Part shown: piece by piece, positions 1 through 64,000 of the stretch
Numbering within the stretch: the stretch's first letter is position 1
Layout of the letters: each line of letters starts with the position of its first letter
Source: Squalus acanthias
Lineage: Eukaryota
Direction: 5' to 3'
Assembly: GCA_030390025.1 (NCBI GenBank)
Contig: JASTWF010000327.1
Coordinates: 62,001-126,000, forward strand
DNA length: 64,000 nucleotides
Program-made: the position numbers and the translations under genes
Notes under the pieces: generated by a model
The model's database searches: none
Seen by the model: the letters and a program-made list of their open reading frames with translations, nothing else
Told to the model about the DNA's origin: nothing

Positions 1-1720
1 CCTTATTAAAGGTCAGATGGGGAGGACCGCCTAAACCGACACCGGCTCAACCCACTACCTCAACTCCCAACACACAGAAAGAAGGAACAAGCGAACCAAC
101 CATGTTACAATGCCCGGTTATGACACCTGGGCCCATGAATGGACCAGTATTATTTACCGAGGGAGAACAATTGTATGATAACGTGAGACATGAAATTGTA
201 CCAGTACTAATAAACTTAACCATGTTACAATGGCCAGGATGTTGTGAAAGGTTCACTAAAACTAGAGAATTGTATGTATATATGATAAAGAATGTCATTA
301 ACCAAGCTGCTGATGCGACAGGGCCACTAGTTTCAGGGGACATGCTGCATTCCACCAAAGGATTAAGAGGAGCTTAGGAACCAATGTACTCACGGGGATA
401 AATACGGGGACATCGCTCATTAATGCCCTCGATATACAAGGAGTTCAGAGTCGTGTGGAATGACTACAAAGGGCAATACAACAGATTTTAGAGAAGGAAA
501 CGGGTTTAGTTCAATAAGGGTCGGAGTTGGGAGAAGATATGATAAGGAAATTACTCGAGGGAATTAAGGTTATAGAGGACCATGCTAGCATTGTTAACAA
601 ACTAAACCATAGAGATGAGGAACAGGCAAAAGACGGGGTAGGGAGAGGCTTGTGCCATGCCTATGGCCAATGGATCACCGGACAGTTAAAACACAATCTG
701 GCACAGATACAGCGAGGTGAGGTACTAGACTGGATTAACAGCACACAGCTCTATGGCATGAGCCAGAATCCAGGCCCTCTGAGTGCTTGTACCCTCAAAG
801 GGATGACCAGAGTATATCCAGTCATACAAAGATGTAAAGCAGAAGTGACAGCAATGATAGGCATGGTACTCCTGATACCGGTGGTGGGACTAGATACGGC
901 TCCATACCCGCAGTACCAGGTAACAAACACAGGCCTAGTGAGGGGTGAGACATACCTCCACTACTACCCAATTGATACCTATGCCATCATAAAGAATGGT
1001 ACTATGAGAGGAGTCTCCCTAAACGGATGCCATGGGAAAGGTATGCTTACGATATGCCCACATCCGGTAGGAGAAGGCCCTAAGGATGAGTGCAGCTATA
1101 ATAAGACAGAGGAGTGTGTGTTGGAATTATCACATGTTGATCACTATCACACCCGCTCGGGATATAGAGGCGAAGGGGAGTATTGTACAGCCACCACAGA
1201 GACTGAGTACCAATATAGTAACCTTGTATGTGCAATCACAATGCCTAACTTCTGCTTTACGCCAAAGATCCCTGTGACAATTGGATACACCAGATTGGTG
1301 TATGTACATTCAAGGGAGGAGATAAAACTAACTGTGCTAGATAATTTAAGAGATGAGTTGATCAATTATGAAGATCCGGTAGAGACCCCAATACCCCGCC
1401 TGCAAGAAGATCTGCAAGAAATGAAAGAGGATTTAAGTAGAATGGTGAAACAATACGTAGTGTTGCGAAGGAACCTTGGGGAACTAGAAAGGGACATAGA
1501 AGTAGAACTACAGGAAACCTCATGGTATGAGGAGCTGTGGGATTGGGGGATGAATGTCAACATACACCCATGGATCCGCATCATCTCTCACATACTAGTT
1601 ATAGTACAGTTGGTTTTGGCAATAGGATTGGGGATAGCAGCATGCGCTGCCTGTAAAAAACATAGAAAACAAAAGAGAAAGAGAGAAATGGAAGAAACGT
1701 ACATGACATTGATAAAGTAG
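1..1720 (+). pseudogene. env: Endogenous retrovirus-like envelope/fusion glycoprotein gene, degraded (frameshift near 350, stops at 461 and 515)
   Basis: In the frame of the 527-1720 ORF, 359-370 reads R-I-K-R (furin site), followed by SLGTNVLTGINTGTSLINALDIQGV (fusion-peptide-like) and a heptad. Then a Cys-rich ectodomain, a second heptad (LQEDLQEMKEDL..LGELERDI), a Trp-rich segment, a TM (IISHILVIVQLVLAIGLGIAAC) and a basic tail. An LTR remnant lies downstream. Confidence 0.8.
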
Positions 1721-1850
1721 TAATGCATGCTGTTCGGTGGTAATTGTTGCAGAAATCTCCTGGGCAGATTCCCAGCGAGCAGACGGAATATTACTACGAA
1801 TAAGAGAAAGCTTGGGAGAAAGACTTGCTTAACGGATGTATGGTACTAAC

Positions 1851-2904
1851 AGTCGATCGACAGTTCCGACGGGCCACAGCGAAAAACCGCATAGACCTCC
1901 TCAGAAGACGAACACGGGACACAACCAACAGAGTACCCTACGTCGTCCAGTACTTCCCCGGTGCGGAAAAACTACGCCATGTTCTTCGCAGCCTTCAACA
2001 TGTCATCGATGACGACGAACACCTTGCTAAGGCCATCCCCACGCCTCCACTACTCGCCTTCAAGCAGCCGCCTAACCTCAAAAGTACCATCGTTCGCAGC
2101 AGATTACCCATCTTTCAGGAGAACAGCAACCAAGACACCACACAACCCTGCCACGGCAACCTCTGCAAGACATGCCAAATCATGGACACAGATACCATCA
2201 TCACACGTGAGGACACTACCCACCAGGTACACGGTACATACTCATGTGACTCGGCCAACGTTGTCTACCTGATACGTTGCAGTAAAGGATGCTCCAGAGC
2301 ATGGTACATCGGGGAGACCATGCAGACACTGAGACAACGTATGAACGGACACCGCGCAACAATCGCCAGGCAGTCGGGGAACACTTCAGCAGCCAGGGGC
2401 ATTCAGCCTCGGATATGCGGGTAAGCGTTCTCCAAGGCGGCCTTCGAGATACACGACAGCGCAAAATCATAGAGCAGAAACTGATAGCCAAGTTCCGCAC
2501 TCATGAGGATGGCCTCAATCGCGATATCGGGTTCATGTCACGATACAGAACGTGACTTGACATCATGGCCGGTCTTCCCAGGTGTTTTTTTTTTAAAAAG
2601 ACTAACACAAGAACCTACACAGATTGACAGGATATGCAGCCAGCAGGTGGTTTGACACGTTGGACCCCCTGGGACACATCTCATTGTCTTGGCTGTGCTC
2701 TTTGATGTAGGAAAGATTTGAATATATTTTGTCTGTGTTTAAATTGTGAATTCTGGGAGATTCTCTCACTGCTAACTTACCTGACGAAGGAGCGAACTGT
2801 TCCGAAAGCTTGTAAAATCAAATAAATCTGTTGGACTATAACCTGGTGTTGTGCAACTTCTCATTTTTGTCCACCCCAGTCCAACGCCGGCATCTCCACA
2901 TCAT
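1851..2904 (+). mobile_element. Penelope-like element, 5'-truncated (GIY-YIG endonuclease end plus pseudo-LTR)
   Basis: ORF 1825-2424 has C..C.C and NVVYLIRC..WYIGET.....RMNGHR, the PLE GIY-YIG signature. The 3' tail matches copies at 4921-5295 and 7740-8235. Confidence 0.9.
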
Positions 2905-3037
2905 GACTTGTAATAAAGTTGATTTACTGAACGAACCTCCGGACTCCGAGTGATTGATTGGGAATAAGGCGGACGTCGACCCTTTATATCAGAGGGTCCG
3001 TCTCGGGGAGAAGAAGCTCTCCCGGGTTACCCTTACA
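2905..3037 (+). mobile_element. 3' portion (R/U5) of the 3' LTR of the env-bearing provirus
   Basis: Contains AATAAA and ends ...cccttaCA. Near-identical to the reverse complement of 4130-4262. Confidence 0.85.
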
Positions 3038-4108
3038 CTTGTCCATACTTCAAGACAAGTCTTCAAAGGGTTAAACAGCTTTTCGCTCTCTGTACAAAAG
3101 AGTGGGTGGAGCTAAAACAAAAATGGCAGACACTTTTTTAAAGACAGACTTTCAGACAAAAGAATTACTGTAACTTCTTAAACATTCACAGTCAGGTAAA
3201 CTTTCATCCTTTTAACACACAGTTTCACACAAACTGAGATACCAGCATTCCTTTTAAGATTCCTTTCACTCAGCAAATCTTATGTTTTATTTGTCTCGGC
3301 ACAGACATTAATAACTTCCATGTCGGTAAAACTTTAAATTTCTCTTTTTTTTTTCTTTTTACATCGACGTCTCAGCAGCTTTTCCTGGCTTTCCAAATCC
3401 CTGTTTTTTTCCCCTTCCTTTGCTGAGTTTTCAGATTGGTTATCCTGCAAATTAGATCTTTTTCCTTCTTTATCTCTCCCTCTCTCTCCTGCACTTTATG
3501 CTTAACCACATGGCTATGTTTCTCTCTGAACCCATTGTGGGTTTTTTTGAGACAGACTTCCCAGAATAAAGTTTATCACTTTTTAAAAGGGGACATTTAC
3601 CTTTCTTCTCGCAATACTTCTGTCCTGTTTCTACACAAACCACTATTGCCTCATCCTCCTTACTCCCTTTCTGTTGCATCCACCAATTGTTTTTCCATTT
3701 CGGTTTGTTTCCTGACTCATACCCTTTCTTAATCATCTTCCCCTTAACCTTTCCATATTTGTCTCGTACAAACTCGTACGGGAGTTTAGATCTTTTGGCG
3801 TTGTTTTTATTCGCCATTTTTGAGGTGGAGTTGCTAGTTCCTCCTCTTGTTACCTCCGGAACTCCCCCGGACCTCAGGGACTTTTCCCTGCTCACGCAGT
3901 TTTAACTCCGCCTTGACTGGACTTTCCCGTATCCAATCCTATATAACCCGAGCTCCTCAACTTATTCAGACATTTTCATTTTTACAATGTCCTAACACGC
4001 ACCTAAGTTGTTTTACTCACGTATCCGGACTCCGCCTCAGATTCGTTGGATCCCCGGCCTTGGGCTTTGATGCGAGGAGACAATGTCTCTACTCAGCCCG
4101 TCCGGTAG
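3038..4108 (-). mobile_element. Leader and degraded basic gag-like 5' region of a second, opposite-strand provirus
   Basis: Lies directly downstream of an LTR+PBS on the minus strand. Contains the Lys-rich ORF 3470-3895 (MANKNNAKRSKLPYEFVRDKYG...). No capsid or zinc-knuckle motif is visible. Confidence 0.5.
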
Positions 4109-4126
4109 ATCCTGCCGACTACGCCA
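4109..4126 (-). promoter_or_regulatory. Primer-binding site, tRNA-Ser
   Basis: Minus strand TGGCGTAGTCGGCAGGAT, 3 nt after the LTR end. Complementary to the vertebrate tRNA-Ser 3' end ATCCTGCCGACTACGCCA. Confidence 0.88.
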
Positions 4127-4129
4127 GAT

Positions 4130-4666
4130 TGTTAGGGTAAACCGAGAGAGCTTCTTCTCCCCGAGACGGACCCTCTGATATAAAGGGTCGACGTCCGCCT
4201 TATTCCCAATCAATCACTCGGAGTCCGGAGGTTCATTCAGTAAATCAACTTTATTACAAGTCGACAGGGGAGACATTCATCTGGGGATGAATGCTCTCCG
4301 ATCGTTAAAACTCCTCTACCTTATATACAGTTTCTGTTCTAAGTCGTGGCTATTGTCCCACAATTATTTACATTACATACAGTTGGTTTCAGGTGCATAT
4401 TCTTGTGGTCCGTGTGCACTTTAGTCTTGTAACTCCAAGGTTAAATTTAAGTAAATCAAATTAAACTGCTTTGAAAGATTTCACCATAGCAACCACGACT
4501 CCAAGGTTATTTCTAATATTTTACCCATTTAGTGATTGGTGGTGTGTAGTCTTGACCATGTTACACCATCCTTCCCCTTTTAAACTTGTTCATTAACCAC
4601 TCTTTATATGGTTGGATATATGCTTGGTTCCTTAATTTCCTCATTTTAGCTCTTTTAACCCTTTCA
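4130..4666 (-). mobile_element. 5' LTR (537 bp)
   Basis: Minus strand begins TGAAAGGGTTAA and ends CCCTAACA, with TATATAA near 4322 and AATAAA near 4250. Followed by the PBS. Same termini as the solo LTR at 36272-36811. Confidence 0.85.
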
Positions 4667-4667
4667 A

Positions 4668-5846
4668 GGGAGCTTTATTCTGTATCTAACCCGTGCTGTA
4701 TTTGCCCTGGGAGTGTTTGATGGGACATTGTATGGAGAGCTTTACTCTGTATCAAATGCACACTCTATCCTGGGAGTGTTTGACGGGAAAGTGTAGAGGG
4801 AGCTTTACTCTGTAGCTAACCCAAGCTGTACATACCCTGGGAGTATTTGATGGGACAGTGTAGAGGGAGCTTTACTCTGTATCTAACCCAAGCTGTACCT
4901 ACCCTGGGAGTATTTAATGGTCATGATGCGGAGATGCCGGTGTTGGACTGGGGTGGACAAAATTGAGAGGTCGCACAACACCAGGTTATAGTCCAACAGT
5001 TTTATTTGAAATCACAAGCTTTCGGAACTATCGCTCCTTCCTCAGGTGAAGTAAATTGGATACAGAATCGTCAGAGCATATATAGATGGAAAAAAAAGCA
5101 TGTGTACTTTACAATTGCAGACCAATAAATTTATTGGTCTGCAATTGTAAAGTACACATGCTTTTTTTTCCATCTATATATGCTCTGACGATTCTGTATC
5201 CAATTTACTTCACCTGAGGAAGGAGCGATAGTTCCGAAAGCTTGTGATTTCAAATAAAACTGTTGGACTATAACCTGGTGTTGTGCGACCTCTCAGTATT
5301 TAATGGGACAGTGTAGAGGGAGCTTTACTCTGTATCTAACCCAAACTGTACCTACCCTGGGAGTATTTGATGGGACAGTGTAGAGGGAGCTTTACTCTGT
5401 ATCTAACCCGTGCTGTACCTGCCCTGGGAGTGTTTGATGGGAAAGTGCAGAGGGAGCTTTACTCTGTATCTAACCCGTGCTGTACCTGCCCTGGGAGTGT
5501 TTGATGGGACAGTGTAGAGGGAGCTTTACTCTGTATCTAACCCGTGCTGTACCTGCCCTGGGAGTGTTTGATGGGACAGTGTAGAGGGAGCTTTACTCTA
5601 TCTAACTCGTGCTGTACTTGCCCTGGGAGTGTTTGATGGCACAGTGTAGAGGAAGCTTTACTCTGTACCTAACCCGTGCTGTACCTGCCCTGGGAGTGTT
5701 TGATGGGACAGTGTAGAGGGAGCTTTACTCTGTATCTAACCCGTGCTGTACCTGCCCTGGGAGTGTTTGACGGGAAAGTGTAGAGGGAGTTTTAATCTGC
5801 ATCTAACCCGTGCTGTACCTGCCCTGGGAGTGTTTGATGGGACAGT
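4668..5846 (+). repeat. 67-bp tandem repeat array
   Basis: Unit gggagctttactctgtatctaacccgtgctgtacctgccctgggagtgtttgatgggacagtgtaga, e.g. starting at 5519 and 5586. Interrupted at 4921-5295. Confidence 0.95.
4921..5295. mobile_element. Penelope pseudo-LTR foldback insertion with 12-bp TSD
   Basis: Palindrome 4964-5295 centred at 5129/5130. TSD agtatttaatgg at 4909-4920 and 5295-5306. Homologous to 2775-2904. Confidence 0.9.
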
Positions 5847-6399
5847 CCTCCTGTCTGATATAAACCAACCCACAGGCCCAGAAAGATTAAACTCAGCCCA
5901 TTGCTTGGATTGAACTTGTCTCTATTCCCGTGCTGAGGGGCTTGCTGTACCAGACGGGAGGGACAACATTTGGGGACTCTCGATTCTCCACCAATTCCCA
6001 TTCCCCTTCTTTCTGGTGGATAATGGAGGTGCCACTGTGTGTAATGTGCAAGTCATCAAGAATTGTCAGCAAGGATTAATCAGCACTTTCTAATTGTAGA
6101 TGTTAATCAGCAGAACCTTTCAGATACTGAATTGTAGATTTTGTAGCAAAGATTAATATAAGATTGAAGAAAAAGTTCATGATTTTATTGTAAATTAATT
6201 TCTGATGAGAGTTCCTGAATTAAGGGGAAAGATCACAGACAGCAGTTCGTGAATGGACACTGAAGCCCCGCGAACACAATCAACTATATATCCAGAATGG
6301 GGGTTTTTAACATCAGCAGAAACAAACCTCAACTGTCAGAATGAACATGCTTCAGTCCTGGATATGATTAACAGCAGCAATAACATCAAACCACTGCAG

Positions 6400-7074
6400 T
6401 CACATGTGAACTCGCTGGTGTCTCAGCAGGCTGGATAAATGAGTGAATCTCCTCTCACACACGGGGCAGTTGAACGGCCTCTCCCCAGTGTGAATTCGCT
6501 GGTGCATCAGCAAGGTGGATGAACGATTGAATCCCTTCCCACACACGGAGCAAGTGAATGGCCTCTCCCCAGTGTGAACTCGCTGATGTGTCCGAAGGTT
6601 GAATGAATTAATGAATCCTTTCTCACACACGGAGCAGGTGAATGGTCTTTCCCCAGTGTGAACTTGCTGATGTTTCAGCAGCTGGAATGAATTAGTGAAG
6701 CCTTTCTCACACACAGAGCAGGTGAATGGCCTCTCCCCAGTGTGAACTCGCTGGTGTATCAGCAGGCTGGATGAATTAGTGAATCCCTTCCCACATATGG
6801 AGCAGATGAACGGCCTTTCGCCAGTGTGAACTCGCTGGTTTGTCACAAGGTTGGATGAAGTAGTGAATCCTTTCTCACACACGGAGCAAGTGAACGGTCT
6901 CTCACCAGTATGAACACGCTGGTGTAACTGGAGGCTGGATCTCTGAGTGAATCCTTTCTCACACACTGAGCAGGTGAACGGCCTCTCCCCAGTGTGACTT
7001 CGTCGATGAGTTTCCAGCTTCGATGGGGAACTGAATCCCTTCCCACAGTTCCCACATTTCCACGGTTTCTCCAT
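6400..7074 (-). CDS. C2H2 zinc-finger protein, 8 fingers, no effector domain (ZNF-A)
   Basis: Intact 224-aa ORF (8 x 28 aa) with TGERP linkers and a Kozak accATGG start. Finger 3 has His>Asn. Confidence 0.85.
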
Positions 7075-7599
7075 GGTGCGGGTGTCCTTGTGTCTCTCCG
7101 GGTTGGACCATCAGTTGAAGCCTCATCCACACACAGAACACGTGTACAGTTTCTCCCCGCTGTGAATGGTGCAATGTGCTTTCAGGTTGTGTAACTGGTT
7201 AAAACATTTCTCCTTCCACATTCAATGCCCGATGATATTCGGGTCCTGATGAATGGAGTGACTCTGTCAGATCTTGATGTGATGTTTGGTTTGAGTTTCC
7301 CGTCTGCAAATCCTCCCCTTCTAATACCCTGTAAAAGGAGTTTACAAAAGTTATCACTGTGAGTACAAGATAGAAATTCAGAACAGGCAGTTATAGTTTC
7401 TGGAAAACATTCTTTCCTCTCCTGTTCCCCCAAAGCTGTAAATCCCCGTCCCACACACTCTCCCTCCTCCCTGTGCTGAAATCCAAACCCACTGCATCAT
7501 CTCCAACATTTCTTTCCTCCACTCCCAGTTTTCTCCCTCCCTCTACTCTGGTTGGGTTCAGTTCTACACCCGTTGTGTGCAGAGTGAGAATAAAATCAA

Positions 7600-8530
7600 T
7601 GAGTCAATGATTGTCTCTCCTGGTCACTGGGACCCTGAAGCCTCGCCCACTCTTTGTTCCTTTACAAAGATGGCCACGCATGCGCTCTGCTGACTCAAAT
7701 AGCGGGACAAACCCCACTGCGCTTAGCTTTACAAAGATGAGAAGTCGCACAACACCAGGTTATAGTCCAACAGATTTATTTAAAATTACAAGCTTTTGGA
7801 GCTGTCGCCTCTTCCTCAGGTAGAGTTACTGTGAGACAATTTACCAGAATTCACAGAATAGAAACACAGAGAAAATGCAGAGATTCAAATCTATCCCTAC
7901 ATCAAAGACATACTAAGAGCACAGCCAAGACAATGAGATGTGTCCCAGGGGGTCCAACGTGTCAAAACACCTGCTGGCTGCATATCCTCTCCATTTGGAT
8001 TTGTTTCTTGTGTTTGTTTTTTTAAAAAGCTGGAAAGACCTGCAACGATGTCAAGTCACTTTCTGTAACGTGACATGAACCCGATATCCCGATTGAGGCC
8101 ATCCTCATGAGTGCGGAACTTGGCTATCAGTTTCTGCTCGATGATTTTGCGTTGTCGTGCATCCCAAAGGCCGCCTTGGAGAACGCTAACACGCAGATCC
8201 GAGGCTGAATGCCCTTGACTGCTGAAGTGTTCCCCTTTACAAAGATGGCCGCAGTCAATCCGGGCCTGTTACCGGGAAAAAGCCCGGTAAGCGCAAACGC
8301 GGAACCTGTAGGTTCTTATTCCGGGCTTGCGGCCTACACCAGGTGCTTATGAGACCCACCCGCCGGATCCATTACCTCGGCCTCTGTCCGACGCCAGCTC
8401 TCGGCCAGCTCTGATCAAAGTCACACTGCGCATGCTCCAAACACTGTCCAGCACTGCGCCTGCGCTCTGGTCTCATGTAGTGTGAATAGGGCACATTCTC
8501 CCCTCGCGGGGCATGCTGGGTAATAGACCC
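7600..8530 (-). promoter_or_regulatory. Putative promoter/first exon P1 of ZNF-A
   Basis: CpG-rich, with YY1-like AAGATGGCC, NRF1-like TGCGCATG/TGCGCCTGCGC and a donor-like GAG|GTAATG near 8375 (minus). Paralogous to 39200-39660. Confidence 0.5.
7740..8235. mobile_element. Penelope 3' fragment with TSD
   Basis: Reverse complement of about 2380-2700 plus a pLTR piece. Flanked by ctttacaaagatg near 7727 and 8236; absent from the paralogous 39.3 kb site. Confidence 0.8.
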
Positions 8531-8679
8531 GCCATTGAAAGCCCCAAATATTGAATGGAGAATGATTTTCTGTGTACCGATTGAGATAAAATTAATAAAT
8601 AATTCATACAGAAACCCAAGTGCACGGGCACTCTGCCATCGTTCAGACTTGGATAACAGCAGAATCCAAGCCCTGCAGT

Positions 8680-9790
8680 CACATGTGAACTCACTGGTGT
8701 CTCAGCAGGTGAGGTGAATATCTTCCCACACACAGGATATTTAAACAGCCTCTCTCCAGTATGAAAGCGCTGATCGTGTATCAGCTGCTTTGAACTTTTA
8801 AAGCTTTACTCACAGTAAAAGTTCTCAATGTGGACTCTCTGGAGTGGGTGAGATGAGCGAGTGAATCTCTTATAAAAACAGAAAATGCTGGAAATATTCA
8901 GCAGGTCAGGAGAAATAAACAGAGTTAACGTTTCAGGTCGATGACCCTTCGTCAGAACTGAAACAAGCTGGAGATGGAACAGGTTTTTGAGGAAATGCAG
9001 GGGCAGGGAAAATGGGGAGGGGAGGAAAGAACAAAAGGGAAGGTCCGTGATAGGATGGAAGGCAGGAGAGATTAAGAGACATTAAGAGAGATTAAGAGAT
9101 GGTGCAAGGCAAAAGGAGATGGTAATGGGACAAGTAAAGAAACAAAAGATGGCTCTAGATGAAGTGTAAATGGCAGAATGAAAGACAGCTGCCATGTGGG
9201 AGAGAAAAAAAAAATAAATGGAAAAAAAAAGATAGAGGCAGAGGTTATGGTCTGAAATTGTTGAACTCTATGTTGAGTCCGGAAGGCTGTAAAGTGCCTC
9301 ATCAAAAGATGAGGTGCTGTTCCTCGAGCGTACGTTGAGCTTCATTGGAACAGTGTAAGAGGCCGAGGACGGTGAGGTCTGAGTGGGAGTGGAGTGGAGA
9401 ATTAAATTGACAGGCGACCGGAAGCTCGGGGTCACCCTTACGGACTGAACGGAGGTGCTCTGCAAAGCGGAACCTCTTTCCACACTCAGCTGATGAACGG
9501 CCTCTCTCCGGTGTGACTATCTATGCGTTTCCACCTCAGACGGGTGACTGAATCCATTTCCACCATCGCCACATTTACACTGTTGATTCAGGTGGGTGCA
9601 CGAGTCTCACAGGCTATACGATTGGTTGAAGGTGTGTTCACACACAGAACACGTGTCCTGTTTCTCCCCGCTGTGATTGGTGCTATTCCCTTCTATATCC
9701 AAAGGCGATTGATATTCAGATCCTGATGCAATGTTTGGTTTAAGTTTCCCATCTGCAAATCCTCCCCTTCTAATACCCTGCAAATGGTGT
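8680..9790 (-). pseudogene. Old degenerate ZNF cassette (psi-B), interrupted by a Penelope fragment
   Basis: Decayed finger, leader and tail sequences. Paralog at 39810-40520. Confidence 0.75.
8875..9470 (-). mobile_element. Penelope-like 3' fragment (second family) with minimal hammerhead motif
   Basis: Matches 22180-22690. Minus strand ctgacgaagggtcatcgacctgaaacgtta near 8925-8956. Confidence 0.8.
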
Positions 9791-10819
9791 TTACAAAAGT
9801 TGCTAATTTAAGTACAGGATAGAAATTCAGAACAGACAATTCTAGTTTATATAGAACATTCTGTCTCTTCCTGTTCCTCCTAAGCTGTAAACTCCCCATT
9901 CTCCACACTCTCCCTCCATCCTCACTGTCTAAAGTCAACATTCATTAAACCGTCTGGGATTTTGTTTTTCCCCCTTCTCTCCAGAAGGTGCTGAATCTGG
10001 CTGGGTGCAAGTCCACAGACATTAGTTAACCTCTGGTGCCTCACCTTCAGTTGACACAGTGAGTGTCAGCAGGGTTTCCACTGTGGTCGGCATCACAGCC
10101 GAGTCCAATCCTGCCCTCGATTGACATCCAAACACTGCCCAGCTGAGGTCACTGGATCGGCATCAAGAGCAGGGGCACCGGCTGATTTTTACTCTTGTTT
10201 AGCCCAGTGGTACTGAGGCCAATTATAGCCCCTGAGCTGCCTTGGCTGAGATCAACAAACAGCACAGATCAAGCATTGAACTTGGGACCTTCCCAGTCAG
10301 TCGTGCAGAGTGTTCTAAAATTTGGGCGGGTGGTGGTGGTGGGGGGGGGGGGGGGGGGGGGGGTGGGGGGCAGGGAGTGGGGTGGAGGGTTAGAGCAGAA
10401 TATTTTGAAACAAATGTTACTCCACCTTTAAATCAAATCTTCGTCACACTGAAAAATTCTGAAGTCGTTCAAAATTAAACAAGTATGTCAAATGGGTCTT
10501 CAAAAAGTAGTGAGACATTTTAGAAAGGCTCAAGTCACTAAAATAGACAGGTTTACAGTCACTGCACTGAGTACAGAAGGGAGCTATTGTTAATAGGAGC
10601 TCTGTTAGTGAAGTCCTCCGACACGCCAAGATAAATGGGTCTGTTCCTTTAACTATAAATATGCAGAGAAAAGGGGTCACCGTCCCTTTAAATATCTTCC
10701 CATTCCCCCAGGCAGTGGGAGGAGGAACAGTACGTATTCTCTTTATATCGTGACCCAGCGGGCCATGCGCAGGAACTCGCTCTATGAGGGGATGGGGCCT
10801 CTGGAACCTGCTCTATATT

Positions 10820-10995
10820 GGGACCACTTACAGTGAGACACCAAATCCAGGGACCACTTACACTGAGACACCAAATCTAGGACCACTTACACTGAGACAC
10901 CAAATCCAGGGATCAGTTACACTGAGACACCAAATCCAGGACCACTTACACTGAGACACCAAATCCAGGGACCACTTACAGTGTGACACCAAATG
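10820..10995 (+). repeat. 29-30 bp minisatellite (about 6 copies)
   Basis: Unit gggaccacttacactgagacaccaaatcca. Expanded paralog at 41480-41920. Confidence 0.9.
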
Positions 10996-11204
10996 AAAAA
11001 GGATGCGTCTAGTGACACTGGTGTCAATAGTTGTTTCTATCCCTAACCCCTTATTCTATCCCATAAGCATAACCACTAACCTGTAATCCTAACTACTAAC
11101 CCCTAGTTGTAACCCTCACCAATAACCCCATAACCATAACCACTAACCCCAAAGTGTAACATCTGTCCCAAACTCCAAGACCTCAATCACTAACCCTAAA
11201 TTTT

Positions 11205-11420
11205 TCATTGTCAATGGTCATTGTGATGCCACTGATGATGCAGGTTGGTCGTGTTGTCAATGGTCATTGTGATGTCACCGATGATGCAGGTCGGTCGTGT
11301 TGTCAATGGTCATTGTGATGTCACCACTGATGCAGGTCGGTCGCGTTGTCAATAGTCATTGTGATGTCACCGATGATGCTGGTCAGTCGTGTTGTTAATA
11401 GTCATTGTGATGTCACCATG
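11205..11420 (+). repeat. 46-bp minisatellite (about 4.5 copies), preceded by a degenerate CCCTAA-like tract (11040-11200)
   Basis: Unit gtcaatggtcattgtgatgtcaccgatgatgcaggtcggtcgtgtt. Confidence 0.85.
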
Positions 11421-11910
11421 CACCGTTGTTCTTCCTGACTCTAAACACAGTTGTAAAGGAGCCTTCTGTTCCGTGCCTAGGAGCTCTGAACCATGGAAGA
11501 GAGCGGCTGGGACACATTTCTTACATGCCTCAAGATTAACCCGCACGGGGACTTTGCTGTCAGTGAAGAGAGACGAGAAAGACCAAAGTGCATTTTGCCC
11601 CTCTCAGTGTGGCCCTGAAGGACTGTGTCCAGGCTGAAGTTCTGTTCCCGCCGTACGATCTTCCCCCAGATTGTCCTTTCTGAGCTCCAGCCAGGTGATG
11701 CTAAACACTCAGGTGGGAAAGACAAAAATCTACAACAATGTGTTTAAAACAAAGCTGATTTATTTGATATATATCAAGGATATTAATTTCCAGCCCAGTT
11801 TATAGGGGTTATTAACATCAGCAGAAACAAACCTCAACTGTCAGAATGAACATGGTTCAGTCCCTGATGTGATTAACAGCAGCAATAACAGCAGAATCCA
11901 ACCCCTGTAG

Positions 11911-12730
11911 TCATATATGAACTCGCTGGTGTTTCAGCAGATCCTTTTTGCTTTTAAAGCTCTTCTCACAGTCATAACATTTAAAAGGTCTCTCCTCAGT
12001 GTGAACAAGTTGATGTTCAGTGAGGTGGGATGACTGAGTGAATCCCTTCCCACACATGGAGCAGATGAATGGCCTCTCCCCAGTGTGAACTCGCTGGTGC
12101 GTCAGAAGGCTGGATGAATCAGTGAATCCCTTCCCACAATCAGTGCAGGTGAACGGCCTCTCCCCAGTGTGAACTCGCAGATGTCTCAGCAGGTGGGATG
12201 ATCGGATGAATCCCTTCCCACACACGGAGCAGGTGAATGGTCTCTCTCCAGTGTGTGTATGTTGGTGTGTCAGCAGATGCTGTTTGCTTTTAAAACTCTT
12301 CTCACAGTCAGAACATTTAAAAGGTCTCTTGTCAGTGTGAACATGCTGGTGTGTGAGAAGGTGGGATGACTGAGTAAATCCCTTCCCACACACAGAGCAG
12401 GTGAATGGTCTCTCTCCAGTGTGAACTCGCTGGTGTATCAGCAGATCCTTTGTGCTTTTATAGCTCTTCTCACAGTCAGAACATTTAAAAGGTCTCTCCC
12501 CAGTGTGAACTCGCTGGTGTGCCAGGAGGTTTGATAAAGCATTAAATCCCTTCCCACATTCGATGCAGGTGAATTTCCTCTCTCCAGTATGCACTCGCTG
12601 GTGTGTATGGAGGCTGGATGACTGAGTGAATCCTTTCCCACACACAGAGCAGATGAACGGCCTCTCCCCCGTGTGACTGCGTCGATGAGTTTCCAGTTCA
12701 GATGGATAACCATTTCCACGGTTTCTCCAT
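11911..12730 (-). pseudogene. C2H2 ZNF cassette, 10 fingers, frameshifted in finger 1 (ZNF-C)
   Basis: ATG at 12730 is followed by a 23-nt deletion (820+23=843 nt, i.e. 280 aa + stop). The remaining 9 fingers are open. Confidence 0.8.
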
Positions 12731-13949
12731 GGTGCGGGTGTCCTTGTGTCTCTCCAGGTTGGATGATCAGTTGAAGCCTCGTCCACACACAGAACACGTG
12801 TACGGTTTCTCCCCGCTGTGAACGGTGCGATGTTTTTTCAGGCAGTGTAACTGGTTAAAGCTTTTTCCACAGTCAGTGCACTGGAACACTCTCACTCGGG
12901 TGTGTGTGTCTCGGTGCTTTTCCAGTCACTCTGATCTTTGAAATCTTTTCCCATACAGAACAGGCAAATATTTCTCCTTTCACATTCAAAGGCTGATGAT
13001 ATTCCCTGTAAAAGCAGTTTACAAAAGACATCACTGTAAGTTCAGGATAAAACTGCAGTACAGATAATTCTAGTTTCTATGGAACATTCTTTCCTCTCTT
13101 TTACATAGAATTACATAGATTGTACAGCACAGAAACAGGCCATTCGGCCCAACTAGTCCATGCGGTGTTTATGCTCCGCACGAGCCTCCTCCCATCTCTC
13201 TTCATCTCACCCTATCAGCATCTCCTTCTATTCCTTTCTCCCATGTGTTTATCCAGCTTCCCCTGAAATGCATCCCTGCTATTCGCCTCAACTACTCCCT
13301 GTGGCAGCAAGTTCCACATTCTCAGCACTCTCTGGGTGAAGGAGTTTAATCTAAATAAGACTTTCCTGGGCAGCCAATGAGCACTGCTGCCTCTTCTGTG
13401 CATTTCCTGGCGAGGCTAAACAGTTGATATTTTCTGATCAAAAAGAGCTGAGCTCGGCAGCATTAGTCCTGTTTTGCCTCCCTTGGAGACCAGGTGTACG
13501 AGCAGAGTGAGCGCAGCCTTCACAGCAACCGCAATAAAATTGTTACAGTTGTGAAGGAACTATGTGTCAGTGCACTGGACCACAAACAAAGTATGTGTCG
13601 ATTATTGTCTGATTGCGCTACTGTGACATTTTAAAGGCGCTATATAAAGGTAAGTTGTTGTTGGTGTGAGTTTGCGGTGTGTAAATGCTGCCCTTCTCAC
13701 AGCCTGTAAAAGGAGTTTCCAAAAGCCATGACTGTGAGTCCAGGATAGAAATTGACAAGATTCTCTCCTCCTGGTTCCTGGCCAAGGGGGCCGCGCATGC
13801 GCCCTGCTGCCCCCTGAGCCTGTCAAGATGGCGGCCGTTAACCCGGGCCTGTCACCGGGAGAAAGCCCCGCAGCTGCCGCCCCGCTCGGGGCAAAGGCCC
13901 GGCCCGGAGGCTCTTGTTCGGGGCCTGAGGCCCACCCCAGGTGTTTGTG

Positions 13950-14400
13950 CAGCGGATAATGTTGAGTGTTTTAATAATGGGGCCTGGGGCCGCACTCGGG
14001 GTGTGTGCAGCCCGCGTCCCCCCGGGGTTTATTAACCCGCTCCCTGAGCTCTCTCACCTGATGTGTCAGCGGCTGCTGCCAAGATCCGCGCATGCTCAGC
14101 TCTCCTTTCGTTGTTCAGGTTCAAAGGTCAAGACCCGCCCCTCCCACACTCCGATTGGTTGGAGGACCCGCCGCCCGCTCGGTCCTCCAGGCCCGCCCCG
14201 CTCTTCCTATTGGTCCGGAGCTCCCGTCAATTACCCGGGCAGTGTGAGCTGAGCATGCGCGGACCTTGGCAGCAGCCTGCTGACACATCAGGTGAGAGAG
14301 CTCAGGGAGCGGGTTAATAAACCCCGGGGGGACGCGGGCTGCACACACCCCGAGTGCGGCCCCCAGGCCCCATTATAAGATCAGTGAACATTATCCGCCT
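13950..14400. promoter_or_regulatory. Palindromic bidirectional CpG promoter P2 with mirrored first exons
   Basis: About 150-bp inverted arms (13951-14102 and 14246-14398), each carrying an NRF1-like GCGCATGC and a CAG|GTGAGA donor. The core has ATTGG (CCAAT) and CCGCCC boxes. Lies between divergent ZNF genes. Confidence 0.75.
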
Positions 14401-14805
14401 CCACCCGCGGGTTCCCGTTTCGCTCCGGCCCGAATCTCAACAAAGCCCCAAACTCCGGGAGAGACAGGAAGTGAGTCAGGGAGCGTCTGTAAATGGAGGA
14501 GAAATGGACACTGGTCAGGGAGCGTCTGTAAATGGAGGAGAAATGGTGATTGATCAGGGAGCGTCTGTAAATGGAGGATAAATTATTCATTATTTTGGGG
14601 CTTGGTTTATGTGAATAAATATATCACTAATTTCAATGAGACTCTTTTCTGTGCCCCAGCTCCTGTAAATACTGGCTGGCAAGGGGCCGGACTCTCAGGA
14701 GGCTCCACACCGCTGGCTGCTCGTGTGTCAGTGATCTCCCATCAGATTAAAGTGCTTCTGCTGTGTGTGTGTTTAACAAAGTGCCCGAAGCAGTTCATAA
14801 GGTGG

Positions 14806-15235
14806 GGAACCAATGAGTGTAGAACTGAACCCAGCCAGAGTCAGCACCTTCAGGGGAGGAGAGGGAGGGGAACCAGTGAGTGTAGATCTGAACCCAGCCA
14901 GAATCAGCACCTTCAGGGGAGGAGAGGGAGAGGAACCAGTGAGTGTAGAACTGAACCCAGCCAGAGTCAGCACCTTCACGGGAGGAGAGGGAGAGGAACC
15001 AGTGAGTGTAGAACTGAACCCAGCCAGAGTCAGCACCTTCAGGGGAGGAGAGGGAGGGGAACCAGTGAGTGTAGAACTGAACCCAGCCAGAGTCAGCACC
15101 TTCAGGGGAGGAGAGGTAGAGGAACCAGTGAGTGTAGAACTGAACCCAGCCAGAGTCAGCACCTTCAGGGGAGGAGAGGTAGAGGAACCAGTGAGTGTAG
15201 AACTGAACCCAGCCAGAGTCAGCACCTTCAGGGGA
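14806..15235 (+). repeat. 62-bp intronic minisatellite (about 7 copies)
   Basis: Unit gaaccagtgagtgtagaactgaacccagccagagtcagcaccttcaggggaggagagggagg. Confidence 0.95.
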
Positions 15236-15679
15236 GAATAAAAATGTTGGAGATGGTGCGATGGTTTAGATTTCAGCACAGGGAGGAGGGAGAGTGTGTG
15301 GGACGGGGATTTACAGCTTTGGGGAACAAGAGAGGAAAGAATGTTCCATAGAAACTAGAATTGTCTGTTCTGAATTTCTATCCTGTACTCACAGTGATGA
15401 CTTTTGTAAACTCCTTATACAGGGTATTAGAAGAGGGGGAGGATTTACAGCCGGGAAACTCAAACCAAACATCACTTCAAGATCTGACAGAGTCACTCAA
15501 TAGAGCAGGACCCGAATATCATCGGCGTTTGAATGTGGAAGGAGAAATGTTTTAACTAATTACACAGCCTGAAAAAACATCGCACCAATCACATTGGGGG
15601 CAAACAGTACACTTGTTCTGTGTGTGGACGAGGCTTCAACTGATCGTCCAACCTGGAGAGTCACAAGGACACCCGCACC

Positions 15680-16103
15680 ACGGAGAAAACCGTGGAAATG
15701 TGGGGACTGTGGGAAGGGATTCAATTACCCGTCTGAGCTGGAAATTCATCGACGCAGTCACACCGGGGAGAGGCCGTTCACCTGCTACGTGTGTGAGAAG
15801 GGATTCACTCAGTTATCCACCCTGCAGATACACCAGCGAATTCACACCGGGGAGAGGCCGTTCACCTGCCCCGTGTGTGGGAAGGGATTCACTCAGTCAT
15901 CTAATCTGCTGAGACACCAGCAAGGTCACACTGGGGAGAGGCCATTCACCTGCTCCATATGTGGGAAGATATTCTCTCAATTATCTGGCCTTCTGGCACA
16001 CCAGCGAGTTCATACAGGGGAGAGGCCATTCACCTGCTCCGTGTGTGGGAAAGGATTCAGCTGTCCATCCCACCTGCTGAAACACCAGCGAGTTCACAAG
16101 TGA
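15680..16103 (+). pseudogene. C2H2 ZNF cassette, 5 fingers, ACG start plus 1-nt insertion (ZNF-D)
   Basis: accACGgagaaaaccg has an extra A. 424 nt = 5 x 84 + 3 + 1. Confidence 0.75.
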
Positions 16104-16567
16104 CTGCAGGGGTTGGATTTGGCTGTTATTGCTGCTGTTGATCACATCCAGGACTGAACCATGTTCATTCTGACAGTTGGAGTTTGTTTCTGCTGATGTT
16201 AAACTCCAGCCCAGTTATTGGGGTTATTAGCATTTTGCATATATAGCTGATTGTGATCTCGGGGCTGTAGTGTCCCTTTAAGAACCGCTGTCTGTGATCT
16301 TTCCCCTTAATTCAGGGCCTCTCATCAGAAATTACTTAGCAATAAAATTAACTTTTACTTCAATCCTAAATTAATCTTTGGCACAAAATCTACAATTCAG
16401 TGTCTGAAAGGCACCTCCATTATCCACCAGAAAGAAGGGGAATGGGAATTGGTGGAGATCGAGAATCCCCAAATGTTGCTCCTCCCGTCTGGTACAGCAA
16501 TCCCGTCGGCACGGGAATGGAGACAAGTCCAATCCAAGTAACAGGCTGAGTTTAATCTTTCTGGGCC

Positions 16568-17012
16568 TGTGGGGTTGGTTTATATCAGACAGGAGGAGAT
16601 TGGTGTCAGTGACTGTGGGGTTGGTTTATATCAGACAGGAGGAGATTGGTGTCAGTGACTGTGGGGTTGGTTTATATCAGACAGGAGGAGATTGGTGTCA
16701 GTGTCTGTGGGGATAGTTTATATCAGACAGGAGGAGATTGGTGTCAGTGACTGGGGTTGGTTTATATCAGACAGGAGGAGATTGGTGTCAGTGACTGTGG
16801 GGTTGGTTTATATCAGACAGGAGGAGATTGGTGTCAGTGACAGTGGGTTGGTTTATATCAGACAGGAGGAGATTGGTGTCAGTGACTGTGGGGTTGGTTT
16901 ATATCAGACAGGATGAGATTGGTGTCAGTGACAAGGGTTGGTTTATATCAGACAGGAGGAGATTGGTGTCAGTGACTGGGGTTGGTTTATATCAGACAGG
17001 AGGAGATTGGTG
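16568..17012 (+). repeat. 46-bp minisatellite at the 3' end of a ZNF cassette
   Basis: Unit ggggttggtttatatcagacaggaggagattggtgtcagtgactgt. Confidence 0.95.
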
Positions 17013-17029
17013 TAATTGAATCATATCAG

Positions 17030-20000
17030 TTTAGGGCACAGGAGACCATTCTGCCCATCGTGTCTGTGCCGGCTGAAAAGAGCTCTCCAGCCTAATCCCA
17101 CTTTCCAGCTCTTGGTCCGTAGCCCTGTAGGTTACGGCACTCCAAATGCATATCCAAGTACTTCTTAAATACGATGAGGGTTTCTGCCTCTACCACCCTT
17201 TCAGGCAGTGAGTTGCAGACCCCCACCACCCTCTGGGTGAAAAAAATTCTCAACTCCCCTCTGATCCTGATACAAATTACTTTAAATCTGTGCCCCCTGG
17301 TTATTGACCTCCCTGCTAAGGGAAATAGGTCCTTCCTATCCACTCAATCTAGGCCCCTCATAATTTTATACACCTCAATTAAATCTCCCTTCAGCCTCCT
17401 CTCTTACAAAGAAAGTAACCCCAGCTGATCCAATCTTTCCTCATAGCTAAAATTCTCCAGACCTGGCAACATCCTCGTAAATCTCCTCTGTACCCTCTCT
17501 AGTGCAATCATAGAAACATAGAAGATAGGAGCAGGAGTAGGCCATTCGGCCCCTCGAGCCTGCTCCGCCATTTAATGAGATCATGGTTGATCATCCAAAC
17601 TCAGTACCCTGTACCTGCCTTCTCCCCATATCCCTTGATACCTTTAGCTTTAAGAAATATATCTAACTCATTCTTGAATATATTTAATGACTTGGCCTCA
17701 ACTACCTTCTGTGGTAGAGAATTCCACAGGTTCACCACTCTCTGGGTGAAGAAATTCTTCCTCATTTCTGTCCTAAATGGCTTACCCCTTATCCTTAGAT
17801 TATGACCCCTGGTTCTGGACTCTCCGACCATCGGGAACATTCTTCCTGCATCTAGTTTGTCCAGACCTGTCAGAATTTTATATGTTTCGATGAGATCCCC
17901 TCTCATTCTTCTATACTCCAGCGAGTATAAGCCCAATCGACCCAATCTCTCCTCATATGTCATTCTGCCATCCCAGGTATCAGCCTTGTGAATCTTCGCT
18001 GAACTCCTTCCATGGCAAGAACTTCCTTCCTCAGATAAGGCGACCAAAACTGCACACTGTACTCAAGGTGTGGTCTCACCAAGGCCCTGTACAACTGCAG
18101 CAGGACATCCCTGTTCCTATACTCAAACCCTTTCGCTATGAAGGCCAACATACCATTTGCCTTCTTCACCGCCTGCTGCACCTGCATGCTTACCTTCAGC
18201 GACTGGTGCACAAGGACACCCAGGTCTCGTTGCACTTCCCCTTCTCCCAATCTATTGCCATTCAGATAATAGTCTGCCTTTCTGTTTTTGACACCAAAGT
18301 GGATAACCTCGCATTTATCCACGTTATATTGCATCTGCCACGCTTCTGCCCACTCACCAAACCTGTCAAAATCATCCTGGAGTTCCTCAGTATCCTCCTC
18401 GGAGCACACACGCCCACCCAGCTTTGTGTCATCTGCAAACTTGGAGATATTACATTTAGTTCCCTTATCCAGATCATTAATGTATATTGTGAATAGCTGG
18501 GGTCCAAGGACCGAACCCTGCGGTACCCCACTAGTCACTGCCTGCCACTCGGAAAAAGACCCATTAATTCCTACTCTCTGCTTTCTGTCTGCCAACCAGT
18601 TCTCTATCCAAGTCAATACCTTGCCCCCAATCCCATGTGCCTTAACTTTACACGCTAATCTCTTATGCGGGACCTTATCGAAAGCCTTTTGAAAGTCCAA
18701 ATACACCACATCTACTGGTTCTCCCTTATCTATTTTCCCACTTACATCCTCAAAAAATTCCAGTAGATTAGTCAGGCACGATTTACCTTTTGTAAATCCA
18801 TGTTGACTTTGTCCGATCCTGTCACTGTTTTTCAAGTGCTCAGCTATTACATCCTTTATAATGGATTCTAGCATTTTCCCCACTACCGATGTCAGGCTTA
18901 CCGGTCTGTAATTCCCCGCTTTCTCTCTACCGCACTTTTTGAATAGCGGGGTAACATTAGCTACCCTCCAATCCATGGGTACAGTTCCAGATTCCATCCA
19001 ATGTTGGAAGCTGATCAGCAATGCATCTACTATTTCTAGGGCCACTTCCTTAAGTACCCTAGGATGTAGATTATCAGGCCCTGGGGATTTATCGGCCTTC
19101 AATCCCGTCAATTTCCCTAACACCATTTCCCTGCAAATACTCATTTCTTTCAGTTCCTCCCTTTCATCAGACCGTATGTTCTCCAAGATCTCTGGTAGGT
19201 TATTTGTGTCCTCCTTTGTGAAGACATAACCAAAATATTCATTTAATTGGTCTGCCATTTCCTTGTTCCCCATTATAACTTCCCTCACTTCTGACTGCAA
19301 GGGACCTACACTTGATTTCACTAATCACGTTTCCTGTAATGTGGTGACCAGAACTGTACAGTACTCTAGCTGTGGCCTAACTAGTGTTTTATACAGTTCT
19401 TGCATAACCTCCCTGCTCTTATATTCTATGCCTCGGCTAATAAAGCCAAGTATCCCGTATGCCTTCTTAACCACCTTATCTACGTGTCCTACTACCTTCA
19501 GGGATCTGTGGACATGCACTCCAAGGTCCCTCTGTTCCTCTACACTTCTCCGTGTCCTACCATTTATTGTGTATTCCCTTGCATTGTTAGCCCTCCCCAA
19601 ATGTATTACCTCACACTTCTCCGAATTGAATTCCATTTGCCACTGTTCTGCCCACCTGACCAGTCCATTGATATCTTCCTGCAGTCTGCAGCTTTCTTCC
19701 TCACTATCAACCATACAGCCAATTTTTGTATCATCTGCAAACTTCTTAATCATACCCCGCAAATTGAAGTCTAAATAATTGATGTATACCACAAAAAGCA
19801 AGGGACCCAGTACAGAGCCCTGCAGAACCCCACTGGAAACAGCCTTCCAGTCTCAATACCATTCATCGACCATTACCCTTTGTTTCCTGCCACTGAGCTA
19901 ATTTTGGATCCAACTTGCCACTTTCCCTTGGATCCCATGGGCTTTTACTTTTCTGACCAGTCTGCATGTGGGTACTTGTCAAAAGCCTTGCTAAAATCCG

Positions 20001-21350
20001 TGTAGACTACATCAAACGTGCTACCCTCATCGACCCTCCTTGTTACCTCCTCAAAAATTCAATCAAGTTAGTCAGACACGACCTCCCCTTAACAAATCCA
20101 TGCTGACTGTCCCTGATTAATCCTTGTCTTTCTAAATGAAGATTTATTCTGTCCCTCAGAATTTTTTCCAACAATTTGCCCACCACCAAGGTTAGGCTGA
20201 CTGGCCTGTAATTACTCAGTCTATCCCTTTCTCCCTTTTTAAACAACAGTATAATGTTAGCAGTCCTCCAGCACCACACCTATAGGCAGAGAGGATTGAA
20301 AAATGATGGTCAGAGCCTCTGCTATTTCGTCCCTTGCTTCTCTTAACAGCCTGGGACACATTTCACCTGGGCCTGGCGATTTATCTACTTTCAAAGATGC
20401 TAAACCCCTTAATACTTCCTCTCTCACTATGTTTATCTCATCTAATTTTTCACACTCCTCTTCCTCAACTACAATGTCTGCATCGTCCTTCTCTATTGTG
20501 AAGACAGACACAGAGTATTCATTAAGAGCCATACCCACGTCTTCCGCCTCCACACACAAGCTTCCATTTTGCTCTCTAATAGGCCCGACTCTTTAGTTAT
20601 CCTCTTGCTCCTTTATGTATTTATAGAACATCTTTAGGTTTTCCTTGATTTTACTTGCCAATAAGCCCTCTCTCTGCTTTCCTAATTTCCCTTTTTAATT
20701 TCACCCCTGCACGTTCTGTACTCCTCTCGGCTTTCTGCAGTATTTAGCTCTCAGTATCTGACATAAGCTTCCCTTTTTTGCCTTATCAAACCCTGTATAG
20801 ATTTAGGAGTCCCACCCTTTTTCTTTGTGGGAACATATTTGCTCTGAACCCTCACTATCTCCTCCTTGAATGCCTCCCACTGTTCTGACACTGATTTACC
20901 TTCAGGTAGCTGTTTCCAGTCCACTTTTGCTAAATCACATCTCAGCTTATTAAAATTGGCCTTTCCCCAACCGAGAACTTTTACTCCTGATCTATCTTTG
21001 TCCTTTTCCATAACTACGCTAAATATAACTGAATTATGATCACTACCACCAAAATACTCTCGCACTGATACCCCTTCCACCTGCCCAGCTTCATTCCCTA
21101 AAACTAAGTCCAGAACCACCCCCTCCCTTGTTGGGCTTGCTACGTACTGGTTAAAAAAAAGTTCTCCTGAAGGCATTTTAAGAATTCTGCTCCCTCTCTC
21201 CCTTTTATACTGATTCTATCCCAGTTAATGTGAGGGTAGTTGGAATCTCCTACTATTACTGCCCTATTGTTTTTGCACGTCTCAGAAATTTGCCTAATTA
21301 TTTTCTCTTCTATCTCCCTCTGTCTATTTGGGGTCCCAGCAGTGTAACTG
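17030..21350 (-). mobile_element. CR1 LINE, degraded ORF2, host of a nested CR1
   Basis: Fragments with SDHN (APE endonuclease), KSPGP, NYRPVSL, FADD and LVRPQLEY. Sequence is contiguous across 17510/19323. Confidence 0.9.
17511..19322 (-). mobile_element. CR1 LINE (RT domain to 3' end) nested in the previous CR1
   Basis: 453-aa ORF with YLDFQKAFD, GVPQGSVLGP and FADD. The short duplication aatca occurs at both junctions. Confidence 0.92.
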
Positions 21351-21384
21351 CCCCTTTACGTGATGTTTGGTCTGAGCTTCCTGT

Positions 21385-22695
21385 CTGTAAATGCTCCGGG
21401 AGGGGAGGGGAAGATGTGTTTGGTGGTGGGATCACGCTGGAGGTGGCAGAAATGGCGGAGGATGATCCGTTGAATGTGGAGGCTGGTGGGGTGAAAGGTG
21501 AGGACAAGGGGAACCCCATCGTGGTTCTGGGAGGAGGGGAAGGGGTGAGAGTAGAAGTGCAGGAAATGTCAACCACGGTAGAGGGGATTCCTCGGTTGAG
21601 GAAAAAGGAAGACATCGGAAGCACTAGTATGGAAGATGGCATCATCAGAACAGATGTGACAGAGACAGAGAAACTGGGAGAATGGAATAGAGTCCTTACA
21701 GGAAGCGGGGTGGGAGGAAGTGTAGTCCAGGTAGCTGTGGCAGTCAGTGGGCTTATGGTGGATGTTTGTCGACAGCCTATCCCCAGAAATGGAGACAGAG
21801 AAGTCGATGAAGGGAAGAGTTGGAAATGGACCATGTGAAGGTGAGCATGCGCGGCGCTGAGAAAGCTCCATCGATAGTGGCGCATGTGCGGTGTCAGCGT
21901 CAACTTAGTGTGGTGGCTGGAGCACCGGGACTTGTGGGTATTGCAGCCGCCATTACTGTTGATCTTTTCAACCAACCTTCCCGTGCAAGTGCAGGAGATG
22001 CAACACCTGCCCTTTTACCTCCTCCATTCCCACCGTCCAGGGCCCCAAACACTCATTACAGGTGAAACAGCGATTTACTTGTACTTCTTGCAATCTAGTA
22101 TACTGTATTCGCTGCTCACGATGCGGTCTCCTCTACACTGGGGAGACCAAACACAGATTGGGTGACCGCTTTGCGGAACACCTCCGTTCAGTCCGTAAGG
22201 GGGACCCCGAGCTTCCGGTCGCCTGTCACTTTAAATCTCCGCTCCACTCCCACTCTGACCTCGGCCTCTTACACTGTTCCAATGAAGCTCAACGGAAGCT
22301 CGAGGAACAGCACCTCATCTTTCTATTTGGCACTTTACAGCCTCCTAGACTCAACATTGAGTTCAACAATTTCAGACTATAACCTCTGCCCCTATTTTTT
22401 CAGGCGGCATCTGTTGATGATTCTGCCACCCCCATTTGCAACATTTAACCACTCCTGCCTTCCACCCTATCACAGACCGTCCCTTTTGTTCTTTCTCCCA
22501 CCCCGCCTTTCCCTGTCTCTGCACTTGCTTAAAATCTGTTACATCTCCAACTTTTTCCATTCTGATGAAGGGTCCCAGACCTGAAACGTTAACTCTGTTT
22601 CTCTCTCCACGGATGCTGCCTGACCTGCTGAGTGTTTCCAGCATTTTCTGTTGTTATTTCAGATTTCTAGCAGCCGCAGTATTTTGCTATTGTAT
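21385..22695. mobile_element. Penelope-like element with inverted 5' part
   Basis: RT C-terminal remnants on the minus strand (21390-21845). GIY-YIG (LVYCIRCSRCGLLYTGETK...RFAEH) on the plus strand at 22062-22382. Hammerhead-like ctgatga..gaaacgtta near 22562. Confidence 0.85.
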
Positions 22696-23039
22696 TATTT
22701 ATATCTTTCCTGAGGTGCGTTGTGTAAAACTGAACACAGTACCTGTTGGAAAATAAAGCGCTTCTACATAGGTTGAGCATTAAACAATGACTGAAGGGCT
22801 AACACAGGCACCATGGGCACCACCAAGTTAATCTGAGAGACTACATGCAGCTCGACGCTGAATTCTGACCACAGAAAGCACATTCTCGAGCAAAACCAGA
22901 TGGAACAGGAAGTTAAGGCGGAAACAGAAGCAGATGTCACTTGGCAGCAAACTCGCCTCTGACTCTGAAGGTTCTGGGTTCAAATCCCACTGCGAGTTTC
23001 AGCCAATGAGGGAGCTCCGGGCTGTGCCCCGCCCACTAG

Positions 23040-23310
23040 GTGCCGCAAGCCCCGCCCCTCCCACACTCCGATTGGTTGGGGGACCCGCCGCCAGCTCGGT
23101 CCTCCAGACCCGCCCCGCTCTTCCTATTGGTCCGCCAGCTCCAGTCAATCACCCGGGCAGTGTGAGCTGAGCATGCGCGGACCTTGGCAGCAGCCGCTGA
23201 CACATCAGGTGAGAGAGCTCAGGGAGCGGGTTAATAAACCCCGGGGGGACGCGGGCTGCACACACCCCGAGTGCGGCCCCAGGCCCCATTATTAAAACAC
23301 TCAACATTAT
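23040..23310 (+). promoter_or_regulatory. Single arm of the P2 promoter/first exon
   Basis: Near-identical to 14135-14398 and 44870-45110. Donor CAG|GTGAGA near 23208. Confidence 0.7.
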
Positions 23311-23926
23311 CCGCTTCACAAACACCCGGGGTGGGCCTCAGGCCCCGAACAAGAGCCTCCGGGCCGGGCGTTTGCCCCGAGCGGGGCGGCAGCTGCGGGG
23401 CTTTCTCCCGGTGACAGGCCCGGGTTAACGGCCGCCATCTTGACAGGCTCAGGGGGCAGCAGGGCGCATGCGCGGCCCCCTTGGCCAGGAACCAGGAGGA
23501 GAGAATCTTGTCAATTTCTATCCTGGACTCACAGTCATGGCTTTTGGAAACTCCTTTTACAGGCTGTGAGAAGGGCAGCATTTACACACCGCAAACTCAA
23601 ACCAAACATCACATCAAGATCTGACAGAGTCACTCCATTCATCAGGACCCGAATATCATCGGCCTCTGAATGTGGAAGGAGAAATGTTTGTCTGTTCTGT
23701 CTGTGGGAAAAGATTTCAAACATCAGTGTGACTGGAAAAGCACCGAGACACACACACCCGAGTGAGAGTGTTCCAGTGCACTGACTGTGGAAAGAGCTTT
23801 AACCAGTTACACAGCCTGAAAAAACATCGCACCGTTCACAGCGGGGAGAAACCGTACACGTGTTCTGTGTGTGGACGAAGATTCAACTGATCGTCCAACC
23901 TGGAGAGTCACAATGAATCCCGCACC

Positions 23927-24671
23927 ATGGAAAAACCGTGGAAATGTGGGGACTATGGGAAGGGATTCAGTTCCCCATCGAAGCTGGAAACTCATCGACG
24001 CAGTCACATTTACCTGCTCCGTGTGTGGGAAGGGATTCACTCATTCATCCAACCTTCTGAGACACCAGCGAGTTCACACTGGGGAGAGGCCATTCACCTA
24101 CTCCGTGTGTGGGAAGAGATTCACTCAGAGATCCAGCTTGCTGATCCACCAGCGAGTTCACACTGGGGAGAGGCCGTTCACCTGCTTCATGTGTGGGAAG
24201 GGATTCACTCGTTCATCTGAGCTTGTGAAACACCAGCACATTCACACACGAGAGAGGCTGTTCACCTGCTCCGTGTGTAAGAAAGGATTCACTTGTTCAT
24301 TCGAGCTTTTGAGACATCAACGCATTCACACTGGAGAGAGGCCATTCACCTGCTCCACGTGTGGGAAGGGATTTAATCGACCATCCAAACTTCTGACACA
24401 CCAGTGCATTCACACTGGAGAGAGGCCGTTCACCTGTTCCGTGTGTGGGAAGGGATTCACTAATTCATCTGATGTTCTGACAGACCAGCGAGTTCACACT
24501 GGGGAGAGACTGTTCACCTGCTCCATGTGTGGGAAGGGATTCACTTGTTCATCCAGCCTGCTGACACACCAGCGAGTTCACACTGGGGAGAGGCCGTTCA
24601 CCTGCTCCGTGTGTGGGAAGGGATTCACTCAATCATCCCACCTGCTGAGACACCAGCGAGTTCACAAGTGA
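23927..24671 (+). pseudogene. C2H2 ZNF cassette, 9 fingers, 14-nt deletion after finger 1 (ZNF-E)
   Basis: 745+14=759 nt = 252 aa + stop. Also Cys>Tyr and His>Asp ligand losses. Confidence 0.8.
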
Positions 24672-26016
24672 CAGCAGGGGTTGGATTCTGCTGTTATTGC
24701 TGCTGTTAATCACATCCAGGACTGAACCATGTTCATTCTGACAGTTGGGGTTTATTTCTGCTGAAGTTAATGACCCTATAACTGGGCTGGAGTTTAATAT
24801 TCTGGATATATGTCAAATAAATCAGCTTTGTGTTAAACACATTGTTGTAGATTTTCATCTTTCCCACCTGAGTGTTTAGCATCACCTGGCTGGAGCTCAG
24901 AAAGGACAATCTGGGGGAGGATCGTACGGCGGGAACAGAACTTCAGCCTGGACACAGTCCTTCAGGGCCACACTGAGAGGGGCAAACGGCACTTTGGTCT
25001 TTCTCGTCTCTCTTCACTGACAGCAAAGTCCCCGTGTGGGTTAATCTCGAGGCCTGTGAGAAATGTGTCCCAGCCACTCTCTTCCATGGTTCAGAGCTTC
25101 TAGGCACGGAACAGAAGGGTCCTTTACAACTGTGTTTAGAGTCAGGAAGAACAACGGTGAATGCTGGAAACGTGCTGTCAAATCAGAGATTGGTGTCAAA
25201 CTGCGATCTGTTCCTGACTGAAAGTGAAACAGGTTTAAGTTTCCAGTCTAAAAATGTCTGTGGTAATTATTCCACAAAGATTTAACGTGTTTGTCTGACA
25301 GTCCTGAGTCTACCATTTTAAGGCAGGTGTTAACCCATTTAAAATAAACCCGTTTAAAATAAATTGGTTGAAGTCTGCATTAAAATAGCAGACGGAGGAG
25401 TTCACAGGAGCCTGTTAACTGCTGGTACAATTATACAACAGACATTTGATCTCCAGATAAAGAAGGACCTGCAGCGTGTTTCCAGGAACTCCCTGTTTTA
25501 TTGATGTGTGTGTGTTAGACACCAGGATAACTAAAAACCCGGAACATCCACGGGGTGCAATCCCGACAGTTACTCTGGGATCACTCCCGCTGTGGAACTC
25601 CAGCACTGACCCTGCTGAAGGTTGTAGGCTCAGGGAGTGGAGCCTCCAGGAGTGGATGGTAAGAAAGCTGGGTTTTATTAGAAGATAAGATCTAATATGA
25701 AATAGAGTCATAAAAGTAAAGTCTTGCTTTGTTTTATATACATGTATGTTTAATATTAGTGGACTTTGTATTAAAGACCCGTGTCTAGTGAACTATTATC
25801 TTGTAATCACCTCAGACAGAACAGGCTCTAATTATCCCTTTTAAGCTGAAACAGACCTCGTGTGAACAGAACCAGCAGAGCTGAGAACTCTGCCTGTGTG
25901 GACTGAGCCGAACCGTGAAGGCCATTTGTTTCTTGAAATGCCCCAGTAAAAGCAAACTCTGACATTGTTCTGACTCGTAGCTCCAATGAACAGGAAGCGG
26001 TTACTCACTCAGGAGT

Positions 26017-26965
26017 AGATTGGTGTCAGTGACTGTGGGGTTGGTTTATATCAGACAGGAGGAGATTGGTGTCAGTGACTGTGGGGCTGGTTTATATCAG
26101 ACAGGAGGAGATTTGTGTCAGTGACTGTGGGGCTGGTTTATATCAGACAGGAGATTGCTGTCAGGGACTGTGACCCCACAATCACTGACACCAATCTCCT
26201 CCTGTCTGATATAAACCAACCCCAGTCACTGACACCAATCTCCTCCTGTCTGATGTAAACCAGCCCCACAGTCACTGTCACCAATCTCCTCCTGTCTGAT
26301 ATAAACCAGCCCCACAGTCACTGACACCAATCTCCTCCTGTCTGATATAAACCAACCCCAGAGTCACTGACACCAATCTCCTCCTGTCTGATATAAACCA
26401 ACCCCACAGTCACTGACACCAATCTCCTCCTGTCTGATATAAACCAGCCCCACAGACACTGACACCAATCTCCTCCTGTCTGATATAAACCAACCCCAGT
26501 CACTGACACCAATCTCCTCCTGTCTGATATAAACCAACCCCACAGTCACTGACACCAATCTCCTCCTGTCGGATATAAACCAACCCCACAGTCACTGACA
26601 CCAATCTCCTCCTGTCGGATATAAACCAACCCCACAGTCACTGACACCAATCTCCTCCTGTCTGATATAAACCAACCCCACAGACACTGACACCAATCTC
26701 CTCCTGTCTGATATAAACCAGCCCCACAGACACTGACACCAATCTCCTCCTGTCTGATATAAACCAACCCCACAGACACTGACACCAATCTCCTCCTGTC
26801 TGATATAAACCAGCCCCACAGTCACTGACACCAATCTCCTCCTGTCTGATATAAACCAGCCCCACAGACACTGACACCAATCTCCTCCTGTCTGATATAA
26901 ACCAACCCCAGTCACTGACACCAATCTCCTCCTGTCTGATATAAACCAGCCCCACAGTCACTGAC
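26017..26965. repeat. 46-bp minisatellite with an orientation switch near 26170
   Basis: About 3 plus-orientation units, then about 17 reverse-complement units. Confidence 0.95.
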
Positions 26966-27239
26966 CTGAGCCCACTGCCCATCCCCCGACCATGCCTGTT
27001 CTTTGTTCTCAGTGAGCACTGGCTCTTCACTTAAACTTAGCTCCCAAATTCCCAGACCTCTCTGCCGTCAAGACTGCATTTCTCCACTAGACTAGTGATC
27101 TAGTGACTAGCGGATCGCAAGTGGAGTTCGGAGCCAGGGATCGCGAGAATATCAGTGCTAATTTGATCCTGTGAGAGACAAAATCATTCATGTCCGAGGC
27201 CGGGACCCAGGAGCGAGGACAAGCCCAGCAGCGGGGTCA

Positions 27240-29830
27240 AGGCCCAGGAGTGGCACGGGCCAACAGTGGGGTCGGGGCCCAGGAGTGGCGCGGCATGGAC
27301 CAGCAGCGAGGTCAAGGCCCAGGAGTGGCGCAGTGTGGACCAGCAGCGAGGTCAAGGCCCAGGAGTGGCGCAGTGTGGACCAGCAGCGAGGTCAAGGCCC
27401 AGGAGTGGTGCGGCATGGGCCAACAGTGAGGTCAAGGCCCAGGAGTGGCGCAGTGTGGGCCAGCAGTGGGGTCGAGGCCCAGGAGTGGCGCAGTGTGGAC
27501 CAGCAGTGGGGTCGGGGCCCAGGAGTGGCGCAGTGTGGGCCAGCAGTGGGGTCGGGGCCCAGGAGTGGCGCAGTGTGGACCAGCAGTGGGGTCGGGGCCC
27601 AGGAGTGGCGCAGTGTGGACCAGCAGTGGGGTCGGGGCCCAGGAGTGGCGCAGTGTGGACCAGCAGTGGGGTCGGGGCCCAGGAGTGGCGCAGTGTGGAC
27701 CAGCAGTGGGGTCGGGGCCCAGGAGTGGCGCAGTGTGGGCCAGCAGTGGGGTCGGGGCCCAGGAGTGGCGCAGCGTGGGCCAACAGTGGGGTCAAGGCCC
27801 AGGAGTGGCGCAGTGTGGACCAGCAGTGGGGTCGGGGCCCAGGAGTGGCGCAGTGTGGACCAGCAGTGGGGTCGGGGCCCAGGAGTGGCGCAGTGTGGAC
27901 CAGCAGTGGGGTCGGGGCCCAGGAGTGGCGCAGTGTGGGCCAGCAGTGGGGTCGGGGCCCAGGAGTGGCGCAGTGTGGACCAGCAGTGGGGTCGGGGCCC
28001 AGGAGTGGTGCAGTGTGGACCAGCAGTGGGGTCGGGGCCCAGGAGTGGCGCAGTGTGGACCAGCAGTGGGGTCGGGGCCCAGGAGTGGCGCAGTGTGGAC
28101 CAGCAGTGGGGTCAGGGCCCAGGAGTGGCGCAGTGTGGACCAGCAGTGGGGTCGGGGCCCAGGAGTGGCGCAGTGTGGACCAGCAGTGGGGTCAAGGCCC
28201 AGGAGTGGCGCAGTGTGGACCAGCAGTGAGGTCAAGGCCCAGGAGTGGCGCAGTGTGGACCAGCAGTGGGGTCGGGGCCCAGGAGTGGCGCAGTGTGGGC
28301 CAGCAGTGGGGTCGGGGCCCAGGAGTGGCGCAGTGTGGGCCAGCAGTGGTGTCGGGGCCCAGGAGTGGCGCAGTGTGGGCCAGCAGTGGGGTCGGGGCCC
28401 AGGAGTGGCGCAGTGTGGACCAGCAGTGGGGTCGGGGCCCAGGAGTGGCGCAGTGTGGGCCAGCAGTGGGGTCGGGGCCCAGGAGTGGCGCAGTGTGGGC
28501 CAGCAGTGGGGTCGGGGCCCAGGAGTGGCGCAGTGTGGACCAGCAGTGGGGTCGGGGCCCAGGAGTGGCGCAGTGTGGACCAGCAGTGGGGTCGGGGCCC
28601 AGGAGTGGCGCAGTGTGGGCCAGCAGTGGGGTCGGGGCCCAGGAGTGGCGCAGTGTGGGCCAGCAGTGGGGTCGGGGCCCAGGAGTGGCGCAGTGTGGAC
28701 CAGCAGTGGGGTCGGGGCCCAGGAGTGGCGCAGTGTGGACCAGCAGTGGGGTCAAGGCCCAGGAGTGGCGCAGTGTGGACCAGCAGTGGGGTCGGGGCCC
28801 AGGAGTGGCGCAGTGTGGACCAGCAGTGGGGTCGGGGCCCAGGAGTGGCGCAGTGTGGACCAGCAGTGGGGTCGGGCCCAGGAGTGGCGCAGTGTGGGCC
28901 AGCAGTGGGGTCGGGGCCCAGGAGTGGCGCAGTGTGGACCAGCAGTGGGGTCGGGGCCCAGGAGTGGCGCAGTGTGGGCCAGCAGTGGGGTCGGGGCCCA
29001 GGAGTGGCGCAGTGTGGGCCAGCAGTGAGGTCAAGGCCCAGGAGTGGCGCAGTGTGGACCAGCAGTGGGGTCGGGGCCCAGGAGTGGCGCAGTGTGGACC
29101 AGCAGTGGGGTCGGGGCCCAGGAGTGGCGCAGTGTGGACCAGCAGTGGGGTCGGGGCCCAGGAGTGGCGCAGTGTGGACCAGCAGTGGGGTCGGGGCCCA
29201 GGAGTGGCGCAGTGTGGACCAGCAGTGGGGTCGGGGCCCAGGAGTGGCGCAGTGTGGACCAGCAGTGGGGTCGGGGCCCAGGAGTGGCGCAGTGTGGACC
29301 AGCAGTGGGGTCGGGGCCCAGGAGTGGCGCAGTGTGGACCAGCAGTGGGGTCGGGGCCCAGGAGTGGCGCAGTGTGGACCAGCAGTGGGGTCGGGGCCCA
29401 GGAGTGGCGCAGTGTGGACCAGCAGTGGGGTCGGGGCCCAGGAGTGGCGCAGTGTGGACCAGCAGTGGGGTCGGGGCCCAGGAGTGGCGCAGTGTGGGCC
29501 AGCAGTGGGGTCGGGGCCCAGGAGTGGCGCAGTGTGGACCAGCAGTGGGGTCGGGGCCCAGGAGTGGCGCAGTGTGGACCAGCAGTGGGGTCGGGGCCCA
29601 GGAGTGGCGCAGTGTGGACCAGCAGTGGGGTCGGGGCCCAGGAGTGGCGCAGTGTGGACCAGCAGTGGGGTCGGGGCCCAGGAGTGGCGCAGTGTGGACC
29701 AGCAGTGGGGTCGGGGCCCAGGAGTGGCGCAGTGTGGACCAGCAGTGGGGTCGGGGCCCAGGAGTGGCGCAGTGTGGACCAGCAGTGGGGTCGGGGCCCA
29801 GGGAAGGTGCGGCACGGGCCAACAGCGAGG
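27240..29830 (+). repeat. 40-bp GC-rich minisatellite (about 64 copies)
   Basis: Unit ggcccaggagtggcgcagtgtggaccagcagtggggtcgg. Confidence 0.97.
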
Positions 29831-30352
29831 TCGGGAGGACCACAATGCATCCTACGAAACCCAGGCAGAGAGGACCTGCGGGAAGGAGGGAGGAGGACAG
29901 TAGCATTGTTTGTGTGTGTGTGCTAGGCCGTTGTAGCAGAGCCTGGTCTCCAATCGTCTTGGCTCCCCTTGTCATTGGACCAAGACCTTGCTCTGTCAAG
30001 CCCGTGTGGTAGCTGCTGTGCAACGGCCACCCCACGTTAAAAGAATTCACGCACAGGCATCTTCCACCCTTTAAAATGAAGTTCGGGACCTGGAATGTCA
30101 GGACCCTCATGGACAACCCCAACAGTGACAGACCGGAACGCCGTACTGCTATCGTTGCCCGGGAGCTCAGACGTTTCTACATTGACATCGCTGCCCTAAG
30201 TGAGACCCGGCGGGCAGGGGAAGGCCAGCTCAAGGAGCAAGGCGGTGGCTACACCTTCTTCTGGAAAGGCAAACCTGAAGAAGAACGCCGCCTCCATGGG
30301 GTAGGTTTCGCCATAAAAAATGAACTAGTTGGGCATCTCAGAGACTCCCCTA
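29830..30352 (+). mobile_element. RTE-clade LINE 5' fragment (APE endonuclease N-terminus)
   Basis: MKFGTWNVRTL...ERRTAIVARELRR..IDIAALSETRRAGEGQL.E.GGGYTFFWKG...HGVGFAIK. Breaks off at about 30352. Confidence 0.85.
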
Positions 30353-30814
30353 GAGGGGCAACATTTGGGGACTCTCGATTCTCCACCAATTCCCATTCCC
30401 CTTCTTTCTGGTGGATAATGGAGGTGCCACGGTGTGTAATGTGCAAGTCAGTAAGAATTGTCAGCGAGGATTAATCAGCACTTTCTAATTGGAGATGTTA
30501 ATCAGCGGAACCTTTCAGACACTGAATTGTAGATTTTGTACCAAAGATCAATTTAAGTTGAAGTAAAAGCTATTTTATTGTAAGATAATTTCTGATGTGT
30601 GTCCCTGAATTAAGCGGAAAGATCAGACAGCGGTTCTTAAAGGGACGCTGCAGACCCGAGAACACAATCAGCTATATATCCAGAATATTAAACTCCAGCC
30701 CAGTTACAGGGGTTATTAACATCAGCAGAAACAAACTCCAACTGTCAGAATGAACATGGTTCAGTCCTGGATGTGATTAACAGCAGCAATAACAGCAGAA
30801 TCCAACCCTTGTAG

Positions 30815-31489
30815 TCACTTGTGAACTCGCTGGTGCCTCAGCAGGTTGGATGAGAGAGTGAAGCCCTTCCCACACACGGAGCAGGTGAACGGCCTCTCCC
30901 CAGTGTGAACTCGCTGATGTGTCAGCAGGTTGGATGACTGAGTGAATCCCTTCCCACACACAGAGCAGGTGAACGGCCTCTCCCCACAGTGAACTCGCTG
31001 GTGTGTCAGCAGGGTGGATGATTGATTGAATCCCTTCCCACACACGGAGCAGGTGAACGGCCTCTCCCCAGTGTGAACTTGCTGGTGTCTCAGAAGGTTG
31101 GATGACCGAGTGAATCCCTTCCCACACTCAGCACAGGTGAACGGTCTCTCCCCAGTGTGAACTCGCTGGTGTGTCAGCAGGGTGGATGATTGACTGAATC
31201 CCTTCCCACACACGGAGCAGGTGAACGGCCTCTCCGCAGTGTGAACTTGCTGGTGTCTCAGAAGGTCGGATGACCGAGTGAATCCCTTCCCACACTCAGC
31301 ACAGGTGAACGGTCTCTCCCCAGTGTGAACTCGCTGGTGTGTCAGAAGGTTGGATGATTGAATGAATTCCTTTCCACACACGGAGCAGATGAACGGCCTC
31401 TCCCCGGTGTGACAGCGTCGATGAATTTTCAGCTGGGAAGGGTAATTGAACCCCTTCCCACAGTCCTCACATTTCCACGGTTTCTCCGT
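30815..31489 (-). CDS. C2H2 ZNF cassette, 8 fingers, open frame beginning at ACG (ZNF-A')
   Basis: 675 nt stop-free from aacACGg at 31489, the same length as ZNF-A. Contains an internal two-finger duplication. Confidence 0.65.
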
Positions 31490-32064
31490 GTTGCGGGTGT
31501 CCTTGTGTCTCTCCAGGTTGGACGATCAGTTGAAGCCTCGTCCACACACAGAACACGTGTACGGTTTCTCCCCACTGTGAACGGTGCGATGTTTTTTCAG
31601 ACTGTGTAACTGGTTAAAGCTCTTTCCACAGTCAGTGCACTGGAACACTCTCACTCGGGTGTGTGTGTCTCGGTGCTTTTCCAGTCACACTGATGTTTGA
31701 AATCGTTTCCCACAGACAGAAGAGACAAACATTTCCCCTTCTATATTCAAAGGCCGATGATATTCAGGTCCTGATGAATTGAGTGACTCTGAGATTTTAA
31801 CGTGATGTTTGGTTTGAATTTCCCGTCTGTAAATCCTCCTCTTCTCACACCCTGTAAAAGGAGTTTACAAAAGTCATCACTGTAATTACAGGATAGAAAT
31901 TCAGAACAGACAATTCTAGTTTCTATGCAACATTCTTTCCTCTCTTGTTCCCCCAAAGCTGTAAATCCCCGTCCCACACACTCTCCCTCCTCCCTGTGCT
32001 GAAATCATACCATCGCATATCGCCCAACAGTTTGTCCCCCACTCCCAGTTTTCTCCCTCGACGC

Positions 32065-33020
32065 TGATGGGTTCAGTTCTACACTCACTGGTTCCCCTCC
32101 CTCTCCTCCCCTGAAGGTGCTGACTCTGGCTGGGTTCTGTTCTACACACACTGGTTCCCCTCCCTCTCCTCCCCTGAAGGTGCTGACTCTGGCTGGGTTC
32201 AGTTCTACACTCACTGGTTCCTCTCCCTCTCCTCCCCTGAAGGTGCTGACTCTGGCTGGGTTCAGTTCTACACTCACTGGTTACCCTCCCTCTCCTCCCC
32301 TGAAGGTGCTGACTCTGGCTGGGTTCAGTTCTACACTCACTGGTTCCCCTCTCTCTCCTCCCCTGAATGTGCTGACTCTGGCTGGGTTCAGTTCTACACT
32401 CACTGGTTCCCCTCTCTCTCCTCCCCTGAAGGTGCTGACTCTGGCTGGGTTCAGTTCTACACTCACTGGTTCCCCTCTCTCTCCTCCCCTGAAGGTGCTG
32501 ACTCTGGCTGGGTTCAGTTCTACACTCACTGGTTCCCCTCCCTCTCTCCTCCCCTGAAGGTGCTGACTCTGGCTGGGTTCAGTTCTACACTCACTGGTTC
32601 CCCTGAAGGTGCTGACTCTGGCTGGGTGCAGTTCTACACTCACTGGTTCCCCTCCCTCTCTCCTCCTCTGAAGGTGCTGACTCTGGCTGGGTTCAGTTCT
32701 ACACTCACTGGTTCCTCTCTCTCTCCTCCCCTGAAGGTGCTGACTCTGGCTGGGTTCAGTTCCACACTCACTGGTTCCCCTCCCTCTCCTCCCCTGAAGG
32801 TGCTGACTCTGGCTGGGTTCAGTTCTAGACTCACTGGTTCCCCTCCCTCTCCTCCCCTGAAGGTACTGACTCTGGCTGGGTTCAGTTCTACACTCACTGG
32901 TTCCCCTCCCTCTCCTCCCCTGAAGGTGCTGACTCTGGCTGGGTTCAGTTCTACACTCACTGGTTCCCCTCTCTCTCCTCCTCTGAAGGTGCTGACTCTG
33001 GCTGGGTTCTGTTCTACACT
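32065..33020 (-). repeat. 62-64 bp intronic minisatellite (about 15 copies)
   Basis: Reverse complement of the 14806-15235 unit. Confidence 0.95.
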
Positions 33021-33024
33021 TGTA

Positions 33025-33600
33025 CAAAAGCAAAATACTGCGGCAGCTGGAAATCTGAAATAAAACAGAAAATGCTGGAAATACTCAGGACAGCATCTGT
33101 GGAGAGAGAAACAGAGTTAACGGTTCAGGTCAATGACGTTTCATCAGAACTGTAAAATGTTAGCAATGTAACAGGTTTTAAGATGGACCTCGTGTAGACG
33201 AGGGAAGGATGGAAATTGGAAGTAAAGTTGATGAAGTTTTCCAGTTCAGGGCGAGAGCAGGAACCGGCACCAATAGTTATCAATGTACCGGAAAAAGAGG
33301 TGAGGGAGGGGACCTGACTCGGACTGGAACAAAGAATGTTCCACATATCCCATGAAAAGGCAGGCATAGCTAGGACACATGCGGGTTCCCATAGCAATGC
33401 CTTTATTTGGAGGAAGCGAGTGGAGTCAAAGGAGAAGTTGTTCAATGTGGGACAAGTTCAGCCAGGTGTAGGAGGCTGGTGGTGGATGGGGACTGGTTGG
33501 GCCTCTGTTCAAGGAAGAAGCGGAGCGACCTCAGGCCGTCCAGGTAGTGGATGGAGGTGTAGAGGGATTGGATGTCCATGGTGAAAAGGAGGAGGAGTGA
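33025..33600 (-). mobile_element. Penelope-like fragments
   Basis: pLTR tail matching 22560-22690, plus an RT remnant (FTMDIQSLYTSI). Confidence 0.7.
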
Positions 33601-33608
33601 AAAGGGCC

Positions 33609-36600
33609 AGGAGTAGGCCATTCGGCCCTTCGAGCCTGCTCCGCCATTCAATGAGATCATGGCTGATCTTCTGCCTCAACTCCATTCACCGGCCCTATCG
33701 CCATATCCCTTGATGCCCTTACTAGTCAGACATATATCGACTTCTGTTTTGAATATACCCAATGACTGAGCCTCCATCGCCCTCTGGGGTAGAGAATTCC
33801 AAAGATTCACCACCCTCTGTGTGAAGAAATTTCTTCTCATCTCAGTCCTGAATGGCCTACCCTTTATCCTGAGGCTGTGGCCCCTGGTTCTAGACTCCCC
33901 AGCCAAGGGAAACATTCTCCCAGCATCCATCCTATCAAGCCCTGTAATAATTTTGTATGCTTCAATGAGATCCCCTCTCATTCTTCTGAATTCAAGAGAA
34001 TACAGGCCTAGTTTACTCAACCTCTTCTCATACGGCAGTCCCGCCATCCCAGGAATCAATCTCGTGAACCTTCGTTGCACTCCCTCTATGGCAAGTATAT
34101 CCTTCCTTAGGTAAGGAGACCAAAATTGTACATAGTACTCCAGGTGTGGTCTCACCAAGGCCCTATATAATTGGAGTAAGACTTCTTTACTCCTGTACTC
34201 AAATCCTCTTGTAATGAAGGCCAGCATACCATTTGCCTTCCTAATGGCTTGCTGCACCTGCACATTCACTTTCAGTGACTCATGTACAAGGACACCCAGG
34301 TCCCTTTGAGCATCTGCATTCCCCAATCTTTCACCATTTAGGAAATACTCTGCCTTTCTGTTTTTTCTACCAAAGTGGATAACTTCACATTTATCCACAT
34401 TATATGCCATTTGCCATGTTCTCGCCCACTCACTGAGCCTGTCGAGAACCCCTTGAAGCCTCTTCACATCCTCTTCGCAACTGACACTGCCACCTAGCTT
34501 TGTATCATCAGCAAATTTGGAAATGTTACATTTAGTCCCCTCATCCAAATCAATGATATAGATAGTGAATAGCTGGGGCCCAAGCACCGATCCTTGCGGT
34601 ACCCCACTAGTCACAGCCTGCCATCCCGAAAAAGACCCGTTTATCCCTACTCTTTGTTTTCTGTCTGTTAACCAATTCTCAATCCATGCTAGTATATTAC
34701 CCCCAATTCTATGTGCCCTAATTTTGTTCACCAACCTCTTGTGTGGGACCTTATCGAAGGCCTTCTGAAAATCCAGATACACCACATCTACCGGTTCCCC
34801 TTTGTCTACTCCACTAGTTACATCCTCAAAGAACTCCAATAGGTTTGTCAAATAGGATTTCCCTTTCATAAATCCATGTTGACGCTGCCCAATCTTACTA
34901 TTAGTTTCTAAGTGCCCAGTTATTGCATCCTTTATAATAGATTCCAGCATTTTCCCAACTACTGATGTGAGGCTAACAGATCTGTAGTTCCCCGTTTTCT
35001 CTCTCCCTCCTTTCTTAAATAGCGGGGTTACATTTGCTATCCTCCAATCTGCGGGAACCGTTCCAGAATCTATAGAATTTTGGAAGATGACAACCAATGC
35101 GTCCACTATTCCAATGGCCACCTCTTTCAAAACCCTAGGATGTAGGTCATCCGATCCTTGGGATTTATCGACTTTTAGTCCCATTAATTTTGCTAGTACT
35201 GTTTTTTACTAATAATAATTTCTTTAAGTTCCTCATTCTCGTCACACCCTTGGTTTCCTTGTATTTCTGGGAGGTTTTTTGTGTCTTCCTCCGTGAAGAC
35301 AGAAACAAAGTATTTATTTAATTTCTCTGCCATTTCCTCATTCCCCATTATAAATTCTCCCGTTTCTGACTGTAAAGGACCTACATTTACCTTCGCCAGT
35401 CTTTTCCTTTTCACATACCTATAGAAGCTTTTACAATCCGTTTTTATATTTTGCGCTAGTTTGTGCTCATATTCCATTTTCCCTTTCTTTATCAATTTCT
35501 TGGTCCCCCTTTGCTGATTTCTAAAAAGATCCCAATCCTCAGGCTGACCGCTTTTTCTGGCAACTTTATAAGCTTCCTCCTTTGACTTAATACTAGCTTT
35601 AAATTTCTTTTGTTAGCCATGGTTGGATCACTTTTCCTTTTGGGTTTTTATGGCCTAGAGGAATATATGTTTGTTGCAAATTATGCATTATTTCCTTGAA
35701 TGTTAGCCATTGTATGTCCACCTTCATACCTTTTAGTGTAGTCTCCCAATCTACCATGGCCAACTTGTCCCTCATACCCTTGTAGTTTCCTCTGTTTAGA
35801 TTGAAGACCTTAGTTGCAGATTGGACTACATCACTCTCAAACTTAAATGTACAGTTTAATCATATTATGGTCACTTGTCCCTAAAGGCCCCTTTACCACA
35901 AGATTATTGATTAGCCCTTTCTCATTACACAGTACCAGATCCAGAATAGCCTGTTCCCTGGTTGGTTCCTCCACATACTGATCCAGGAAACCATCTCGCA
36001 TGCATTCCAAGAATTCGTCCTCCACACCATTAGTGGTAATTTGATTTGCCCAGTCAATATGTAGATTAAAGTCCCCCATGATAACCGTATTGCCCTTGTT
36101 ACATGCACTTCTAATCTCTTGATTGATACGGTGCCCTACATCACCACTACTGTTTGGTGGCCTATACACAACTCCCACCAATGTTTTCCGCCCTTTGCTG
36201 TTTCTTAGCTCCACCCAAACTGATTCCAGTTCTACATCACGATCTGCCAAGCCAAGATCTTTTATCTCTACTGAAAGGGTTAATTTGAACTCATGTTAAA
36301 TTAAAACTCTCTTAGCTGTAAAAAGGGAATGGAAGTTATGTACGAAATAGAATAAGAAGCAACCAGGTGGATGATAAGGAGTGGCTGCCTAGCTCCAGTC
36401 AAGGACAGCATACAATGGGCAACTGTGGAGAAATACAATGGACAAGTATGGGAATGAGATGAGACCCAGCACCCAGGCAAGGCACAGAATGTGGTTCCCA
36501 ACAAACATTGCTTGCAGCATATATATGTGATTGGATAATTGTTTTTAGTTTGTAGCTGACAAAGATAAGAAATATAAAGAATTAACCGGTTTAGTCTGAA

Positions 36601-37589
36601 TTGACATAATTGTAATCATGTGATATTTTGTAACAATGTGATTGGATAATTCTTAAATAAAAGGTTGTAACTGACAGCGGGAGGTTGAGAAGCCGTGGTC
36701 ACTAGGCCGGGTAAGGTCTATGACTCTTCTCACAGAGATCTCTGAACATTAATAAACTGTTTGCTTTTACCTATCAACACAGACTGGAGTGAAATTAATT
36801 TCTCCCTAACATCTACCGTACCGATCTCATCCCTTATTAACAGCGCTACGCCACCTCCTTTTCCTTTTTGTCTGTCCTTCCTAAATGTTGAGTACCCTGG
36901 AACATTCAGTTCCCAGCTTTGGTTACCCTGCAACCATGTCTCTGTAATGGCAATTACATCATACCCATTTACTTCTATTAGTGCCATTAATTCATCCACC
37001 TTGTTGCGAATGCTAAGTGCATTTAGATAAAGTGCCTTCAACTTTGCCTGTTTAATATTTTTCTGCACTTTGACCCTCTTTACTGTTGGCCTTTGTTTCT
37101 GCTCCCTACTAGTTTTGCTGACTACTTTTCTAACTTGCACTTCCAGCTTTGTTTCTCTCCATTCTGGGCCCACACTTTGGTTCCCAGCCCCCTGACAAAC
37201 TAGCTTAAATCCTTCCCAACAGCACTAGCAAACCCCCCTGCGAGGGTGTTGGTCCCGTTTCTGCCGAGGTGTAACCCGTCCAGCTTGTACAGGTCCCACC
37301 TTCCCCAGAGTGGTCCCAATGCCTCAGGAATTTAAATCCCTCCCTCCTACACCATCTCTCCAGCCACGCATTCAGCTGGTCTATTCTCCTATTTCTGCTC
37401 TCGCTAGCACGTGGCACTGGGAGTAATCCTGAGATTACTACCTTTGAGGTCCTGCTTTTTAATTTATTTCCTAGCTCCCTATATTCTGCTTGCAGGACCT
37501 TGTCCCTCTTTCTACCTATGTCGTTGATACCGATATGGACCACGACCTCTGGCTGTTCACCCTCCCCCTTCAGAATGTCCTGCAGCTGC
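33609..37589 (-). mobile_element. Near full-length CR1 LINE (ORF1 esterase end, APE, RT)
   Basis: HIGINDIG (SGNH esterase ORF1), YLNA.SI.NK, ITETWL, GDFN, SDHN and a 502-aa RT ORF. TSD ggaggagtgaaaagggcc near 33591 and 37591. Confidence 0.92.
36272..36811 (+). mobile_element. Solo LTR (540 bp) with 5-bp TSD, inserted in the CR1 endonuclease
   Basis: TGAAAGGGTTAA...AATAAA...CCCTAACA, flanked by tctac at 36267-36271 and 36812-36816. Confidence 0.88.
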
Positions 37590-37674
37590 AGGAGGAGTGA
37601 AAAGGGCCCAGAAACTGGTAACTGTTAAAGTGGCAGAGGGCACTTACACCCTGGTCCACTTTTGAATCATCTCC

Positions 37675-38930
37675 AACACAGGAGTTCCTCAGGGCAGTGT
37701 CCTATTCCCAGCCATCTTCAGCTGCTTTATCAATGGCCTTCCCACCACAAAAGGGTCAGAAGTGGGGAAGTTCGCTGATGATTGCACATTTTTCAGTTCC
37801 ATTTGCAGCTCCACAGATAATGAAGCAGTTCGTGCCTGCCTGCCGCAAGACCTGGACGACGTTCAGGTTTGGGCTGATAAGTGGCAAGAAATATTTGCGC
37901 TACACAAGTGCCAGACAATGACCATCTCCAACAAGAGAGTCTAACCACCACCCCTTGACATTCAATGGCATTACCATCACCGAAACCCCCATCATCAACA
38001 TCTTTGAAACTTATAAAATTCTGACAGGACAGGACAAACTAGATGCAGGAAGGATGTTCCCGACGGTCGGGGAGTCCAGAACCAGGGGTCACAGTCTAAG
38101 CATAAGGGGTAAGCCATTTAGGACAGAAATGAGGAGGAAGTTCTTCACCCAGAGAGTGGTGAACCTGTGGAATTCTCTGCCACAGAAGGCAGTAGAGGCC
38201 AATTCATTAAATAGATTCAAGAAGGAGTTGGATATATTTCTTAAGGCTAAAGGGATCAAGGGATATGGGGAGAAAGCAGGGACAGGGTACTGAATTTGGA
38301 TGATCAGCCATGATCGCATTGAATGGCGGAGCAGGCTAGAGGGGCCGAATGGCCTACTCCTGCTCCTATCTTCTATCTATGATTCTATGGAGGTCACCAT
38401 TGACCGGAAACTTAACTGGACCAGCTACATAAATACTGTGGCTACAAGAGCAGGTCAGAGGCTGGGTATTCTGTGGCGAGGGTCTCACCTCCTGACTCCC
38501 CAAAGCCTTTCTAGGCACAAGTCAGAAGTGTGATGGAATTATCTCCACTTGCCTGGATGAGTGCAGCTCCAACAACATACAAGAGGCTTGACACCATCCA
38601 GGACAAAGCAGCCCGTTTGATTGGCACCCCATCCACCACCTTAAACATTCACTCCCTACACCATCGGCGTACCGTGGCTGCAGTGTATACCATCTACCAG
38701 ATGCACTGCAGCACCTCCCAAACCCGCGACCTCTTCCACCTAGAAGGACAAAGGCAGTAGGCACATGGGAACACCACCAGCTGCAAGCTCCCCTCCAAGT
38801 CACACACCATCCTGACTTGGAAATAGACCGCCATTCCTTCATAGTTGCTGGGTCAAAATCCTAGGGATGGGCAATAAACGCTGGCCTTTCGAGCGAAGCC
38901 CACATCCCGTGAACGAACAATAAAAAAAAA
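37675..38930 (+). mobile_element. CR1-group LINE 3' fragment with a nested CR1 3' end (38005-38385)
   Basis: GVPQG and FADD remnants. The nested piece matches 17511-17890. Confidence 0.8.
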
Positions 38931-39199
38931 CAACCCCTCCCCTTCCCACAACACCTTTCCATGCAAGCACAGCAGATCCAACACATTGGTTGTAAAGCGC
39001 TTGGGCACCTCCGGTGCTCTTGAAAGGCGTTATATAAATGCAAGTCTTTCTTCTTTTCTCTCTCCATAGACGCTGCCTGACCTGCTGAGTATTTCCAGCA
39101 TTTTCTGCTTTTATTTCAGATTTCCAGCATGCGCTGTATTTTGCTTTTGTGTTGAGATGTTGAAACACCCGCTGTGTGCAGAGTGAGAATAAAATCAAT

Positions 39200-39660
39200 G
39201 AGTCAATGATTTTCTCCCCTGGTCACTGGGACCCTGAAGCCCCGCCCACTCATTGTTCCTTTACAAAGATGGCCGCTCATAAGCTCCGCTGCACTATGAA
39301 TCAAAATGGCGGCGCACTAAACCTTCCAGCTTTCCTTTGCAAACATGGCGGCAATTAACTGGGGCCTGTTACCGGGGAAAAAGCCCCGGATCTGCAAACG
39401 CGGAACCTGCAGGTTCTTATTCGGGGCTTGCGGCCTACACCAGGTGCTTATGAAGCCCACCTGCCAGACCCATTACTCTCCTGCGACCATCGCCTCTCAC
39501 CTGCTGCAAAACTGTGTCTGCGACCTCTGCCCACTTCCAGCTCTCGCCCAAGTCTGATCGAAGTCACACTGCGCATGCTCCTTATAACGTCCCGCACCGC
39601 GCCTGCGCACTGGTCTCCTGTAGCGTGAATAGGGCACAATCTCCCCGCGGGGCATGCTGG
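39200..39660 (-). promoter_or_regulatory. Paralog of promoter P1
   Basis: Colinear with 7600-8530; has AAAATGGCGG (YY1-like) and TGCGCATG motifs. Confidence 0.5.
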
Positions 39661-39809
39661 GTAACATTGGAACCCCCAATCAGTGAATGGAATATGATTT
39701 TCTGTGAACCGATTGAGATAAAATTAATAAATAATTCAGACAGAAACCCAAGTGCACGGGCACTCTGCCATCGTTCAGTCTTGGATAACAGCAGAATTCA
39801 CCCCCTGCA

Positions 39810-40520
39810 GTCACATGTGAACTCACTGGTGTCTCAGCAGGTGGGGTGAATTTCTTCGCACACACAGGATATTGAAACAGCCTCTCTCCAGTATGAATGC
39901 GCTGATCGTGCATCAGCTGCTTTCAACTTTGAAAGCTTTACTCACAGTAAGTGTATTTAAAGTAACAGTTCTCAATGTGGACAATCGGGAGTGTCAACAG
40001 TTGGGACAATGGAATGAATCACTTCCCACACGTGAAGTATCTAAAACGGCCTCTCTCCGGTGTGACTGTGCTGGTGTGTCAGTAAATGGGATGATCAGTT
40101 GAATCCCTTTCCACATACAGAGCAGTGAATGGATTCTCCACATTACAAACATGCTAGTGTGGTAGTAGGTGAGATGAGCAAGTGAATCTCTTTCCACACT
40201 CAGCTGGTGAACGGCCTCTCCCCAGTGTGACTATCCATGAGTTTCCACCTCAGATGAGCAACCGAATGCGTTCCCGCAGTCCCCACATTTACATTGTTGA
40301 TGCAGGTGGGCGCACGAGCCTCACGGGCTGGACGATTGGTTGAAGCTGCGTTCACACACAGAACACGTGTCCTGTTTCTCCCCGCTGTGATTGGTGTTTT
40401 TTCCTTCTATATCCAATGCCCGATGATATTCAGGTCCTGATGAATCTGATGAATCTGTCAGATCTTGCCGCGATGTTTGGTTTGAGTTTCCCATCTGCAG
40501 ATCCTCCCCTGCAAATGGTG
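39810..40520 (-). pseudogene. Degenerate ZNF cassette psi-B'
   Basis: Colinear with 8680-9790, without the Penelope insertion. Confidence 0.75.
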
Positions 40521-41479
40521 TTTACAACAGGATTGAAATTCAGAACAGAAAATCTAGTTTCTACAGAGCATTCTGTATCTTCCTGTCCCTCCTAAGCTGT
40601 AAATTCCCTATTCTCCACACTCTCCCTCCATCCTCACTGTCTGAAAACAACGTTCATTACACCATCAGGGATTTTGTTTTCCCCCTTCTCTCCAGAAGGT
40701 GCTGAATCTGGCTGGGTGCAATTCCATCGCCATTAAAAAACCTCCAGGGCCTCACCGTCACCTGACACAGTGAGTGTTAGCAGGGTTTCCACTGTGGTCG
40801 GCATCACAGCCGAGTCCAATCCTGCCCTCGATTGACATTCATACACTTCCCAGCTGGTGTCACTGGATCGCCACCAAGAGCAGGGGCACTGGCTGATTTT
40901 TACTTTTATTTAGCCCAGTGGAACTGAGGCCAATTATAGCCCCTGAACTGCTGCCTTGGCTAAGATCAACAAACAGCACAGATCAAGGGTTGAACTTGGG
41001 ACTTTCCCAGTCAGTAGTGCAGAGTGTTTTAAAGTTGGGGAGGGGGGAGCGGGGGAGGGTTAGAACAGAATATTTTGAAAGAAATATCACTCCACCTTTG
41101 GTACATTTCAAAATTCTAAAGTCTTTCAAAATTAAACAAGCAAGTTAAATGGATCTTCAAAAATAGTGAGGCATTTTATAAAGTCTCAAGTCACTAAAAT
41201 AGACAGGTTTACAATCACTGCACGAGTACAGAAGGGAGTGACTCTTAACAGGAGCTCTGTCAGTGAAGTGCTCCAACATGCCAAGATAAACAAGACTGTC
41301 CCTTTAACTATAAATATGCAAAGAAAAGGGGTCACTGTTCCTTTAAATATATGCCCCATTCCCCCAGACAGTGGGAGGAGGAACAGCGTGCGGTTTCTTT
41401 ATAACCTGACCCAGCAGGCCTCACGCGGGAACCCTCTCTATGTGGGGGCGTGGTCTCAGGAACCAGCTCTGTGGGGACA

Positions 41480-41920
41480 GCTTACACTGAGGCACCAAAT
41501 CCAGGGACCACTAACATTGTGACCCCAAATCCAGGGACCACTTACATTGTGACCCCAAATCCAGGGACCACTTACATTGTGACTCCAAATCCAGGGACCA
41601 CTTTCATTGTGACCCCAAATCCAGGTACCACTTACATTGTGACCCCAAATCCAGGGACCACTTATATTGTGACCCCAAATCCATGGACCACTTACATTGT
41701 GACCCCAAATCCATGGACCACTTACATTGTGACTCCAAATCCATGGACCACTTACATTGTGACTCCAAATCCATGGACCACTTACATCGTGACCCCAAAT
41801 CCAGGGACCACTTACATTGTGACTCCAAATCCAGGGACCACTTACGTTGTGACTCCAAATCCATGGACCACTTACATTGTGACTCCAAATCCAGGGACCA
41901 CTTACATTGTGACACCAAAT
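41480..41920 (+). repeat. 30-bp minisatellite (about 14 copies)
   Basis: Unit ccagggaccacttacattgtgaccccaaat. Confidence 0.95.
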
Positions 41921-42839
41921 GAAAAAGGCCGTGTCCAGTGACAATGGCATCGCCAATAGTTTGTAAGATGTGACTTTCTTTTTTAGTTATCCTGGTGTCT
42001 AACACACACACATCAATAAAACAGGGAATTCCTGGAAACACGCTGCAGGTCCTTCTTTATCTGGAGATCAAATGTCTGTTGTTAACAGCAGTTAACAGGC
42101 TCCTGTGAACTCCTCCCTCTACTATTTTAATGTAGACTTTAACCAATTTATTTTAAACGGGTTTATTTTAAATGAGTTAACGCCTGCCTTAAAATGGTAG
42201 ATTCAGGAATGTCACACAAACACGTTAAATCTACATAGAATAATTACCAGCCATTTTTAGACTGGAAACTTAAACCTGCCGTTTCACTTTCAGTCAGGAA
42301 CAGATCGCAGTTTGACACCAATCTCTGATTTGACAGCACGTTTCCAGCATTCACCGTTGTTCTTCCCGACTCTAAACACGGTTGTAAAGGAGCCTTCTGT
42401 TCCGTGCCCAGGAGCTCTGAACCATGGGAGAGAGCGGCTGGGACACATTTCTTACAGGCCTCGAGATTAACCCACACAGGGACTTTGCTGTCAGTGAAGA
42501 GAGACGAGAAAGACCAAAGTGCCGTTTTCCCCTCTCAGTGTGGCCCTGAAGGACTGTGTCCAGGCTGAAGTTCTGTTCCCGCCGTACAATCCTCCCCCAG
42601 ATTGTCCTTTCTGAGCTCCAGCCAGGTGATGCTAAACACTCATGTGGGAAAGACAAAAATCTACAACAATGTGTTTTTAAAAAGCTGATTTATTTGACAT
42701 ATATCCAGAATAATAAACTCCAACCCAGTTACAGGAGTTATTAACATCAGCAGAAACAAACCCCAACTGTCAAAATGAACATGGTTCAGTCCTGGATGTG
42801 ATTAACAGCAGCAGTAACAGCCGAATCCAACCCCTGCAG

Positions 42840-43418
42840 TCACTTGTGAACTCGCTGGTGTGTCAGCAGGTGGGATGGACAGCTGAATCCCTTCCCACAC
42901 ACAGAGCAGTGAACGGCCTCTCCCCGGTGTGAACTCGCTGGTGTGTCAGCAGGTGCTGTTTGCTTTTAAAACTCTTCTCAGTCAGAATCTTTAAATGGTC
43001 TCTTGTCAGAGTGAACAAGTTGGTGTGTCAGCAGGTTGGATGAAGAAGTGAATCCCTTCCCACACACGGAGCAGGTGAATGGCCTTTCCCCAGTGTGAAT
43101 GCGTTGGTGTGTCAGCAGATCCTTTGTGCTTTTATAGCTCTTAGAACATTTATAAGATTTCTCCTCAGTGTGAACTCGCTGGTGCGTCAGGAGGTTTAAT
43201 AAAGTATTAATTCCCTTCCCGCATTCAATACAGGTGAATGACCTCCCTCCAGTGTGAATTCACTGGTGTGTCAGAAGTTTGGATGACCGAATGAATCGCT
43301 TCCCACATAATGAGCAGGTGAACGGTCTCTCCCCGCTGTGACTGCGTCGATGAGTTTCCAGCAGTGATGCACAATTGAATCCCTTCCCACAGTCCCACAT
43401 TTCCACGGTTTCTCCGTG
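42840..43418 (-). pseudogene. C2H2 ZNF cassette, about 7 fingers, multiple lesions (ZNF-C')
   Basis: ACG start, premature stop and indels. Shares fingers [18 protein letters not shown] and [10 protein letters not shown] with ZNF-C. Confidence 0.8.
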
Positions 43419-44137
43419 GTGCGGGTGTCCTTGTGTCTCTCCAGGTTGGACGATCAGTTGAAGCCTCGTCCACACACAGAACACGTGCACGATTTCTCCC
43501 CGCTGTGAATGGTGTGATGTTTTTTCAGGCTGTGTAACTGGTTAAAACATTTCTCATCCACATTCAAATGGCGATGATGTTCAGGTCCTGATGTATTGAG
43601 TGTCTGATCTCTGTCAGATCTTGACGTGATGTTTGCTTTGAGTTTTCCGTCTGCAAATCCTCCCCATCTAACACCCTGTGAAAGGAGTTTACAGAAGTCA
43701 TCACTTTAAGTACAGGATAGAAATTCAGAACAGACAATTCTAGTTTTTATGGAACATTCCTTTCTTTCTTGTTCTCCACTGAAGGTGCTGACTCTGGCTG
43801 GGTTCAGTTCTACACTCACTGGTTCTCCTCATTTTCCTTCCCTGAAGGTGCTGACTCTGGCTCTAACCATCTTTCCAATACACTGTCCTTCCTTATAAGC
43901 TTTTCTTCTGTAATATCTCACAATTTTGGTGAGGGGCACTCCTTGACCTGTCACAATTTCTCCTCCAATTACAGAGGCTCCCTGACCCGTCACCATTCCT
44001 ATTTCATTTACAGACGCTTCCTGACCCGTTTCCATTTCTCCTCCATTTACAGACGCTCCCTGACTTCCTGTCTGTCCCGGAGTTTGGCGCGGGGCCCCTT
44101 TGCTGAGCGAATCGGGAGAAACCGGGAAGCGGCGGGC

Positions 44138-45112
44138 GGATAATGTTGAGTGTTTTAATAATGGGGCCTGGGGCCGCACTCAGGGTGTGTGCAGCCCGCG
44201 TCCCCCCGGGGTTTATTAACCCGCTCCCTGAGCTCTCTGGACTCAACATAGAGTTCAACAATTTCAGATCATAACCTCGGCCCCTATCATATATATATTT
44301 TTTATCCACACTTTTTGTTTGTGCCTTTTGTTCTTCTCTCCCACATGGCAGCTGTCTTTCATTCTGCCAGCGCAATTCACACTTCATCTCGAGCCATCCT
44401 TTGTTTCTTAACCTGTCCCATTACCATTCCTTTTGCCTTGAATATCTCTTAATGTCTCTTTACTTCTCCTGCCTTCTATCCTATCACAGACCTTCCCTTT
44501 TGTTCTTTCATCCCCTCCCCCATTTCCCAGCCCCTAAACTTGCTTTAAAACTGTTCCATTTCCTGCTTTTTTCCAGTTCTGCCGAAAGGTCATCGACCTG
44601 AAACGTTAATTCTGTTTCTCTCTTCACAGATGCTGCCTGACCTGCTCAGTATTTTCTGTTTTTATCCCTGAGCTCTCTCACCTGATGTCAGAAGCTGCTG
44701 CCAAGGTCCGCGCATGCTCAGCTCACACTGCCCGGGTGATTGACAGGAGCTCCGGACCAATAGGAACAGTGGGGCGGGGCTGGAAGTCCGCGCGAGCTGC
44801 GGGTCCTCCAACCAATCGGAACAACAGAAGGTTGGCTGCTCAGCAGGTCCCGCCCCCTTGCTGCGCCGCCATTGATTGGATGACCCGCCACCGGCTCGGT
44901 CCTCCAGCCCCGCCCCGCTCTTCCTATTGGTCCGGAGCTCCCATCAATCACCCGGGCAGTGTGAGCTGAGCATGCGCGGACCTTGGCAGCAGCCGCTGAC
45001 ACATCAGGTGAGAGAGCTCAGGGAGCGGGTTAATAAACCCCGGGGGGACGCGGGCTGCACACACCCCGAGTGCGGCCCCAGGCCCCATTATTGAAACACT
45101 CCACATTATCCG
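44138..45112. promoter_or_regulatory. Palindromic bidirectional promoter P2'; left arm split by a Penelope fragment (44239-44665)
   Basis: Inverted arms 44666-44820 and 44870-45020, continuing into 44138-44238 and 45020-45112. TSD ccctgagctctct flanks the insert. Confidence 0.75.
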
Positions 45113-45462
45113 CTTCACAAACACCCGGGGTGGGCCTCAGGCCCCGAACAAGAGCCTCCGGGCCGGGCGTTTGCCCCGAGCGGGGCGGCAGCTGCGGGGC
45201 TTTCTCCCGGTGACAGGCCCGGGTTAACGGCCGCCATCTTGACAGGCTCAGGGCGCATGCGCGGCCCCCTTGGCCACGAACCAGGAGGAGAGAATCTTGG
45301 CAATTTCTATCCTGGCCTCACAGTCATGGCTTTTGTAAACTCCTTTTACAGGCTGTGAGAAGGGCAGCATTTACACACCGCAAACTCACACCAAACAACA
45401 ACTTACCTTTATATAGCACCTTTAAAACATCACAGTAGCGCAGTCAGACAATAATCGACACA

Positions 45463-45890
45463 CATTTCCGCCACCTCCAGCGTGATCCTACCACCAAACG
45501 CATCTTCCCCGCACCTCCCCTTTCAGCATTCCGTAGGGACCGCTCCCTCCGCGACATCTTAGTCCACTCCTCTACCACCCCTTCCCCTTCGCCCGGCACC
45601 TTCCCGTGCAAGCGCAGGAGATGCAACACCTGCCCTTTTACCTCCCCCCTTCCCACTGTCCAGGGCCCCAAACACCCCTTCCAAGTGAAACAGCGATTTA
45701 CTTGTACTTCTTGCAATTTATTATACTGTATTCGCTGCTCACGATGTGGTCTCCTCTACTTTGGGGAGACCAAACGCAGATTGGGTGACCGCTTTGTGGA
45801 ACACCTCCGTTCAGTCCGTAAGGGGGACCCCGAGCTTCCAGTTGCCTGTCACTTTAATTCACCGCTCCACTCCCACTCAGACCTCACCGT
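45463..45890 (+). mobile_element. Penelope GIY-YIG fragment in intron
   Basis: LLYCIRCSRCGLLYFGETKRRLGDRF. Absent from the paralogous intron near 13590. Confidence 0.85.
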
Positions 45891-46908
45891 CCAGTGCACT
45901 TACACAAAGTTCCTTCATAACTGTAACAATTTTATTGCGGTTGCTGTGAAGGCTGCGCTCACTCTGCTCGTACACCTAGTCTCCAAAGGAGGCTAAACAG
46001 GACTAATGCTGCCGAGCTCAGCTCTTTTTGATCAGAAAATATCAACTATTTCGCCTCGCCAGGAAATGCACAAAAAAAGGCAGCAGTGCTCATAGACTGA
46101 CCGGGAAAGTACTATTTAGATTAAACTCCTTCACCCAGAGAGTGCTGAGAATGTGGAACTTGCTGCCACAGGGAGTAGTTGAGGCAAATAGAAAGAAATA
46201 CTTGCATTTATATAGCGCCTTTCACGACCACCGGACTTCTCAAAGCGCTTTACAGCCGATGAAGTACTATTTGAAGTGGATTCAGAGTCGTAATGTGGGA
46301 AACGCGGCAGCCAATTTGCGCACAGCAAGGTCCCACAAACAGGAATGTTTGTGAATAGCATAATGCATTCAAGAGGAAGCTGGATAAACTCATGGGAGAA
46401 AGGAATAGAAGGAGATGCTGATAGGGTGAGATGAAGAGAGATGGGAGGAGGCTCGTGTGAAGCATGAACACCGCATGGACCAGTTGGGCCGATTGGCCTG
46501 TTTCTGTGCTGTACAATCTATGTAATTCTATGTAATAAGAGAGGAAAGAATGTTCCATAGAAACTGGAATTATCTATTCTGCATTTTTATCCTGAACTTA
46601 CAGTGATGTCTTTTGTAAACTGCTTTTACAGGGAATATCATCGGCCTTTGAATGTGGAAGGAGAAATGTTTGTCTGTTCTGTCTGTGGGAAAAGATTTCA
46701 AACATCAGTGTGACTGGAAAAGCACCGAGACACACACACCCGAGTGAGAGTGTTCCAGTGCACTGACTGTGGAAAGAGCTTTAACCAGTTACACAGCCTG
46801 AAAATACATCGCACCATTCACAGCGGGGAGAAACCGTACACGTGTTCTGTGTGTGGACGAGGCTTCAACTGATCGTCCAACCTGGAGAGACACAAGGACA
46901 CCCGCACC

Positions 46909-47751
46909 ATGGAGAAACCATGGGAATGTGGGGACTGTGGGAAGGGATTCAGCTCCCCGTCCCGGCTGGAAACTCATCGACGCATTCACACCGGGGAGAG
47001 GCCGTTCGTCTGCTCCGAGTGTGGGAAGGGATTCAGTCAGTCATCCCACCTTCTGAGACACCAGCGAGTTCACACTGGGGAGAGACCGTTCAGTTGCTCT
47101 CACTGCAGGAAGAGATTCGGGCGGTTATCGAACCTCACTGACCACCAGCGAGTTCACACTGGAGAGAGGCCATTCAGTTGCTCTCAATGCGGGAAGAGGT
47201 TCAGGCAGTTATCGAACCTCACGGAACACATGCGAGTTCACACTGGAGAGAGGCCATTCACCTGCACTGAGTGTGGGAAGGTTTTTGCTCGATTAGCCAA
47301 CCTCACTAAACACCAACTTGTTCACACTGAAAAGAGACCTTTCAAATGTTCTGAGTGTGGGAAGAACTTTAAAAGCACAAGAGATCTGCTGACACACCAA
47401 CACACTCACACTGGGGAGAGGCCGTTCACCTGCTCCATGTGTGGGAAGGGATTTGCTAATTCATCCCACCTGCTGACACACCAGCGCGTTCACACTGGGG
47501 AGAGGCCGTTCACCTGCTCCATTTGTGGGAAGGGATTCATTCAGTCATCCCACCTGCTGAGACACCAGCGAGTTCACACCGGAGAGAGGCCGTTAACCTG
47601 CTCCGTGTGTGGGAAGGGATTCACTGATTCATCCCACCTGCTAAATCATCAGCGAGTTCACACTGGGGAGAGACTGTTCACCTGCTCCGTATGTGGGAAG
47701 AGATTCACTCGGTCATCCCACCTGCTGAAACACCAGCGAGTTCACAAATGA
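46909..47751 (+). CDS. C2H2 zinc-finger protein, 10 fingers, no effector domain (ZNF-D')
   Basis: Intact 280-aa ORF (10 x 28) with all Cys/His ligands present and a Kozak accATGG start. Confidence 0.88.
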
Positions 47752-48509
47752 CTGCAGTGGTTGGATTCTGCTGTTATTGCTGCTGTTAATTACATCCAGG
47801 ACTGAACCATGTTCATTCTGACAATTGAGGTTTGTTCCTATAACTGGGCTGGAGTTTAATATTTTGATATCTGTCAAATAAATCAGCTTTGTATCAAACA
47901 CACTGTGTGTGGAGTCCTTGATTTCTCCAAGATAAGAGGAGACTAATTGATGTCCTGTTACCGACTGCTCCATTTTTGGGCCTTTTCACCTTTCTAACTC
48001 TGGATTATTTCATTTCTCATACCTTCGGTTACTCTCATGGACAAGACCCAGCTCCCCATACCTTCCAGAGTGCCTCTCCTAGCCTTGGTATCCAGGGAAG
48101 GTATCGGTAACACGCCCGGGATCACTAAACACAAAACCCAGTCTGTTAATCACTTTCAGCTACTGGACTTTGCGTGTGACCCACAGCATCTCTCTCACCT
48201 TCGATGTGTGAATAGAGCATCACGCCTGCAAACCTGGTTTAGATTTTAATTCCCTCAGGAAATGTATTTAGCAGAAGATGAACAAGTAAACAGATCATGG
48301 CCCAATAAGCCAGCTCTATAGTCACAGGAGAAAATCTGTTTTCTAACTCCTTGAGTGGACAGAATAAAGATAGATCGCAAATGTAAGAGCCCTTCGTATC
48401 TGTTGTAATTAAATTTCAAATCCTGACCGATTCTGTGCTTATTATAGATTTCCCCATCCCTGTGGGAGTCGAATTTGGTCAAAAACTGCTTCTTGGAAAT
48501 TTCTTTCAA

Positions 48510-49200
48510 ATGTAACCCTGCTATTCAAGAAAGGAGGGAGAGAAAAAACAGGGAACTATAGGTCAGTTAGCCTGACATCAATAGAAGCGAAAATGCTAGA
48601 ATCTATTATTAAGGACATGGTAACAGGGCACTTGGGAAATCACAATATGATTAGACAGAGTCAACACGGATTTATGAAAGGAAAATCGTGTTTGAAAAAT
48701 CTATTCGAGTTTTTTGAGGGTGTAACTAACAGGGTAGATAAGGGGGAACCAGTGGATGTAGTATATTTGGATTTTCAGAAGGCATTTGATAAGGTGCCAC
48801 ACAATAGGTTGTTACACAAGGTTAGGGCTCATGGGTTTGGGGGTAATACCTGAGCATGAATTGAGGATTCGTTAACGGACAGAAAACAGAGAGTAGGGAT
48901 AAACGGGTCATTTTCAGGGTGGCAGGGTGTAACTAGTGTGGTACCACTAGGATCAGTGCTTGGCCCTCAGCTACTTCAATGAGTTAGATGAGGGATCCGA
49001 GTGTAATAGGTGGGAAAGTAAGCTGTGAGGAGGACGTAAATAGGCTGCAAAGAAATATAGACCGGTTCAGTGAGTGGGCAAGAAGGTGGCAGATGGAGTA
49101 TAATGTGGAGAAATGTGAAGTTATCCACTTTGGTAGGAAGAATGGAAAAGCAGAATATTTTTTAAAAGGTGAGAGACTAGTAAAGGCTGGGATTCAGAGG
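48510..49200 (+). mobile_element. CR1 RT fragment
   Basis: QHGFMKGKSC and YLDFQKAFDKVPH. Confidence 0.85.
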
Positions 49201-49204
49201 ATTT

Positions 49205-52200
49205 CACAGAATCATAGAATGGTTACAGCACGGAAGAAGGCCATTCGGCCCGTCGAGCCCGTGCCAATTCTCAGCCAGTCCCACTCCCCCGCCCTTTCCC
49301 CTGCAAATTTTATTCCTTCAGATATTTATCCAACTCCCTTTTGAAAGATAAGACTGAGTTTGCCATTCCAGATCTTAACCACTCGATGCGTAAAAAAGTT
49401 TTTTCTTACATCACCTTTGGTTCTTTTGCCAATCACCTTAAATCTGTGTCCTCTGGTTCTCGACCCTTCTGCCAATGGGAACAGTTTCTCTCTATCTACT
49501 CTGTCCAGACCCCTCAGGATTTTGAACACCTCTAAGAAATCTCCTCTCAATCTTCTCTGCTCCAAGGAGAACAACCCCAGCTTCTCCAGTCTATCAATGT
49601 AACTGAAGTCCCACATTCCTAGAATCATTCTCGTAAATCTTTTCTGCACCCTCTCTAAGGCCTTCACATCCTTCCTAAAGTGTGGTGCTCAGAATTGGAC
49701 ACAGTACTCCAGTTAGGGTCGAACCAGTGTTTTATACAGGTTCATCATAATTTCCACACTTTTGTACTCTATACCTCTATTTATGAAGCCCAGGATCCCG
49801 TAAGCCTTTTTAACTGTTTTCTCAACCTGCCCTGCCACCTTCAACGATTTGTGCACACATACCCCCAGGTCTCTCTGTGCACCCGCTTTAGGATTGTACC
49901 ATTTAGTTTATATTTCCTCTCCCCATTCTTTCTACCAAAATATATCACTTCACACTTTTCCGCATTAAATTTCATTTACCACGTGTCCGCCCATTTCACC
50001 AGCCTGTCTATGTCTTCCTGAAGTCTATCACTCTCCTCGTCACTGTTCACAATACTTCCAAGTTTTGTGTCATCTGCAAATTTTGAAATTGTGCCCTGTA
50101 CACCCGCATCCAATTAATTAATATATAATCAAGAAAAGCAGTGGTCCTAGAACCGACCCCTGGGGAACACCACTGTGTACCTTCCTCCAGTCCGAAAAAC
50201 AACCGTTCACTACTACTCTCCGTTTTCTGTCACTTAGCCAATTCTGTATCCATGCTGCCACTGTCCCTTTTATTCCATGGGCTTCAACTTTGCTGGCAAG
50301 CCTATTAGGAGGCACTTTGTCAAACGCCTTCTGGAAATCCATGTACACGACATCAACCGCATTACCCTCATCAACCCTCTCTGTTACCTCATCAAAGAAC
50401 TCAGTCAAGTTAGTGAAACACGATTTGTCTTTAACAAATCTGTGCTGGCTTTCCTTAATTAATCCACACCTATCCAAGTGACTGTTAATTTTGTCCCTGA
50501 TGACTGTTTCTAAAAGCTTCCCCACTCCCGAGGTCAAACTGACTGGCCTGTAGTTGCTGGGTTTATCTTTATACCCTTTTTTTGAACAATGGTGTACTCT
50601 TTTGCAATTCTCCAGTCCTCTGGCACCACCCCCGTATCTAAGGAAGATTGGAATATTATGGCCAGTACCTCCGTGATTTCCTCCCTCAATTCCCTCAGCA
50701 TCCTAGGATGCATCCCATCTGCTCCTGGTGATTTATCTACTTTAAGTACAGCCAGCCTTTCTAATACCTCTTTATTAATTTTTATCCCATCCAGTATCTC
50801 CTCTACATCCTCCTTCACTATGTCTATGGCAGCATCCTCTTCCTTGGTGAAGACAGATGCAAAGTACTCATTTAGTGCCTCAGCCATGCCCTCTGCCTCC
50901 ATGCGTAGGTCTCCTTTTTGGGCCCTAATTGGCCCCACCCCTCCTCTTACTACCCTTTTACTATTTAAATGACTATAGAAGACTTTTGGATGACCTTTTA
51001 TAGTGGCTGCCATTCTATTCTCATACCCTCGCTTTGCCCCTCTTATTTTCTTTTTCACTTCTCCTCTGACCTTTTTATATATAACCTGATTCTCAGTTTT
51101 ATTTGCAACCGGACATCTGTCATACGCACTCTTTTTCTGCTTCATCATATTCTCTAACTCTTTCGTCATCCAGGGAGCCCTGCCTTTCCCCCTAGTGGGA
51201 ATGTACCTCAACTTTACCTGAACTATTTCCTCTTTAAAGGCAGCCCATTGTTCCATTACAGTTTTGCCTGCCAATCTTTGATTCCAGTTTACCCGGGCCA
51301 GATCCATTCTCATCCCACTGAAATTGGCCTTCCCCCAGTTAAACATTTTTACTCTAGATTGCTCCCTGTCCTTTTCCATAGCTAATCTAAACCTTATGAT
51401 ACTGTGATCACTGTTCCCTAAATGTTCACCTACTGACACTTGCTCCACTTGACCTACCTCATTCCCCAGATCCAGCAATGCCTCCTCCCTCGTCGGGCCG
51501 GAAACATACTGATCAAGAAAGTTCTCCTGAACACACTTCAGAAATTCTTCCCCTCTCTGCCCTTAACACTATTACGATCCCAGTCTATATTAGGATAGTT
51601 GAAGTCCCCCATTATTACTACTCTATAGTTCTTGCACCTCTCTGTAATTTCTCTGCAAATTTGCTCCTCCATATCTTTCCCACTATTTGGTGGTCTATAG
51701 AATACACCTAGTAGTGTAATGGCACCTCTATTATTTCTTAACTCTAGCCATATAGATTCTGTCCTTGACCCCTCCAGGACATCCTCCCTCTCCAGCACTG
51801 TAACATTCTCCTTGACCAATACTGCCACACCACCTCCGACCTTTCCTTCCCTATCTTTCCTGAACACTCTATAACCAGGAATATTTAATACCCAATCCTG
51901 CCCTTTTTTGAGCCAGGTCTCAGTTATTGCCACACCATCATATTCCCATGTGGCTATTTGTGCCTGCAGCTCACTTACCTTGTTTACTACGCTTCGTGCG
52001 TTCACATACAGACACTGTAAACCCATCTTAGACCATCCTGTATTCTCTCTTAGTTTGACCCCACCTAATACCTTACTATCTCTTACTTTAGTGCTCTCTG
52101 CCTCTCCCAATCCTGTGAGCACTTTATTTCCCCTTTCTAATGTTTCATCCTGGTGCCCATCCTCCTGCCAAATTAGTTTAAACCCTCCCCAACAGCACGA

Positions 52201-52545
52201 GCAAACCTCCCCGTGAGGATATTGGTTCCGGCCCTGTTGAGTTGCAAGCCTTCGGGCCTGTACAGGTCCCACCTCCCCCAGAACCAGTCCCAATGCCTCA
52301 GGAATCTAAAGCCCTCCCTCCTGCACCTTCTCTCCAGCCACACATTCATCTGCTCTGTCCTCCTATTTCTATACTCACGAGCGCGTGGCACCGGGAGTAA
52401 TCCGGAGATTACTACCTTTGAGATCCTGCTTTTTAATCTCTCCTAGCGCCCTAAAATCTGCCTGCATGACCTCATCCCTCTTTCTACCTATGTCGTTGGT
52501 ACCGATATGGACCACGACCTCTGGCTGTTCACCCTCGCCCCTCAG
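49205..52545 (-). mobile_element. Near full-length degraded CR1 LINE
   Basis: VVHIGTNDIG esterase, NARS, ETWL, GDFN, SDH and RT motifs. Confidence 0.9.
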
Positions 52546-52579
52546 ATTATTCAGTGCCCGGGGAGGCTGTAGGGCTTTA

Positions 52580-53020
52580 AAAGAAAAAGAAAGACTTGCA
52601 TTTATATAGCGCCTTTCACGACCACCGGACGTCTCAAAGCGCTTTACAGCCAATGAAGTACTTTAGAAATGGAGTCACTGTTGTAATGTGGGAAACGCGG
52701 CAGCCAATTTGCGCACAGCAAGGTCCCACAAACAGCAACATGCTAATCACCAGATAATCTGTTTTTGTTATGTTGGTTGAGGGATAAATATTGGCCAGGA
52801 CACCGGGGATAACTCCCCTACTCTTCTTTGAAATAGTGCCATGGGATCTTTTACGTCCACCCGAGAGAGCAGACGGGGCCTCGGTTTAACGTCTCCGCCG
52901 AAAGACGGCACTTCTGACAGTGCAGCACTCCCTCAGCACTGCACTGGAGTGTCAGCCTAGCTTTATGTGCTCAAGTCCCTGGAGTGGGACTTGAACTCAC
53001 AACCTTCTGACTCAGAGGTG
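52580..53020 (-). mobile_element. tRNA-derived SINE (DeuSINE-like)
   Basis: Minus-strand B-box-like gagttcaagtccca head, a cagtgcagtgctgagggagtgctgcactgtc core, and a tail aaggcgctatataaatgcaagtc shared with 46200-46340 and 39000-39050. Confidence 0.65.
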
Positions 53021-53139
53021 ACTTATTCCCCTTATTGGACACAAGGCTCTTTGTTTCACAACGCACTGTATCAGATTTTAAAGATGTTTCAATCACCAGA
53101 AAAAGATGAAGTACAACATTAAATAAACCTGGAATGAAA

Positions 53140-53412
53140 AGTTTGTATCAGTAATGGTGACCATGAAACTATCGGATTGTCGTAAAAACCCATCTGGTTC
53201 ACTAATGTCCTTTAGGGAAGGAAATCTGCCGTCCTTACCTGGTCCGGCCTATCGGTGACTCCAGACCCACAGCAATGTGGTTGACTCTTAACTGCCCTCT
53301 GAAATGGCCCAGCGAGTCACTCAGTTGTATTCAGAAGGCGGCTCACCACCACCTTCGAGGGCAATAAATACTGGCCTTGTTGGCGATGCCCACATCCTGT
53401 GAATGAATAAAA
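53140..53412 (+). mobile_element. SINE with CR1-type 3' tail
   Basis: The tail gggcaataaa..gcccacatcc.gtgaa is shared with the LINE end at 38870-38925. Confidence 0.55.
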
Positions 53413-53431
53413 ACACACAGTGGTCAGCTTA

Positions 53432-53825
53432 AGAACATAAGAATTAGGAGCAGGAGTGGGCCATACGGCCCCTCGAGCCTGCTCCACCATTCAATAAGAT
53501 CATGGCTGATCTTCAACCTCAACTCCACTTTCCTGCCCGATCCCCATATCCCTTGATTCCCCTAGAGTCCAAAAATCTATCTCAGCCTTGAATATACTCA
53601 ACGACTGAGCATCCACAGCCCTTTGGGGCAGAGAATTCCAAAGAATCACAACCCTCTGAGTGAAGAAATTCCTCCTCATCTGTCTTATATGGCCAACCCC
53701 TTATCCTGAGACTATGCCCCCTAGTTCTGGATTCTCCAGCCAGGAGAAACAACCTCTCAGCATCGACCCTGTCAATCCCACTCAGAGTCTTATATGTTTC
53801 AATGAGATCACCTCTCATTCTTCCA
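53432..53825 (-). mobile_element. CR1 3' fragment
   Basis: RMRGDLIETYK...ESRTRGHSLRI. Confidence 0.85.
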
Positions 53826-53826
53826 A

Positions 53827-55300
53827 GTCCCATCAAACAAGCCCAGGGCAGGTACAGCACGAGTTAGATACAGAGTAAAGCTCCCTCTACACTGTCCCAT
53901 CAAACACTCCCAGAACAGGTACAGCACGGGTTAGATACAGAGTAAAGCTCCCTCTACACTGTCCCATCAAACAATCCCAGGGCAGGTACAGCACGGGTTA
54001 GATACAGAGTAAAGCTCCCTCTACACTGTCCCATCACACACTCCCAGGGCAGGTACAGCACGGGTTAGATACACGGTAAAGCTCCCTCTACACTGTCCCA
54101 TCAAACACTCCCAGGGCAGGTACAGCACAGGTTAGATACAGAGTAAAGCTCCCTCTACACTGTCCCATCACACACTCCCAGGGCAGGTACAGCACGGGTT
54201 AGATACAGAGTAAAGCTCCCTCTACACTGTCCCATCAAACACTCCCAGGGCAGGTACAGCACGGGTTAGATACAGAGTAAAGCTCCCTCTACACTGTCCC
54301 ATCAAACAATCCCAGGGCAGGTACAGCACGGGTTAGATACAGAGTAAAGCTCCCTCTACACTGTCCCATCACACACTCCCAGGGCAGGTACAGCACGGGT
54401 TAGATACACGGTAAAGCTCCCTCTACACTGTCCCATCAAACACTCCCAGGGCAGGTACAGCACAGGTTAGATACAGAGTAAAGCTCCCTCTACACTGTCC
54501 CATCACACACTCCCAGGGCAGGTACAGCACGGGTTAGATACACGGTAAAGCTCCCTCTACACTGTCCCATCAAACACTCACAGGGCAGGTACAGCACGGG
54601 TTAGATACACGGTAAAGCTCCCTCTACACTGTCCCATCAAACACTCCAAGGCAGGTACAGCACAGGTTAGATACAGAGTAAAGCTCCCTCTACACTGTCC
54701 CATCACACACTCCCAGGGCAGGTACAGCACAGGTTCGATACAGAGTAAAGCTCCCTCTACATTGTCCCATCAAACATTCCCAGGGCAGGTACATCACGGG
54801 TTAGATACAGAGTAAAGCTCCCTCTACATTGTCGCATCAAACACGCCCAGGGCAGGGACAGCACGGGTTAGATACAGAGTAAAGCTCCCTCTACACTGTC
54901 CAATCAAACACTCCCAATGCAGTGTAGAGGGAGGTACAGCACGGGTTAGATACAGAGTAAAGCTCCCTCTACATTGTCCCATCAAACACTCCCAGGGCAG
55001 GTACAGTACAGGTTAGATACAGAGTAAAGCTCCCTCTACACTGTCCCATCAAACACTCCCAGGGCAGGTACAGTACGGGTTAGATACAGAGTAAAGCTCC
55101 CTCTACACTGTCCAATCAAACACTCCCAATGCAGTGTAGAGGGAGGTACAGCACGGGTAAGATACAGAGTAAAGCTCCCTCTACATTGTCCCATCAAACA
55201 CTCCCAGGGCAGGTACAGTACAGGTTAGATACAGAGTAAAGCTCCCTCTACACTGTCCCATCAAACACTCCCAGGGCAGGTACAGTACGGGTTAAATACA
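53827..55300 (-). repeat. 67-bp tandem array (about 21 copies), joined to a short 46-bp array (55300-55410)
   Basis: Reverse complement of the 4668-5846 unit. Confidence 0.95.
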
Positions 55301-55419
55301 GTCACTGACACCAATCTCCTCCTGTCTGATATAAACCAGCCCCACAGTCACTGACACCAATCTCCTCCTGTCTGATATAAACCAACCCCACAGTCACTGA
55401 CACCAATCTTCTCCTAATA

Positions 55420-56604
55420 TGAACATAAGAAATAGGAGCAGGAATAGGCCACTTGGCCCCTCGAGCCTGCTCCGCCATTCAATAAGATCATGGCTGATCT
55501 TGGGCTCAAAGCCACTTCCCCGCCTTCTCCCCATAACCCTTCACTCCCTTATCTTGCAAAAATCTGTCTATCTCCACCTTAAATGTATTTAATGACCCAG
55601 CCTCCACAGCTCTCTGGGGCAGAGAATTCCACAGATTTACGATCCTCTGAGAGAAGAAATTCCTCCTCATCTCAGTTCTAAAAGGGCGACCCCTTATTCT
55701 GAAACTGTGCCCCCGCGTTCTAGATTTCCCCACGAGGGGAAACATCCTCTCTGCATCTACCCTGTCGAGCCCCCTCAGTATCTTATATGTTTCAATAAGA
55801 TCACCTCTCATTCTTCTAAATTCCAATGAGTATAGGCCCAACCTGCTCAACCTTTCTTCATAAGTCAACCCCCTCATCTCAGGAATCAACCTAGTGAACC
55901 TTCTCTGATCTGCCTCCATGCAAGTATATCCTTCCTTAAATAAGGAGACCAAAACTGTACGCAGTGCTCAAGGTGTGGTCTCACCAATACCTTGCACAGT
56001 TGTAGCAGGACTTCCCTGCTTTTATACTCCAACCCCCTTGAAATAAAGGCCAACATTCCATTTGCCTTTTTGATTACTTGCTGTACCTGCAGGCTAACTT
56101 TTTGTGTTTCATGCACAAGGACCCCCAGGTCCCTCTGAACTGTAGCATTTTGTAATCTCTCTTGATTTAAATAATAATTTGCTTTTTTATTTTTCCTGCC
56201 AAAGTGGATAACCTCGCACTTTCCCACATTATACTCCATCTGCCAAATGTTTGCCCACTCACTTAGCCTGTCTATATCCCTTTGCAGGTTCTTTGAATCC
56301 TCTGCACAACTTGCTTTCCCACCCATCTTTGTATCATCCGCAAACTTGGCTACATTACACTCGGTCCCTTCATCTATGTCATTAATGCAGATTGTAAATA
56401 GTTGAGGCCACAGCACCGATCCCTGTGGCACCCCACTAGTTACCGTTTGCCAACCGGAAAATGACCCATTTATCCCGACTCTCTGCTTTCTGTTAGTTAG
56501 CCAATTCTCTATCCATGCTAATATATTACCCTCAATTCCGTGAGGTCTTATCTTATGCAGTAACCTTTTATGTGGCACCTTATCGAATGCCTTCTGGAAA
56601 TCCA
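55420..56604 (-). mobile_element. CR1 RT to 3' end fragment
   Basis: DFQKAFD, GVPQGS and FADD. Confidence 0.9.
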
Positions 56605-57179
56605 GCTCCTGTCTGATATAAACTGATCCCACAGGCCCAGAACGATTAAACTCAGCCCATTACTTGGATTGGACTTGTCTCCATTCCTGTGCCGAGGGGA
56701 TTGCTGTACCAGACGGGAGGAGCAACATTTGGGGACTCTCGATTCTCCACCAATTCCCATTCCCCTTCTTTCTGGTGGATAATGGAGGTGCCACTGTGTG
56801 TAATGTGCAAGTCAGTAAGAATTGTCCGCGAGGATTAATCAACACTTTCTAATTGGAGATGTTAATCAGTGGAACTTTTCAGACAATAAATTGTAGATTT
56901 TGTACCAAAGGTCAATTTAGGGTTAAAGTAAAATTCATAATTTTGTCAAATAATTTCTTATGAAAGTCCTGAATTAAGGGGAAATGTCACAGACAGCAGT
57001 TCTTAAAGGGACACTGCAGCCCCAACAAGTCAATCAGCTTTCTAGCCAGAATATTAACCCTTTAACTGGGCTGGGGTTTATTAACATCAGCAGAAACAAA
57101 CCCCAACTGTCAGAATGAACATGGTTCAGTCCTGGATGTGATTAACAGCAGCAATAACAGCAGAATCCAACCCCTGCAG

Positions 57180-57360
57180 TCACTTGTGAATTCGCTGGTG
57201 TCTCAGCAGGCTGTACGATCGAGAGAAACCCTTCCCACACACGGAGCAGGTGAACGATCTCCCCCCAGTGTGAATTCGTTGGTGTGTCAGCAGGGTGGAT
57301 GAACAAGTGAATCCCTTCCCACACACGGAGCAGGTGAACAGCCTCTCCCCGGTGTGAACT
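57180..57360 (-). pseudogene. Truncated ZNF cassette (last 2 fingers plus conserved 3' flank to 56605)
   Basis: Two fingers ending HK-TGA. The 5' part is replaced by a LINE fragment. Confidence 0.8.
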
Positions 57361-58112
57361 CTCAGTGATGGTAATGCCGTTGAATGTCAAGGGTCAGTGG
57401 TTAGACTCTCTCTTGTTGGAGATAGTCAATGCCTGGCACTTGTTTGGCGCGAATGTTACTTGCCACTTATCAGCTCAAGCCTGAATGTCATCCAAGTCTT
57501 GCTGCATGCGGGCACAGACTATTTCATTAACTGAGGAGTTGTGAATGGAATTGATCACTGTGCAATCATCAGTGAACATCCCCACTTCTGACCTTATGGT
57601 AAGGGAAGGACATTGGTGAAACAGCTGAAGATGGTTAAGCCTAGGACACTGCCTTGAGGCACTCCTGCAGCGATGTCCTGGGGCTGAGATGATTGACCTT
57701 CAACAAACACAACTATCTTCCTTTGTGCTAGGTATGACTCCAGCCAGTGGAGCGTTTCCCCCCTGATACCCATTGGCTTCATTTTTACTCGGGCTCCTTG
57801 ATGCCACACTCGGTCAAATGCTGCCTTGATGTCAAGAGCAATCACTCTCACCTCACCTCTGGAATTCAGCTCTTCTGTCCATGTTTGGATCAAGTCTGTA
57901 ATGAGGTCTGGAGCCGAGTGGTCGTGGTGGAACCCAAACTGAACATTGGTGAGCAGGTTATTGGTGAGTAATTGCCGCTTGACAGCACTGTCGATGACAC
58001 CTTCCATCACTTTGCTGATGATTGAGAGTAGACTGATGGGGCAGTAATTGGCCGGATTGGATTTGTCCTGCTTTTTGTGGAAAGGACATACCTGGGAAAT
58101 TTTCCACATTGT
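57361..58112 (-). mobile_element. CR1-group LINE RT fragment
   Basis: NY.PISLLS, QFGF, LDIKAAFDRVWH and GVPQGSVLG. Confidence 0.85.
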
Positions 58113-58307
58113 CTAAAGTCTCCTCCTTTGTCTCGGTGTCAATGTTTGACTGATTCCGCTCTTGTGAAGCACCTTGGAAGGTTTTACTTCGTTATAGGCG
58201 CTATGTAAATGTAAGTTGTTGTTGCTGTGCTACCATTGGCCTCAGCTTTTCCAGACAGAATCAGCCAGGGCCGGCGGCTGTGCTGCTCCCCATGGTCGAA
58301 ATGCTGG

Positions 58308-58582
58308 CAGCACCTTCAGTATAGGATCGCAGCTCAGAATTAGCAATGTACTGGAGGGCAAACAGTGACTGGGCCCGAACCCCACCATCACACAGCACCT
58401 TCAGTATAGGCTCACAGCTCAGAATTAGCAATGTACTGGAGGGCAGACAGTGACTGGGGCCGAACCCCACCATCACACAGCACCTTCAGTATAGGCTCAC
58501 AGCTCAGAATTACCACTTGGCGAGGTACTGGAGGGCAGACAGTGACTGGGGCCGAACCCCACCATCACACAGCAGCTTCAGG
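58308..58582 (+). repeat. About 85-bp tandem repeat (3 copies)
   Basis: Unit cagcaccttcagtataggctcacagctcagaattagcaatgtactggagggcagacagtgactggggccgaaccccaccatcaca. Confidence 0.85.
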
Positions 58583-58749
58583 AGTGAATTGGAGAAAAGT
58601 CCGAGCCTGCGATAAATGGGGATTTCAAACAGCGAGGATGAGGCGATGAGAGAGTGTGTGGGACGAGGGTTTGATAGCTCAGGAGGGACAAGAGAGGAAA
58701 GAATGTTCCAGGGAAACGAGTACTGTCTGTTGAGAATTTCTACCCTGTA

Positions 58750-59205
58750 CGTAACTCGATGTAAAGTTATGAGGACAGGTTGCACAGACTAGGCTTGTAT
58801 TCCCTTGAATATTGAAGATTAAGGGGTGATCTGATTGAGGTGTTTAAGATGATTAAAGGAGTTGATGGGGTAGATCGAGAGAAACGATTTCCTCTGATGG
58901 GAGAGTCCACAACAAGGGGACAGAACCTTCCAATCAGAGCTCGGCCATTCAGGGGTGATTTTCAGGAAGCACATCTTCACACAAAGGGTATTGGAAATCT
59001 GCAACTCTCTCCCCCAAAAAACTGTCGAGGCTGAGGGGCAATTGAAAATTTCAAAACTGAGTGTGCGAGATTTTTGTTAAGCAAGAGTACTAAAGGTTAC
59101 AGAACCAAGGCGGGTAAATGGAGTTAAGATACAGACCAGCCCTGATCTAATTGAATGGTGGAACAGGCCTGAGGGGCTGAATGGCCTACTCCTGTTCCTA
59201 TGTTG
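58750..59205 (+). mobile_element. CR1 3' fragment in ZNF intron
   Basis: LRGDLIEVFKMIKG.D.VD and a CR1 3' UTR. Confidence 0.8.
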
Positions 59206-59607
59206 CTACCTACAGTGATGACATTTGTAAACTCCTTTTACAGGGTGTTAGAAGGGGAGGATATTCAGACAGGAAACTCAAACCAAACATCACGTCAAGA
59301 TCTGACAGAGTCACTCGATTCATCAGGACCTGAATATCATCGGCCTTTGAATGTGGAAGGAGAAATGTTTGTCTGTTCTGTCTGTGGGAAAAGATTTCAA
59401 ACATCAGTGTGACTGGAAAAGCACCGAGACACACACACCCGAGTGAGAGTGTTCCAGTGCACTGACTGTGGAAAGAGCTTTAACCAGTTACACAGCCTGA
59501 AAAAACATCGCACCATTCACAGCGGGGAGAAACCGTACACGTGTTCTGTGTGTGGTCGAGGCTTCAACTGATCATCCAACCTGGAGAGACACAAGGACAC
59601 CCACACC

Positions 59608-60114
59608 ATGGAGAAACCGTGGAAATGTGGGGACTGTGGGAAGGGATTCCATTACCCATCCAAGCTGGAAATCCATCGGCGCAGTCACACTGGGGAGAGG
59701 CCGTTCACCTGCTCCGTGTGTGGGAAAGGATTCACTGTGTCATCCCACCTGCTGGCACACCAGCGAGTTCACACTGGGGAGAGGCCGTTCACCTGCTCCG
59801 AGTGTGGGAAGGGATTCACTCAGTCATCCAACCTGCTGACACACCAGCGAGTTCACACTGATAAGAAACCTTTTAAATGTTCTAAGTGTGAGCTGAGCTT
59901 TAAAAGCACAAATGGTCTGCTGTGTCACCAACGCACTCACACCGGGGAGAGGCCATTCCCCTGCTCTATGTGTGGGAAGGGATTCCCTCTGTCATCCCAC
60001 CTGGTGAAACACCAGCGAGTTCACACTGGGGAGAGACCGTTCACCTGCTCCATGTGTGGGAAGGGATTCACTCAGTCATCCAACCTGCTGAAACACCAGC
60101 GAGTTCACAAGTGA
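59608..60114 (+). CDS. C2H2 zinc-finger protein, 6 fingers, no effector domain (ZNF-F)
   Basis: Intact 168-aa ORF (6 x 28) with a Kozak accATGG start. Confidence 0.85.
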
Positions 60115-61729
60115 CTGCAGGGGTTGGATTCTGCTGTTATTGCTGCTGTTAATCACATCCAGGACTGAACCATGTTAATTGTGAAAGTTGGGGTTTGTTT
60201 CTGCTGATGTTAATAACTCCTGTAACTGGGCTGGAGTTTAATATTCTGGATAGATGTCAAATAAATCAGCTTTGTTTTAAACACATTGTTGCAGATGTTT
60301 GTCTTTCCCACCTGAGTGTTTAGCATCACCTGGCTGGAGCTCAGAAAGGACAATCTGGGGGAGGATCGTACGGCGGGAACAGAACTTCAGCCTGGACACA
60401 GTCCTTCAGGGCCACACTGAGAGGGGCAAACGGCACTTTGGTCTTTCTCGTCTCTCTTCACTGACAGCAAAGTCCCCGTGCGGGTTAATCTCGAGGCGTG
60501 TGAGAAATGTGTCCCAGCCGCTCTCTTCCATGGTTCAGAGCTCCTGGGCACGGAACAGAAGGCTCCTTTACAACTGTGTTTAGAGTCAGGAAGAACAATG
60601 GTGAATGCTGGAAACGTGCTGTCAAATCAGAGATTGGTGTCAAACTGCGATCTGTTCCTGACTGAAAGTGAAACAGGTTTAAGTTTCCAGTCTAAAAATG
60701 ACTGGTAATTATTCCACGAAGATTTAACGTGTTTGTGTGACAGTCCTGAGTCTACCATTTTAAGGCAGGCGTTAACCCATTTAAAATAAACCCATTTAAA
60801 ATAAATAGTTTAAAGTCAGCATTAAAATAGCAGAGGGAGGCGTTCACAGGAGCCTGTTAACTGCTGGTACAATTATACAACAGACATTTGATCTCCAGAT
60901 AAAGAAGGACCTGCAGCGTGTTTCCAGGAATTCCCTGTTTTATTGATGTGTGTGTGTTAGACACCAGGATAACTAAAAATACACGACCCGGAACATCCAC
61001 GGGGGTGCGATCCCGACAGTTACTCTGGGATCACTCCCGCTGCGGAACTCCACCACTGACCCTGCTGAAAGTTGTAGGCTCAGGGAGTGGGGCCTCCAGG
61101 AGTGGACGGTAAGAAGATCAGATTTAATATGAAATAGTAATCATAAAAGTAAAGTCTTGCTTTGTTTTGTTTACATGTTTGTTTAATATTGTGGACTTTG
61201 TATTAAAGACCCGTGTCTAGTGAACTATTAGCTTGTAATCACCTCAGACAGAACAGGCTCTAATTATCCCTTTTAGGATGAAATAAACTGGATGCAATTT
61301 AATTATAATTTGGAGTTGATTGTTTGTGCCCCTTTAAAAAGGGGGCTCTCTGGGTAATGTGACATCGATTGATGACAATGTTATTCTAATTGGCCTTTTA
61401 AAAGAGTCAAACATCCTTTCGTGCCTCCCAGGCTTGGCAATTATCAAAGTCTGAGTTCATGGATACAGCTCGTTAGATTGTGAGTCTTGCTATATAACTA
61501 TAATATTGTAAGAATATTACAATAAATATTCCTTTGCAGAATATACCATATGAATATTTTGCACTTATTTAGTATAGGAGTTGTATTATTGTAGAATCTA
61601 CATATTCCAAATAAATCCTGTGCTCAGGGGGATTAAGGTGTGTGGAGTGTTTCATTGGAGATCTCGAACTCAACTAGGAACAGCGTAAAAGCTCATGAGG
61701 ATTGTAAACAACTTCAGTCTGATATACAC

Positions 61730-62368
61730 TGGAGATTGGTGTCAGTGACTGGGACTGGTTTATATCAGACAGGAGGAGATTGGTGTCAGTGACTGGGGAT
61801 AGTTTATATCAGACAGGAGGAGATTGGGGTCAGTGACTGTGGGGGATAGACAGGAGGAGATTGGTGTCACTGACTGTGGGGTTGGTTTATATCAGACAGG
61901 AGGAGATTGGTGTCAGTGACTGTGGGGTTGGTTTATATCAGACAGGAGGAGATTGGTGTCAGTGACTGTGGGGTTGGTTTATATCAGACAGGAGGAGATT
62001 GGTGTCAGTGACTGTGGGGCTGGTTTATATCAGACAGGAGGAGATTGGTGTCAGTGACTGTGGGGCTGGTTTATATCAGACAGGAGGAGATTGGTGTCAG
62101 TGACTGTGGGGTTGGTTTATATCAGACAGGAGGAGATTGGTGTCAGTGACTGTGGGGTTGGTTTATATCAGACGGGAGGAGATTGGTGTCAGTGACTGTG
62201 GGGTTGGTTTATATCAGACAGGAGGAGATTGGTGTCAGTGACTGTGGGGTTGGTTTATATCAGACAGGAGGAGATTGGTGTCAGTGACTGTGGGGTTGGT
62301 TTATATCAGACAGGAGGAGATTGGTGTCAGTGACTGTGGGATTGGTTTATAGCAGACAGGAGATTTGT
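61730..62368 (+). repeat. 46-bp minisatellite (about 13 copies)
   Basis: Same unit as 16568-17012. Confidence 0.95.
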
Positions 62369-62447
62369 GTAAATGCAGTGATGTCTCTTGCAAGGTTTTG
62401 CTCTGATTGTCGGTAATGGGATCTCCTGTGTAAATAATTACAGAATC

Positions 62448-62550
62448 ACAGCGAATTCACACTGGGGAGAGGCCGTTCACCTGCTCCATGTGTGAGAAGG
62501 GATTTAATCGTTCATCCAACTTGCTGACACACCAGCGAGTTCACATGTGA
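62448..62550 (+). pseudogene. Single terminal finger of a truncated ZNF cassette, with conserved 3' flank to about 63075
   Basis: [32 protein letters not shown]. Confidence 0.8.
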
Positions 62551-63089
62551 CTGCAGGGGTTGGATTCTGCTCTTAATCACATCCAGGACTGAACCATGTT
62601 CATTCTGACAGTTGGGGTTTGTTTCTGCTGATGTTAATAACCCCAATAACTGGGCTGGAGTTTAATATTCTGGATATATAGCTGATTGACTTGTCGGGGC
62701 TGCAGTGTTCGTTTAAGAACCGCTGTCTGATCTTTCCCCTTTAATTCAGGGACTCTCATCAGAAATTATTTTACAATAAAATTATGAACTTTTATTTCAA
62801 TCCTAAATTGATCTTTGGGACAAAATCTAGAATTCAGTGTCTGAAAGGTTCCGCTGATTAACATCTCCAATTAGAAAGTGCTGATTAATCCTCGCTGACA
62901 ATTCTTACTGACTTGCACATTACACACAGTGGCACCTCCATTATCCACCAGAAAGAAGGGGAATGGGAATTGGTGGAGAATCGAGAGTCCCCAAATGTTG
63001 CCCCTCCCGTCTGGTACAGCAATCCCCTCGGCACGGGAATGGAGACAAGTCCAGTTATAGTAACGGGATGAGTTAAAGGTATTTACTCA

Positions 63090-63252
63090 GACGGGCGGAA
63101 GGTGGGAAGTGGTGTTCCACGGGGATCGGTGCTGGGACCACTGTTGTTCACCATTTACATGAATGATTTGGACTCGGGAATCAGAGGTACAATTTCAAAA
63201 TTTGCTGATGACACTAAATTGGGGGGTGTAGTTAATACTGAGGAAGACTGCG
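63090..63252 (+). mobile_element. CR1 RT fragment
   Basis: SGVPRGSVLGP...FADDTKLGG. Confidence 0.8.
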
Positions 63253-64000
63253 ATAGCATCCTTGTAGAATTATTCAGTTGTGTTCAGTAAATAGCAGCAT
63301 CTTTTAATTTGCTTTAACTGATCACATCACTATATAGTTATGTGAAAAACAAAAATCATTAACAGCTCCTAATTTCAGAATTGCCAGATTCAAACTCCAC
63401 TTCTTCCAAGTACAATCTAACATTTCAAAAATTGTAATGGATGTAGGCGAGATATTCGGACTGTTGTCTAACACAATCCAAACACAGTGACACACAGACA
63501 GATGGGCAGGTGTAGCTTCACAGCGAATCCTTTCAAGCCTCACTAAAAAGTGGCAGACTGGCAATCCATTGTTCACTAATGGAGTTGTGATCTTTGTAAA
63601 TTAAGAAAGGAAATGCATGGGAATGTGTCAAAGAGTTGATTAACAGACTGAGGCATCATCTCCCTTTGATTTCTATTTCTGACACCAGGCAACAGAAAAA
63701 GGTCATTACAACACGACATAAACAGACTCTTCAGGTGTGAGACATCAGACTTCAGAACAACACGTCTGCCAGCTCTGGCCACAAACCTCAGTACAGTCAA
63801 CCTTTCAGCAGCTGCAGCCCTGATTAAATAACTAGTAGTTTAACATGTCTAGTAGAGCTTTTGTATTTCTATTCAAAATAGAAAAAATCTATTTCTGACA
63901 CACACAAAGGTCGCTACAAACTTCCCTTAACTCCAACCCTCTGATTTCTGTTTTGTAGCCAGCTTTCCATCCATTCTGCTGCCTGGCCCTTCACTCCACA

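Follow-up and report, generated by a model that had tools for sequence, protein, structure and literature searches.

The Env of lokiretroviruses was described in 2021 by Wang and Han, who also laid out four ways in which retroviral Env could have originated (PMC7947760); passages of their later work prefer independent captures by lokiretroviruses and by canonical retroviruses (PMC9040795). Foamy virus Env adopts the same F-type fold and carries a large RBD insertion and a second transmembrane (TM) segment (PMC11468914). For epsilonretroviruses, sections of a review propose an ancestor with a gamma-type Env and a recent origin for the Env of WDSV, and describe the WDSV and WEHV1 Envs as likewise lacking gamma-type hallmarks (PMC9967133). 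An anamniote Env survey relied on gamma- and beta-type queries only (10.1101/2021.11.23.469661), so the family described below would fall outside it.

Here we analyze a 64,000-nt stretch of the Squalus acanthias genome (contig JASTWF010000327.1), referred to as the window, whose first lines contain the remains of an endogenous retrovirus (ERV). We consider it probable that these are the broken remains of the env end of a multi-copy shark ERV whose Env is predicted to be F-type (class Ib) and whose backbone was that of a canonical fish retrovirus, either epsilon-like or snakehead-like, rather than a lokiretroviral one. No pol lies in the 64,000-nt window and none was obtained elsewhere, so the backbone is inferred.

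The env remnant

The pre-cleavage (F2/SU-like) part of env occupies 3..340 (+) in frame 3, truncated by the window start, and its segment 102-323 is 43% identical to residues 164-235 of P0078, an intact Mustelus protein. Any signal peptide would fall outside the window. A furin cleavage motif, RIKR (359..370, +), aligns with RSKR/RNKR in relatives, and 449 codons run from it to a stop at 1718-1720. Directly 3' of the furin site, a putative fusion peptide (371..433, +) is Gly/Thr-rich and has a pLDDT below 50 in the AF2 model; this segment, called fusion-peptide-like in the initial annotation, is only weakly hydrophobic (mean hydropathy 0.54). It is followed by HR1 and the central helices (425..712, +; helices at model residues 23-118), a Cys-rich β-sheet core assigned to F domains I/II (809..1297, +; strands 151-313, block pLDDT 61-97), an HR2 helix with a Trp-rich membrane-proximal segment (1403..1567, +; AF2 helices 349-386 and 389-399), and a TM helix with a short basic tail and the stop codon (1568..1720, +; helix 404-452). 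The hydropathy peak falls in this TM segment, where the Kyte-Doolittle 19-mer maximum is 2.69 at residue 412. The ectodomain contains ten cysteines. The absence of a gamma-type CX6CC motif, noted at the outset, holds for the whole 449-residue post-cleavage part; similarly, no TLV_coat-type Pfam match was found for the window frames, and the gamma-type Env of record L011 was not matched by the env family profile.

The domain order proposed in the initial annotation (RIKR, HR1, Cys-rich region, HR2, Trp-rich segment, TM) stands, although the 449 codons are not open: in-frame stops interrupt the HR1 region at 461-463 and 515-517, and a frame break near 320-350 puts the pre-cleavage part and the furin site in different frames. 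With one frameshift and two stops, this env copy is dead. Contigs 85-95% alike span env in all four sequencing runs, marking it as multi-copy. A co-opted cellular gene was rejected as an explanation because the copy is both broken and multi-copy.

Predicted fold

Single-sequence Pfam and PDB searches with env returned nothing meaningful. For the AF2 model of the post-cleavage part (pLDDT 71, pTM 0.40), Foldseek yielded 84 PDB matches at E ≤0.001, with hMPV F and foamy Env 8RM1 at ranks 1-2 (both E 6.7e-8), and 32 of the 32 matches listed were fusion proteins of pneumo-, paramyxo- or foamy viruses. In VIA, ranks 1-7 likewise went to RSV/hMPV F and foamy Env at Z 6.7-7.5, scores that stay below 8 and lie close to the 6.6 reached by background helices. 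In the BFVD structure search, invertebrate-virus glycoproteins headed the list, and the Envs of WEHV1 (rank 7, E 1.5e-5) and WDSV (rank 9, E 2.5e-5) followed. The pneumovirus F and foamy Env matches in Foldseek and VIA back both the β-core assignment at 809..1297 and the F-protein topology suggested earlier, and they support the prediction of env as a class Ib (F-type) fusion protein, with a nested domain I/II/III core as in paramyxo/pneumovirus F and foamy Env.

The step from a long post-cleavage subunit to a Loki-like element, taken in the initial annotation, does not follow. Foamy, walleye epsilon and snakehead Envs match as well; an F-like fold is therefore not diagnostic of lokiretroviruses, and an F-like Env by itself cannot classify an element as one. 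Nor are orthoretroviral TM subunits uniformly much shorter, as had been assumed, since the post-cleavage parts measure 757 aa in the WDSV-type and 509 aa in the SnRV-type Env.

In the infectious ancestor, the Env precursor would have been cut by furin at RIKR and would have formed a trimer. Judging from the fold, triggering would insert the fusion peptide, extend HR1 into a coiled coil and fold HR2 back, so that the membranes merge. Receptor binding was likely a task of the Cys-rich N-terminal region, known from the intact relative P0078.

The env-LTR junction and the inverted sister element

Proviral sequence continues 3' of env at 1721..1851 (+), where an insertion cuts it off; this segment holds no polypurine tract of at least 11 nt. 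One contig of 573 nt matches 1502-1851 and carries a further 223 letters that do not align. The insertion (1852..2904, +), which lies between env and the LTR end, is a 5'-truncated retroelement with a GIY-YIG-like frame that we take to be of Penelope type from this motif; a Pfam search of it gave no match. Summed contig depth is mostly 5e5-2e6 over 1852..2904 versus about 1e3-7e3 on env, with loose ends at 1852, and additional Penelope-type copies occur within the window. It sits where one would expect the polypurine tract and the greater part of the 3' LTR. Beyond it, 133 nt (2905..3037, +) represent an LTR 3' end (R-U5), identical at 129 of 133 positions to 4262-4130, and are likely the remnant of the env element's own 3' LTR.

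A complete 5' LTR of 537 nt lies at 4130..4666 (-), with a TATA-like box at 4327 and AATAAA at 4255. Its TG...CA ends form imperfect inverted repeats, and it borders a 67-nt satellite; we set aside an alternative start at 4565, since a start at 4666 supplies the terminal inverted repeat and abuts the satellite. Three nucleotides past the LTR end is an 18-nt tRNA-Ser primer-binding site (PBS; 4109..4126, -), which is present at a single place in the window, against 0.01 expected by chance. Among 121 metagenome loci with its 15-nt core, ARAGORN identified five tRNAs, all of them Ser (four AGA, one CGA), with the core at the 3' end; viral contigs gave no match to the Ser PBS, and the window holds no tRNA gene. 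The tRNA-Ser PBS reported initially is real, but it sits on the minus strand, in an inverted sister element (4666-3038), and its link to env is inferred. Provided that env and LTR belong together, tRNA-Ser was the likely primer of reverse transcription.

The remainder of the sister element comprises the leader and the start of a gag-like frame (3038..4108, -), with an ATG at 3817 and open to 3473. The gag-like label has a positional basis: the frame had no homolog among longer proteins and no ESM Atlas match, matched none of seven reference Gags (best z 1.1), scored z 0.06 and 1.05 against WDSV and Xen1 Gag (500 shuffles), and gave a structure model of pLDDT 40. The element is interrupted at 3038 by the plus-strand LTR, and six contigs continue with other sequence before 3038. 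The env copy seems to lie within an inverted element that shares its LTR family.

Alternatively, env and the tRNA-Ser LTR might come from ERV families that are unrelated and were brought together by a deletion at Penelope insertions or between them, an arrangement that would be compatible with any reading of the Env and that we judge rather unlikely. The insertion site lacks some 400 nt of LTR and at least 223 nt of 3' sequence, and no listed contig links the env flank to the LTR, such a joint being absent from the 15 listed out of 25. On the other hand, the LTR end has the same orientation as env and lies 1.2 kb 3' of it with a single insertion between, and summed depth is similar in magnitude on env and on the LTR, although this is a poor measure.

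Relatives of env

A profile search gave 54 matches, of which 35 were looked up and 28 carried an organism name: 22 from sharks or skate, five from frogs, one from the coelacanth and none from ray-finned fish or lamprey. The nearest relatives are from cartilaginous fish, in support of the chondrichthyan host considered in the initial annotation, and relatives are encoded, for instance, by C. punctatum and S. torazame. X. tropicalis carries a published Loki Env and, separately, the env-family member P0076. The intact P0078 has 252 pre-cleavage residues. At the start of P0080 lies an integrase-like tail; its top matches in Pfam and PDB, both to the MLV integrase C-terminal domain, are weak (E 0.15 and 0.095). 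This tail comes from a gene model of another species, and foamy and class I integrases were not told apart by it. Alignment A3 excludes matches that were fused, very short or false (P0009, P0030, P0032, P0033, P0036, P0044, P0046, P0047, P0049, P0050, P0055, P0059 and P0060); two of these, P0036 and P0055, are Calx-beta repeat proteins. Loci with a related env were sought in viral and metagenome contigs, and none was found there. A literature search, conducted without most subscription journals and Repbase, found no published description of the family.

Placement among retroviral Envs

Two of the reference records are L033, which we take to be WDSV from its length of 12,708 nt and gene content, and L059, presumably snakehead retrovirus (SnRV) from its length of 10,688 nt. 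In HHalign, an 11-row profile of the env family matched the post-cleavage part of the L033 Env at 96.7% (E 3.9e-10, 368 columns), whereas a 10-row foamy profile reached 31.6% and L059 only 4.4%. In hmmsearch with the env profile, the L033 Env scored 24.6 bits against 5.7 for the best of 100 shuffles, and one foamy Env tied with it at 23.9 bits. A cysteine near +95 and a late cysteine triplet are common to the env family, the L033 Env (+93; 249, 262, 269) and the L059 Env (+79; 231, 252, 264). An Env tree, in which WDSV and SnRV formed long branches on an open fork, was not used for placement.

The best scored viral match of env is likely the WDSV-type (walleye) Env, and a feature of class I epsilon-related Envs is present, namely homology to WDSV/WEHV Env without gamma-type hallmarks. 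The initial annotation had named an epsilon TM match as counting against its own Loki label; this HHalign result and the BFVD matches to WEHV1 and WDSV Env are such a match, and the label is not supported. Within the best reading, an epsilon-like (class I) backbone is our tentative choice, at a little under even chances, and a snakehead-like backbone is a doubtful one.

The earlier view took the element for a lokiretrovirus; that it is one, or belongs to a sister lineage in cartilaginous fish whose Env has diverged, we find improbable. Loki Env and shark env both have an RXKR site, the F-type fold class, a fusion peptide, a coiled coil and a TM, with post-cleavage lengths of about 450 in Loki-Bsp and 449 here. 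Comparing 23 published Loki Envs by eye, some in part, we noted a GP-x-G core start, an LP-I..VG stretch and, in some, an HP before the TM in common with the env family, and Loki Envs might score as well against it as the WDSV Env does. However, their pre-cleavage part is short and follows directly on the signal peptide, their fusion peptide is strongly hydrophobic, and those read through the region show four post-cleavage cysteines without the +95 cysteine and late triplet, whereas the shark env has ten ectodomain cysteines, a longer pre-cleavage part, a weaker fusion peptide, and HR2 with a Trp-rich segment; this four-cysteine, short-pre-cleavage architecture is our own summary by eye and not a criterion of PMC7947760. 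PF00523 had no match at E ≤1 in the window frames and none in 34 search matches (36 proteins in all), against 2.2e-7 for a Loki Env, a value obtained by another method (CD search). Loki RT was found in none of six chondrichthyan genomes, two of which carry env relatives, in a screen whose scope of six draft genomes and one RT query leaves room for a lokiretrovirus. The Ser PBS string stands at no PBS in the Loki supplement, where line breaks can hide matches, and the P0080 integrase tail differs from the Loki tails compared with it. On these comparisons, made by eye for the Loki Envs, a Loki backbone is disfavoured, and not more than that.

A foamy-like ERV (clade Tu) of cartilaginous fish would account for the best PDB sequence matches, foamy Env 8RM1 and 8RM0 (E 3.8e-4 and 2.3e-3), for Foldseek rank 2, and for foamy scores of 20-26 bits against a 48-row profile. 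We give it a low probability: the match is restricted to the central core (158 columns in HHalign), prototype-type foamy Env lacks the +95 cysteine, and the intact P0078 has only its 252 pre-cleavage residues, whereas foamy Env has the RBD insertion and the second TM. A tRNA-Lys PBS is a foamy virus feature by which the foamy records were retrieved, whereas the PBS here is tRNA-Ser, if the LTR belongs to env. Very improbable, in our view, is an env-bearing Ty3/Gypsy (errantivirus-like) element with an F-type envelope. An ESM Atlas feature search ranked arthropod Gypsy/Baculo_F clusters (0.95, 0.94) above paramyxovirus F0 (0.93), at a recognition of 1970, below the reliable level, and invertebrate-virus glycoproteins lead in BFVD; yet all 28 named matches are from jawed vertebrates, env aligns end to end with a retroviral Env, and a survey of vertebrate genomes reports no intact errantivirus-like ERV (10.1101/2023.10.26.564294).

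Implications for Env evolution

On the best reading, the family is undescribed and combines an F-type (class Ib) Env with the backbone of a canonical fish retrovirus, and the F-type envelope likely has a wider distribution among retroviruses of fish and amphibians than reports indicate. The env copy itself is dead and ordinary. It is possible, though we hold the idea as speculative, that the F-type Env is the ancestral retroviral Env, that the shark-skate-frog-coelacanth family is a further deep lineage, and that class Ib fusogens, with those of foamy, Loki, epsilon and snakehead viruses, sit on deep branches of Retroviridae. If so, gamma- and beta-type Envs would be later replacements, and no separate Loki capture from a negative-strand RNA virus would be needed. 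With an F-type family that spans sharks, frogs and the coelacanth and can be aligned over its full length with the WDSV-type Env, the published statements on Env origin become testable.

Comparison with known fusion proteins

Pneumovirus and paramyxovirus F proteins (hMPV 5L1X, RSV 3RRT, measles 8UTF) are the best structural matches to the shark env model; identity is 10-15%, with no sequence match up to E 10, and the shark env, unlike them, sits in an LTR context. Foamy Env (8RM0, 8RM1, 8OZH) shares the class Ib fold and detectable β-core sequence similarity; the intact shark relative lacks the large RBD insertion and second TM of the foamy type, and the PBS differs. The snakehead Env (L059) gives a profile match (E 3.6e-5 in a set of 512 ORFs) that spans positions 9-323 of 543, and it resembles the shark env in cysteine layout, with a pre-cleavage frame of 625 residues; this record was retrieved through what we take to be a tRNA-Arg PBS motif. 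The WDSV Env (L033) is 19% identical to the shark env, whose tail is short (449 aa post-cleavage versus 757), and the L033 PBS reads, presumably, as tRNA-His rather than Ser. Nevertheless, the post-cleavage ectodomains of WDSV/WEHV1 Env (BFVD A4GTG3, Q9WHI8) and the shark env align end to end, with a common Cys-Pro core start, +93/+95 cysteine, late cysteines and Trp-rich pre-TM segment.

Env gene and its family

The window begins within a plus-strand env gene. We regard it as genuine but dead, one copy of a family of F-type Env proteins that appears not to have been described before. The segment from 3 to ~340, in frame 3, corresponds to residues 164-235 of P0078, an intact relative of 714 aa from Mustelus asterias, and frame 2 from 323 on shows 44% identity to residues 236-677 of that protein, a frameshift separating the two parts. 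The furin motif RIKR lies at 359-370 and is followed by 449 codons up to a stop at 1718-1720. The cleavage site and the ~450 post-cleavage codons reported in the initial annotation therefore stand, but the reading frame is not open, being broken by the frameshift and by in-frame stops at 461-463 and 515-517.

A first protein search with this env returned eight matches, all eight from sharks, at 39-48% identity, and searching 1.84 billion representative sequences with a profile gave 54, two of them false hits to Calx-beta. Among the 28 matches that could be named (35 of the 54 were looked up), 22 belong to sharks or a skate, five to frogs and one to the coelacanth, with none from ray-finned fish or lampreys. 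Going by these relatives, a cartilaginous fish is the likely host. Contigs 85-95% alike covered env in four of four runs, which indicates that the family is multi-copy. F-like Envs are already in print for lokiretroviruses and foamy viruses; the literature searched yielded no account of a family of F-type Envs shared by sharks and frogs.

Several observations concern individual relatives. Intact members of the P0078 cluster (699-722 aa) occur in Mustelus asterias and on contigs up to 9,139 nt, a size sufficient to hold pol. The P0043 cluster of the frog Mantella aurantiaca has 16 members on several chromosomes, 12 of the 15 listed being 677 aa long, which suggests a recent expansion. An Ig-like domain apparently precedes the fusion core in P0023, P0041, P0079 and P0046 (P0023 is named Ig-like; P0041 matches V-set at E 0.045), and the nearest relative, P0078, carries a Cys-rich region in its place; the N-terminal module thus seems exchangeable. 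Gene models P0033, P0047, P0050 and P0044 fuse env pieces to host genes (fbxo15, cadherin-related 5-like, Niban-like and a caspase domain), representing either exonisation or annotation artefacts.

Predicted fold and sequence comparison

The AF2 model of env, built with X at stops and a 48-row alignment, has a mean pLDDT of 71 and a pTM of 0.40. At an E limit of 0.001, Foldseek returned 84 matches in the PDB. Metapneumovirus F and the foamy virus Env structure 8RM1 head the list with equal E values of 6.7e-8, and every listed entry is a fusion protein of a pneumo-, paramyxo- or foamy virus. VIA-align placed RSV F, hMPV F and foamy Env at ranks 1-7 (Z 6.7-7.5), with coiled coils little lower (Z 6.6). 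The F-protein topology proposed from env layout is thus supported as a prediction. By analogy with the class Ib proteins treated in PMC11468914, the window Env would share their fusion mechanism. The same paper describes an F-type fold in foamy Env too, so the fold cannot settle lokiretrovirus membership.

For sequence comparison, the 543-position profile of the window env and its relatives was run against 512 ORFs from IMG/VR reference virus records. From their length and gene content, we take L033 to be the walleye epsilonretrovirus WDSV, L059 the snakehead retrovirus SnRV and some further records foamy viruses. Among these ORFs, foamy Envs reached a best E of 6.2e-8 over part of the core, the L033 Env 9.4e-7 over positions 9-527 and the L059 Env 3.6e-5 over positions 9-323. 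In hmmsearch the L033 Env, at 24.6 bits, tied with a foamy Env at 23.9 (shuffle maxima 5.7 and 2.5), and in the Env tree L033 and L059 sit at an open fork. When the post-cleavage parts were aligned by HHalign, L033 reached 96.7% across 368 columns, a 10-row foamy profile 31.6% and L059 4.4%. This epsilonretrovirus TM match is an outcome that the initial annotation itself named as refuting its Loki-like reading.

The matching WDSV-type and SnRV-type Envs lie at L033:5962-9651 and L059:6131-9532, and WDSV and WEHV1 Env models are themselves Foldseek matches: in BFVD, invertebrate-virus glycoproteins fill the first rows and the WEHV1 and WDSV Envs stand at ranks 7 and 9. No statement of an F-type fold for epsilonretrovirus or snakehead retrovirus Env was found in the literature searched.

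LTRs, primer-binding site and backbone

The 131 nt 3' of env extend to 1851 and are followed at 1852-2904 by a high-copy element, presumably of Penelope type given a GIY-YIG-like motif, and then by a 133-nt LTR end on the plus strand (2905-3037). At 129 of 133 positions it agrees with the end of the complete minus-strand LTR at 4666-4130, which is 537 nt long. An 18-nt PBS lies 3 nt past the end of the minus-strand LTR, followed by a leader and a gag-like frame from 3817, all on the minus strand. Before 3038, six contigs carry on with other letters, which shows the plus-strand LTR interrupting the minus-strand element, likely as a nested, inverted insertion.

The PBS sequence has a single occurrence in the window, where 0.01 would be expected. 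Its 15-nt core was present in 121 metagenome loci; five of these gave tRNA calls, each of them Ser, the core lying at the 3' end. The tRNA-Ser identity noted initially is thus upheld, but the site belongs to the inverted minus-strand element and not to the env element. One contig tracks the env flank to 1851 and then runs on for 223 non-aligning letters, and the 15 contig joints listed, out of 25, include no link from this flank to the LTR. As the simplest reading, we consider it probable that the LTR of the minus-strand element also served the env element. Summed contig depth over 2965-3590 is ~10-50x that over the gag start, this segment being common to a higher-copy repeat or a non-autonomous derivative. 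A variant in one run omits 343 nt of U3 (4294-4638) and depth is raised at 4369-4524 within the LTR, reflecting several LTR subfamilies.

No pol was found within the 64-kb window, and no locus linking a related env to pol turned up among the viral and metagenome contigs searched. The one hint at the backbone is a gene model from C. punctatum (P0080; 39-44% identity to the window env) that begins with an integrase-like tail, whose best Pfam and PDB matches are weak ones to the MLV integrase C-terminal domain (E 0.15 and 0.095); against reference ORFs, foamy and class I integrases were not separated. The gag-like frame had no match among seven reference Gags. Snakehead-like and epsilon-like lineages are among the ERVs known from sharks (PMC4422223), and chondrichthyan ERV RTs are mostly clade III (PMC11089739).

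Other features of the window

Arrays of a 67-nt satellite lie in opposite orientations at 4667-5850, adjoining the LTR, and at 53853-55247; the first contains a long palindrome of two inverted Penelope-type ends (4920-5295, centre 5129/5130). A GC-rich 40-nt tandem repeat (27115-29900, ~70 units, ~96-98% identity) has long open frames in several phases. Clustered C2H2 zinc-finger frames with HTGERPF linkers occupy 6400-7110, 11914-12837, 15573-16100, 23820-24668, 30818-31525, 46873-47748 and 59572-60111, and the similar starts of 13605-13970 and 23296-23781 in this cluster point to segmental duplication. LINE RT and endonuclease fragments, which we assume to be CR1-like from their motifs, lie on the minus strand at 17604-21215, 33679-37624 (seemingly nearly full length), 49329-52305 and 55509-58112.

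Relation to lokiretroviruses and epsilonretroviruses

That the window element is itself a lokiretrovirus appears very unlikely. PMC7947760 reports six chondrichthyan genomes screened for Loki RT, none positive, and members of the window env family are encoded in two of the six, C. punctatum and S. torazame. X. tropicalis has a Loki Env plus a different protein of the window family. The supplement text of PMC7947760, as far as searched, has no Ser PBS string at a PBS, though line breaks can hide matches, and gives a Lys PBS for one Loki. PF00523 matched none of the scanned proteins of the window family. All 23 published Loki Envs, some in part, were compared by eye, without scores. Spanning lamprey to frog, they are closely similar to one another, with a core that begins directly after the signal peptide, a strongly hydrophobic fusion peptide and, where read through the region, four post-cleavage cysteines, whereas the ectodomain of the window Env contains ten cysteines, of which one lies at +95 and three at +272 to +295 after the cleavage site. 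On the other side, several motifs seen by eye are common to the Loki Envs examined and the frog members of the window family, which argues that the two are homologous.

The WDSV-type and SnRV-type Envs carry cysteines in places similar to +95 and +272 to +295 of the window Env. Among the Envs scored, the window family is nearest to epsilonretrovirus Env, and the Loki Envs, compared by eye, may be about as near to it as WDSV.

Follow-up and report, generated by a model that had tools for sequence, protein, structure and literature searches.

Introduction

The closest described systems to the genes analysed here are the tetrapod KRAB-ZNFs and the cyprinid FiNZ-ZNFs (Wells et al. 2023, PMC10547256), which likewise comprise hundreds to thousands of clustered paralogues, carry their fingers in one last exon, and combine conserved zinc ligands with variable helix residues and many broken copies. 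A table in the same source gives 475–3,586 ZNF ORFs for cartilaginous fish; its main text never uses the word 'shark'. Unlike these families, the shark arrays cannot be reached by an effector exon, their exon 1 is predicted to be non-coding, and the ORF is preceded by a dead-finger, uORF-bearing leader, with ACG at the majority start position.

Human ZNF146/OZF ('only zinc fingers'), a KRAB-less LINE-1 binder, is similarly finger-only with about ten fingers, and demonstrates transposon binding by a protein of this type (PMC8896011). It is a single gene, whereas the shark cassettes form a family of thousands. Non-AUG genes such as EIF4G2/DAP5, the main ORF of which starts at GUG, likewise lack an in-frame AUG and have a strong −3/+4 context (PMC9082881). 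These are single genes with ribosome evidence; the shark family, by contrast, has at least 900 ACG copies, is ATG-polymorphic among paralogues, and is supported by comparative evidence. A literature search that covered few subscription papers found no paper on the leader or on ACG-started ZNF families.

Results

A family of leader-plus-array cassettes

The window is a 64 kb stretch of Squalus acanthias DNA. It contains eight cassettes with a junction codon, at which the leader meets an array of C2H2 fingers:

6400..7360, minus strand: deletion-type leader without TGA1, and open 8-unit array from ATG 7074
11911..13004, minus strand: leader (TGAs 12928 and 12769), ATG 12730, frameshift within array finger 1
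15424..16103, plus strand: deletion-type leader, ACG 15680, finger 1 frameshift of one base
23563..24671, plus strand: exon-2 leader (TGAs 23729 and 23888), ATG 23927, array frameshift past finger 1
30815..31732, minus strand: leader (TGAs 31687 and 31528), and open 8-finger array from ACG 31489
42840..43712, minus strand: deletion-type leader, ACG 43417, array broken
46666..47751, plus strand: leader (TGAs 46711 and 46870), and open 10-finger array from ATG 46909
59608..60114, plus strand: open 6-finger array, junction ATG

Four of the eight arrays are open (7074, 31489, 46909 and 59608). The junction codon is ATG in five (7074−, 12730−, 23927+, 46909+, 59608+) and ACG in three (15680+, 31489−, 43417−). 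A first-pass annotation of the window had placed pairs of TGAs 198 and 39 nt 5′ of the junction codon, and all ten were confirmed at its coordinates; the leader peptide also read as given there, and its finger counts (8, 10, 5, 9, 8, 10, 6) agreed with the array lengths. The 'small indels' for which those counts had been corrected, however, are real frameshifts, present in three of the seven counted arrays. LINE-type RT fragments are co-located with the cassettes in the window. A below-cutoff Pfam hit to a minisatellite ORF at 41405 was judged to be due to chance.

Across the Squalus acanthias genome, an exact 29-mer at TGA1 gave 1,916 matches and its reversed control gave none, and the leader-plus-array family is far above chance expectation. 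The many clustered paralogues, TGERP-linked C2H2 arrays and frequent pseudogenes are those of a tandem poly-ZNF birth-and-death cluster; roughly half of the copies in each junction class are broken. A sister subfamily, overlooked in the first pass, carries GGG at the junction and has its own upstream ATG. A recent founder is not supported by the distribution of the family, as the leader and junction variants are present in eight other organisms and in gene models of three shark genera (dated from gene models and contigs of sequencing runs).

Putative promoters and first exons were located as follows:

14045..14300, no strand assigned: predicted bidirectional promoter, flanked by a pair of exon-1 motifs that face outwards, for the 12.7k (−) and 15.7k (+) genes
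23060..23208, plus strand: GC-rich promoter-like stretch and predicted short non-coding exon 1, with a catcag/gtgag donor motif at 23209
44669..45016, no strand assigned: inverted duplicate of the predicted bidirectional promoter at 14045..14300, for the 43.4k (−) and 46.9k (+) genes

Motifs within 23060..23208 are presumably CCAAT, GC-box and NRF1-like elements. Of the contig joints listed, one (run X2) started at the predicted donor 23209, and was weak, with a 20-letter side. The retention of intron and promoter motifs argues against retrocopies.

The genes were expected to have no effector domain, and this was borne out. Genome-wide searches covered the KRAB and SCAN profiles. In 3.7 Gb, one KRAB match was found, on contig C30 (70 candidates scored), together with 15 SCAN matches, 12 of them with stops. 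No effector domain turned up in the 24 scanned non-finger ORFs of the window (102 were listed). No KRAB exon that could be spliced in frame was seen, the TGAs close the frame, and any other upstream coding exon would likewise be cut by them. Nor was an in-frame upstream coding exon of the SCAN-, BTB- or FiNZ-ZNF kind seen, TGA1 being a stop in 98% of copies.

The leader is non-coding and contains a conserved core

Features of the leader are given for the copy at the downstream end of the window:

59244..59607, plus strand: stretch of the ZNF exon predicted to be 5′ UTR (spacer and three dead fingers), beginning at a ttttacag/G acceptor motif 364 nt before the junction
59351..59446, plus strand: 31-codon uORF1, out of frame and in a weak context, read from the sequence
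59365..59412, plus strand: uORF2, in frame, 15 codons, MFVC...SV and then a stop that is TGA1 (59410–59412)
59395..59502, plus strand: 108-nt core with nucleotide-level conservation (−213 to −106)
59569..59571, plus strand: TGA2, a stop in 83% of copies

In most copies the acceptor motif, overlooked in the first pass as was uORF1, lies near −364. Among the joints listed from two run sets (15 of 45 and 15 of 20), none was a GT..AG joint within the leader. At least one upstream AUG lies within the exon in 129 of 130 copies, in keeping with the uORF-containing leader proposed earlier, and the uORF2 ATG is retained in 131 of 147 ACG/ATG copies. The proposal that both UGAs are fixed was not confirmed. 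TGA1 is near-fixed (TGA in 1,916 of 1,962 counted matches, 97.7%), while TGA2 reads as a stop in 1,222 of 1,470 and as a sense codon in 248, mostly CGA or AGA among those listed. The state of TGA2 is random on the tree (20 changes, shuffled mean 20). There was no sign of selection for a stop at TGA1, where the alternatives include TAA (10) and TGG (18); its codon is as invariant as neighbouring positions.

The leader was also confirmed to be non-coding. Its N/S is near 1, and amino-acid constraint was absent in all six frames, so that coding in another frame or on the other strand was rejected. A protein search with the inter-stop peptide returned generic ZNFs and one 88% catshark match.

These data bear on whether the UGAs could be recoded, by readthrough, decoding as selenocysteine or editing, to give one long protein from an upstream AUG. 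Leader and array share a frame, the base after TGA1 is C, TGA1 lies within a predicted hairpin (z −2.0 to −2.3), and Trp stands at its position in one catshark gene model. Frame and amino acids are not, however, conserved through the stop. Arrays behind ACG were intact in 16 of 23 copies with a frameshifted leader and in 34 of 63 without; leader frameshifts thus do not predict array decay, which refutes readthrough in the main. A>G changes at either stop were absent among the 40 rows listed. Paired and unpaired bases of the TGA1 hairpin vary alike (1.27% and 1.26%) with no compensatory changes, and no Rfam family matched at threshold over 59000–60400, where two chance matches had E>2. We regard recoding as extremely improbable.

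The 108-nt core varies at 1.2% per non-CpG site, compared with 5.6–7.4% in the flanks, and at 1.35% even where copies differ by 12–20% in their flanks. It recurs in other sharks, with no majority change among those listed in four other organisms. Given the hairpin result above, structure around TGA1 was rejected as the cause of its conservation; the structure of the whole leader is unremarkable (z +0.8). The core is conserved as nucleotides, neither as protein nor as structure. One speculation is that it serves as a regulatory site common to the family.

Most junction codons are ACG, with repeated ACG/ATG switching

In the first-pass annotation, ATG had replaced the G of H-TGEKP and served as the family start. 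Neither claim survives genome-wide. The junction codon is ACG in 919 copies and ATG in 398, with a third base other than G in 51 (48 of them ACA; other NNG codons lay outside the count), and both main states switch repeatedly. Even the copy cited with TGAs 31687/31528 reads aacACGG. In each of eight other organisms, ACG accounts for 35–83% of contig depth.

This near-cognate codon, present across species, lies in a strong context (−3A 93/93, +4G 92/93, +5A 93/93) of the kind that non-AUG starts favour (PMC9082881). This context proves little, since its Kozak bases derive from linker codons. On a tree of 148 copies, CpG changes at the junction were 36 CG/TG against 2 CG/CA, while eight control CpGs gave 64 against 60 (p = 3 × 10−7 for the contrast).

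Arrays behind ACG are constrained

By strict criteria, 40 of 89 ACG arrays and 27 of 56 ATG arrays are intact (p = 0.73). Zinc ligands are under purifying selection in both. At C/C/F/L/H/H, omega was 0.05 for 14 ACG–ACG sister pairs (0.53 overall, p = 1.6 × 10−6) and 0.04 for 11 ATG–ATG pairs (0.41 overall). It was 0.30 for seven pairs with an ACA copy, partly from one clade; these pairs held 12 frameshifts, compared with eight in the ACG–ACG and five in the ATG–ATG pairs. Open arrays are found in five of ten ACA copies, which counts against initiation at ACG, and the four more diverged ACA copies are all broken.

N/S was 1.30 in dead finger 3, 0.93 over codons −8 to −1 and 0.40 over finger-1 codons 1–13 (p = 0.008). 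Coding constraint starts at the junction. Met is absent from 15 of the 40 intact ACG arrays, and an upstream AUG is open into the array in 3 of 130 copies; the constrained ORF thus mostly has no usable in-frame AUG. A start deeper in finger 1 was rejected, as only 2 of the 33 ACG arrays that are broken had their lesions limited to that finger.

Helix residues are the most variable, as the first-pass annotation had described; the peaks are at −1, 3 and 6. Its suggestion of diversifying specificity was upheld as regards variability, but the omega values do not establish positive selection (0.69–1.11 for gene pairs; 1.33–1.81 for finger pairs, without a significance test).

Could the leader, TGAs and ACG be neutral inherited scars of an ordinary birth-and-death cluster, and the intact ACG arrays young duplicates that have not decayed? 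The broken half of the copies, the lack of preference for a stop at TGA1 and the neutral N/S of the leader would all be expected. Yet the ACG sister pairs with zinc-ligand omega of 0.05 are up to 6% apart, the core is conserved well beyond its flanks, and the leader is common to several shark genera. This explanation is largely contradicted, and we consider it very improbable.

A second possibility is that only ATG copies make protein, the ACG copies being untranslated spares that are repaired by conversion within a pool of thousands of nearly identical fingers and activated by CpG deamination to ATG. At least 35 ACG/ATG switches among the 148 copies, 12 mixed sister pairs at distances of 0.3–7%, and the strong preference for ATG over ACA agree with this, and the random state of TGA2 on the tree points to conversion or recombination. 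Rare Cys/His losses were about 2.5 times commoner in ACG than in ATG arrays (19/11,007 and 5/7,282, p = 0.06), which suggests that ACG copies are less constrained. Such rare Cys/His-destroying transversions nevertheless occurred in ACG arrays at about a quarter of the rate in the non-coding flanks of such copies (1.9 against 6.8–11 per 1000); a rare-synonymous control, of five events only, gave observed/expected 0.85. ACG–ACG pairs are constrained like ATG–ATG pairs, ACA copies should receive equal repair and yet the more diverged are broken, and the mutable CpG is still the majority or a large minority in nine organisms. A silent reserve therefore seems unlikely, though low omega could be mimicked if conversion from ATG donors brought in variation that had already been filtered.

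An upstream CUG and a junction hairpin

Two further features surround the junction, the second overlooked in the first pass:

59581..59583, plus strand: in-frame CUG (context AAC-CUG-G) 27 nt 5′ of the junction, a dispensable codon that may be a secondary start
59600..59631, plus strand: predicted 12-bp hairpin over the junction codon (−8 to +23)

These recall START, a structure-assisted form of non-AUG initiation, for which a hairpin at +20 is efficient and at +23 to +26 optimal, with a threshold of −15 to −21 kcal/mol (PMC11165317). Here too there is an in-frame CUG, and the hairpin begins at +20 from it with a median of −19.2 kcal/mol in ACG copies, compared with −6.6 ± 2.9 (minimum −14.2, n = 715) at internal linkers. 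It thus has at least the −15 kcal/mol strength, about 20–26 nt 3′ of the CUG, and is close to the reported working range in position and energy. Initiation might then occur at the CUG, with scanning stalled by the hairpin, ACG kept for pairing and ATG tolerated as U-G. Consistent with this, ACA weakens the hairpin to −13.2, and indels between −30 and −1 are absent in 154 copies (partly an anchor effect). In contrast to START, however, the CUG is not needed for ORF maintenance. Copies without it are not enriched in ATG (14/38), 12 of the 20 such ACG copies fetched are open, including three that are Met-less, and an ACG clade that lacks the CUG is intact while ACA relatives that carry it are broken. 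Compensatory pairing is also absent, +11A occurring in 7 of 92 ACG and 3 of 56 ATG copies. We think this explanation quite unlikely. The hairpin also counts against initiation at ACG, in that its stability does not differ between intact and broken copies and it has ACG inside its stem rather than 5′ of it.

Discussion

Taken from sequence comparison, the reading we favour, with rather better than even confidence, is that the cassettes are compact effector-less tandem ZNF genes, most of them likely translated at a low level from ACG, with recurrent CpG switching to ATG that would raise output. Two short uORFs would be bypassed by leaky scanning or followed by reinitiation, after which ribosomes would cross about 160–195 AUG-free bases and initiate at ACC-ACG-G. 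More speculatively, weak initiation would lower ribosome load on stall-prone finger arrays, and the finger-only proteins may bind repeats with no known repressor domain. Against initiation at ACG, its combination with two upstream AUGs predicts very low output.

A wider proposal, which we offer tentatively and hold somewhat doubtful, is that ACG may be the default low-output state of a shark transcription-factor family of thousands, in which recurrent CpG deamination to ATG would act as a heritable volume switch for each gene and an exapted dead-finger element of 108 nt would allow co-regulation of the whole family. The conserved core would then be an example of dead coding sequence that has been taken over for regulation across the family.

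If translation from ACG is correct, ATG-based gene models miss or mis-start most of these genes. The public shark gene models examined splice or frame-hop through the leader to reach an ATG, and annotation is thus affected. At least 1,900 short ZNF genes, mostly ACG, would be an unusually large family read from a non-standard start codon. Together, the at least 900 ACG copies and their about 400 ATG siblings would form a natural experiment on start-codon choice and the retention of weak starts, and the family would allow a direct test of how a large finger repertoire is used in vertebrates without KRAB-ZNFs.

Cassettes of the window

All ten TGAs listed by the first-pass annotation were present, 198 and 39 nt 5′ of the junction codon, the putative start at the leader-array boundary (TGA1 and TGA2, respectively). 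An ATG had been described at every start; the junctions of the eight cassettes were ATG in five and ACG in three, one of the latter being the minus-strand copy with TGAs at 31687 and 31528. Nor was array damage confined to small indels, as four of the eight arrays were open (7074, 31489, 46909 and 59608) and four were disrupted by frameshifts. Best protein matches by identity were from sharks and rays. Other features of the window were as follows.

7074, 15680, 43417: deletion-type leaders lacking finger 1 and TGA1; in-frame uORF reduced to M-F-stop, and an out-of-frame uAUG now in frame, terminating at TGA2; joint present in 4/4 sequencing runs compared
13661–13735, 45320–45400: stranded acceptor stubs close to promoters; finger exon moved away by later insertions, spacer shortened
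9470–9800, 39774–40400, 57180–57361, 62449–62550: additional degenerate or 5′-truncated family remnants
17960–21335, 33676–37224, 49400–52305, 55400–58112: disrupted LINE-type elements that carry RT and endonuclease domains, lying between cassettes
14806–15236, 32068–33020: 63-bp minisatellite, found 5′ of many cassettes (0–11 units per copy), with a splice-donor-like gtgagt in every unit
5295–5846, 53827–55301: intergenic 67-bp minisatellite
16567–17019, 26010–26965, 55298–55415, 61731–62362: intergenic 46-bp minisatellite
27225–29802: intergenic GC-rich 40-bp minisatellite

Stops and junctions across the genome

Exact patterns were counted across the 3.7-Gb genome, giving lower bounds since flanks had to match exactly. 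Of the two UGAs proposed as fixed, only the first proved nearly so: TGA1 was TGA in 1,916 of 1,962 matches (otherwise TGG 18, TAA 10, TCA 7, AGA 4, TGC 3, CGA 2, TTA 2), while among 1,470 matches the TGA2 site was TGA in 1,198, TAA in 24 and sense in 248. Two results hint at selection to keep a stop at TGA2 rather than at TGA1, with clade effects possible. At TGA2 (59569 in the window), TGA had changed to TAA 24 times and to TGG once; with CGA there, 8/22 arrays were intact vs 78/112 (p = 0.006 by a loose criterion, 0.24 by a strict one). Junction codons were ACG in 919 matches, ATG in 398, ACA in 48 and other in 3, a count covering ACG, ATG and codons not ending in G.

For closer analysis, 174 junctions were sampled. 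They came from 1.664 Mb of sequence, made up of the window, 100 block-wise tiles from hit-dense regions and 60 tiles on pattern hits. The 158 main-type copies included 89 ACG and 56 ATG copies uncut by tile ends, to which intactness counts were limited; later tests took in extra loci found by pattern searches. The other 16 belonged to a sister subfamily with GGG at the junction and without dead fingers 1–2, most copies having their own upstream ATG (MEAKS/MEGKS type); a pattern for it gave a raw count of 299 matches. At sister loci (L066, L069, L107, L136, L139, L220 and others) the H-T-G-E-K-P junction was normal and finger 3 intact, and the junction hairpin was far weaker (−4 to −14 kcal/mol). 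Its proteins include P0014, P0038 and P0129, and it also occurs in Cetorhinus and Heterodontus gene models.

A non-coding, conserved leader

The proposal that the leader is untranslated was borne out: N/S was ~1, and constraint was absent from every frame. Arrays were no less often intact when the stretch from TGA1 to the junction carried a net frameshift (ACG, 16/23 with and 34/63 without; ATG, 9/11 and 29/44), which excludes readthrough and makes recoding of the TGAs a very remote prospect.

A 108-nt core (−213 to −106 from the junction) varied least, at 1.2% per non-CpG site, compared with 2.0–2.7% in dead finger 3, 5.6% in the spacer (the upstream stretch of the predicted 5′ untranslated portion of the finger exon) and 7.4% at the intron end. 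Rare transversions per 1000 were 3.2 in the core and 7.4 in the spacer. Among the rows listed (40/67) from four other organisms, no core site had a majority change, while several finger-3 CpG sites did. By our own frame readings, the core occurs in translated form within Scyliorhinus torazame and Heterodontus francisci gene models, and Pristiophorus japonicus models have an ACG-type junction. Core pairwise distance was ~1.3% even between copies with 12–20% flank divergence. Gene conversion centred on the shared block might produce such conservation; a DNA or RNA site under selection is the likelier cause. A hairpin in the core does not account for it. TGA1 looks like a passenger of the core.

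Gene structure

Most copies carry an acceptor motif ~364 nt 5′ of the junction, and GC-rich promoter-like motifs lie with a catcag/gtgag donor motif 0.5–2.5 kb upstream of cassettes. Splicing of an upstream exon to the finger exon is predicted; a single contig, from a run guessed to be RNA, weakly connects the donor position to exon 2. Divergent gene pairs have a promoter-like stretch in common and were copied as inverted blocks. As first suggested, no effector exon was apparent: KRAB had one match genome-wide and SCAN 15, and the 24 non-finger window ORFs that were scanned gave only LINE-type RT and endonuclease above cutoff. The sole KRAB Pfam match is locus L157 (G000:C30:2101141-2101251).

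Constraint on arrays behind ACG

ACG-headed arrays behave much as genes do. Strictly intact arrays numbered 40/89 for ACG and 27/56 for ATG, and coding constraint begins at the junction. Omega for the zinc ligands together with the core hydrophobic positions was 0.05 in 14 ACG sister pairs, 0.04 in 11 ATG pairs and 0.30 in seven pairs with an ACA copy (12 frameshifts; partly one clade). Rare transversions destroying Cys/His occurred at 1.9 per 1000 in ACG arrays, 0.4 in ATG arrays and ~7 in flanks. This intermediate rate suggests that ACG copies are constrained, though less than ATG copies (p = 0.06); the control of rare synonymous changes comprised five events (observed/expected 0.85). That they are a silent reserve seems unlikely. 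It is more doubtful still that leader, TGAs and ACG are purely neutral scars, a reading contradicted by the slow change of the core and the constraint on ACG arrays.

Choice of start codon

Met was absent from 15 of the 40 intact ACG arrays, and in the remainder the first Met lay mostly past finger 3. At least one uAUG was found in 129/130 copies, open into the array in three. Deamination of the CpG in ACG should yield ATG and ACA about equally. Eight control CpGs gave a summed 64:60 for the two outcomes; changes at the junction CpG ran 36:2 in the ATG direction, on a tree that conversion has blurred.

The in-frame CUG located 27 nt 5′ of the junction (−27) is an improbable alternative start. 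A −19 kcal/mol hairpin at +20 from the CUG would fit structure-assisted initiation, as described in PMC11165317. However, 38 copies lack the CUG without ATG enrichment (24 ACG, 14 ATG); the 34 retrieved included 20 ACG copies in which the codon at −27 was not start-like. The array was open in 12 of those 20, three being entirely Met-free. The CUG is thus dispensable in open ACG copies, leaving ACG as the best start candidate. At loci L239, L242 and L246 the CUG has become ATG, a regular start nine codons upstream. Since GGG to ACG renders the stem CCACGG/CCGTGG perfect, the ACG may have arisen by template switching.

Relation to known systems and proposed mechanism

The family resembles KRAB-ZNF and FiNZ-ZNF genes in working and belongs to neither. 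High ZNF ORF counts in sharks (supplement of PMC10547256), KRAB loss in cartilaginous fishes (the whale shark paper, PMC8455134) and TE-binding finger-only proteins (PMC8896011) have been reported; our literature search, of incomplete coverage, turned up no account of this leader and none of a ZNF family started at ACG.

On the sequence evidence, translation probably initiates at the ACG junction codon. Scanning ribosomes would leak past, or reinitiate after, the 31-codon and 15-codon uORFs, traverse an AUG-free stretch and initiate weakly at ACC-ACG-G, and more strongly at ATG copies. In zebrafish, tandem C2H2 fingers stall ribosomes and provoke Znf598-dependent decay (PMC11620358). Speculatively, ribosome queuing could aid ACG recognition (PMC9082881), and weak initiation could curb ribosome collisions on the finger arrays.

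Follow-up and report, generated by a model that had tools for sequence, protein, structure and literature searches.

The 64-kb window (the whole stretch of DNA that was analysed) contains a cluster of paralogous poly-C2H2 zinc-finger genes, eight of which we compared, together with the fragments B, B', G, and I. Four of the eight form two head-to-head pairs, C and D in block 1 and C' and D' in block 2. An earlier, sequence-only reading of this DNA had proposed that recombination between inverted leaders flipped the promoter-plus-intron segment of one pair relative to the other and thereby swapped which finger array sits behind which promoter arm. The parts of both blocks, the left context, and genes E and H are given below, with the exon limits of arm X inferred from splice motifs:

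8234–11040, no strand: left context of block 1, with decayed zinc-finger gene B, intergenic DNA, and a 30-bp minisatellite; colinear with 39334–41965
11414–11910, minus strand: 3' UTR and C-type 3' flank of gene C, ending short at 11414
11911–12730, minus strand: finger array of gene C, 10 finger units with a 23-bp deletion in finger 1
12731–13950, minus strand: full leader and arm X of gene C, with a 95-bp exon deletion, the second intron, and predicted exon 2 and first intron
13952–14398, no strand: block 1 promoter core, with a 151-bp inverted repeat on both sides (13952–14102 and 14246–14398, 96% alike)
14399–15679, plus strand: arm Y of gene D, with 39-bp and 63-bp intron repeats, an acceptor at 15424, and a leader with a 110-bp deletion
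15680–16560, plus strand: gene D, with ACG replacing ATG, a 1-bp insertion right after it, 5 fingers, and a D-type 3' flank
23030–25540, plus strand: gene E, a comparison copy with promoter, inverted-repeat unit, arm X, and C-type flank
41980–42839, minus strand: 3' UTR and C-type flank of C', switching from D-like to C-type in the shared UTR at about 42700–42818
42840–42928, minus strand: last finger and stop of C', D-like (94% to finger 5 of D)
42929–43253, minus strand: fingers 3–6 of C', a C-like tract with 9-bp and 2-bp deletions
43254–44135, minus strand: 5' part of C', D/Y-like, with fingers 1–2, ACG at 43417, a leader with the 110-bp deletion, and the 39-bp repeat in arm Y
44136–45113, no strand: promoter region of block 2, bounded by the inverted repeat also seen in block 1 and holding two promoter copies set back to back (78% identity in 242 columns)
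45114–46908, plus strand: arm X and full leader of D', the second intron holding two more repeat insertions
46909–47906, plus strand: gene D', an intact frame of 280 codons encoding 10 C2H2 fingers, followed by UTR and a C-type polyA region, with unique DNA beyond
59200–60979, plus strand: gene H, with a non-X intron, an intact 6-finger frame, and a C-type flank that is nearest to that of C' (95.5%)

The 151-bp inverted repeat of block 1 contains, for each gene, the predicted exon 1 and its splice donor, and the CCAAT/GC-box part of this core faces D and is 91% like that of E. In block 2, an inserted 440-bp repeat interrupts the left copy, with a 14-bp target duplication at 44225 and 44665. 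Reading frames that start at the MEKP ATG are intact in A, D', and H and broken in C, C', D, and E, with F starting at an ACG; among the four paired genes, only D' has an ATG-started multi-finger frame. The ATG frame of C stops after 10 codons at its 23-bp deletion, and C' carries an in-frame TGA in fingers 1–2 (43260–43262) that lies inside a zero-mismatch contig of sequencing run X2 (43161–43341). Two 1-bp homopolymer lesions could be assembly errors, but the 23-bp deletion, the ACG starts, and the TGA are not changes of this kind.

Several characters that seem to tie single genes together are more widely spread. The C-type 3' flank is common to C, C', E (23.2–25.5 kb), and H (59.2–61.0 kb), and the D-type flank to D, A, F, G, and a fragment at 62.5 kb. 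The earlier reading had listed the intron, leader deletion, ACG start, and last finger of D as traits of C', and all four are present there, but gene A (7.2 kb) has the leader deletion too, and gene F (31.5 kb) the ACG. The flank (four genes), the leader deletion (three genes), and the ACG (three genes) were therefore dropped as diagnostics of any one pair. The 95-bp exon deletion occurs only in C and D' of the eight genes, and the 39-bp intron repeat and an S-C-P-S last finger are found in C' and D. The 110-base leader skip recurs as a contig joint in sequencing runs X1 and X2.

The promoter-plus-intron segment of block 1 (about 13.0–15.7 kb) matches block 2 (43.5–46.9 kb) on the opposite strand, in pieces that pair 13279–13580 with 46191–45889 (94%), 13594–14102 with 45462–44963 (95%), 14295–14584 with 44238–43955 (83%), and 15320–16097 with 43778–43011 (81%). 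The centre thus comes out inverted in the comparison for which a colinear dot-plot had been named as refutation. As had been noticed, the intron and deleted 5' exon of C match those of D' (inverted match 12731–13950 against 45114–46908), with 94.0% identity over 571 columns in the second intron and, for the predicted exon 2 and first intron of C, 97.5% to D' and 98.6% to gene E. To the left, both blocks are colinear (8234–8846 with 39334–39993 and 9470–10994 with 40184–41650, about 80%; 11414–12424 with 42345–43341, 79%). C and C' do occupy the same place, as the reading had it, with a colinear left context and fingers 3–6 in register (86.8% over 325 columns), but their common flank is no mark of the two, being present in four genes of which C and C' are the least similar of six pairs (94.6% versus 94.9–96.4%).

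A central segment that is inverted relative to a shared flank, with inverted homology at both of its ends (leaders of C and D 89.4% and of C' and D' 96.2% alike over 123–130 columns), is what inversion by non-allelic homologous recombination (NAHR) would leave, but such an event also leaves a reciprocal junction at either end and colinear DNA outside both, and here only the left side is colinear. Between the DNA right of D and that right of D', no colinearity was found apart from dispersed repeats and the UTR common to the family, so that only one shared boundary is seen. The proposed inversion of the central segment therefore holds against the left context, but the inverted match is not confined to that segment: a single 83% piece (11735–13284 versus 47906–46353) runs from the intron of C past the leader and through the array to the polyA region. 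After a reciprocal swap at the leader, D' should carry the arm of C on the array and flank of D, yet no D-specific finger or flank was found in D', which is C-like from promoter to polyA region. Since a leader crossover between inverted copies should yield a reciprocal pair of products and the fit here is one-sided, we do not uphold the swap. C and D' have 10 finger units each, with the FKC...THQHTH finger at position 6 in both (85%), but fingers 3, 4, and 10 of D' are only 62–70% like those of C in register, so that its array is only loosely C-like. A search with the D' protein returned generic C2H2 matches (38–66% identity among 120 listed of 8000 scored) that are not usable for orthology.

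Two candidate markers of the flip were tried and rejected. Promoter-core orientation does not discriminate, with the block 1 promoter resembling both promoters of block 2 almost equally (right, 80.3%; left, 79.5%), and leader identity places no breakpoint because all leaders are 86–98% alike and D sits on a long branch.

Gene C' is the one patchwork among the four genes and contains a stop codon. Three switches divide it into a D-like arm, C-like fingers 3–6, a D-like last finger with five minority sites common to D alone, and a C-type flank. The last finger had been taken to support the flip, but it lies downstream of the proposed breakpoint and hence counts against a flip at the leader. Recombination between paralogous zinc-finger genes has thus made a mosaic, as claimed, but just one among the four genes, and a single patchwork gene with a stop codon is likely the product of ordinary recombination among similar copies rather than of a promoter-flipping switch.

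Trees of separate modules support different groupings. In the polyA region, C, C', D', E, and H split from D, A, F, G, and I at 100/100, and a D+D' clade is rejected (p-AU 4.9e-8). The last finger joins C' with D at 96/98 in a tree whose bootstrap had not settled, and this finger alone does not reject D+D' (p-AU 0.057). The acceptor tree, from which E and H were left out, joins C with D' at 100/99 and rejects C+C' (p-AU 0.0002). Four-gamete conflicts affect 16 of 45 pairs among ten characters in eight genes, characters that were picked by the analyst and are non-independent, in a test that may likewise fail through secondary loss or recurrent mutation. Conflicts drop to 7 of 45 without C', stay at 16 without D', and number 7 without both block 2 genes, so that mosaicism remains among the other genes. 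This eight-gene table leaves out B, B', G, and I, which are heavily decayed or lack comparable 5' parts, while the 3' alignment and trees do include G and I. All three features that we tested for a tandem C2H2 cluster evolving by birth-and-death and ectopic exchange are present: clustered paralogues, a mix of intact and broken genes, and nearest paralogues that differ from module to module within one gene in identities, characters, and trees. Mixing of promoter arm, leader, finger tract, and 3' end is also shown by other genes of the window.

The pairs point in opposite directions, and C matches D' and D matches C' at the 5' arm and at one 3' marker. We think it somewhat more probable than its negation that the head-to-head pair was inverted as a whole, with C corresponding to D' and D to C', and that C' is a single chimera likely formed by ectopic crossover and gene conversion among family copies. 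An inverted copy of the pair would have been joined to the context of gene B, minisatellite, and flank by crossover or template switching in the shared 3' UTR, a joining that would leave no matching second junction. The C-type fingers 3–6 may have been copied into C', or left behind there, by a separate conversion-type event, and leaders, exon-1 repeats, and flanks were probably kept alike by continued exchange, which would give each module a different nearest neighbour. These are about three events, for which one window fixes no order.

The main rival, one past inversion between inverted leaders or first fingers that swapped the arms, needs about three events as well, since later exchanges must have replaced the right array and flank and overwritten the last finger of C'. 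It accounts directly for the colinear left context, C-type flank, and fingers 3–6 of C and C'; that these fingers keep their positions and have diverged just like the duplicated intergenic DNA of the left context (86.8% versus 87.3% over 716 columns, p 0.84) is what simple inheritance under a flip predicts and counts against our preferred explanation. The inverted leaders of block 2, 96.2% alike over 130 columns, offer a substrate. On the other hand, the expected reciprocal junction on the right is absent, C' has its D-like last finger on the far side of the breakpoint, and undoing the flip raises the four-gamete conflicts from 16 to 22 (block 2) or 24 (block 1) of 45. We therefore regard this past inversion as unlikely, though a serious contender.

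Modules differ in age, which favours our preferred explanation. Against the 87.3% of the intergenic DNA, the second intron of arm X stands at 94.0% (Fisher p 4e-5) and the C-type flank at 94.6% (2e-4), and arm X (94%) differs in age from arm Y (88.8% and 77.1%; p 0.015), so that inversion of the whole pair also needs later exchange. A young, star-like arm X (97.5–98.6% among C, D', and E), more recent than the block duplication, would fit a history without any inversion, in which an X-type 5' end, donated by an E-like gene or by each other, overwrote the left arm of a symmetrical pair in block 1 and the right arm in block 2. The Y-like second acceptor of C and D' (83–91% to Y genes) and the two back-to-back promoter copies of block 2 point the same way. 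Such overwriting is nevertheless improbable, as it needs kilobase-long conversion tracts twice and leaves unexplained the 39-bp-repeat arm and last finger common to D and C' alone.

An assembly chimera of two paralogous loci, joined at leader or UTR, could also produce a gene like C' in a family of very high copy number (contig depths that sum to between 1e4 and 3e6 per bin, as a rough measure) in which a number of frameshifts come from 1-bp changes within short homopolymer runs. We compared contigs from 4 of 21 listed sequencing runs (best share of words 0.65) with 41930–48300. The 32 listed contig pieces of 79–194 bases are too short to decide on either orientation or misassembly, and none bridges arm and array or array and flank; the 15 joints listed (273 more are unlisted) are all skips. 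Separate pieces of C' and its promoter match without mismatch (43161–43341, 43925–44018, and 44737–44873 in X2; 43609–43696 in X1), which argues against a chimera even though none of the 32 spans a switch. An artefact would also need three switches within 700 bp, and C' has private changes throughout and is near-identical to no other copy in the window, so that we consider this explanation very improbable.

Programmed invertible cassettes, such as the R64 shufflon, the Hin and Fim switches, hsdS inversions, and flip/flop mating-type switching of methylotrophic yeasts, use short defined sites or long maintained repeats, give reciprocal and working products in both states, and mostly have a dedicated recombinase. 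The shark pairs resemble them only in the idea that an inversion swaps a variable part behind a constant one. The invertible-cassette route to shuffled arrays that the sequence-only reading had envisaged is opposed by one-sided reciprocity and by three of the four genes having no ATG-started multi-finger frame, where alternative states should each give working products, and no sign of repeated toggling was seen. Three kinds of inverted homology are indeed present (the exon-1 repeat at 96% over 151 bp, the leaders at 89–96% over about 125 bp, and the UTRs), and inversion between inverted repeats is recurrent in humans, with signs of recurrence in 11 of 16 analysed cases (PMC3961182). These homologies are short, though, with block 1 leaders only 89% alike and one block 2 repeat copy split by an insertion. 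A cassette that still toggles in the population or in cells is thus very improbable, but both orientations segregating or arising somatically would, if true, be of far greater importance.

The human inversions have inverted paralogues at the segment ends and exchange 5' parts between genes, a direct precedent for the flip model, but they are reciprocal, show both orientations at one locus, and break in high-identity regions of large repeats (PMC3961182). The shark blocks miss one junction, their homologies are 100–150 bp at 89–97%, and one orientation per locus is known here. Head-to-head paralogues can also pair in gene–pseudogene inversions by NAHR and yield chimeric fusion genes, which are reciprocal and belong to a human disease setting, unlike the shark case (PMC12632684). 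Closest are young mouse KRAB-zinc-finger (KZFP) clusters, which are likewise repeat-rich tandem C2H2 clusters reshaped by recombination: the accessible part of the report describes non-allelic homologous recombination, segmental duplication, and an inversion in the CAST strain from recombination between two such clusters, but no chimeric finger arrays or gene conversion, whereas the shark switch points lie inside one gene (PMC11952569). The shark genes further differ in having no KRAB exon apparent by eye and in starting at MEKPW behind a dead finger leader. In our literature search, little was found on this family in cartilaginous fishes and no natural invertible zinc-finger cassette in a vertebrate.

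The locus illustrates, at good resolution, how modules mix in a large zinc-finger family, through a mechanism of known kind and with a broken mosaic gene, and finger tracts that can move between paralogues are one expected route to new binding specificities. A bolder idea, to which we give little credence, is that the head-to-head architecture, in which inverted and nearly identical exon-1 repeats, leaders, and UTRs surround variable arrays, might be a standing recombination device in which pairs invert repeatedly and promoters, finger tracts, and 3' ends recombine across the family into new DNA-binding specificities and expression patterns. Its smallest flippable unit would be the 145-bp promoter core of block 1, which lies between the 151-bp inverted repeats, faces D, and is most like the arm X promoter of gene E.

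The orientation of the two head-to-head zinc-finger pairs, C (minus) and D (plus) in block 1 and C' and D' in block 2, is inverted between the blocks. As the sequence-only reading had proposed, the central segment appears in the dot-plot as minus-strand matches that join 13279-13580 and 13594-14102 to 46191-45889 and 45462-44963 (94-95%), and 14295-14584 and 15320-16097 to 44238-43955 and 43778-43011 (81-83%). C and D' form a single inverted alignment from the intron to the polyA region (83%, 1583 columns). To the left, the blocks are colinear: 8234-8846 matches 39334-39993 and 9470-10994 matches 40184-41650, with a 30-bp minisatellite included. Right of D and D', matches are limited to the family UTR and dispersed repeats, so that the blocks share one boundary, not two. 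Both pairs lie among further C2H2 zinc-finger genes and fragments that are interspersed with LINE pieces and minisatellites; among the protein matches listed, the highest identity (66%) was to a ray protein, in keeping with a host among the sharks or their relatives.

Other zinc-finger genes and fragments of the window
6.4-7.6 kb, minus strand: gene A
8.6-10 kb, minus strand: gene B, decayed
23.2-25.5 kb, plus strand: gene E
30.4-33 kb, minus strand: gene F
39.8-40.7 kb: gene B'
57.2 kb: gene G, fragment
59.2-61 kb, plus strand: gene H
62.5 kb: gene I, fragment

The promoter stretch of A also matches 39165-39291, near the left context of block 2, at 92%. This match is set apart from F by some 6 kb of LINE-like pieces (33020-39160), which makes F the probable positional duplicate of A.

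The inversion had been attributed to a crossover between the inverted leaders that exchanged promoter arms between finger arrays, which predicts a left gene with the D-type arm (arm Y), C array and C flank and a right gene with the C-type arm (arm X), D array and D flank. C' fits this prediction in part and D' does not. None of the ten fingers of D' has a D-specific helix, its fingers in register with those of D are 87, 85, 67, 73 and 70% alike, and its finger 6 reads FKC...THQHTH as in C (85% alike). It has a C-type polyA region and none of the D-type flank common to A, D, F, G and I. The polyA-region tree splits C, C', D', E and H from D, A, F, G and I (support 100/100) and rejects D+D' (p-AU 4.9e-8), while the acceptor tree groups C with D' (100/99) and rejects C+C' (p-AU 0.0002). 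The last-finger tree groups C' with D (96/98) and does not formally reject D+D' (p-AU 0.057, with a bootstrap that had not settled). A reciprocal swap between C/D and C'/D' is not supported, and nothing at these pairs points to a switch that is programmed or recurs.

C' itself is, in this assembly, a single chimeric pseudogene. Its 5' part, from the intron through the ACG and finger 1, is D/Y-like; fingers 3-6 (43253-42929) resemble those of C; the last finger and the first bases of the UTR are again D-like and share five minority sites with D alone; and from the polyA region onward the gene is C-type. We scored ten presence/absence characters, picked by us and non-independent, in eight genes and found 16 failures among 45 character pairs in the four-gamete test, which loss or repeated mutation can also fail. 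Removing C' left 7 failures, whereas removing D' left all 16; leaving out both C and D gave 11, and leaving out both C' and D' gave 7. Undoing the proposed flip by swapping the 5' characters back raised rather than lowered the conflict, to 22 (block 2) or 24 (block 1). The direction is clear despite the character caveats: the odd gene is C', not D', and module mixing extends beyond these two pairs.

Exon limits are predicted from motifs. From the MEKP start, the frame of D' is intact over 280 codons and 10 fingers; in C, a 23-bp deletion ends this frame after 10 codons. D has ACG in the start position and a 1-bp insertion. C' likewise begins with ACG, has lost 1 bp and 2 bp at separate points and contains an in-frame TGA. 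The 1-bp changes, sited in short homopolymers, could be assembly errors; the TGA of C' is contained in a zero-mismatch contig of public run X2 (43161-43341). Contigs from 4 of 21 listed public runs were compared with block 2 and include zero-mismatch pieces of C' and its promoter; none of the 32 pieces listed (79-194 bases) bridges a switch in C', and their very large summed depths fit a high-copy family.

The motifs named in the sequence-only reading are all present in the window; as markers, they are less diagnostic than claimed. The 3' flank linking C to C' also lies downstream of E and H (six pairwise identities of 94.6-96.4%, C-C' being the lowest), the 110-bp leader deletion occurs in A, D and C', and D, F and C' all have the ACG start. 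Some features do mark a single pair: C and D' alone share the 95-bp exon deletion and the second intron, D and C' the 39-bp intron repeat and the last finger with S-C-P-S, and C and C' the tract of fingers 3-6 (86.8% identity over 325 columns).

Between the blocks, duplicated intergenic DNA shows 87.3% identity, against 94.0% for the arm X second intron (Fisher p 4e-5) and 94.6% for the C-type flank (p 2e-4); the D/C' acceptor and exon stand at 88.8%. Exon 2 and the first intron of C are 98.6% identical to E and 97.5% to D'. From exon 1 through the first intron to exon 2, C (13661-14102) and E (23164-23605), inverted and 9 kb apart, share 98.6-99.3%, the most similar non-coding pair measured, which likely reflects recent conversion or duplication. 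This spread is unlike one duplication plus one flip, so that any model needs post-duplication exchange. Two results speak against inversion of the whole pair. The C/C' finger 3-6 tract, at 86.8%, is just as old as the block duplication, which is what simple inheritance under a leader flip would give; and fingers 3, 4 and 10 of D' reach no more than 62-70% identity with those of C. For these two reasons we still grant some weight to a one-off leader flip that was later overwritten, unlikely as we consider it beside inversion of the whole pair with C' alone chimeric.

In both blocks, the promoter core is bracketed by a ~150-bp inverted repeat containing the inferred exon 1 and donor.

Promoter regions with inverted repeat
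13952-14398: block 1
44136-45113: block 2

The repeat arms are 96% alike in block 1 (hairpin z -25, as expected of any such repeat) and 95-99% among five copies. Block 2 has two promoter copies back to back, its core a decayed palindrome, which suggests that the pair arose via fold-back duplication of a single promoter. In block 1, a single clear copy faces D, at 91% identity to that of E and ~80% to either block-2 copy. If any small segment here were invertible, the promoter core would be the stronger candidate, but loss of one of two ancestral copies explains the arrangement without a flip. Directly behind the inferred C' splice donor, a repeat fragment of 440 bp has been inserted (44225-44678), with a target-site duplication of 14 bp.

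For the KZFP clusters of mice, non-allelic homologous recombination (NAHR), segmental duplication and an inversion between clusters have been reported (PMC11952569). In humans, inversions that swap first exons between inverted paralogues are known, as is the recurrence of such inversions (PMC3961182; PMC12632684), and an engineered inversion of a bidirectional promoter traded promoters and first exons between Peg3 and Usp29 (PMC5515438). In the main text of open-access papers, we found neither this locus nor any naturally occurring invertible zinc-finger cassette described; the main text of a metazoan zinc-finger survey has no match for "cartilaginous" or "chondrichth" (PMC10547256), and the accessible text of a whale shark paper (PMC8455134) does not treat such clusters. 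Shark zinc-finger counts may appear in supplements of published papers.

One 46-bp minisatellite forms arrays at 16567-17013, 26010-26965, 55298-55415, 61731-62362 and 5846-5870, switching orientation near 26170, and both flank types terminate at or close to these arrays. Every full leader (12731-13000, 23690-23926, 46670-46908, 59370-59607) consists of dead finger repeats, and all of them share two TGA codons upstream of the MEKP start. In gene F, an open frame of 224 codons and 8 fingers (30815-31489) has ACG instead of ATG as its first codon, which could be a near-cognate or a recently lost start.
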